Source of the DNA: the human T2T-CHM13v2.0 reference genome, Homo sapiens
Assembly: GCF_009914755.1 (NCBI RefSeq)
Contig: NC_060933.1
DNA length: 64,000 bases
Reading direction: 5' to 3' (one strand)
Positions 1 through 64,000 of this stretch are shown piece after piece. The position numbers and the translations under genes are program-made. The stretch's first letter is position 1. Every line of letters starts with the position of its first letter. The notes under the pieces are model-generated. The model did not search any database and was not told the DNA's origin. It saw only the letters and a program-made list of their open reading frames with translations.

Positions 1-989
1 GGTGTGCTCACTTTACCTTGAGACTGCACTCCCTGCAGACAAGGGAGGGGCGGTGGACACCTGTGAAGCGGGGAAACGGAGGAACAGCGTTTTCTGGGAA
101 GAGTGAGTGTCACAGCCAGAGGGCTCACACTGGGTGTCAGGTGACTTTTTCCCTCCCTCGCTTTACATCAAGGCCCCAGCCCAAATCCTAGGGGCACAAG
201 ATTCTCAACAGCCTTGTCTGCACCCAGGTATTAAATGTATGTTTCTTGGAGATGCCCAGAGACCAAGTGTCCCCAAGCATCCAGCTGAGCTTGCCAGCCC
301 TTGCACCCCAGCCTTTGGCCCTAAGGAGGTCCACGCAGCTCAGCACTGTCAACCATGGGGCACTGCTCTGATGCACTGGGGCTAGAGGCAGAGATGACAC
401 ACCCAGGGCCTTCTTCAGAGTCCGGGGAGTCCAGGGAGAAACATGAACGCTGCATTGGATTTTGCAACTTTGCTGGCAACTCATTCGCTTTCATCCACAA
501 ACACCTTGGAGCCTCCCCTGTGGCCAGCAGTGGGCTGGAGACTGGAAAGCTGGCAAAAGCTGCCCTGCCATTTCCACCATGCCTCAGGACAGGGGCAGAT
601 GGATGCCTCCAGGAGCCTGAGTGCTGATGCAGGTGCACCCCAAAGGGACCTGGCCCTGCCCGATCCAGGGAAGACTCCTTGGAGGAGGCGCGCTTGGAGC
701 CGCGTGCTGAGTGAGGAGTAGGAGTGTGGAGAGGCAGCCAGGCCCCTTTGCCTGACCAGGGATCCAGGTGTCCCTCGAAGACACAGAGGCTGCCCCTGGT
801 GTGGGTTAGAGTTAGGGATGGATGCCTAAAAAGTACAAGAAGAAAGAGGAACAAGTCCAGGATGTTTGAGCCACCTATCAGATATCTTACCGTGTGTGGC
901 ACTGTGGGCCCGTGGCTGTTGCGAGGCCATGGGGGAAAGTTGGAGACATAGAGAAGGAACAAGAAGCAGAAACACAAATGCTCTGGTGG

Positions 990-1328
990 GTGATTCTCAC
1001 CGGAGCGGGGACCCTACTGTGACCTGCGCATGTGAGGGATCTGGGTTGCAAGCTCCTGATGAGAATCTAATGCCTGATGATCTGTCGCTGTCTCCCATAC
1101 CCCCTAGATGGGACAGTCCAGTTGCAGGAAAATGAGCTCAGGGCTCCCACCGATTCTACACTATGGTGAGTTGTAGAATTCTTCCATTATATATGACAAT
1201 GGAATCATAGTAGAAATAAAGTGCACAATCCAAGGAATGCGCGTAAATCATCCTGAAACCACACCCGTCTACCCTGCTCCGTGGAAAAATTGTCTTCCAT
1301 GAAACCAGTCCCTGGTGCCAAAAAGGTT
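990..1328 (+). mobile_element. MER1A-like hAT DNA transposon, partial copy
   Basis: GAGAATCTAATGCCTGATGATCTG...CCCTGGTGCCAAAAAGGTT matches the MER1 consensus from memory; it is the reverse complement of part of the copy at 1838-2344. Confidence 0.8.
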
Positions 1329-1389
1329 AAAATATGAAGACAGTGGAGATAGCGGTTCCTCCAACCCAGCATGCTCCTGGCTGCAGAAA

Positions 1390-1490
1390 GCGCGGTGGAG
1401 ATGGGTGAAGCACAGTGGAGATGGGGGAAGTGAGGTGGAGATGGGTGAAGCGCAGTGGAGATGAGTGAAGCGTGGTGGAGATGGGTGAGG
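1390..1490. repeat. Short minisatellite, ~20-bp unit GTGGAGATGGGTGAAGCGCA x5
   Basis: Five diverged tandem copies visible. Confidence 0.85.
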
Positions 1491-1837
1491 GTGATCGTGT
1501 AGATTGGCCAATGGTTTCTGCTCAGCTTCAGGGGAATCAGTGTTTTCTCTAGGTCAAGTTCAGCAGCCTTGGAGTTTCCACGTGCTGATCATCAGGAACC
1601 CTGGTGAACATGTAGGTTGAGATGGCGCTGTGCCTGTGAGTGAATGTCAGGTGCTGCCATCTTCACTGGCCAGGGTCCTCGGTGCCTGTAGTGGGGTCAG
1701 CAGAGGCTGGCAGTGGTCGGGGCAGGTGGACCATGAGCACCTCCCTGCGCTGGTCAGCAGCAGGAGTCCATCAAGATGAATGGAGCAGAGGGGGTTCGCT
1801 CTCCTTGGCAGAGACATCGCAGTGCATTTCTTGGGAG

Positions 1838-2344
1838 CAGTGGCTCCAACCTTTTTAGCACCAGGAATCGGTTTCATGGAAGACAATTTTCCCATGGCCC
1901 GGGGGATGAAGGATGGTTTCAGGATAATTCAAGCATGTTTCATTTGCTGTGCACTTTATTTCTATTATTATTACATTGTAATGTGTCATGAAATATGATG
2001 CAGTGCACTGTCATGTAGAATCAGTGGGAGCCATGAGCTTGTTTTCCTGCAAGTGGACGGTCCCATCTGGGGGTGATGGGAGACAATGACAGGTCATCGG
2101 GCATTCGATTCCTATAAGGGGCATGCAACCTGGATCCCTGCCCGTGCAGTTCACAGTAGGGTGTGCGCTCCTATGAGAATCTAATGGCCCCGCTGATCCG
2201 ACAGGAGGCTCCGGCGGCCATGCAGGCAATGGGGACTGGCTGTAAACAGATGAAGCTTCGCTGGCTCACCTGCCGCTCACCTCCTGCTTCGTGGCCTGGT
2301 TCCTAACAGGCCATGGACTGGTGCCGTGGGGGTTGGGACCCCTG
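1838..2344 (-). mobile_element. MER1A-like hAT DNA transposon, near full length
   Basis: CAG...CTG termini; 8-bp target-site duplication CTTGGGAG (1830-1837) / CTTGGAAG (2345-2352). Confidence 0.85.
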
Positions 2345-3654
2345 CTTGGAAGAACCCAGCTAAGAAGAGTCAGAAATGGGTCTGGGGGCAGCAATGACTT
2401 TCTCCGATTTTTCCTTCCAGGGACCCCACTGGGAACTGCACAGTATTTAAGACACTGCTGGTGAAAACAGACAACTCTACCACGTACAGAATCTGTGAGT
2501 AGCTGCCAGGCAGCAGAGCCACAGTCCCAGCAGCTCCCACACTCCAGCATCTGGCCACCAGCCCTGGGGGCACGCGGACACCCATCCAGCAGCTCCTGGC
2601 AGGCTGTGCTGACTCACCTCCGCCAGCCTCCAGGGCAGGCACTCAGCCCTCCTGGGGTCCTGTGCCCTCCGCCTGATCCCCACTTATTACACAGGGAAAG
2701 AAGGACTCAGCCCATCCCTGGGTCCCATGGACAGCATTTCCTGGGCCCGTGGTCCCTCCCTGGCATTTTGGAGTCATTTACAAGGCACGTTCTCCTCGCC
2801 GGGCCCTGGCAGAGTCCAGTGGCCTCTGTGGCATCCCGGAAGCTGTGTTTTCATCAGCCCTGCAGAGAAGCTGTCCAAGGCCAGCATCTGACCCCTCTGA
2901 CCTCCGTCAGCCAGAGCGGAGGAAGCAGCATCTGGGGGGGACTCTCACCGGCCTGGAGATGCACTTGGGGCTCACCCACTCACTGCCACCATCCTGCCTC
3001 CCCGAGTGCTCTCAGCTTCTGACTCGGGGCCCCTCCCATTTCCTATAGAGGGACAGAAATTATTAGCATTTCAGACTCATAGACTCAACTTAAAAAGGGC
3101 GCAACCACCCAGCTCACAAGAGCACATCCTCCGCCCCTCCCAGCGGGGGAGCAGGAGGTCTGCATCTGTCCGTGGAGACGGACCACTACTACATCATGAA
3201 CACCCGGGATGAGAGGAGGGACCCGGCCGTGCACACAATGAACCTGACAGGCGCGTGTCCACGCTGATGTCACGGGGCCTGTGGACGGGGGCCTGTGGAC
3301 GGGGGCGCTGCCCCTTGGAGTCCTCCCTAACTCAGCCATGCCCAGGTCTCTGTGGCAATGTGGGTGTAGCCCCCACGGTTCCCTCTGGCTCTCGCTGGGC
3401 CACACCTGGCGGGTGGCGTCCAAGGAGACAGGCAAGGGCTCCGTGATGTGGGACCCTGGGCTGCTGGCCTGGGAAGCAGCATCTCTACCAGGAGAGGCTG
3501 GGTCAAGGAGTCATAGGGGAAGTGAGGGGTACATGGAAGACCCCCTCCTCCAGGATGAGTGTCTGCATGGTTGGCAGAACAGGCTGGGAGACGGGGTCCC
3601 TCTCAGGAGGGCCTGGGGGCTGATTCTGGGGAAGGATCATTGACAGCAGGACCC

Positions 3655-3765
3655 CTGATTCCCCACCTTACCCCACCCACCCCCACCACCCCCCCTTACC
3701 CCACCACCCTCGCCACCCCCACCTTACCCCACCCACCACCTTATCCCACCCACCCCCACCACCCC
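3655..3765. repeat. C-rich low-complexity repeat (CCCCACC/CCTTACCCCA); G4-prone on - strand
   Basis: Directly visible. Confidence 0.85.
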
Positions 3766-4801
3766 TGCAATCAAATGTCCCTCAAGGAGTAGGTGCGGCA
3801 GTGGGGCAGGGCATCCCCAAGCCCAGGAGAGCCCTTCTCTGCTCTGTAGAGGGGCCTGGTAGGACCCCTTCCTATGGAGACTTCAGGGAAGGAGAAGAGA
3901 ACCACCCAGGGTGCTGTCAGCCACACAGGAGGCCCCTCTGCTCAGGTCCCAGATATACTCAGGCCACTTTTCCAGCCTGGAGCTGGGCTGGCAAGGGCTT
4001 CTTCCAAGGCCTCTTCTTAGCCAGAGCCAGCTCGGGTGTCACCCAGAGTCCTGGGCTCACCCTTGGGGCCTTGGCTCTCCTGCTCCATGGTTTGGCCTGG
4101 GGTTGGGGCTGCTACATATGTAGACAGGTCCCGGGGACAGCAGTGCAAGTCCTCTCTGAGGCCAGAGGCCCTGGGAGACCTGTCAGCATCCGGTCTGAAG
4201 AGTGGGGCCCTGCTCCCCTGCCCCACGTGGGCCTGGGGACCCTGCCTCTCCCGACTCCCTACCCCATTTTGCCTGCAGGCCACACCCTGCATGAAAACCC
4301 AGAAGCCCTGATGATCTTAGAAGCGTTTATAGAAAGCCAAAACATAAGCAAAGGCAAGATCTTTACCCCCACTCACCTTGGTAATGAGCACATTTTCCTG
4401 CTTTTCTCCGGACGTTCATTTCCCATGGGGATGAAGGGCTGCAGCTGACACTGAGCCGGGACACTCCGTGTACACTGGGGAAGCCTCAGCATCCTGGGGA
4501 GGAAGTGACCCCCTGCCTGTCTTTCTCTCTAGATTCCTGCGTGGTCGGCTGTAACTGAGGTGAGTGCCACAAGGCCTCTGCGTGTGTTCAGAGTGTCCAC
4601 ACCAGACTCCGGCCGGACTCATGGGCCCTGGGACTCCGCAGCCCTCGACCTTGGCAGCCTCCTTGCCTGCGGGTGCTTGAATGCCACGCAGCATCCGACG
4701 CATCCCACAACCTTGAGTCTGCTATGAGTCAAGTGTGGTCGCTGTAGATAAGGAGGAAAAAAGATCATGAAAAAGAACAACAACAACAAAAAATCACTCA
4801 T

Positions 4802-5528
<727 letters not shown>

Positions 5529-5944
5529 TCAGTAGGAGCTCCAGGGCATGGCTGGTCTCCCAGCCACACGGGAAGCCACAGGATCCCCATGGGACATCCC
5601 CAGCCACGTGCCACACTCAGTAACCACCCGTGGGCTTGTGTGCAAATCCCTGAAGTCAGTGATGGCTCAAATGTCGTCTCTGCCACCGTGGAGGTTGGCC
5701 ATGGGGGAAAGGTGACGGGGGCAGAAGGGTGAGGGCTCCAAGTGGCTCGAGGAAGGGGCCATGGTGTGAGCAGGGGCACGGGCGGGCAGTCAAGGAGCTG
5801 GGAAGGGCCAGCCAGTCCTGCTCTGGAGCCTCCGGGAGGAGCCAGCGCTGCGGACACCTTGGCTGTAGCCAGGGAGGCTCACTTTGGACTTCCAACCTCC
5901 ACACCTGTCAGAGGCCACGAGTGTTTAGCCATTAAAGAAACCTC

Positions 5945-6175
5945 CAGGGGCTGCGGTGACAAATGACCACAGACTCAGGAGCTGAACACAACGCACATGC
6001 ATTGTCTCACAATTCTGGAGTCAAAAGTCTAGAAACAGTCGGTGGGGCTGGTTCCTTCTGGAGACTTCTGGGAAGGGGAGAAGCCGCTTTCTTGGCTTTC
6101 CCAGTTTCTGGAGTGGCTGCATCCTGCACTCTCGGCCCCGCTATGCCACCAAGGCCTCCGTTTCTGTAGCCTCTG
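5945..6175. mobile_element. MLT1-type MaLR LTR fragment
   Basis: GGCTGCGGTGACAAATGACCACAGACT...TCTCACAATTCTGGAG...AAGTCTAGAAA resembles MLT1. Confidence 0.6.
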
Positions 6176-8736
6176 CTGCTCTCTGGCATCTGCACGGTTG
6201 CCCCGAAGCCGCTCCGCGACGGCCCTCCCTGAGCTGTGTAGTGCTGGGGGGAGGAGGCGTGGCCACAGTGGGCTGCATTCAGGATCTTGAAAGCCACTGA
6301 AGCCATGGCTGGCTCTCAGCCCTCAGGGAGCCTCTTCCCCTGCCTGGCACCAGGCTCCCAGAATCTGGGAGGCAGCCTCTTCATCTGGCTGCTGGTGGAG
6401 ACCTGAGCCCAGCCCCAGGGTCCTCAGTCCTGCCCCTTGTCCTCCGCAAGCTCTCACTACATCCTACCTATGTCCAGGGACCTCGGCCCATGCATCTGCC
6501 CAGATCCCAGCCTACCCGAGAGCATGCATCCCCAACTGGACCAGCACCCAACATAGCCGAGGGCTCCCCTGACCCACATAAACCTTGTTAATATTGCCTC
6601 TGTGGTCTCTGCTTGTTGCCTGAGGGGTGGAGGTGGGGGGTATCTGCTCAGACTGGCTCCAGCGCATCCTAAGGCCAGGCCCTTCCCAAAGGAGAGTGAA
6701 GCCAGGCCCCATGAGTCCCAGCTGGACAGGAAGGTACAGGCGGGACGGCCCTGGGTTAGGCAGAGTGGTCAGGATGGTTGCTCCAGATACATAGGAACCT
6801 CCAGCCAGGCGCTGGCGCATGGCAGTTGGTTCTCAAACATGCCCTGAATCCTAATTCATCGCCTTCCGCACACCACCCGGGAAAGCTGGCCATACAAGGG
6901 ACTGGGCCCTGCCTACACGGGGGGTGACCAGAGCCATGGTGGGGTGGGGACCTCCATGCAGCTCAAGGCCCCCTCAGTTGGCAGGGACCTGGTACTCCAT
7001 GGCCATGGTGGCCAGTGACTTCTCTCTCCTGGAGACCGTGGAGGCCCCTCTGAGGGTCAACATCACCTCGCTGTGGCCCACCCCCGAGGGCAACCTGGAG
7101 ATCATTCTGCACAGATGGTGGGTTCCTCGTCACTGGGGCTGGGGCTGGTGGGGGGCTCAGTCTCCCTGGGCCACGGGTCCAGGGCTGGGTGGGGTGGGTG
7201 GAGCTGGGGTTCAGCCCCAGGCATTTCCTGACATTCCTGAGGCTTCACTGTGGGCCTTCCATGGTGCCTTGGGCTGGGGTGGAGAATGGGGCTCAGGAGG
7301 TTCCCACTCCCCTTGGAGCCCCTGCCCAAGGGCTCTGGGCCAATGGACTGAAAACACAGCACAGCCCTGGTTCTGTCTTTGGGGAAGGCCAGGCTGGGCT
7401 GCTGTGGGCCGCAGCCCTTCTGGGACCTGCGCGGTTCCTGCCACGGCCCTGCCTGGGCCCCTGGAGTCAGGTGGCTGAGGAACTGGGGGTGTGGCCGTGA
7501 TGGGGCCAGGATCCTCATAAACACTATGTCAAAGCCTCACACAGTCAGGGTCAGTTTTGAGCTGCCTTGTGGCTCAAACACCTGGCCAATGGCCAGCTCT
7601 CCTGCCAGGTCCTGGCTGCCTCCGTCCGCCCCACTGTCCACCTGGCTGCCTGTTCCGCCTTGGAGGCCCCATTCAGGCTGATGCCTGACGACCTGGCTGG
7701 GCTGGGCGTGCTGTGTCCCCAGGTCACTTCCTGGAGTGCAGCCTCCATCCCTGCACTGGGCCCATGGACAGCCCCACCTCTGTGCGGTTTCTCAGGGAAC
7801 ACCACAGATGCGTTGAGAGGACCGTCCTCGCCCAGAAGACTGAGGACCCGGCTGTGTTCATGGTCGACCGTAGGTGCCCCAGCCCCGGGCCAGTTCCACA
7901 CTGTCCCCTGAAGCCTCTCCACAGAGCCAGAAGCCAGCAGGTTCCCTCCCCCACGGCTGGGTCCTGCTCTGAGCCTCGTCCCGTCCCAAAGGCTCCTGGC
8001 AGCTGAGCCTGGGGGTTGAGGCTGTGACCCACTTGGTGTAGGGACAGAGCCTATAGCATCTTGTTGACCTCAAACTCATCAGGACCTGAATCTGAGCTCA
8101 CAACCACAGGTCTGGGTTGGGAGCATTTTCTGTCACCTCGGGCAGGCAGGTGGCAACCTCCTTGCTCAGAAACCTGCAGCCTGTGGCCCAGCTGTCTTGG
8201 ATCCTTAAAAATAACCAAATTAACTAGACCTGCAGCTAGACACGCAGTAGATTGGCCTCTCAAATCTGGCACCTGCTTCTGGAACACCCTGGTCCTCACC
8301 GACCTCTTCCCCATCCCAGCAGCTCCCAGAGTCTCTTTCTGCTCCCCCAGTGCCCTGCCCCACGGGCATGGCCCACATCCCTGGCGGCCTCCCCCAACCT
8401 TGGCCTTAGCTGGAACACAAGCCAGGCCCCTGCTCCAGCAGGTGAGGCAGGGTCCAGTCTAATCTCCAGAGCTGTCCCTGCCACACATAGGCGGAACAAC
8501 CAGGCAGCCACATAGCCCCCCATGTCTGCAGTTCCTCACCTGCAAGCAGGGACCCCCACTCAAGCTCACGTCTATCTGAGAAGGGGAGGCTGCAAGGGGC
8601 TGGAGCAGACATGGCTCTGTTTCTTTCCTCCATTCTTTGATGTCTGTGCACAGCTCCAACCTCCAGACTGAAACCGAGCTCCAGCTCATGAGCCTTCCCA
8701 GGCCTGCTGGGCACCTGCCCTGAGAGGGAGGCACCA

Positions 8737-8770
8737 TGAATGAATGAATGAATGAATGAATGAATGAATG
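8737..8770. repeat. (TGAA)n microsatellite
   Basis: Directly visible. Confidence 0.95.
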
Positions 8771-11227
8771 TCACCTCCGGGTCACGGAGGAGTAGAATTC
8801 ATCCAAGGAGGGCAGTAAATCTGGAGAACGGCTTCGTCAGAGCCGCAGTTTGGAAGAACTACCTTTGCAGCCTTTTGCCCACGCGGGGGTGCAGAAGGGG
8901 CTGGTCAGTGCCAAGGTGGTGCTGCCCGGACCCGCCCCTCCATCCATAGAATATGTCGTGCTGCAGTGGTGAGCGGCCAGCAGCCATCGCAAAGGTGGAG
9001 ACTGAGCGTCAAGGAGAGGTCCAGGAAGGAGGGAGGCCGGCTGCCCAGGTGCAGGGAGCGGCTACTCCGTGGTCCCGTGAATGGCTGCTGTCAGCCCAGC
9101 ACCCAGGAACAGAGGCCATAGGGAGGGACTCAGATGTGATTTCTGGTGTCTGTTTTTGTATTTTTTTCCAGGTCGCGGGACAAGAAAGATCTCTGTGTTG
9201 GACACAGACTAGACGACAGGAGCTACGTGTTCTTCTGCATGGGAACCACCACACCCAGTGCTGACCACCACACGATGTGCCAGTACCTGGGGACGACACA
9301 GGGGCCCCCGGGCTTCATCTGAACAACCCCAAATCCGGTCCTTTTCTCAGTGGGAGGAGAGAGGGGCCGCCCTGCCCACCTCCCCAGGCCCCATTCGCCG
9401 GAGGTTGCCTGGTGTTGGTGTCGGAAACCAGAAGCCACCAGGGAAGATGTTGCGGTAGGGGGGATTTTAATGGGGGCGGGGGGCAGGGACTAGTGTCAAA
9501 TTTGGGTCAGGCCAAAGGGGGCCGATGTGGTAAACAGGTCTGGCAGCAAGTGGAGGGGCCACATCTTACAAGCAGATAGAACTGGCCAATATTAGTCCAT
9601 CAACCTTCATTAATGGAGATTTAAGTTGGATCTCAAATGTGAATGCAGCTTTAAAAGGTGATAGTCTAACCCCGGTAAAGCTCATGGTGCTGTTGCCTCT
9701 GTTCTTAAGGGTCCCCAGGGTTCCTAAATGGACCATTGGTGTTGGGGCTATAGATACATCCCCTGTTCTATAAATCCGCCCTCCTGGATTGCGGGAGACA
9801 TCAGTGGGACTTCAGGGGAGGCAGGAACTTTTCGGAAAAAATATAGCCACATAGGCACAGCCCTTCCCCATGTTTCTGAGCGCACCATTTCCTCTGGGGT
9901 CACACAGGTGTCTTCTTGATCAGCCTCAGCTGTGCTTGGTGAGAGCCAGGCACCGGGGGAGGCAGGCACTATGCTCTCCTTCCGTGACACTGTAGACACC
10001 ATCCTGAGCCCCAGTGCTGCCCAGAGCGGGCCCCAGTGCTGCCCAGAGCGGAGCAAAGGGGGCCAGGCCGAGGAGCGGGAGTTGGGGACAGGGAATCTAC
10101 AGGCCAGGAGCCCTAGAGACCGCCCTGGGGACCTGCTCCAGACCAAACTCTGCCTGACCTCGGAGCACTGGGTCCTCCTTCCCTGCCCTCCCTCCCCAGG
10201 CAGGGTCCTTGGAGCTCCCAGGGCCCAGGACTGAGCCAGCGTCCCCCACAGCCAGGACCCTAGAGGCAGACGACAAGGTCATGGAGGAATTCATCAGCTT
10301 TCTCAGGACCCTGCCCGTGCACATGTGGATCTTCCTGGACGTTACCCAGGCGGAAGGTGAGCTCCACCCAAGACAGGCCCAGCCTCGGCTGGAGGAGAAG
10401 CCACCACTGTCCCAGCCCAAGCCCCCCGCTGGCCCTGTAGGACTCAGGGCAGCACCCGTCACTCCTCGTTGGCCCCTCCCATGTTCTCCCCAGGGCTCCC
10501 CTGGGGATGCAAAGGCACCCTGAGGTGGGGTCCCGTCCCCCTCCCATCATCCCCCAACCTCTGGCCCTGGGACTGCTGTGTCCCCAGCTAAGTCTCCCCT
10601 CCCACTGACGCCCCCACTGCCCCCTCTCCTCCCACAGAACAGTGCCGCGTCTAGATGAGCTCCTGCTCAGTCCTGCCTCCTGGGTAATGTACCAGCCCCG
10701 CCCATAGCCTGAGGTCGCCTTTCTGGGCTCCTGGAAGAGACCCCACTGTGTCCATTCCCCAGGGCTGACCCTGAGCGATGGGCTGGAATCCTGGGGCATC
10801 TGGAAAAGCCCAGCTGGCCATGTGCCCGCGTCTCTGGGGTTGGCTGCTCCAGATGCCATTTCCTGTGTCCTGGGCACAGGATGAGGCCTTCTCCTCCAGG
10901 GTGGGGGTGAGTGAGGGTGGGGGGCTCAGGGGAGGGTGGGCCTGGGATCATAAGCCCCTCCGGCCTGAAGCTGGGGGTGAGGTGGGGGCTCCTCTCACAT
11001 AAGCAGGGGTCCCTCACTCTAGGACCTGCAGGGGCAGGGTCCTAGAGTCACAGGGGAGCCCTTTTGTGCACATCAGGTCCTGGAGCCTCGGCCCCTGTGC
11101 GGACGGAGAGGATGTCGCCTTCCTGGGAGGGACAAGGAGGCTGAAGACCAAGGCACGTTTCCTGGGACGCTGGGACCTCCTGGGTCTCAGCCTGGGGTCT
11201 CCTGTCCTAAGCTGTCCCTCTTTGAAC

Positions 11228-11233
11228 AATAAA
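11228..11233 (+). terminator. Polyadenylation signal of locus B
   Basis: AATAAA about 205 nt into the last non-coding exon, as in BLG genes. Confidence 0.7.
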
Positions 11234-11292
11234 TAACCCCGTCCCCTGAGTCTGTGCTGGCAGGCGCGTGGGGATGCAGCTGAGGGCAGGCT

Positions 11293-11545
11293 GTGGGGCT
11301 GGGGAACTCGGGGACTGGCGGACTCAGGGGCTGGGGGGATCGGGGACTGGGGGACTCAGGGGCTGGGGTCTCAGAGGCTGGGGGGCACGGGGGCTGGGGA
11401 CTCGGGGGCTGGGGGACTCGGGGGCTGGGGGCTTGGGGCCTGGATGACTCAGGGGCTGGGGGACTGGGCTGGGGGGCTCAGAGGCTGGGGGGCTCAGGGG
11501 CTGGGGGGCTTGGGGGCTGGGGGACTCGGGGGCTGGGGGGTTGAG
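11293..11545 (+). repeat. G-rich repeat (GGGGCT/GGGGGACTC), G-quadruplex-prone
   Basis: More than 20 G4-G6 runs with short loops. Confidence 0.9.
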
Positions 11546-12481
11546 GGAACTGAGTTCATGGTTTCTGTATTGTAGGCCCTATCATATTTGGGGATCAAGA
11601 CACTATAGGAGGCTTTAAAATTTTCAGGAACTAGATAAGAGTGCTGCTGAGATGGCCAGAGCTTGCCATTCATGTTGGAGGTCCAGGCCACACAAAGGAC
11701 AAAATATGAAAAATCACAGACCCATTCATTGAATAAATATTGATATAAAAACTTAAATGAGTGTTTTACAAATCAAATTCTGCACTATTTAAAAAACACA
11801 AACCCCATGACCTCCAGGGCATCTCTCTGGAGCATAAGGGAAGTTGCTACCAGGAAGAGCTTTGCTATCAGCCTTCATCTGCTCATAAATGCCATTGATC
11901 TTTTCTGGGCTAATGTGAAATAAAGAGATTTCCCCTGGATTGAGGAACTGAACAAAAGAGGTGAGATATGGGAGAGGAATTTGTTTTTCATTATAAAATA
12001 TTTTGAACATCACAAAAGGAAAAAGAATATGCAACAACAGAAATAGATTTGTCAATAATTGTAACATGCATAACTTTAAATTTTCAAAATATAGATGGCA
12101 TGGATACATTTCCAATAAAATATCAATGACCAATATTGGCTCAAAAAGTAGAGGAAACTTAGAAAGAACAATCATCATAGAAAAAACCAGAATAGTTCCA
12201 GATCTTCTGTCTGTGGATGAGAATAAAAAACCTTTATCTGATAGTTCCTGGCTCATACGATCCATTCCAGGGCATAGAAAAAGATGGTGAGTTGCTCAGC
12301 TGCCCTGATAACAAAACTGGAGAAGGAAGATACAGGAAAAGGAAAGCTGTCAACTTTCAGAATCAAGACACAAATATCTGAATACCTTATTAGCAGACTG
12401 AATCTAACAAACGTATTTAATACATCATGATTTAGCCCAAAAAACAAAGAACATTTCAATATTAGAAAATGTATCAATAAA

Positions 12482-12765
12482 AGCCAGGTGTGGTGGCTCA
12501 CACCTGTAATCCCAGCACTTTGGGAGGCCAAGATAGGCAGATCGCCTGAGGTCAGGAGTTCAAGACCAGCCTGACCAACACGGTAAAACCCCGTCTCTAC
12601 TAAAAATACAAAAATTAGCTGGGTGTGGTGGCAGGTACCTGTAATCCCAGCTACTCCGGAGGCTGAGGCAGGGGAATCACTTGAACCTGGGAGGTGGACA
12701 TTGCAGTGAGCCGTGATCATGCCACCTCACTCCAGCCTAGGTGACAGAATGAGACTCCATCTCAA
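12482..12765 (+). mobile_element. Alu (AluS)
   Basis: Alu dimer consensus. Confidence 0.95.
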
Positions 12766-13269
12766 ATGTATCAATAAAATTAACTAACTTAAGACTAAGG
12801 GAGAAGTGCCATATAAGAATCTTTAATTAATTTTTAAAAATATGTTTCAAAAAATATAATATTCCATTCATGAAGGAGACCTTGCACATCAAGAGTGTCA
12901 TTCAACATTAAATAGCATATGCTGTGCTTATAAGTAACCCTGAAACCCTGAAATGAATGAATCAATCACTGAAAGCACCAAAGAGTTATTTCTTGCTTAT
13001 GCAAAATTTCCTTTGTGGCTTAGCAGGAGAGTTGACTCCTCATGGTCACTCAACAATCCAAGTGATCAAATAACCACCACCCGTGGTGTTGCTGGCCACC
13101 ATGCCAGAGAGAAAACATAGGCATCAAGGGGCTTCAAACTGTCCATTCAGTGCCCTATCCTGAAAGGGACACCTATTACCTCCCTAGAAGGGGGCTGAAA
13201 AGTCCAATCCTACCTAGGTTTCCTACCTAAGAATAGAAAGGAACGTCCCTAAACTGATGATTAAAAAAA

Positions 13270-14300
13270 AAAAATCACCAAACTACAACTAATGCTTTAT
13301 GTAAGCATTCAGCTAGACTGAATGCTTTCCCCCTAAGATTGAGAATAAAGCAAGGTTGTCCTTTCTCATTGCTCTTATCCAACACATACTGAAAGTTCCA
13401 GTGCAGTAAGACAATTAAAAGAAACAAAAAGCATAAACACTGTAAAGGAAACATGTAGTATAACAAAGAAAAAGAGAGAGAAGACACAAATCACTAATAT
13501 CAGGAATGAACGAGGAGACATCACTACTGACCATATAGACATCAAAATGATAATAAGGGAATACTGTGAACAACTCTACACACATAGATTTTACAACTTA
13601 GATGAAATGGAACAATTCTTTGAAAAATACAACTTATCACAATTCATTCAATATGAACTACATAATTTAATAGCCCTTACAACTATTAAGGAAATTGAAT
13701 TTTTAATTTAAAAACTACCATAAAAAGATATCTTGGGGCCCAGATAGTGCCACAGGGTATTTACACCAAGTGCTTAGAGAAGAATTAGCACTAATGCCAC
13801 ACAATCTGTTGCATAAAATAGAAGAGGCAGTAACACTTTCCAATTCATTTTATGAAGCTATTATTATTACCCTGATACCAAAACCACACAAACCCAGTAA
13901 TAAAAAGGTGGAGGTAGGGTGACTACAACCTAGTGTTCCTCATGATTATAGATGTGACAATCCTTAACAAAATATTAGCAAGTAGATTTCAGCAATATAT
14001 AACAATAAGTGTACACCATGAATAAGAAGGGTTTACGCCAGGGAGGAGAGATTGGTTCAACATTTGAAAATCAGTTCATGTAATCCACCATATTATCAGA
14101 CTAACAAAGACAAAATATATGATCATATTAATCAATACAGAAAATGTATTTCACAAAATTCAATATCTGCTCATAATTTTTTTCAAAAACTCAGAAAAGT
14201 AAGAATAGAGAGGAGCTTCCTTAACTTGATAAAGATCATCTACAGAAAGCTTACAATTAATACTATACTCACCTGTGAACAACTGAATGCGTTCTCTCTG
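13270..14300 (+). mobile_element. Old L1 (L1M) ORF2 fragments
   Basis: A-rich; TTACCCTGATACCAAAACCA, AACAAAATATTAGCAA and other L1 ORF2 hallmarks; many stops. Confidence 0.85.
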
Positions 14301-14520
14301 TCTTAGTCAGTTCCAGCTGCTGTAACAAAATATGACACACTGGGTTGCTTAAACCACAAACATTTATTTCTTACAGTTCTGGGAATGGTAAGAAAAGGAG
14401 CACAGTGCTGGCAGATTTCACGTCTGGTGAGGGCTCTCTTCCTGGTTTGCAGATGGCCACCTTCTTGCTGTATCCTCGCATGGTAGAGAGAAAGGTCTCA
14501 TCTCTCTTCTTTTTATAATG
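14299..14520. mobile_element. MaLR (MLT1A/MST-like) LTR fragment inserted in L1
   Basis: TGTCTTAGTC...GCTGCTGTAACAAAATA...ATTTATTTCTTACAGTTCTGG. Confidence 0.7.
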
Positions 14521-15824
14521 ACATTTGGGAAATAAAAATGAAACCCTAAGCCCCACAACTGGCTGAACGGACTCCCTCTTGGCCAAGCAGGCCCCAAAGT
14601 AACCTTGAAAGCTGAGTTCTAAGCCATGACAGGATGAGGGGATCACACACTCCTCCTTATTACCCCCACCCCCTGCACACACACTAACTGCCATTGGACT
14701 TTATTCCCTAAGGGCTAAATAGAAACCAGCCCTTTCAAAAGACTCCACTGTGGATATCAATCAAGCGCCTGACACTGCTTCTCCCTTTTTTATGGTTTCA
14801 ACACAATTGTCCAGCATTCCTTCCTGATAAGAGACCACTGACCACAGAGTGGTTCTAGCTGGTCTACGTGCAACAGCATGAAGCTCCATTGCCCATGTGT
14901 ATGTTTCTCCTTTCATAACTCTTCCTATAGCTTATTAAATATGCATATTCAGTCACTCTACTGGGCATAAATTCCTGCTCCTTTTTCCTCTCTGTGGAAA
15001 TCTCTGTTTCTAGCTCCTGGCCCAAGGCTACACTTCTCAGCCTGTCAGAATGGCCACCCTGCAGGCTGTAACCCCTTATGAGAAGGAAAACTCTCCTTTC
15101 CAAACGTATGAACCTCATCATTCTTCAGTTGACATGATTGGTAATGAGGATGGGATCTGCAGAGAGCACCAGTTTCTCCCAGCATGATTGGAAGTCAATG
15201 CATCAAGGTCTTCAGCTCAGCTGTCTCCCCAGCTGACCACACAGGGAGGAAGCCAGGTAAGGTCCCCTGGATCTGAGATCTCCTGCTTTTAGATTGAAGA
15301 CTTCAGAGACTTTTATTTCTCTCCATCCCTTCCCTTTATTTCTTCCTGTTTCCTCCTCAGTCCCTGTCCTGGTTCCCTCCATCTGGACTCTGGAGGGAAT
15401 GTCTTTGTTGGCCCAGGTTTAGGAGGGGAACTTCCCAGTCCAGTCAGATTCAGCTGGTCCATAAGATTTTATGAGGACTCTCACACTAAGGACACTCTAA
15501 GGAACCCTTCCTAAGGTAAGTGTAATTGCAGAGAACCCTAGTGCTAGGCAAGAACCTTAGTTCTAAAGGGAAAGCATAGAAAGCCTTAGTTCTAAGAGAA
15601 AAGTCTCTGTTCAGCCACCATAAGAGACCCCAGAGGCTTCCATGTTGAAAAATGATGGGGTGATCGGATTTCTTTTAAAAAAGAAAACATGATAGTGTCA
15701 TGGCTAGCCTTAAAAATGCTCTTGAATAAATGAAAGAGAAAAATCTAACCTAAAACAAAGCTAAAATCTTTGGAGACTCAAACTCCTTACTTCAGATGGC
15801 CTGAGGGAATAACAAAAGCCATCG

Positions 15825-15896
15825 TTCTTTGTGGTCTAATAGTTAAAATTCTGCGATTTCACTGCCATGGCCTGGGTTTGATTCCTGGTCAGGGAA
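15825..15896 (+). pseudogene. tRNA-Glu(TTC)-derived relic inside the ERV leader
   Basis: 72 nt, colinear without gaps with tRNA-Glu TCCCTGGTGGTCTAGTGG...TTTCAC...GGTTCGATTCCCGGTCAGGGAA; about 16 mismatches, mostly C>T/G>A. Confidence 0.75.
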
Positions 15897-16120
15897 TTCT
15901 TTTGGTTTGATATTTGTGTGACTTTTCCCAGTTATTGATGCTTTTCCATTCCATTGACGGCTTTTGATTTCCTGTCTTCTGCCGGTGAAGGCATACAGGG
16001 ATTTGGGGCCTCTGTGTGTAGACCATCAGCTGGGAAGCTAAGACCCTAGAAAATATAGCCAGATAGAAATGTGGGTTGTGCCCCATTTATGGCGAGTGAA
16101 AGTTTCCTTTCTTGGAGCTG

Positions 16121-16497
16121 TGATATGGTTTGGCTGTGTCCCCACCCAAATCTCATCTTGTAGATCCCATAATTCCCACATGTTGTGGGAGGGATCCGGT
16201 GGGAGATGACTGAATCGTGGGGGAGGGTCTTTCCCTTGCTGATCTCCTGACAGTGAATGGGTCTCACAAGATCTGATGGTTTTAAACATGGGAGTTTCTC
16301 TGCGCAGGCTCTCTCTCTCTTTGCCTGCCGCCATTCACGGAAGATGTGACTTGCTCCTCCTTGCCTTCCGCCATGATTGTGAGGCCTCCCCAGCCACGTG
16401 GAACTGTGAGTCCAATTAAACCTCTTTGTTTTGTAAATTACCCAGTCTCAGTCTCAGGTATGTCTTTATCAGCAGCATGAAAACAGACTACAATACA
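16121..16497. mobile_element. THE1 solo LTR
   Basis: TGATATGGTTTGGCTGTGTCCCCACCCAAATCTCATCTTG...AATACA; TSD AGCTG at 16116-16120 and 16498-16502. Confidence 0.9.
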
Positions 16498-16795
16498 AGC
16501 TGTCATTGAGGTGATTCTGGATCTTGTGACGACTACCTTGCACCTGTTTGGAGATGTCTCATGCATCCTTGGTTAAGTCATAACCTTGGTTAAGGTTTGT
16601 TGGTTTCACTTGGAAAGTTATCTTTGGTAAAGAAGTTCAAAAGCCAGAAATATAAGCTGTTTGTCCTGGCTAAAATCTGTTAATAAGATATTTAAATGGA
16701 TTTTTTTTTCTTTTAAAGAGCTCCAAGGTTAGAAGTCAGATTAATTAAAAGCTGATTGCAAGCTATAATTATATTTTTTAAAAAGTCTTTATGCT

Positions 16796-17107
<312 letters not shown>

Positions 17108-17264
17108 TTAGGCCTTTTTCCTTTTCGGATCCTGTTTTTGAAAAATATTCTTCTCAATCAACTGATTTTTGTCTGTTTCTCCACTTATTTGTGTCTGTCC
17201 TTCCTTCCTCTTGCCACCCCTAATGCTTACTTGAGAGGATCTGAAATAGTTTCTAACAGCCTAC

Positions 17265-19827
<2,563 letters not shown>

Positions 19828-20019
19828 CTACAGTAATGCAGACAGTGTGATGTCACACAAGGATTGGCAACTTGATCAATGGAACAGAAAAGAGGCTCAC
19901 AAACAGACTCCACACAGCTCCAGATCAATGACGAAGGCAGAGCTGGGGGGTGGGGTGGGGGGCTAAGAAATTCTCTGTTAATGGTGTGGCATCACTTAGG
20001 GAAGCGTGAAGAAGATGCA

Positions 20020-20456
<437 letters not shown>

Positions 20457-20668
20457 TAAACCAGGCTCCAAAACAGCCCACCATGAAAGAAAAGTTTAGG
20501 TAAATTGGATTATGTAGTGATTAAGACCCAATTAACAGGGCGAAAAGGCAACCCACAGAGCAGTTGTTCACCGAGAGGATTTGTCCAAGAGAGGATTTCC
20601 ATCCAGAATGGAAAGGAAAGGCAACGCCACTGAAAACTGACAAGCATCTCGAACAGAACCTTAGCCTA

Positions 20669-21183
<515 letters not shown>

Positions 21184-21914
21184 TTAACATGGTTATTCAT
21201 CAGGAAAAACGTAAATTAAAACTGCAATGCAACACCCGCCCACCAGAGGGCGAACAGGAAGGACGCTGCTTTGTAATCTATGGGGTGGCCTTTGAGTCCT
21301 GTGTTGTGTCATTACCCTCGTGGGGCAGCGTGGGGCGCAGGCGTGGGTGCCTTCCCCAGGTCGCGCTGGTCTTTCAGGATGTGTTCAGGACAGCAGTGGA
21401 CATGGCCACTCCCAACAGTGTCCCCACCCTGCCGCTGACTCCATGGGTCCCTCATAAGGGAAGAGCCTTGTTTCCCCAAATCATCACCCAGTCCTGCTCT
21501 GGCAGCCGCCGCAGCACCCTGGAAATGCTGATTGTCCCATCTCACGTAACTGTCACAGCTGCTCCCCTAACCACTGTGCTCCCCCTCCCCTGACAGGGAC
21601 CCCCGTGACCTGGGACAGCCGCCCCACTCCAGCCTGACGTGACCCCGGCTCCGCTAGGCCTCAGCATGGTTTTCTCCCCCATCGACCCCTATCCCTAAAC
21701 AACTGCATAGATGATTAGCCATAGATTCCGCAGCCTCTGGACACCCTCCCCCTGGGGCTGCCTCTTTCCCAGGCTCGGGGGCCATGTGGCATCCCAAATC
21801 TCACAGGTCAGCATGCACCCTGCTGATGGGTTCCGAGTTACCCCCTCCACGGATGGCAGATCTGCCTCCAGGGTTTTCGCAACTTAATTCCGCTGCACAA
21901 GTCCAGGGGGGTTC

Positions 21915-22195
21915 TTTCTTTCTTTCTTTCTTTCTTTCTTTATTTTAATTTTTTTTTTTTTTTGAGACCGAGTTTCACTCTCGTCACCCAGGTTGGAGGC
22001 AGGATCTCAGCTCAGTGCAACCTCTGCCTCCCAGGTTCAAGCAACTCTCCTGTCTCAGCCTCCCGAGTAGTTGGGACTATACGTGTGTGCCACCACGCCC
22101 AGCTAGTTTTCATACTTTTAGTAGAGATGGGGTTTCACCATGTTGGCCAGGCTGGTCTCGAACTCCTGAGCTCAGGTGATCCACTTGCCTCGGCC
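21915..22195 (-). mobile_element. Alu with (TTTC)n-derived tail
   Basis: Reverse-complement Alu. Confidence 0.9.
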
Positions 22196-24145
22196 TTCAG
22201 AGGTTTTCTAACCCTGGTGCTGATCCCTATAGAAGAGCAGGGAATGCAGTGACAAATTAGAAGCAAGTCCAACATTGCAGGCAGCTGGAGCTCCCGGGGC
22301 TGGAGCGTGGACAGAATGGATGCCGAGCCCACAGGCAGCCCCCGAGGAGTTTGTCACCTTGAATCCCGAAGGATTTAACTCATACAAAATTCGCCTCACC
22401 GGAGGATGTGCGGCCCCGGCCGTTGACGTCCCCACGATGGCCACTTGGTGGCGCCCGAGTCCTCTGAGTGCGTGGAAGGGCCCTGGGAAAAATCGGGCCA
22501 AATTTTACAGAAATATTGGTGGAAAATGTGACCCAAGAAGTCCAGCCATCCTGCTTTCATCTGCGTTTATGACAGCCCTGGAGGACAGCAACTGTCGGGC
22601 AAGACTCGGAAGCCCCACCGAGTGGACCAGGTGGACTTCTACCAGGGAGTCTTTCAGTGGCCCTAACCCTCGTTCTGAGACACCTGCTGTGCCTGAGCCA
22701 CCCACCCTCACTCTGCAGCCTAAGAGTCGCAGATTCTTCCTAAACCGGATTCTTCCGAGGTAGGCTTTGCTGTCACCGTTGAGCCGGATGTTCGCTGGGT
22801 CCACTGACCCGCCCACCAAGGCACAGAGACCATCACCGTGTGAGCTGTGCACGGCGAGCCCGGCTCAGAGGCCGAGAAGCTGAGACTCACACGGTTGCCT
22901 CCCGCCCGCTGCACCTGTCCACCACAGCACGCTCAGACCCCGCAAGGGCCTGGGGTGCCTCCGTGGGGATACCTCTGAGATCCCAAAGCGCACCCCTGGC
23001 CGTGCATGGGGGACACACTCCTCATGAGGTGGGGGCGTTTGGTAGGGGTTCCCGGGGGTGCCCTGTGCCTGTGGGTCAAGCTAATTTGGAAACGCTGCCA
23101 CAGCACTGGCCTCCCCATGTCCGTGATGGTGCATTGAAGAAAGCAGCTTCACCCTTGGACACAGGTGGGCGTCATGACCATGACAACCAGCAGGCCGAGG
23201 GGGCGTTCGGGGCAAGAGGGATGGCGGACATAGGGCACCTCAGCCTCAGCCCCCAGCAGGCCCAGAGCATACAGCGGCCAGGTGGGTCTCAGCCTCCAGA
23301 GTGTTGCTGACTTGCTAATGAGGAAGGAGGAAAGGAGGGAAGCAGGGAGGGAGGGAGAGGGGAGGGAGAGAACTGCCAAGCACACCTGCAAGGCAGGAGG
23401 TCTTGAAGGAGAATCCTGTCGGTCCCAGGTCCCGCCTCCCTTCTGGTTCCTTCCGGGGTGACCTGCACACTGGGGTCCCGGCTCCCTTCCCGTGCCTTTC
23501 GGGGGTGGCCGGCACGTCCCAGTGCTTTGCTCGCTGTCTCAGCAGAATTCTTTTCAGTTTGTTTATTTTTTCCCACTTGTTTTCAAAAAGGAGTTCCGGC
23601 CTGGGTTTTCAGGCCTGTTTGCTATGGAAGAGCAGGTTCCTGGAGCACCGCCAAGGCCCGCTGCCTGGATGGAGGCAGCTTCCACGCGGCATGTTTGGGT
23701 GGAAACGTCCAAAGGGAGAATCTGCAGAATCTGGGGCACCTGACACCCGACGCTTCTCGGGCTTTCTGCCCATGTGGCCAGGCTTGGGCCCTGACTGTCT
23801 CCCAGGTGACCTCCATCTCTGACCCACCAGCCTGGCCTTGGTGAGTGATAGTGGGGTCCCCAGGGGGCCATGGGTGTCCCCAACACTGCCTGGGCCATGC
23901 TGGCTCCTATCCTTCACACCTGGGATGCAGGCCAGTGGCTCCTGATCAGCTCTCGTGTCTCAGGGTCGCCGGTGGCCGTGTTGGCTGGGACATCAGTGTG
24001 GCAGGGGAGGGTGATTGGCAACTGTTGGGCCTGCCGCTCCTTGATGAGTGGACCTGGCTCCCTCTGCTCAGAGCCTGTTTCCCCTCTGCCCTCCCCCTGT
24101 CCCCGTGGGATTCCCTGGGTGGAAGAGGCAGGACCTGATGGCATA

Positions 24146-24578
24146 GGCTGGGCATGGGGGCTCACACCTGACATCCTGGCTATTTGGGAAGCTGAAGCGG
24201 GAGGATCGCTTCAGCCAAGGGGTCAAAGACTAGCCTGGGCAAAACAGGGAGACCCCATCACTATGTAATTTTTTTTCTGGGGGGATGGAGTCTCGCTCTG
24301 TCGCCCAGGCTGAAGTGCAGTGGCACGATCTCGGCTCACTGCAGCCTCTGCCTCCCAGGTTCAAGCTATTCTTCTGCCTCAGCCTCCTGAGTAGCTGGGA
24401 TTACAGGTGTAGCTGGGATTACAGTCGCCCACCACACCTGGCTAATTTTTGTATTTTTAGTAGAGACGGGGTTTCACCATGTTGGCCAGGCTGGTCTCGA
24501 ACTCCTGACGTCAAGTGATCGGCCTGCCTCAACCTCCCAAAGTGCTGGGATTACAGGTGTGAGCCACCGCGCCCAGCC
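24146..24578. mobile_element. FLAM-like monomer (+, 24146-24265) abutting an Alu (-, 24268-24578)
   Basis: Alu consensus in opposite orientations. Confidence 0.85.
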
Positions 24579-26501
24579 TGCTAGTTGTTTTCAGTGAACA
24601 TGTGTTCTCTCCAGGCCACAAGGGGGTCACCGTTCTGAGGCTGGAGGTGGCAGCCTCACAGGGTCCCCGTGGAACGGCTCCCAGCTGGCCAGGAAGGTGT
24701 GCAGATGGGGTGGGGCAGGAATAGCCCACAGCAGAGCAGTGGGGCTTCAGGGACTGGCTGCGGCTGCCACCCCACAGGCAGGCACGGGTCCGGTCTTCTC
24801 CTCCTCCACTGGGACCCTGGCCTGCAGAAGGCCCCTTACCACGCCGACAGGGGCCTGTGAAATGCAAACCCAGCTGTATCCAGCAACTACTCCCACCACG
24901 CAGGTGAGCCTGGCTTCTGCCCATGGGCCAGGAGCTCACGGGGCCTGGCCCAGCTACTTGGTGACTTCATGGAGCACCACCCACCTTCACTGAGCCCCCA
25001 GAGCCCTGGGCCTCTGGGACCCACCCCGGCGGGGCTCGCTCGAGTAGGGGGCTGGGCTGTCGCTGGCTCCGCTGGGTCCCTCACACATGCTGTTCCCACC
25101 TCTGGAACACTGTTTCTGACTACTCCTGTCACCTCGCCCCACTCAGAAAGGCGGACAGCTGTCACAGCCCCACCCCCACCTGGGTAGCTCTGTGTGGGGC
25201 CCCAGCTGCGCTGCAAGTTCCAGAAGCCTCTATGGACCTCACGCGTGGCCATCTCTCCCCATCCTGGAGGTGCACGCGGTGTGTGCCAGGTGAGCTGATG
25301 TCTACAGAGCTGCCACCTGCCACTCTGCTGTCCGCCTGCATCACCAGGTTTCTGGGCCTTTCCTCCCATTTATCCTTCAGATGAACGCAGTCGCTCTCCT
25401 CCTTCCCGCCTTTTCTCTACTCCGAAAGCCCCCTTGCTTCAGTGTCTGGGATCTGATGGGTAAAGTCTGATTTCACACTCAGCCCTTTGTGGTACCACAG
25501 ACCGTGCAAGGCCTGGTTCTGTCGGCCCAGCCCCACCCTCAGCTCTCGGCCAGGCCCCTGAGCACTTTGCTGACCTTTATCAAGGTTGCTTCTGGGAACA
25601 AGCGTGTGGCTTTCTGAGGAGAATGTGAACATTCCCACAACATCCAGAGAATCTCGAGTTTCCTCTCGTGCACAGAAGGAAACGCGTACTCACGGTCACA
25701 CAAACAGAAATGTGTCTGTGGACATGCATCACACGTGTGTGCTCACACTCATGCACACGCACAGGCTCAGGCACGCGTGCTCACAGGCGCACATGTGTGC
25801 ACACAGGTCAGAGTAGCAGGAGGGCTGCCAGAGCCCCCCAGGCAGCCATTGCGGGGACACAACAAGGCCTCTGCTCAGCTCCCCTGACAGCCACTGCCCC
25901 ACCTGTCCGGCTGCCATGGTCCAGAGACCCAGCTCACCCACGTGGTGACAGCCATTCTATGTCCCCAAAGCAGCTGGAAGCTGCTTGCGCGTGGAGACTG
26001 GGAGACAGGGTCCAAGGCCCCAGGGGCAAAAGTACGGCCTCATCTCCAGTGGTTCTTAAGCTCGTGGTGGCCACAGGCTCTTGGGAGTCTAGGGAAAGCC
26101 ATGGCCTCTTCCCAGAGAAACATGGAGAACCCCCACCAAGCGACCCGCAGTGGGGCTGAGATTTCAGGGCCCTCAGGTGTGCCCTGGTCTAGATCTCTCC
26201 CAGGCCCATCCCAGTCCCGTGAGGGCAGCCCAGCCCCGAGACCCCGCCTGACCTTATCAGCAGAAGCTGATGTCACCCGAGGCTGGCAGCGTCTGGAAGG
26301 CCCTGGCTCGCCACATGTTTTGATTCCGGCGGGTGGTGCAAGGTGGGGAGGGAGCTGGTGGGTGAGGAGCCTGGGCCTATTCTCTTTGGGCCACCCTGCC
26401 TCTGAAGCAGCGCATAGAAGCACCTGGGCGAAGCCATTTATCCACCCTGCAGCCCCATGTCCCCGCAGCCCCATGTCCCCAAATGGCCATAATCAGGGAC
26501 G

Positions 26502-29500
26502 ATGAGGCTGTGGCCCCGCAGCATGGGGCTGGGCCTGGCCTGAGCCCTGCGGTATGACAGCCAGACTTCCATCCTGAGCAGGAGGTGCTCCAGGGGTTCT
26601 GGGGGCAGGGTGTGTGGGGGCAGCCGATGTTCCCGAGGCCTGTCCTGGAACCCTGCCACCCCACAGCACACTGTGCACTCCATGGCACTCTGCAGGCGGA
26701 GATGCTGAGGCACAGGCCTCCTGCTACACGGGGAGGTGGCAGTGAGGGGACAGCTGAGTCAGGCCCGTCGTGGGCACTGCTCTGAGAACTCACAGGGCTC
26801 TGAACGTGCTGACAGAGGGAGACCTGCAGAATGATACCCCTGGAGAGGGCAGGAACCACGGGATACTGACCCTCACTCCTCTGGGCTCCCCTCAGGGTGT
26901 GGGCCACCTGAGACCTCCCCACGGGCTGGCCAGGGTCCAAGCAGGGCTCAGAACCTGGGGCCCTTGGCCAGGCCTGCCTACCGTGTTCCCCACAGCCACA
27001 GACCCAGCAGCCCCAGGTAGGAGAAGATGCAGGGAAACCCCACCACCCCCTCAGCGTCACCCGTGGCCCAAAAGGGGCCACACCAGGCTGGCCAGCCCAG
27101 CTGGGGAGGGGGTTCAGAGTCAGCGGCCCCCAAGACCCCGGCCCAGAACATGACATGAGAGAAAGTGCACACCCACCCTGTGCACACCCGGCCCCCATCG
27201 CTGCTGCAGCCCAGGACCTGGGGACGAGGGGCTCATCAGGGCTGCCACGGGCTGGACACCAGGCCTTGCTGCCTCCAGGTGGAGGGGCCATGACATTCCG
27301 TGAAACTCGGTGTCACCAAGGACCATCACTGAGGGCGGAGGCGCCCCCGCGTCTGTGTTTCATGTCAGACATCAAACTCCTGGAAAACGGCAGCTCGAAG
27401 ACCTATTCCTGCGTGCGACAGGGGCTCTGATGGCCGCCCACCCCGCCCCCAGGTCTCCACTTCCGCTCCCCCTCCTCCCCTCGGAGAGCCCAGGGCTGAA
27501 TCCCCGCACCCAACCCCTTCCCCCTGGGCTTCCCTATTGCTTATGGCTCCCCCCAAGCCCTGAGCCCCCAGGGGGGCCTTGATAACAGGGCTCAGGGCCG
27601 CCCGTCTGAGCTGCTCCCCTGGAAGGTGGGATGGCAGCCCTCGGCTCCTCCTGGGTGAACCCAAGGCCGGCGACCTATTCACGCCCCAGGTGACCCTAAC
27701 AGCGCCAGCTCTAGCAGGCACGCCTCACAAGGAAGGCTGCTTCTGTTTTAGAAAAAACAAAGTGCGTGAAAGAATTCTACATGGGAGAAGACACCCAGGG
27801 GACTACACTTTGATCATGAGTAGAAGTCACCGTGGCTCCCAGGTGGCTCACATGGGGGTTGGCGTGAGCTAGTTGTTGATGTAAATGTGACCTGGTGGGA
27901 AGGTTCCAGAAGGGGCAGTGAGGTGAGGTGGGGCAGGAATGAGGAGATGACACCACAGAAATTCAAAAACCCCGAGCAGTGGCTCCACAGCTGTGCGTCT
28001 CAGACTCCCAGGGTCCCGCACACTCGGGCAGGTCCCCTCCCCACCAGCTGAAAGTCTGAGACAGGCGGGGTGGTTGGGGGGAGGCCGCTGCGGGGAGGGG
28101 CACGCCAGGGTCTGGGGTGCACATAAGATTTCCCTTTGGGAATAAAAGTCACGGCTGGAAGTTTGAGGAACAGAGGGAGGTGAGCTTCACGCTCCTGGGT
28201 GCTCCATGGACGGGCGTCCTGTTAAGCCAGGGCCTGGGCTGGGTGAGCCTGAGGCAGAGAGGCACTGAAGGCAGGATTTGCTAGAGTTAGGAAGGTCCTT
28301 CCGCCCCCTCTTCCATGCGTCTGGCCTGCCATCCTTCTGACCTAGAGAGACACAGAGAAGGAGAGACAGAGAGAGAGAGAAACAGAGATGGAGAGACAGA
28401 GAGAGACAGACAGAGAGACAGAGATGGGGAGACAGAAAGAGACAGACAGAGAGACAGTGATGGAGAGACAGAGGCAGACAGAGAGATAGAGATGGAGAGA
28501 CAGAGACAGGCAGAAAGATGGACAGAGGCAGAGAGATAGAGATGGAGAGACAGAGACAGGCAGAAAGAGATAGAGGCAGACAGACAGAGATGGAGAGGCA
28601 GAGACAGACAGAGAGACAGAGATGGAGAGACAGAGACAGACAGAGATGGAGATAGACAGAGGCAGACAGAGAGACAGAGATGGAGAGACAGAGACAGACA
28701 GACGGAGAGACAGAGGCAGACAGAGATGGAAAGACAGAGACAGAGAGACAGAGATGGAGAGACAGAGAAAAAGAGAGACAGAGATGGAGAGACAGAGAGA
28801 GACAGACAGAGAGACAGAGAAAAACAGAGAGAGAGACAGAGATGGAGAGACAAAGAGAGACAGACAGAGAGACAGAGACACATGACGTCAGTGGTCTGGG
28901 TCTGTGCCTGTGGTTTGATCCTGGGCTCCAGGTGCCCATCGAGGACTGAGCTGTGAGGGAGATGGGGGTCGGGGCTGAGCCAGCTGGGAGGGGCAGGGCA
29001 CACTGGGGTGGGAGGTGGCTGGTGGATCCCCACATCTGTGAGCTGTTCCATTTTCTGTCATAGAGAAGGGCAAAAACGATCTCACTCTCATGGCTCTGAC
29101 TTTGCCATGACTGACACGGAAAATCACAAGGGAGGCAGCCTCCCTGTGGCAGAGGCCTGAGGTAGGTGCTGCTCGACTCCTGGACAGGAGCACCCATACC
29201 GGGACAGTGGAAGGAGAAAAGGAACAGAGTCCAGGGGGGTGGGCTGTGAGGGTCAGGGGCTGGAGCCCCCTCCCACGGGCTGGTCTCCCTCCATGGAGAT
29301 GCCAGGGTACCCTCTTCACCTGCCATCCTGATCACAGATGGTTTTGGTCACCTGTGACCTCCCTGGCACCCCACCCCCTCAACCCCATGCACCACCTGGT
29401 GCAGCCCTGGTGGCCGCAGAAATGGCTGTGTGGGTGAGCGTGGGCAGCAGGTACATGAGACCCACACACCTACAGAAGGCATCAGGAAGGGACAGCGTTG

Positions 29501-29522
29501 GGGGCCACTTGTGTAGCCTCGG
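26502..29522 (+). pseudogene. Lipocalin locus C: degenerate unprocessed lipocalin pseudogene
   Basis: Exon1-like 26502-26581 (GLGLA*A../QPDFHPEQ); exon2 27279-~27412 (VEGP*HSVKLGVT../TITEGG../LCFMSDIKLLENGS; GxW Trp is TGA at 27291-27293); exon3 27752-~27815 (KCVKEFYMGE../PGDYT; donor ATGAGT); exon4 29064-29161 (KGKNDLTLMA/DFAMTDTENHKGGSLPVAEA*; GT donor); exon5 tentative 29420-29522. Confidence 0.8.
28343..28880. repeat. (GAGACA/GACAGA/GATGGA)n purine-rich compound repeat
   Basis: Directly visible; lies in intron 3 of locus C. Confidence 0.95.
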
Positions 29523-30169
29523 GTCTTGCTGGGACCTGAACTGTAGCAGGCTATGGGATGACCACACTCCCCAATAGGAAATTCACCCTGACAGCACGTG
29601 TGCCAAGAGGCAGCCAGGAGACCAGGGGCCGTCTGGGGTGGGTTTAGCTGGTCCAGGGCTCTGCAGAGTCTGGGACTGGGCTACTGCTGCTGTGGGCAGG
29701 GCTGGGGGGTCACTGAGCTCCAGCAGTGACTTCTGCTTTCTGCTTTAATCCACACCAAGGTGCACAAACTCCAGCTGTGGGTGAATTGACCCCTGGCCCT
29801 GTCCACATCTGCTGCTCTGGGCCAGCGGCCTTTTCCACCAGAAGGGATGGGGTCTTGCTCCAAGGATGGCCCTCCCGGTGCAGTCCCCAGTCCACTGGGC
29901 CAGAGGCCAATGGGCGGTGCTGGTTAAAGATGGCTGGTCCAGGGCCTGGCCTGTCAGAACATCCAGGTAGGAAGGGAATCTACAGACCGAGGAAGACCCT
30001 ACTCTCTCTACCCAGGTGTGCAGGGCTCGCAGAGCAGGTGGGGACCCTCCAGAAGCTCCCACTGAGGTCTCAGGAAGAGCCACAGCCTCCTCCCACCCCA
30101 GATGGCATGAAACTGGCACCTGGTCTTGGTGCCCCCTGCCTTGTCTCCAGTCACCCCTTCTGTCTGCCC

Positions 30170-30702
30170 CCTGCACACACAGCCCTGCACACATATACAC
30201 TTGCACACTCACACACCCCTGCACTCACACTCCTGACTTCACACTTGCACACACATCTGCACTCACACCTGCACACACCCCTGTACACACACACCCCTGC
30301 ACTCACACACTTGCACATACATCTGCACTCACACCCCTGCATTCACACCCCTGACCTCACATTTGCACACACACCTGCACACACACGTGCACACTCACAC
30401 ACTTGCACATGCACACCCCTGCATTCACATCCCTGCACTCACACATGCTTGCACACACACCCTACACTCACACACACCTGCATACACACACCCCTGCACT
30501 CACACACTTGCATACACACCCCTGCACTCACACACACACCCCTACACTCACACACACCCCTGCACTCACACACACACCCCTGCACTCACACACACCCCTG
30601 CACTCACACACATCTGCACACACACCCCTGCACTCGCTTCACATACCCCTGTACACACATACACTTACACACTCACACGTACCTGCACTCATCCCTGCAC
30701 AC
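30170..30702. repeat. CA-rich compound repeat (CACACCCCTGCACTCA)n
   Basis: Directly visible. Confidence 0.95.
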
Positions 30703-32620
30703 AGATCTCAGGCCAGCACCCAGACACCAGGGAGGTTGGGAAGTAGGGGAAGGTGCCCAGAGGCAGAAATCACAGACCCAGGGCAGCAGCTGGGCCCTGG
30801 AAGGTCCACAGGGAGCGCTAGGACCCCCTAAGGCCCAAGCAAACAGGCAGACTTGAGGTTGACTGTGGCTGCTGTTGAGTGACATCCTGCACCCAGAAGG
30901 AGGAAGAGGGATGGAGGCCAGAAGCTGTCGCGCTGCGCTGAGCCCTGCCCAGCCATGGCCACTTCTGGAACCTGCATGCGGAGCTGAGCCAGTGCAGGGT
31001 GGGGCCTCCCCAGGGCCCCAGGGGGTGTAGGCAGGATGCAGGATGCTGTATCGGTCCCCGGCCCCTTGACTCAAGCATGGCCAGCTCAGCGCTGGAGGGT
31101 GTGTGGGAGCTCAGACTGAGTCAGCCATGGGCGGCAGCTGCTGTGTCTTCCAGGACATAGGGGATGGGCCTGAGGTCTCCTCAGGCCCACCTGAGTCCCT
31201 GTGCCTGTGGCCAGGGGTGGGGAATGAGACTTCATCTTCTAGCCTGGCCATTACCAAGGCTGACCTGGGAGAGCTGCCTCACCCTGGCCTGCTGATGGAA
31301 GCCTCCAGAAAGACCCCACAGATCAGGCCAGGCCCTCCCTAGCCAGGGCTTCGGAGCCACCCTGATGGGCTGGGTGCATTTCCTGTAAACCTAACCGGAC
31401 CCTCAGCCAGGACCTCTGGCTGGGAGCTGACTTCACAGCGAGCTTATGGGGAGCAGGCACTCAACTAAGCTCTTTCCTTTATTACCTGACTCCGTCCTCG
31501 GAGCACCCTGCACAGACCATGGCATCCCTGCCCGCTCTCTATCTTTGGAGATAAAACAGAAGCTCAGTGGGTGGAACTTGGGACTGGCCACATTCCATGG
31601 TTGGAGGGGGCTGGCGGGGCATCACTCGTGCAGCACCAGCCCAGAGTAGCCCCTCAGTGTCCATCTAAGAACCCTGAGGCCAAGCGAGTGGTCACCCTGA
31701 GGCCAGCTGTACTCCCCACACCAGACTCCAGACTCCCTGGAAGCTGGGACCTGCAGCAGTCAGGCAGCCTCTCCTTGGCCCCATGCAGCCCCAGGCAGGA
31801 GGAAGGAGGGCAGGGCGGGGGCGGGGTACAGAGGCAGGTGCCACATTCAAGGGCTGGCAGGCATCTCTGTGCGGCTGCAGCAGGGAGGGAGGGAGTGGGG
31901 AAGGGGTAGACCACAGGGGCTTTGTGGCCTGGAGATCTGCACTTAATCCAGATGGCAAAGGAGGACCCAAAGACGAGCAAGCAGGGAGCACCTGACCCGA
32001 CCCCACGCTGGCCTATGCACACACAGGGGCAGGAGGATGGGGCAGGAGAGAGGCTCATGGCGTGGCCTGGGAGTGGCTCCAGGGTTGGAGAGAGGGGGCT
32101 GGTGGGAGACGTTTGCAGTAAGCAGGAACAAGGGACAGACGCCCCGTGATGAGTGCCTGGCGTGTGCCGAGTGCCATCCCAGAGCTGGTCTGTGTCACCC
32201 CCTCCACCCTCCCCACACCCGGGCAGGCCCCACCGTGAGCATGAGGTGAACAGAGATGTGAGAGTGATCCTGGCATTTGTGGCTCCAGCAGCAGGTGGAC
32301 AAACACACTGGGGGTCAGGGGGCCTGGGGAGGAGGGACTGCAGGCCCGAATGAGCCCACATCCTCCTCTGCCCTCTTCTCAGCCCCCCTCAGGCACAGGC
32401 CTCATCCCAGAATCCAGGACAGGCGTGCAATGCAGTTAAACTGCCCCGACAGCCACTCCACACCCAGTCCAAACAACAGCTTCGCATCACTTTAGACATG
32501 GGGCGGTGCCCAGAGGCGGCGTCATTCCTGGGGTGGGATTGCGGAACTTTTAGGTGGCAGGTGGGTCCGGGCAGCGCAGAGGAGGGAGCTGGCTAGGGAC
32601 GCTCCCCCTTCCCCGGAGCC

Positions 32621-35600
32621 ATGGCCCTGGAGAAAGGCCCGCTCCTGCTGCTGGCCCTTGGCCTGGGCCTGGCGGGTGCCCAGAAGGCTCTGGAAGAGGT
32701 ACCGGTACAGCCGGGCTTCAATGCGCAGAAGGTACGTGTCATGGGTCCAGTCCCCAGACTCAGGCCTGGAACAACGGCTTGAGTGTCACATTGAGGAGGT
32801 GCAGGGGGTGGGGCAGACAGGGGGGTGCCGGGGTTCAGGTCCTGCCTGACCCTGCAGCAGCTCTGGAGGGTGAGCTGCACCTGGGTCCAACCCAGGCGGG
32901 AGCGGGCTCTGTCCTCCCGCGCAGCCAGCACCAGCGGCCACTGATTAACCTCGGGGCCTTTCCCTCTCTCCGGGCTGCGGAAGCTACAGCACAACAGCAG
33001 GTCGCAGGAGAAGGCTGCAGGGCGGCAGCCGGAGAAACAGAGCGCCCAGACACTGGGCCCAGGCAGGGAGCAGGGTCCCAGGGGACCCAGCCGAGCAGGG
33101 GAGGGGTTCACCCTGGGTGACACGAAGAGGCCAACCCTGGATACAGGGAGGGTCCCAGCTCCTCCTCCCTGTGTGGCCCCTGGGGTCCTGGTGCTGCTGG
33201 TGGGAGTGCAGGGATGGAGGGACACCCGGCACAGCACCAGACCCTCCCCTCTGCCCTCCCTGACCAGGGGAACAGAGCTTGGACCAGGCAGAGGCAGGGG
33301 TGCAGGGCTGAGGGAAGTGGGGGCAGCAAGTGGGGAAGGGGACTGGACAGAGACCTGAGACAAGGGGACGGGAGGTGACTCTTCCCAAGAAGTAAGCACA
33401 GCTTATCCTCCACCTGGACCCACAGATGGGCATTTGCCAATAGAGACCAGGAAGGGGGAACGTTTGCCAGTGCAGCCCCCTGGGAGGGGCACGACCACCT
33501 GCTGACCATGCTCAGTGCCGAACCTGGGGCCTGAGAGCCCAGAGGGTGGCCTGCTGGGGCTACACAGCCGGGCACTAGCCAGCCTCTCCTGTCCCGGCCC
33601 ACGCCCCTGCAGGTGGAGGGGGTGCCACACAGCCGGGCACTAGCCGGCCTCTCCCGACCCGGCCCACACCCCTGCATGTGGAGGGAGTGCCACACAGCCG
33701 GGCGCTAGCTGGCCTCCTCTGCCCCGGCCCACACCCCTGCAGGTGGAGGGGCGCTGGCTCACCCTGCAGCTGGCAGCCAACCACGCAGACCTGGTCTCCC
33801 CGGCCGACCCCCTGAGGCTCGCTCTCCACTCCATCCGGACCAGGGACGGCGGGGACGTGGACTTCGTGCTGTTCTGGAAGTAAGCACGGCTCCTGCCGCC
33901 CCTCTCAGGCGCTCATTCTCAGACCTAGGGACCCCCAAGCAACAGTGACAGTGTTCAGAGCCAGAGGAACACATCACACCAAGCTGAGGCCCAAGACCCC
34001 GCTCCAAGAGGGGTAAGCTCAGAAGCTGCCAGAGGCAGGTGGGCAGGAAACACACAGCCCGGCCCCGGAGGCAACGTCCAGTCCCAGCAGACACGCCCAC
34101 TGGGCCACGGGCCTGTGTTCCAGCTGTGAAGGAAGCCCGGGTCTGGAGTTTTAAATGTGCGATCTCCAGTGTTTGAAAGTTGCCTCATTCCCAACATCCC
34201 TCTCCCAAGGACCACAGCCACCCTGGGCCCACACCCCTTCCGGCCCCGATGTAAGCCAGGGAATCCCGAGGACGGCTGCACTGTCAGCAAAAGAAAATCG
34301 GCCCTGGGGACAAGCTACGCTGAGCGCAGTGACACCGACAACAAGCTTCCGTTATTCCGCCTGCACCCACAGCTCCGAAGGCAGTTAGACCCACATCCTA
34401 GCAGACGCTCAGTCGTAGACACACCGCACGGTGGCCTGCAGAGTCCCAGGGGTTGGTGGGCACCCACCCCAAATGAGAAACTGAAGACCCCGGAGCAAGG
34501 GGCATGGGAGTGAGGGGGGCTCTGTCTATGCACGGAGGCAGGAGCATGGGGGCGAGGGGCCTCTGTCTATGCACAGAGCCAGAGCAAGTGGGGACAGGCA
34601 GGACAGTCAGAGTCCCAGTCCCCAAAACCTGGAGCTCAGAGCCAAAGCCAGACTGGGACCAATCTGTTCCAGGAGGCTTGGTGTCATCCCAGAAGTGAGG
34701 AAGACTCCACTTCGTCACTCCAGTCCCATCCCCAGCACCCCCTGGGCATCGCCACCTCCTGGCTGCATGACCCTGGTGCCTGTGCCAGGACGAGGCTGCC
34801 CTTGAGTCTGGGGAGCTGACGCCCCGGGGAGAACAGGAGGGCTCTCAGCTGGTGGCAGCCACAGTGTCCCCTGGTGGAGAGCCCTGAGAGGGCCACCACG
34901 TCCTGGGAAAGGGCAACAGGACACAGTTGGAGGCTGACCAGGCCCTGGTTCCTTTCTCTTTTCCCAGGGGAGAAGGGGTGTGTAAAGAAACAAACATCAC
35001 CGTCCATCCAACCCAGTTGCAAGGCCAGTACCAAGGCTCATGTGAGTGCCCCTGTCCGGGATCTGGGCTGGGCTCTGAGTGGGGAGGGGCGAGCAAGGGA
35101 CGCTCGGATGTCCAGTCCCGGCCGCAACACTCAGAAGGGGTTGTCGGCTTTGGGGGAAGACCGGGTGCTGGAAGGAAGCTGTGCATCCTCTTGGTGGCAT
35201 TGCAATGTCCACAGGGCATGGGGGGGTCCAGGGCCTGGGGGACGGAGGAGAGAGGCATCGTGCATCAGCTGGCCCGGGGTCTCCAACAGTCGAGGGCGGC
35301 AGCATGCACGTATGCTTCGTCAGCACCGACTACAGCAACCTCATTCTTTACGTGCGCTTTGAGGATGATGAGATCACCAACCTGTGGGTGCTGCTGGGTA
35401 AGTGGCCAGCTCTCCCCAGCACTGGCAGGTGCAGTGCCTCAGACCCCAGACATGAGGGCGGAGCTGCTGGACACTCCCGGCTCTGTGCAGAGACTTGCTG
35501 TCCTGTCTGGGAGGGGGCCTTCTGTGCAGGGTGTTCTGAGGGCACAGGCAGCCTTGGGCCGAGACGCAGCTGAGCTCTTCCTCCGACACATGCCCCTCAG

Positions 35601-37333
35601 GGAGGGTGTCCCCACGCAGGACGTGCACTGCGGGCCTGCTACAAGGCGGGCACTGCTCTGGGCGCTGCACTGGGAGCTTGAATTATCAGTGGATAAAACT
35701 GAGAAAACACCTTCCTTGTCTTCCTCCTTATCAAGCAATGTCTCGGGGTCCTGGGGGGCTCCTGAAAGTAAAAGCACCATGAGAGAAGGGCTCGAAGGGC
35801 ACAGGGGACTGAGTGGGGGACATCGAGGGGCTGCAGTGTCCTGAAGACGAGGTGGAGATAGATGGGGCTGGGGGCATTTCAGGGCAGAGGATCAGCCGGA
35901 GCCCGAGCCCAGGATGGGGTGGGGGAGCGGGGCAGCAGCAGCCGAGAGGCCCCAGGGCCAAGAAGGTCGAGGGGTTGGGAGGGGTGGCACCAGGCCGGAA
36001 CTTGGGACTCTCTGGGGGTCTCCACTGAGGCAGGCCAGGCCTGACTTCCTCCTTCCAGGGGCATTTTACCTGCCGTGCTCAGAACAGACCTGTGTTTAGA
36101 GGAGGCAAGGTTGGGGCCGGTGCAATCAGAGCTGGCCGGGCCTGGGAGGTCGCAGAGGGGGTGCTGCCGTGGTCCGAAGAGCCCCCAGACTGTGTCGTGG
36201 CAACTTAGTGGTGGGGTGGCCGATGCCCAGGGCCTCTGCCTCCCCGTTGTTCTCCGCAGAGGAGGAGGAGGACAGAAAAGACAGAGGCTCCAGGCCTCAG
36301 CCCCTCACTGTCAGCCCCTCTGATTCCAGCGAGAAGAATGCTGGAGGACCCCAAATGGCTGGGAAGATACTTGGAGTACGTGGAGAAATTCCACCTGCAG
36401 AAAGCCCCGGTCTTCAACATAGATGGTGAGCACTGTCCCCCAGCCACATCCTGGAGCCGGACGGGAAGAGGGCCTGAGGGTCTGGGGCCTCGTCTTCCCA
36501 GCCAGCACCACTGAGGGTGTAGCCCATCCGCACTCCCCTTACGGCCAGGCCTGTGCCGGCTGCTTCAGGGGCTGCCGGATCTTACCAGCCCCACATGACA
36601 CAGTGATATGGGTCCAATGCCGTCTCCACTCTACAGATGTGGCTCAGAGACGTTCGGTAACAAGGCCAAGTTGCACAGCCAGGAGGAGGAGCTGGAAGGG
36701 ATCCAGATCTCCAGCCTCCTGAGCCAAGTGCCCAGCCAGCCTCTCCCCTCTGCTGCCTCCCAACGCATCATTCAGTCAATCAACAAGCACACGGGCCAGG
36801 CCTGTTCTGGGAGTTTGGGATTCACTTAGAACAAGACAGACACATCATCCAGCCCTAGTGCAGGTTACATTGCAGCAAGCATTGTCATTACCTGATTTGT
36901 TAGAGGCAAGTGCTATGGGGGTGGGAGTGGGGGCTAGAGCAAGGTTTGAGGAGCATGACCGTGCTGTGTGAGCACGGGCCGCCAGGGTGGGTGGCCCTGA
37001 GATGAGGTGAGGGAGGAAGGCTCCCTGGAAGATGGGTCATGCAGCTGGAACAGGAGCCAAGCAGAGGAGGGCAGGGATGAGATCCAAGGCTGAGAGGGGC
37101 AGTGGGTGGGGCCTTGTGGGCCCCCAAGGGGAGTGGGTTTCCACAGAGCACAGGGCCCTGGCAGGACACAGCCAACATGGGGAGGCAGAAGGCCCAGTGA
37201 TGCCAGTGAGGGATGGCTGTTTTGTGCTATGTGATTGATTTACTGATTGATTGATTTCAAAATGAATGAGTGAAGTCCTCAGAATCACCACCTTTTTCTT
37301 TTCTGCTCCACAGGCCCATGTCCCCCACCCTGA
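32621..37333 (+). CDS. Lipocalin locus D: intact 181-aa secreted lipocalin, join(32621-32731,33743-33879,34968-35041,35290-35397,36330-36425,37314-37333)
   Basis: Strong Kozak GGAGCCATGG; all five introns GT-AG with lipocalin phases 0,2,1,1,1; 546-nt open frame. Protein: MALEKGPLLLLALGLGLAGAQKALEEVPVQPGFNAQKVEGRWLTLQLAANHADLVSPADPLRLALHSIRTRDGGDVDFVLFWKGEGVCKETNITVHPTQLQGQYQGSFEGGSMHVCFVSTDYSNLILYVRFEDDEITNLWVLLARRMLEDPKWLGRYLEYVEKFHLQKAPVFNIDGPCPPP*. Has a signal peptide, GxW, TDY, SCR3 Arg and Cys88/Cys178. Confidence 0.92.
33562..33752 (+). repeat. 65-bp tandem repeat x3 spanning the intron1/exon2 junction of locus D
   Basis: Units start at 33562, 33627 and 33692; each ends CCCCTGCA(G/T)GTGGAGGG. 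Confidence 0.95.
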
Positions 37334-37954
37334 GCCTAGGTCTGGCGGTTCTGGAGTCTTCCTGCCTGGGCCCCTCACCCCTCTGCTGCCCTCAGCCTCC
37401 CTTCCACCTCCTTCACCTTGGCTTGTGGCCTGGACTGTCCCCAGGTCCCCCTGGAAGCCCTTTTGCATCTCAGGGACTCAAGGAAGCTCCCCAGCTGAGC
37501 CCAACCCTGCCTCTCTCCTGGTCCCCTCCCCTGCTGGGAAGGCCTCTTCCCTCTGTGCGTCTCCAGGTCCTGCCAACCACCTGCCAACCAACAGCCAAGG
37601 GCCAGCAGTGTGCCCCAGCCTGGCCTGTGGGCCTGGAGCACACCCAGGGTGGTGAGGAGGGGGCACATGGCCCCCTGAGCTCCTGCCCGCAGCGCCAGAG
37701 GCCTCCAAAACTTATACAATGAGTGGAGCACTGTAGTCCCAGGTGCCTCCGATGCACCCCCCTCCCCAGGGCTGCTGGGGTGGCCCTCAAGTGTCCTTCA
37801 GGAACATGACCCCACGGAGGCTGTTCTCAGACTCCAGCTCCCCTCCACTGTGACCCACCTCACCTGGGTCTGCTGGGGACCCTCCAGAGAGGTGGCCTCC
37901 ATGCTCCGTGAGCAAACGCATATGTCCCCACTGAGGTCCAAGAGCCCTAAGTGA

Positions 37955-38911
<957 letters not shown>

Positions 38912-39644
38912 TAAAAAATAGCCTTTTCTGGGGCCCTAAAATGACCGGGATAAATAGCGACGTGAGAGTGCTGTGTCTCTCTCAACATCGTAGAGTTGAT
39001 AACCTCAGCTTCACCCATAGACTTCAGCAATTCAATTACTCTTCCAGTGGGATTTTTCCCCAAACTGCAGATCTGAATCTAAAATTTACATGAAGGAACA
39101 AAAGTTTGGAAACATTTTTAAAAGAAGCGTCATGCAGATGGATCTACCATTCTACCCTAATATAAAACAGCAATGATGAGAAGCATGTGACATTAGCTCG
39201 GGGCAGAACAACAGCAATGAAACTGGGTATCAAGTCAAGGAATGAACCCGAATATATACAACAACTTCATAGACAGTACAAATGGCCTGTCCTAAAAAAG
39301 CATTATTTATTCAATAACTAGTGTTGAGGGAAATGGGCAAGACAGAAAGGGGGAAATAAGATTAGCTATCTCACCCTACACATTACCTTAAAATTCATTC
39401 CTGATCAAGTCTGAATAAAAGGAAACCTTGAAACTTCTATATTTTCTATAACTTGAGGATGGGGTGCCTACACAGACAGTATCAACACCACGGGAAAGGA
39501 TGAGAGCTTTAAACTCGGCTCGTCAAAATCATCATCAACACAATCAAAATGGAAAGAACAATCTGAAATTAACATTTGCAGCAAATGTGACGAAGGGTTC
39601 ATATCACATATGTAAATACATATGTAAATCAAAACTCCTTGAAG

Positions 39645-39750
39645 GGCCGGGCATGGCGGCTCATGCCTGTAATCCCATCGCTGTGGAAAGCTGGGGGCCA
39701 AATGATAGCTTGAGACCAGTCTGGGCAACATAGCAAGACCCTGTCTCTAC

Positions 39751-39782
<32 letters not shown>

Positions 39783-40000
39783 AACAAAAAGCAGCCCCAG
39801 ACAAAAAGAAAATAAAAAGAAAAAAGAAAAAAAAATTAGCTGGGTATTGTGATATGCGCCTATAGACGCAGCTACTTGGGAAGCTAAGGCTGGCAGATCC
39901 CTCGAGCTCAGGACTTTGAGGCTGCAGTGAGCCATGGTATCACACCGCTGCACTCCAACTTGGGCAACAGAGTGAGATCCTGTCTCTAAAAGAAAAAAAA
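39645..40000 (+). mobile_element. AluJ-like with expanded central A tract
   Basis: Two monomers separated by an ~85-nt A-rich stretch. Confidence 0.85.
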
Positions 40001-40869
40001 AGCACTGAGCAAAAGATAGAAAAAAAAGGATATTTGCATAGATCAAAAGGCTGATTAAAAGAAGGTTTGACTTCATAAGTAGTCAAATAAAAAAAAAGAG
40101 AGGTTATTTTTGCTCATCAAATTGGCAAAATTAAACTTCTTTTAGAAATCAATTTAGCACCCACCATGAGGGAGGCACACGCTGGCTGGTGGGGACAGAT
40201 GTTGGCTTTTCCGGATGACCTGGTTTCTAAGTCTCCTAAGCAGGCTTGCCTTGGGACCTGGAAGTTCTCAACATTGGCAAGCTTACCTGTTGTTCTGCCA
40301 TGCAAATCAAGACATTTACAATGCTTTAATATTGATTCCGTAATTTTTAAAGATAAAACTTCAGAAGCCTTCTCAGTAAGTCTTCTAGCCTTATCCATAA
40401 ATTGGCAGGAAAAAAAAAAGTTTTGTTTAGTTCAGTATACCCCCACCCTTTCCAGATCTGGCCCAGGTAATTACTAATACTGTATATATAGGGCTTGTGG
40501 CTAATGTAAGATCTATTTTCATCCTTTTGAAACTTTCATAGATTTTTTTTAAAACTGAGAGCTACTCTGTGAGATGCAAGAATGAGTCTCCGAAAAGATC
40601 ACCTTCTTTTAGTCAAAGGAGATGACAGCAAAAAAGAGGGAGGGTGAGCTAAGCCTTGACAGATAGGTTCTTTAAGATGGTCCCTGGCATGAACTGGGCA
40701 TGAGGGGGAGGCTGGGAGACATGACAAAGGGGACCCTGAGGTGGTAGCCCCAGGTCTAATTCTGAACCCAGGGAGGCTTTTCTCAGCCTCCGTCTTCCAT
40801 CCCAGGAAACGGTGGTCAGCCCTCCTTGCAATCTGGTGTTTGAACTGCTGTTATTTTTGGGACACCTAC

Positions 40870-41230
40870 TGGAATAGTTTGCTCAGGCCACCGTAAAAGA
40901 GTACGACTGACTGGGCTGGGCAGCACCAACAACAGCAACGTGTGTCATCAGAGTCCTGGAGGCTGCAAGTTCCAGATCAAGGTGTTACAGGGTTGGCTCC
41001 CCCTGAGGCCTCAATCCTCAGCTTGCAGACACCTCTTCTCCCTGTGTCCTCACAGTCATCCCTCTGTGTGTCTGTGTCCTCAGCTCTTAATAAGGACACC
41101 AGTCCTGTGGGATTAGGGCCCACCTCAGTGACCTCATTTTACCCTAATGACCTCTTTAACGGCCCTATCTCCAGACACAGTCACATTCTGAGGTACGGAG
41201 TTAGGACCTCAGCATAGTAATGGGGTGGGC
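40870..41230. mobile_element. MLT1-type MaLR LTR
   Basis: TCTTAATAAGGACACCAGTC..GGATTAGGGCCCACC..CCCTATCTCCA..CAGTCACATTCTGAGGTAC. Confidence 0.75.
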
Positions 41231-41544
41231 CGTGACACTTACTAAAGCTGTTGATAGCTGCCACTGCCCACGGACTTAGGAACACTCTCCCTGTGTGACA
41301 CACAAAGCGTCTGGTGGAGATGATGGCTCCCTGACCACCACAGAGCTCAGGTGACCGTCTTCCTTGTCACTTTTAGCACCCTGAACACGCACTCCTAGCA
41401 CACAGACTCAACCTCTGCCAGAGTGTGGGCTGCCAGGGACACAGGTGTTCCAAACTCTTTTCTATCCCTGTCTGCATCTGGCAGAGCACCTTTACCGCTG
41501 AGCTCAGTAAATATCTTTTTTAAAAAAATAAAATACCTACAGAT

Positions 41545-41843
<299 letters not shown>

Positions 41844-42480
41844 AATATCTATAGCTTTTTAACAAAAGGAACTGAATATCTCACTTTGAAACCGTAATAG
41901 TAAGACGTGGCTTTGGCTGGATTCCTCTAGCTCACCTGTGTCGAATCACACACCGAACAGACTGAGACAATAGGCGAGGTCGACCACAAGCCACACATAT
42001 CCCAGTGTGGAAAAACACAGTGACTACTCAGTGAGTGGCCTGGCATTTATTTTTTCCTTTGCGTGAACTACTTTTCCATTTTATGAATGTTTTTTCTCAA
42101 CTAGAGTCTTTCTCCATTAAAAATATTCATTCTATGTCAAATGTATTTTCACATTGTCTACAATACATAGATAATAACATTACTGCGTATTAACATTAAG
42201 TAATTATCCTTTTATTCTTTATCCTACATTAGCCAAATAAGATGGCTCAAAATGGCAAGAAGAAACATTTATTTGGGAAGGATGTAAATTTGTATGTCTC
42301 TAAAAAATGGAAGGTCTTAAGACTTCCCTCATTTATAAGAAATTGCCGTGATTCATTTATTCGTCATAAACCTCATGGCGTAATTCATAATTTCCTCTGG
42401 GAATCATGTGCGACCTTGACGTATTGGATCTGTGGAGGAGGAGAAAATGCAAGATCCCAGCTGTATGCTGGTGATAACAG

Positions 42481-61555
<19,075 letters not shown>

Positions 61556-62012
61556 ACTGAACAGTACAAAGGGTTCTGCAATGCACACCAAGTCTACTTC
61601 TTTGCTGGCCCTGGCTCTCCTCCTCCTCCACCCCAGGAGCACACACTGTAACAGCCCTTGGGTTTTATCCCATAACCCTTCTATGCATGTAGAGACACAC
61701 AGAGTTTTGTCTATAGTTCTCTTTTGGATACAAGTGGTGATGTGCTACACTCTTCAGCACTCTGAATTTCTCTCTCAGTATATTTTGAAGATCATTCCAT
61801 TACATCTCATTCAAATTGAACTCATTATTTACAGCTGCACTGTATTCCATTATATGAGTATACCATAAGTTATGTAACCAGTCTCTTATTGACAGACATT
61901 CTGATGGTTCCGTCTTTGCTGTTACAAGAAATGCCACCACAACAATCCTGGGACATGCTCTGCGACCACATGCTGGCTGACACTGACTTGATCCCCAGAA
62001 ATGTATTTGCTG

Positions 62013-62771
62013 GTGTGGATGAAAAGAGTCAAACTGTAAAATATTTGAAGAGATTTATTCTGAGCCAAATATGAGTGACCATGGCCTATGACACAGCCCT
62101 CAGGAGGTCCTGAGAACATGTCCCCAAGGTGGTCGGGGTAGAGCTTGGTTTTATATATTTTAGGAAGGCATGAGATGTCAATTAAATACATTTAAGAAAT
62201 ACATTGGTTTGGTTCAGAAAGGTGGGACAACTCATAGCAGGGATTTCCAGGCTATAGGCAAATTTAAACATTTTCTGGTTGAAAATTGGTTGAGGTTATC
62301 TGAAGACCTGGGATTAATGGAAAGGATGTTCAGGTCAAGACAAAGGATTGTGGGGACCAAGTTTTATTGTGCAGAGGAATCTCTCAGGTAGCAGACTTCA
62401 GAGAGAGAGCAGGTTGTAAAATGTTTCTTATGGGACCTAAAAGGGAGCCTGGCTCTTAGTTGATTATCTCCTGGATCTGGAAAGGAAGGAAGGAAAACAA
62501 AGGGGGAAGCAGATTCTTTATATGATATGGATTTTTCCCACAAGAGATTTTGCAGGGCAATTTCAAGGCATGGCAAGGAAATATATTTTGAGGTTAAATA
62601 TTTTTTTCCTTGGCTCATGATATTATGCCAGAGTCAGATTGAAAAGCAAGTCACAATATACAGGGTCAAATAAAACCCATCTGATGAGAATCCATGATCT
62701 GTAGGGCATGACTCCCCAGATCCCTTAGGTAGGAATTTGGGCAGGATAAAAATTCAGAGGTTAGTTCTCAC
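62013..62771 (-). mobile_element. MER4-family ERV1 solo LTR
   Basis: AAGAGATTTATTCTGAGCCAAATATGAGTGACCATGGCC..TGACACAGCCCTCAGGAGGTCCTGAGAACATG. Confidence 0.8.
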
Positions 62772-62940
62772 TAGGTTGAAGCTTCTGCCCATTTAGAATT
62801 TAAGCAGCTATTGTCAAGGTGCTTTCCACAGAGGTGGGACTGGTTCTACTGCACCATCAATGGATGGAAGCGCGCTTCCCTATGTCCCCAGCAACACAGA
62901 TGCTGTGAACACGGTGCGCACTTGGCAATCTGCTGGTGTG

Positions 62941-63506
62941 TGTCAGATACAGTAAGTTCCTCTTCAAAGGTTTAATTTCTGACTTCCTTGTTCTCAAGAT
63001 CAACTTCCTTGTCCCTTCTCCTAAGCTACTTGCTCTGTAAACTTCTCCCACCAGTCCCAATCTGTAACTCACATCTCTTCCTTATTTGGAAAGAGTCCTC
63101 TTTTACTCCTGGCTACCCATTCTGTAAACTGCCCCTCCCACCAAAACAGTTCTTCCAGCCGAAACTACCCTGCCTGCCTTTGCCGCACTCTGACATGCCC
63201 AAACATGCCTTGTACCATAACAGACAGCCTCTCCCTTCCTGCCTAATTAGCCGTATTCAGTTTTAAACAGTAGCAAATCAGGTCAGTTTAGATTGTGCAG
63301 TCCGACTCCAGCCAATGGAGACAGGACACAGAAGCAGAGACTAACCACGTTAGGGATAAAAACTCTTTCCCTCCTTTGTTCAGTGTGCTCTTCTCAGTGG
63401 CCAGAAGCACAAGCAGCACCCTTCTGCAGAAGTAAGTTTGCCTTGCTGAGAAATCCTTTGTTCCAGTGCTCATTTTCCTTGTGACTCTGAGCTCTTATTT
63501 CTAACA
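62941..63506 (+). mobile_element. ERV1 solo LTR (LTR10-like)
   Basis: TGTCAGATACAGTAAGTTCCTCTTCAAAGG...CCAAT...GGGATAAAAA...TTATTTCTAACA. Confidence 0.7.
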
Positions 63507-64000
63507 TATGAAATGTTCTCTTGTTGTAGTTTCAGTTTGCATTTATTTTACTATGGCTGATGTTAAGCATCTTTTCACCTGTTTGAGAGTCATTGCATTG
63601 CTTGTCTGTAAACTGTCTGTAGCTTTTTTTCCACTTTCTGTTAAGTTCTTTGTCTCTTTACATTTTAAAAGCGTGGTTCATCCTGGGTTGGCTGAGCCAC
63701 ACCTGTCCAGACCTGTCCATTCAGGGGCCCCTACCTCCAGCACTTGACACTAACTCATAGGCTGCAGACCCTACCCTTATCCACAGGCAACTTTCAGCCC
63801 TTTCCAAGGTCAAATGCCATATTGATTGTAGTATTTACGTATTCCTTACCATTTTCATTAGGTTCCTCCTTTTTATGTGTTACTGATGAAATTTTTGAAC
63901 ATTGTGATCCTAACCCCTATTTTTTCCCACCAGCCATGTGATTTCTTGGCACTAGTTTGCAGAGCATGGTGAATGTCACATTATAACAGAACTGATTGTA

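What the first reader, a model, noticed from the sequence alone, without database searches (positions are those of the whole stretch)
2421..37333. Four-gene head-to-tail lipocalin array showing staggered gene loss
Seen: loci A, B, C and D are all on the + strand, share exon architecture and are very divergent from each other in sequence. Their decay is graded: D intact; A one indel; B exon 1 missing plus frameshift and dead donor; C many lesions. Established: 9q34 lipocalins act in milk, reproductive secretions and odorant/pheromone transport. Inference: this segment records stepwise loss of an ancestral secretory lipocalin module in the primate lineage, with one under-studied survivor.
Basis: inference. 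Interest (0 to 1): 0.7.

Follow-up and report, generated by a model that had tools for sequence, protein, structure and literature searches.

The report
Human lipocalin array: three relics, one survivor
Between PAEP and GLT6D1 on human chromosome 9 lie four old, unrelated-looking lipocalin genes in a row, three of them broken and one still intact but almost unstudied.

Summary
The observation largely holds. Four + strand lipocalin loci sit between PAEP and GLT6D1.

- **A** is a relic related to LCN1/OBP2. Its exons 3 and 6 are reused by the lncRNA LINC01502.
- **B** is the known beta-lactoglobulin pseudogene PAEPP1.
- **C** is an unannotated relic resembling Lcn11.
- **D** is the intact gene LOC102723971.

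The four share lipocalin exon sizes and phases. They are only 23-33% identical in protein, and A, C and D show no nucleotide similarity to one another or to B. In a tree they fall in four separate clades, each of B, C and D with non-human members. They are therefore ancient paralogues, not recent dead-on-arrival copies. B and PAEP are the exception: they are 79% identical in DNA, introns included.

The claimed grading is too tidy. A is not nearly intact. Its exons 1-2 lie at or before the window edge and add a stop codon and two frame breaks. Exon 4 adds a 1-nt loss and a GC donor.

D has orthologues in monkeys, gibbons, bats and rhinoceros, is single-copy in the human genome, and a close orthologue models as a classic lipocalin barrel.

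When each gene was lost in primates could not be tested here. The result is mostly known biology with two newly recognised relics.

The parts
1..62 (+). Locus A, exon 2 (3' part; the exon begins at -70, outside the window). Encodes ...SGRW... (GxW motif).
   Evidence: Best matches are to exon 2 of D and its orthologues (E 0.012-0.08). No AG acceptor and no good GT donor lies in the lipocalin frame. Exon 1 lies at -5156..-5067 with a TGA at codon 17.
2421..2494 (+). Locus A, exon 3 (74 nt, AG/GT). Identical to an annotated LINC01502 exon.
   Evidence: (HMM positions 80-101, 6.0 bits); hub annotation.
3144..3250 (+). Locus A, exon 4 (107 nt). Out of frame with exon 3. The donor is GC, not GT.
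   Evidence: (HMM positions 112-140).
4279..4380 (+). Locus A, exon 5 (102 nt, AG/GT).
   Evidence: P0111, E 0.002; OBP2A exon 5, 36% over 25 aa.
4533..4558 (+). Locus A, exon 6 (...DSCVVGCN then TGA). Its acceptor is the start of the last LINC01502 exon.
   Evidence: hub annotation.
6978..7117 (+). Locus B (PAEPP1), exon 2, 140 nt, open, AG/GT.
   Evidence: Pfam Lipocalin, E 0.0017; E down to 9e-18.
7796..7869 (+). Locus B, exon 3, 74 nt, open, AG/GT.
   Evidence: (72% identity to P0135).
9172..9290 (+). Locus B, exon 4, 119 nt. TAG at 9210-9212 in place of the TDY tyrosine, 5 extra bases after it, and a GG in place of the GT donor.
10252..10356 (+). Locus B, exon 5, 105 nt, open, AG/GT.
10638..10654 (+). 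Locus B, exon 6 (EQCRV then TAG).
26533..26584 (+). Locus C, exon 1 remnant (tentative): ...LGLA*... and ...V*QPDFHPEQ.
   Evidence: (E 0.48). Weak, but about 700 nt upstream of exon 2 in the expected order.
27279..27412 (+). Locus C, exon 2. TGA at 27291-27293 in place of the GxW tryptophan. Two frame changes.
   Evidence: (P0049, E 6.5e-6).
27752..27823 (+). Locus C, exon 3 (KCVKEFYMGEDT...). Frame changes and no GT donor.
29064..29161 (+). Locus C, exon 4. About 12 nt shorter than in relatives, with a TGA at 29158-29160.
   Evidence: (E 0.001).
29418..29483 (+). Locus C, exon 5 (tentative).
   Evidence: E 0.006 in a 3.5-kb search space.
32621..32731 (+). Locus D (LOC102723971), coding part of exon 1: signal peptide and N-terminus.
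33743..33879 (+). Locus D, exon 2 (GxW: EGRW).
34968..35041 (+). Locus D, exon 3 (Cys88, NIT sequon).
35290..35397 (+). Locus D, exon 4 (TDY).
36330..36425 (+). Locus D, exon 5 (helix).
37314..37333 (+). Locus D, coding end (…PCPPP then TGA; Cys178).

Best explanation
The segment is an old tandem array of four different kernel-lipocalin genes, all on the + strand, between PAEP and GLT6D1.

- A belongs to, or is sister to, the LCN1/OBP2/vomeronasal-secretory-protein group.
- B is a beta-lactoglobulin-type gene (PAEPP1).
- C belongs to the family that the protein atlas names 'Lipocalin 11'.
- D (LOC102723971) belongs to a fourth family that NCBI pipelines label 'beta-lactoglobulin' in other mammals.

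In the human genome A, B and C have been disabled independently, each by its own stops, frameshifts, splice-site losses and, in B, loss of the 5' end. D keeps an open 181-codon frame.

Inferred, not shown: D encodes a secreted, N-glycosylated carrier of small hydrophobic ligands of about 18 kDa. A's promoter and two of its splice sites survive as the lncRNA LINC01502.
For: Anatomy and lesions.

Reality of the relics: HMM scores of 47.5, 102.7 and 17.9 bits for A, B and C, against shuffle maxima of 4.5 or less.

Ancient paralogy:
- No nucleotide similarity in any of the six pairs among A-D.
- 23-33% amino-acid identity.
- Tree: D lies in a clade supported 100/99. C lies in a clade supported 100/99 and is sister to P0049 (98/90). 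B lies in the beta-lactoglobulin clade (100/100). A is sister to LCN1+OBP2A+VNSP (92/76).

Family names:
- Atlas: 'Lipocalin 11' for P0049, score 0.95; 'Beta-lactoglobulin isoform X4' for the D orthologue.
- The N-terminal part of P0029 is 96% identical to Cricetulus vomeronasal secretory protein 1.

Neighbourhood in other mammals: 5 of the 15 long or odd models printed fuse adjacent members in the human order. P0029 joins VNSP1, C-like and D-like parts. P0052 joins an OBP2/VNSP-like end, a C-like part and a D-like part. P0032 joins B-like and C-like parts. P0034 joins B-like and D-like parts. P0111 joins an A-like exon 5 and a B-like part.

D orthologues: all 18 proteins at E<=0.01 among 42 candidates, from Old and New World monkeys, gibbons, three bats and a rhinoceros, plus one unnamed.

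Single copy in the human assembly:
- The D-type query hits only D's five exons.
- The C-type query finds no intact gene.
- The B-type query hits only B and PAEP.
- A's DNA is unique apart from a 100-nt low-complexity stretch.

D's fold: the AlphaFold model of the gibbon orthologue (168 of 181 residues identical to human) has pLDDT 85.5, eight strands and a C-terminal helix. Its best PDB matches are beta-lactoglobulin, Can f 6 and boar salivary lipocalin, with TM 0.65-0.82.

LINC01502: its annotated exons 2421-2494 and 4533-... equal A's exon 3 and A's exon 6 acceptor. Its annotated start (-5236) lies 80 nt upstream of A's ATG (hub annotation).
Against: - A has no sampled orthologue. A 50-aa read through its exon 4 found no protein at E<=1 among 49 candidates. 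Its end branch is long (1.68) and its placement is not strongly supported (92/76).
- C's family name rests on an automatic cluster label only.
- The fused models carry no species names except P0029, whose species is inferred from 96% identity. The synteny evidence is therefore indirect.
- B and PAEP are 79% identical in DNA including introns. That pair is younger than the rest, or has undergone gene conversion.
- D's individual exons give no Pfam match at E<=1. Whether D is made in any human tissue was not examined.
Confidence: 0.8

Rival explanations
1. The loci are recent, primate-specific duplicates that were never functional (dead on arrival).
For: Only for B. B and PAEP share 79% nucleotide identity over 965 and 529 nt, including intron sequence. 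Glycodelin is described as restricted to primates (PMC8173191, passages seen).
Against: A, C and D have no detectable DNA similarity to each other, to B, or to PAEP (apart from repeats), OBP2A, LCN1 and LCN9. They sit in separate clades, and those of C and D hold non-human members. B keeps four of its five recognisable exons open with canonical sites at all but one junction, as expected of a gene that once worked. The literature treats PAEPP1 as the human beta-lactoglobulin gene and lists beta-lactoglobulin proteins for orangutan, macaque and baboon.
Confidence: 0.07
2. D is also on its way out. It would be an intact-looking but functionally dispensable or unexpressed gene in humans, so the array has no real survivor.
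For: D evolves fast: 13 of 181 residues differ from macaque and 25-29 from New World monkeys. By recalled genome-wide divergences that is roughly half the neutral rate. An intact decoy acceptor 130 nt upstream of exon 2 would lead to a stop if used. One paper in the library names the gene. It is absent from the 2019 family review.
Against: The 181-codon frame is open and all splice sites are canonical. The human end branch is short: 0.02, against 0.057 for macaque and 0.051 for gibbon. Only one human change (S50N) falls at a site where all 12 orthologues compared agree. GxW, TDY, Arg145 and the Cys88 column are invariant or nearly so in the orthologue alignment. Orthologue frames are open in many lineages. 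RefSeq carries a selected NM_ record (hub annotation).
Confidence: 0.2
3. A and/or C are chance resemblances rather than gene relics.
For: Single exons of A score only 2-6 bits with the general HMM. That is within the noise of the window, where the best minus-strand hit scores 6.6 bits. C's exons 1 and 5 are weak.
Against: The joined reads score 47.5 bits (A) and 17.9 bits (C), against shuffle maxima of 4.5 and 3.5. The exons are collinear, on one strand, and match successive profile segments. Their sizes and phases match D's, and AG/GT sites flank them. A has a signal-peptide exon ending ...VPVPAEK|GT and a last exon with Cys and a stop. C's exon 2 matches its family at E 6.5e-6 and joins that clade at 100/99. 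A control region whose HMM hits looked similar (62-64 kb) proved to be noise, with 282 hits against 223-304 in five control stretches.
Confidence: 0.03
4. The pairs OBP2A-PAEP and A-B arose by duplication of a two-gene block.
For: The order is the same: an LCN1/OBP2-like gene followed by a beta-lactoglobulin-like gene. In the tree A falls beside the LCN1/OBP2A group and B falls with PAEP.
Against: If the two pairs had been copied together they should be equally diverged. B and PAEP are 79% identical in DNA, whereas A and OBP2A have no blastn match at all and are 30% identical in protein.
Confidence: 0.1

Closest known systems
PAEPP1, the human beta-lactoglobulin pseudogene; bovine and caprine beta-lactoglobulin pseudogenes
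   Same: Locus B is this annotated pseudogene. It is a broken beta-lactoglobulin-type gene beside PAEP (hub annotation; PMC8173191, passages).
   Different: Added here: exon-level lesions (no exon 1, a TAG at the TDY tyrosine, +5 nt, a GG donor) and the extent of DNA similarity to PAEP. From recall only: its exon 3-4 peptides resemble the 'type II' paralogue of horse and cat. The tree leaves the inside of the clade unresolved.
MUPP, the human unitary pseudogene of major urinary protein at 9q32
   Same: It is a secreted chemical-communication lipocalin that is functional in other mammals and disabled in humans (PMC2864566 and PMC6381713, passages).
   Different: MUPP has a single human-specific donor mutation. 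A, B and C carry several lesions each, so they probably died earlier. They lie in the 9q34 cluster.
Mouse Lcn11 (nasal, lacrimal and salivary lipocalin)
   Same: Locus C clusters with proteins whose atlas cluster is named 'Lipocalin 11'. Lcn11 is said to exist in mouse but not in human (PMC6381713).
   Different: Orthology to mouse Lcn11 itself was not tested, because no mouse sequence was at hand. C is a heavily decayed relic. It is not in the annotation given for this window.
LCN1 (tear lipocalin), OBP2A/B, rodent Lcn3/Lcn4 (vomeronasal secretory proteins)
   Same: Locus A is sister to this group in the tree (92/76). It has their exon-5 length of 102 nt and a ...DHY... motif in exon 4 like LCN1.
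   Different: A is only 30% identical to LCN1 and OBP2A and lies outside their 100/99 clade. Its exon 2 resembles D's more than theirs. No orthologue was found.
Bovine beta-lactoglobulin, dog Can f 6, boar salivary lipocalin (solved structures)
   Same: The model of the D orthologue superposes on these with TM 0.65-0.82. It has the same eight-strand calyx and helix.
   Different: Sequence identity is only 19-24%. D forms its own clade. The label 'beta-lactoglobulin' on its orthologues is an automatic name.

Membership tests
Kernel lipocalins (Pfam PF00061) | GxW motif in the first conserved region (strand A) | tested here: met
   D has EGRW; G40 and W42 are invariant in 58 sequences. A has SGRW. 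B has AGTW. In C the Trp codon is a TGA, which is a lesion at the right place.
Kernel lipocalins (Pfam PF00061) | TDY motif (strand F/G) and a conserved Arg/Lys before the helix | tested here: met
   D has STDY and LLARR; D121 and R145 are invariant among 11 orthologues. In B the motif reads TD then TAG. A has TDHY, and His where LCN1 has the Arg. C has MTDTEN. The motif is met for D and degraded in the relics.
Kernel lipocalins (Pfam PF00061) | Eight-stranded antiparallel barrel followed by an alpha-helix | tested here: met
   Tested on the gibbon orthologue of D (168 of 181 residues identical to human): pLDDT 85.5, strands 43-144, helix 151-163. Foldseek probability is 1.00 to many lipocalins. 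The human protein itself was not folded.
Kernel lipocalins (Pfam PF00061) | Match to the family profile | tested here: met
   Pfam PF00061 is precomputed for 6 of the 18 D orthologues. Pfam matched B's exons 2, 3 and 5 weakly (E 0.0017-0.3). It matched none of D's single exons at E<=1. The in-house profile gives A 47.5, B 102.7, C 17.9 and D 203.8 bits.
Kernel lipocalins (Pfam PF00061) | Conserved gene structure (six coding exons; intron phases 0, 2, 1, 1, 1) | tested here: met
   D's coding exons are 111/137/74/108/96/20 nt. A's are 90/133/74/107/102/26. B's are -/140/74/119/105/17. C's are ?/134/72/98.
Kernel lipocalins (Pfam PF00061) | Signal peptide and the disulfide between strand D and the C-terminus | tested here: inconclusive
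   D has a hydrophobic N-terminus, MALEKGPLLLLALGLGLAGA, plus Cys88 and Cys178. The Cys88 column is 90% or more conserved. No signal-peptide predictor or disulfide geometry was run.
Unitary pseudogenes | Disabling mutations in a gene with the ancestral exon-intron structure (not a retrocopy) | tested here: met
   A, B and C all have introns and multiple lesions.
Unitary pseudogenes | No functional copy of the same subfamily elsewhere in the genome | tested here: met
   Met for C and for A's DNA. Not met in the strict sense for B, whose paralogue PAEP is intact.
Unitary pseudogenes | Functional orthologue at the syntenic place in other species | tested here: inconclusive
   The evidence is indirect: fused gene models and literature for beta-lactoglobulin. 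No mammalian genome other than human could be searched.

The most novel reading that the evidence does not exclude
The four genes are the remains of an ancestral placental 'nose, gland and reproductive secretion' lipocalin block, which rodents still use in the vomeronasal organ and nasal glands. Three things would follow. Humans would keep one working member, D, that the family reviews missed. D might be the primate counterpart of a rodent olfactory lipocalin said to have no primate orthologue. A's promoter would have been kept as the cycle-regulated endometrial lncRNA LINC01502.
Probability: 0.2. Interest if true: 0.55.

Novelty: new member of a known kind. Interest (0 to 1): 0.35.

Why it matters
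- It adds an intact, conserved lipocalin gene (LOC102723971) to the human set of 19 listed in the 2019 review.
- It shows that LINC01502, an lncRNA that rises in receptive-phase endometrium (PMC7710794), is the transcribed shell of a dead lipocalin gene.
- It identifies an unannotated relic of the Lcn11-type gene, which is described as present in mouse but not in human.
- Together with PAEPP1 and MUPP, this fits the broader picture of humans shedding secreted carriers used in chemical communication and milk.
- The practical value is modest. It offers a candidate protein to look for in human secretions and a clean locus for dating gene losses in primates.

Tried and rejected
1. Direct tblastn of D against the window found no paralogue, only noise. 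The loci are too diverged for that approach.

2. A Pfam scan of 419 + strand open frames of 30 aa or more found only three B exons. It found none of D's exons, so Pfam on single exons is too insensitive here.

3. A possible fifth relic on the minus strand at 63.4-63.9 kb (HMM hits) is rejected. It gave 282 weak hits with a best E of 0.044. Five control stretches gave 223-304 hits with best E of 0.007-0.031.

4. A search for A's orthologues with a 50-aa read through exon 4 gave nothing at E<=1 among 49 candidates.

5. Exon 2 of A was first sought at 2040-2290 from weak VNSP matches. That was dropped when the upstream DNA showed a better exon 2 at -70..62.

6. The first AlphaFold run with 11 orthologues gave pLDDT 47 and was unusable. 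The run with 58 sequences was used instead.

7. Block duplication of OBP2A-PAEP to give A-B was rejected on unequal divergence.

8. Whether D matches mouse Lcn16/Lcn17 could not be tested, because no mouse sequence was available.

Full report
**What was checked**

The window is human 9q34.3. The finding claims four head-to-tail lipocalin loci (A-D) between 2421 and 37333, with graded decay and one intact survivor.

**Locus D**

The annotated coding exons of LOC102723971 join to 546 nt, giving 181 codons and a TGA. All introns are GT-AG.

A search with exon 2 returned 18 proteins at E<=0.01 among 42 candidates. They come from Cercocebus, Nasalis, Macaca, Nomascus, Hylobates, Saimiri, Saguinus, Sapajus, Plecturocebus, three bats and a rhinoceros, plus one unnamed protein. 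Most carry the automatic name 'beta-lactoglobulin'.

In the human assembly a macaque orthologue hits only D's five exons. Human D differs from macaque at 13 of 181 residues, from gibbon at 13, and from New World monkeys at 25-29. Only one human change (S50N) falls where all 12 compared orthologues agree.

The gibbon orthologue was folded with a 58-sequence alignment. The model has pLDDT 85.5, with eight strands and a C-terminal helix. Its best solved matches are beta-lactoglobulin, Can f 6 and boar salivary lipocalin (TM 0.65-0.82, 19-24% identity). A first fold with 11 sequences failed (pLDDT 47).

D is therefore a real, conserved, single-copy kernel lipocalin. A secreted ligand-carrier role is inferred from the N-terminal hydrophobic stretch, the NIT sequon, the Cys88/Cys178 pair and the fold. 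It is not shown.

**Finding the others**

D itself does not detect paralogues, and Pfam on single open frames saw only three B exons.

An exhaustive search with the macaque D orthologue gave 125 proteins. Used as tblastn queries, they revealed exon-sized matches at 4281-4388, 6969-10478 and 27264-27454 besides D.

A profile built from 39 of these non-human proteins then placed collinear hits for A, B and D on the + strand.

**Locus B**

This is PAEPP1. Exons 2-6 are at 6978-7117, 7796-7869, 9172-9290, 10252-10356 and 10638-10654.

Exon 4 has a TAG at the tyrosine of TDY, five extra bases, and GG instead of the GT donor. No exon 1 is found, and DNA similarity to PAEP stops 78 nt upstream of exon 2.

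B and PAEP are 79% identical over 965 and 529 nt, introns included. With recalled primate mutation rates this suggests a split some 55-120 million years ago, or later gene conversion.

A review (PMC8173191, passages seen) already calls PAEPP1 the unexpressed human beta-lactoglobulin gene. It lists beta-lactoglobulin proteins for orangutan, macaque and baboon.

**Locus C**

C is not in the annotation given for this window.

- Exon 2 (27279-27412) matches the P0049 family at E 6.5e-6. It has a TGA at the GxW tryptophan and two frame changes.
- Exon 3 (27752-27823) has frame changes and no GT donor.
- Exon 4 (29064-29161) is about 12 nt short and ends in a TGA.
- Exon 1 (about 26533-26584) and exon 5 (29418-29483) are tentative.

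The atlas names P0049's nearest cluster 'Lipocalin 11' (score 0.95). This is a lead, not a test against mouse Lcn11. No intact gene of this type is found elsewhere in the human assembly.

**Locus A**

Within the window:

- Exon 3 is 2421-2494.
- Exon 4 is 3144-3250. It is 107 nt, out of frame with exon 3, and has a GC donor.
- Exon 5 is 4279-4380.
- Exon 6 is 4533-4558.

Exon 3 and the exon 6 acceptor are exactly LINC01502 exon boundaries.

The upstream 20 kb was fetched from the window's own assembly. It shows exon 2 at -70..62, with SGRW. No in-frame canonical junction links it to exon 1 or to exon 3. Exon 1 is at -5156..-5067 and reads M...SML, then TGA, then ...VPVPAEK|GT. It lies 80 nt downstream of the annotated LINC01502 start.

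So A has at least one nonsense codon, three frame breaks and a non-canonical donor.

A's DNA is unique in the genome. A search for orthologous proteins found none. LINC01502 rises at LH+7 in endometrium, according to PMC7710794 (passages).

**Are they real, and how old?**

Read-through translations, with X at each break and built only inside scripts, score 47.5 (A), 102.7 (B), 17.9 (C) and 203.8 (D) bits against the non-human profile. The 300 shuffles of each reach at most 4.5.

None of the six pairs among A-D gives a blastn match at E<1e-3. Protein identities are 23-33%.

In a 57-row maximum-likelihood tree:

- D sits in its own clade (100/99).
- C sits in the Lcn11-like clade (100/99), sister to P0049 (98/90).
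- B sits in the beta-lactoglobulin clade (100/100), with nearest relative P0113a at 62% identity.
- A is sister to LCN1+OBP2A+VNSP (92/76, long branch 1.68). Its placement is the least secure.

Five fused gene models in the protein library join neighbouring members in the human order. One of them is 96% identical to Cricetulus vomeronasal secretory protein 1 over its first part.

These results reject the 'recent dead-on-arrival duplicates' refutation for A, C and D. They also make a two-gene block duplication (OBP2A-PAEP giving A-B) unlikely.

**What is not settled**

- The timing of the three losses. No non-human mammalian genome could be searched.
- The identity of A's orthologues.
- Whether C equals mouse Lcn11, and which rodent gene matches D. 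One paper states that Lcn16/Lcn17 have no primate orthologue (PMC4154679, passages).
- Whether D is expressed in humans.

On print coverage: only one paper in the library names LOC102723971, and it does so in a variant table. Searches for PAEPP1, LINC01502 and 'Lcn11 + pseudogene + human' returned nothing whose listing or the passages I read describes A or C as lipocalin relics. Most of the LINC01502 papers were seen only as a listing. Supplements were not read.

**Verdict**

The result is mostly known biology (PAEPP1, an annotated D) with two newly recognised relics.

Noticed in passing
window 33562-33751: A 65-bp unit is repeated 2.9 times (88% matches) across the intron 1 / exon 2 boundary of D. 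The first copy keeps an intact ...CTGCAG|GTGGAGGGGG acceptor 130 nt upstream of the real one. In the second copy the AG has become AT. Using the decoy would run into a TAG.
   Followed up: partly
window 38228-38746: A minisatellite (CCTTCTCCC) of about 58 copies starts at the 3' end of D's last annotated exon.
   Followed up: no
window 28344-28882 and 30168-30633: A purine-rich (AGAGAGAC-type) array of about 540 bp lies inside C's intron 3. A CA/CCTG-rich array lies downstream of C. They explain the strong GC and AT skew at 28-30 kb and the long open frame at 29717-30853.
   Followed up: no
window 11289-11540: A G-rich minisatellite (unit GGGGCTGGGGGACTCG, about 16 copies) lies just downstream of B.
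   Followed up: no
window 12000-21000: An AT-rich block (GC 0.37-0.43) separates B from C. It contains a reverse-transcriptase fragment (RVT_1, E 8e-5) at 17291-17494. It is probably LINE-derived filler.
   Followed up: no
window 1108-1165: This LINC01502 exon lies in A's intron 2 and has no lipocalin counterpart. The RefSeq transcript shown skips A's exons 4 and 5, which fits the weak GC donor of exon 4.
   Followed up: partly
L011 (G000:C9:147773001-147779000), OBP2A: In this assembly OBP2A exon 4 reads ...GGLCHMGKLVG and exon 5 reads RNSNTNLEALEE.... These differ at a few residues from the sequence I recall for OBP2A. They may be allelic or paralogue-derived differences.
   Followed up: no

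What the first reader, a model, noticed from the sequence alone, without database searches (positions are those of the whole stretch)
26502..29522. A further, decayed lipocalin pseudogene (locus C) that I do not recall being annotated
Seen: ordered, acceptor-bounded exon relics: QPDFHPEQ (end of exon 1), VEGP*HSVKLG (GxW Trp converted to TGA), TITEGG, LCFMSDIKLLENGS, KCVKEFYMGE..PGDYT and KGKNDLTLMA..DFAMTDTEN. Exon 2 starts with the same CAG|GTGGAGGGG as locus D. There are multiple stops, frameshifts and dead donors. Inference: an older loss than locus A, and a distinct paralog likely intact in non-primate mammals.
Basis: partly seen in the sequence, partly recalled or inferred. Interest (0 to 1): 0.7.

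Follow-up and report, generated by a model that had tools for sequence, protein, structure and literature searches.

The report
Human fossil of mouse lipocalin Lcn11
This unannotated stretch of human chromosome 9 is the broken remnant of Lcn11, a secreted protein abundant in mouse nose mucus and tears that likely carries odour molecules, and it was likely lost early in primate evolution, so it is an ordinary dead gene that explains why humans lack this one.

Summary
Confirmed and identified. Window 26502-29512 (+) holds five ordered exon relics, plus a probable sixth at 29756-29784. They belong to the human orthologue of rodent Lipocalin 11. A read-through of exon 2 hit only two squirrel lipocalins. 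Their family includes proteins named 'Lipocalin 11' and matches exons 1, 3, 4 and 5, which were not in the query: score 164 against 82±5.5 in shuffles. The relic sits inside the Lcn11 clade with 100/100 support. Fused gene models from other mammals give the human gene order. The gene is dead: three nonsense codons, about 12 indels (8 shift the frame) and several lost splice sites. From the ATG only 13 residues could be made. Divergence at conserved codons (about 0.15-0.17 per site, against 0-0.07 in intact orthologues) points to a loss likely before the monkey-ape radiation. Intact proteins were named from rodents, lagomorphs and afrotherians, but from no primate, dog, horse or pig. RefSeq has no row here, and my searches found no paper naming it. 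It is a new member of a known kind (unitary pseudogene), of modest interest.

The parts
26413..26419 (+). TATA-like word (CATAGAA) 89 nt before the ATG; possible decayed promoter element, inference only
   Evidence: weak, a six-letter pattern
26502..26581 (+). Exon 1 relic: ATG, signal-peptide remnant, TGA at codon 14 (26541), net -16 nt (frameshift), ends QPDFHPEQ; donor GT absent at the expected place (GA)
27279..27414 (+). Exon 2 relic: AG intact; GxW motif with Trp37 as TGA (27291); -2, +4 and -3 nt; donor reads GC (or a GT two bases earlier)
27752..27815 (+). Exon 3 relic: AG intact; conserved Cys83 codon kept (27763); 64 nt against 74 expected; donor reads AT
28344..28882 (.). AG-rich tandem repeat inside intron 3 (not part of the coding relic)
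29064..29161 (+). Exon 4 relic: AG and GT intact; -7 and -3 nt; TGA at His138 (29158)
29416..29512 (+). Exon 5 relic (helix region): no AG at the expected acceptor; +1 nt and about -6 nt; weak GT donor
29756..29784 (+). Probable exon 6 (R-C-T-N-S-S-C-G-stop, matching the family's short R-C tail); pyrimidine tract present, acceptor reads AC
   Evidence: 2 of 213 R/H-C sites in the window pass the same filter (filter chosen after seeing this site)

Best explanation
The locus is a disabled, intron-containing human copy of Lcn11 that cannot encode a lipocalin; its ancestor was likely a secreted odour-carrier of nasal mucus and tears, and it was likely inactivated before monkeys and apes diverged. 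Shown: the exon relics, their lesions, their place inside the Lcn11 clade, and the same gene order in fused gene models of other mammals. Predicted: the intact orthologue folds as an eight-stranded lipocalin barrel with a helix, most like salivary lipocalin, Can f 6, MUP and OBP3. Taken from papers: mouse LCN11 is abundant in nostrils, tears and olfactory tissue. Inferred: it binds or clears small hydrophobic volatiles. It was present in the placental ancestor, since Afrotheria and Glires both keep it. It was lost on the primate line under relaxed selection, perhaps buffered by LCN1 and LCN15, and has decayed neutrally since.
For: (1) The exon-2 read-through hit 2 of 2 candidates, both squirrel lipocalins (59%, E 1e-4); the atlas' top cluster for one of them is 'Lipocalin 11' (0.97). 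(2) The family holds records named 'Lipocalin 11' from Mus spicilegus, Nannospalax and Jaculus. (3) Exons not in the query score 164 against 82±5.5. (4) Of 184 proteins aligned to the relic, the top 36 are all Lcn11-type (best 269); the best of 134 other lipocalins scores 92, and the macaque LOC102723971-type protein P0005 scores 70. (5) Tree of 44 rows: relic inside the Lcn11 clade at 100/100, LOC102723971 in a separate 100/100 clade. (6) Synteny: P0026 and P0124 fuse LCN1/OBP2-type, Lcn11-type and LOC102723971-type parts in that order; P0028 fuses Lcn11-type and LOC102723971-type parts; P0025 fuses a PAEP/beta-lactoglobulin-type part before an Lcn11-type part. (7) Intron flanks match too: a marmot model that reads into intron 1 aligns TGPCCLQVEG with human TRPCCLQVEG. 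(8) Lesions; relic identity to 19 intact orthologues 42-56%. (9) The 2-kb DNA has one match in the genome, itself. (10) Orthologue model pLDDT 84.7, with Foldseek hits to salivary lipocalin, Can f 6 and MUP at E ~1e-13.
Against: Synteny rests on fused, partly unnamed gene predictions, not on genome alignments. Whole-genome protein searches are weak here: they missed the relic itself, so a second decayed copy is not excluded. Pfam gave nothing on the relic pieces, but also nothing on intact LOC102723971 exon 2. The date rests on 17 of 110 changed codon positions (95% range 0.10-0.28) and on recalled genome-wide branch lengths; this GC-rich subtelomere may evolve faster. No ligand or function test of LCN11 was found in the papers seen. 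Within the clade the relic's position is unresolved.
Confidence: 0.9

Rival explanations
1. A duplicated pseudogene of its neighbour LOC102723971 (or of LCN9 or PAEP), rather than a lost single-copy gene.
For: Exon 2 starts with the same ten bases as in LOC102723971, and exon 1 of the Lcn11 family resembles that gene's exon 1 (VPVQPGF). The two genes are neighbours.
Against: No DNA similarity to the rest of the window or to PAEP. LOC102723971-type proteins do not detect the relic by tblastn and score 70 or less against 269. They form a separate clade. One gene model carries both genes side by side (P0026). The likeness reflects an old tandem duplication, before the placental radiation.
Confidence: 0.03
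2. The orthology is right, but the loss is recent (catarrhine or ape line) and the heavy decay reflects a fast local mutation rate.
For: The relic exons are 58% G+C in a subtelomere where CpG decay is fast (established knowledge). The lower bound of the estimate, 0.08-0.10, is not far above a fast simian branch.
Against: About 12 indels in roughly 520 nt. Neighbouring PAEPP1 in the same region has indel-free exons 2, 3 and 5. No primate protein among 36 hits, although monkey and ape proteins of the neighbouring gene are well represented in the same database.
Confidence: 0.2
3. The locus has been reused as a non-coding transcript or regulatory element, so it is not simply neutral.
For: Acceptors 2-4 and donors 4-5 survive; the neighbourhood has lncRNAs.
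Against: RefSeq lists no transcript or functional element here (hub table). Surviving dinucleotides are expected by chance at this divergence.
Confidence: 0.07

Closest known systems
Mouse Lcn11 (Gm109) and its rodent, lagomorph and afrotherian orthologues
   Same: Same clade (100/100), 42-56% identity over the relic codons, same exon borders, same neighbours.
   Different: The human copy has three stops, about 12 indels and lost splice sites. [quoted passage not shown]
Human MUPP (9q32), a unitary lipocalin pseudogene
   Same: A lost secreted lipocalin tied to chemical signalling in rodents, with exons and introns kept (PMC2864566, PMC6381713; passages).
   Different: MUPP died by one human-specific splice change; this locus is far more decayed and likely died tens of millions of years earlier.
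PAEPP1 (locus A, same window)
   Same: Unprocessed lipocalin pseudogene in the same 9q34.3 cluster, same strand.
   Different: PAEPP1 is a duplicate of a living gene (79% DNA identity to PAEP) with few lesions; locus C has no living human counterpart found.
LOC102723971 (lipocalin 1-like; locus D)
   Same: Neighbour 3 kb downstream, same exon plan, similar exon 1 and start of exon 2.
   Different: Intact, in its own clade; sits beside Lcn11 as a separate gene in another mammal's gene model (P0026).

Membership tests
Lipocalin family (as a relic) | G-x-W motif of the first conserved region at the start of exon 2 | tested here: met
   G35-P36 present and Trp37 read as TGA at 27291, aligned to the invariant Trp of 19 of 19 orthologues; met in position, disabled in sequence
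Lipocalin family (as a relic) | Lipocalin exon plan: six coding exons, intron phases 0, 2, 1, 1, 1 | tested here: met
   Five exons at the borders of LOC102723971 and of read-through orthologue models; the sixth is only probable
Lipocalin family (as a relic) | Pfam PF00061 match | tested here: inconclusive
   0 of 7 relic pieces and P0019 do not match, but neither does intact LOC102723971 exon 2; the orthologue P0021 matches at E 5e-17
Lipocalin family (as a relic) | Eight-stranded barrel with C-terminal helix | not testable with these tools
   The relic makes no protein; the squirrel orthologue is predicted to have this fold
Lipocalin family (as a relic) | Conserved Cys pair (barrel to C-terminal tail) | tested here: inconclusive
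   Cys83 codon kept at 27763; the partner lies in the probable exon 6
Lcn11 orthology group | Best similarity and tree placement with Lcn11 rather than other lipocalins | tested here: met
   Top 36 of 184 proteins are Lcn11-type; clade support 100/100
Lcn11 orthology group | Conserved position between LCN1/OBP2/PAEP-type genes and the LOC102723971 orthologue | tested here: met
   Four fused gene models: P0025, P0026, P0028, P0124; no whole-genome alignment was possible
Unitary unprocessed pseudogene | Disabled reading frame with introns retained | tested here: met
   Three stops, eight frameshifts, introns of 697, 337, 1248 and 254 nt
Unitary unprocessed pseudogene | No functional counterpart elsewhere in the genome | tested here: inconclusive
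   DNA search: one match, itself. Two protein searches gave only weak hits at 26-49% identity, but also missed the relic. An intact copy at about 60% identity would probably have shown; a review says humans lack Lcn11
Unitary unprocessed pseudogene | Intact orthologue in other species | tested here: met
   Full-length open proteins from rodents and lagomorphs, partial ones from aardvark and golden mole
Unitary unprocessed pseudogene | No protein product in human tissue | not testable with these tools
   No RNA or proteome data on hand; first stop at codon 14

The most novel reading that the evidence does not exclude
Lcn11 is not a rodent invention but an ancient placental nasal and tear lipocalin, kept in Glires and Afrotheria and lost at least twice: near the root of primates (this undescribed human fossil) and across Laurasiatheria. 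That would make it an early marker of the primate retreat from chemical signalling, much older than the human MUP loss.
Probability: 0.5. Interest if true: 0.45.

Novelty: new member of a known kind. Interest (0 to 1): 0.33.

Why it matters
It fills an annotation gap: RefSeq has no row here, and reviews treat Lcn11 as mouse-only. It turns a 'missing orthologue' into a datable gene loss. In one human-mouse comparison Lcn11 was the most strongly olfactory-enriched mouse Lcn gene, while humans enrich LCN1 and LCN15 (PMC4982115, passages). The fossil gives the direction of that difference: loss on our line. It has no medical bearing and implies no new mechanism.

Tried and rejected
Pfam on short pieces: blank and without power. 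Sequence search of solved structures with two relic pieces: only chance hits or none. tblastn with 18 LOC102723971-type proteins: no signal at locus C. Aligning short pieces to a scaffold: unusable alignment, dropped. A first frameshift alignment with cheap free introns produced spurious short exons, so it was replaced by per-exon and chained scoring. Whole-genome protein search of the human assembly: too weak to see the relic. Rejected: chance; a processed pseudogene (introns are present); a duplicate of PAEP, LCN9 or LOC102723971; a Can f 2 or MUP identity (23-31% to the orthologue, outside the clade). P0183 was left out of the profile for its frameshifted tail, and three proteins over 600 aa were left out. 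One search ended exon 3 one base short. Codons next to breaks were left out of the dating count (139 codons kept). The Lcn11-type label was assigned by me. Earlier scan findings were not available.

Full report
OBSERVATION. The hub's RefSeq table has no row between PAEPP1 and LOC102723971. The neighbour's own family is too distant to see the relic: 18 LOC102723971-type proteins gave no tblastn signal there. Pfam was blank on 7 of 7 pieces, but also on an intact control exon.

IDENTIFICATION. A 47-residue read-through of exon 2 with X at the breaks returned 2 of 2 candidates, both squirrel lipocalins at 59%. The squirrel protein P0021 then matched exons 1, 3, 4 and 5, none of which was in the query. 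Its nearest atlas cluster is 'Lipocalin 11' (0.97; the name is automatic). A profile search returned 36 proteins among 2878 candidates: 26 rodent, 3 lagomorph, 2 afrotherian (golden mole, aardvark), 4 unnamed fragments, and one anteater protein at 29% that falls outside the clade. Three are named 'Lipocalin 11' (Mus spicilegus, Nannospalax, Jaculus). No named primate or laurasiatherian record appeared. The search needs shared words and covers 59-326 residues, so absence is suggestive, not proof.

SIGNIFICANCE AND SPECIFICITY. With a profile of 19 orthologues, an ordered five-exon score over 26400-29800 is 242. Sixty local shuffles give 106±5 (max 120). Sixty-eight non-overlapping tiles give 106±13; the highest are over LOC102723971 (181) and PAEPP1 (134), both true lipocalin loci. 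Without exon 2 the score is 164, against 82±5.5 in shuffles and at most 128.5 in other tiles. Of 184 proteins aligned to the relic, the top 36 are Lcn11-type; the best of 134 others scores 92 against 269 (the other 14 Lcn11-type rows, mostly short fragments, score below 92). In a 44-row maximum-likelihood tree the relic lies inside the Lcn11 clade (100/100), with a terminal branch of 0.72 against 0.07-0.51 for the other tips. Its place within the clade is unresolved.

SYNTENY. No mammalian genome other than the window's own could be read, but mis-fused gene models serve as a proxy. P0026 and P0124 run LCN1/OBP2-type, Lcn11-type, LOC102723971-type. P0028 runs Lcn11-type, LOC102723971-type. P0025 runs PAEP/beta-lactoglobulin-type, Lcn11-type, and its Lcn11 part groups with Afrotheria. 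The human order is LCN1, OBP2A, PAEP, PAEPP1, locus C, LOC102723971, GLT6D1, with all the lipocalins on one strand. Models that read into introns also match the human intron flanks (marmot P0179 before exon 2, P0135 after exon 4), as expected of an orthologue. The first 2 kb of the relic has one DNA match in the human genome, itself.

ANATOMY. Exon lengths against the squirrel plan are 80/96, 136/137, 64/74, 98/108 and 97/102 nt. Nonsense codons stand at Trp14 (26541), Trp37 of the GxW motif (27291) and His138 (29158). I count about 12 indels, 8 of them frameshifting. Those at the two ends of exon 3 and the in-frame loss in exon 5 are read from length accounting rather than from the aligner. 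Neighbouring events could merge, and in-frame ones could be lineage variation. Acceptors 2, 3, 4 and donors 4, 5 are kept; donors 1, 2, 3 read GA, GC, AT at the expected places; acceptor 5 has no AG there. A probable exon 6 (R-C-T-N-S-S-C-G-stop, behind a pyrimidine tract) lies at 29756-29784. Translation from the ATG would stop after 13 residues.

AGE. At columns at least 85% conserved among orthologues, the relic differs at 17 of 61 residues and at 17 of 110 fixed first or second codon positions (corrected 0.17; 95% range 0.10-0.28). For the mature part alone it is 14 of 103 (0.15; 0.08-0.26). Intact orthologues differ at 0-0.069. The excess of about 0.12-0.14 compares with genome-wide human branch lengths of about 0.05-0.06 to the simian ancestor and about 0.12 to the primate ancestor; these two figures are recalled and come from no call. 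A faster local rate would shorten the date; alignment bias would lengthen it. I put about 75% on a loss before the simian radiation. PAEPP1, 16 kb away, has indel-free exons 2, 3 and 5 and a lesion in exon 4 (its exon 1 was not found in the stretch tested).

WHAT WAS LOST. The squirrel orthologue is predicted as a lipocalin barrel with an N-terminal hydrophobic helix (pLDDT 84.7). Its closest folds are boar salivary lipocalin, Can f 6, MUP and rat OBP3 (TM about 0.8, 25-31% identity). Mouse LCN11 is among the main nostril lipocalins (PMC8476925), in the top 5% of nasal and tear proteins (PMC5807349, PMC5502090), and the most olfactory-enriched mouse Lcn gene, where humans enrich LCN1 and LCN15 (PMC4982115). 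All of these were seen as passages only. Odorant carriage or scavenging is therefore inferred; I saw no ligand or knockout study. Relaxed selection as the cause of loss is inference.

PRIOR DESCRIPTION. [quoted passage not shown] 'Lcn' or 'lipocalin' occurs 0 times in the main text and the one held supplement of the unitary-pseudogene catalogue PMC2864566, and 0 times in the main text of PMC2134963 (supplements not searched). Searches for 'Lcn11' (30 papers), 'lipocalin 11' (15), 'LCN11P' and locus identifiers (5 papers, none with LCN11P) and gene-loss terms were seen as listings, and no listing describes a human Lcn11 remnant. PMC5571153 (passages) reports unannotated LCN1/3/4-like sequences near ABO in primates; its figures were not visible. 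PMC8420045 (first quarter), PMC10157533 and PMC8474896 (passages) added nothing on this locus. Not checked: GENCODE, HGNC, TOGA tables, bioRxiv supplements, and the 2004 paper on the mouse chromosome 2 lipocalin cluster (recalled, not seen). Any of these may already record the loss.

VERDICT. Real and identified: an unannotated unitary pseudogene of Lcn11, likely dead since early primate evolution. It is ordinary in kind, and useful as an annotation and as a datable loss in chemical communication. Interest 0.33.

Noticed in passing
window 4279-4380 (+): An open, AG/GT-bounded stretch of about 102 nt resembling exon 5 of an LCN1/OBP2-type lipocalin (two proteins hit, E 0.003-0.014); not an annotated exon; no other exon of it was found in 1-6500.
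   Followed up: partly
L001:1570-1707 (G000:C9:147896909-147897046; outside the window, about 3.6 kb after LCN9): An open lipocalin exon 2 hit by 92 query proteins, best 63% to P0120; it looks like Can f 2 by eye (compare). No RefSeq row in the hub's neighbour list; no other exon seen in that 3.2-kb locus. Possibly another unannotated relic.
   Followed up: partly
window 6975-10364 (PAEPP1): Exons 2, 3 and 5 are indel-free against PAEP and keep their splice sites; exon 4 carries a frame break. Flanking DNA is 79% identical to PAEP, so the duplication is old but the loss looks recent.
   Followed up: partly
window 32621-37333 (LOC102723971): Intact 181-aa lipocalin with orthologues in monkeys, apes, bats and rhinoceros, and in a fused model beside Lcn11 (P0026). 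It forms its own long-branched clade and is mostly auto-named 'beta-lactoglobulin' or 'lipocalin 1-like', which the tree does not support.
   Followed up: partly
protein database: Lcn11 orthologues carry at least eight different automatic names (trichosurin-like, Can f 6-like, MUP-like, LCN9-like, Fel d 4-like, glycodelin and others), which hides the gene's spread outside mice.
   Followed up: no
window 26445-26480 and 30168-30633: A 16-nt tandem duplication just before the relic's ATG, and a CA-rich tandem repeat downstream of the relic.
   Followed up: no
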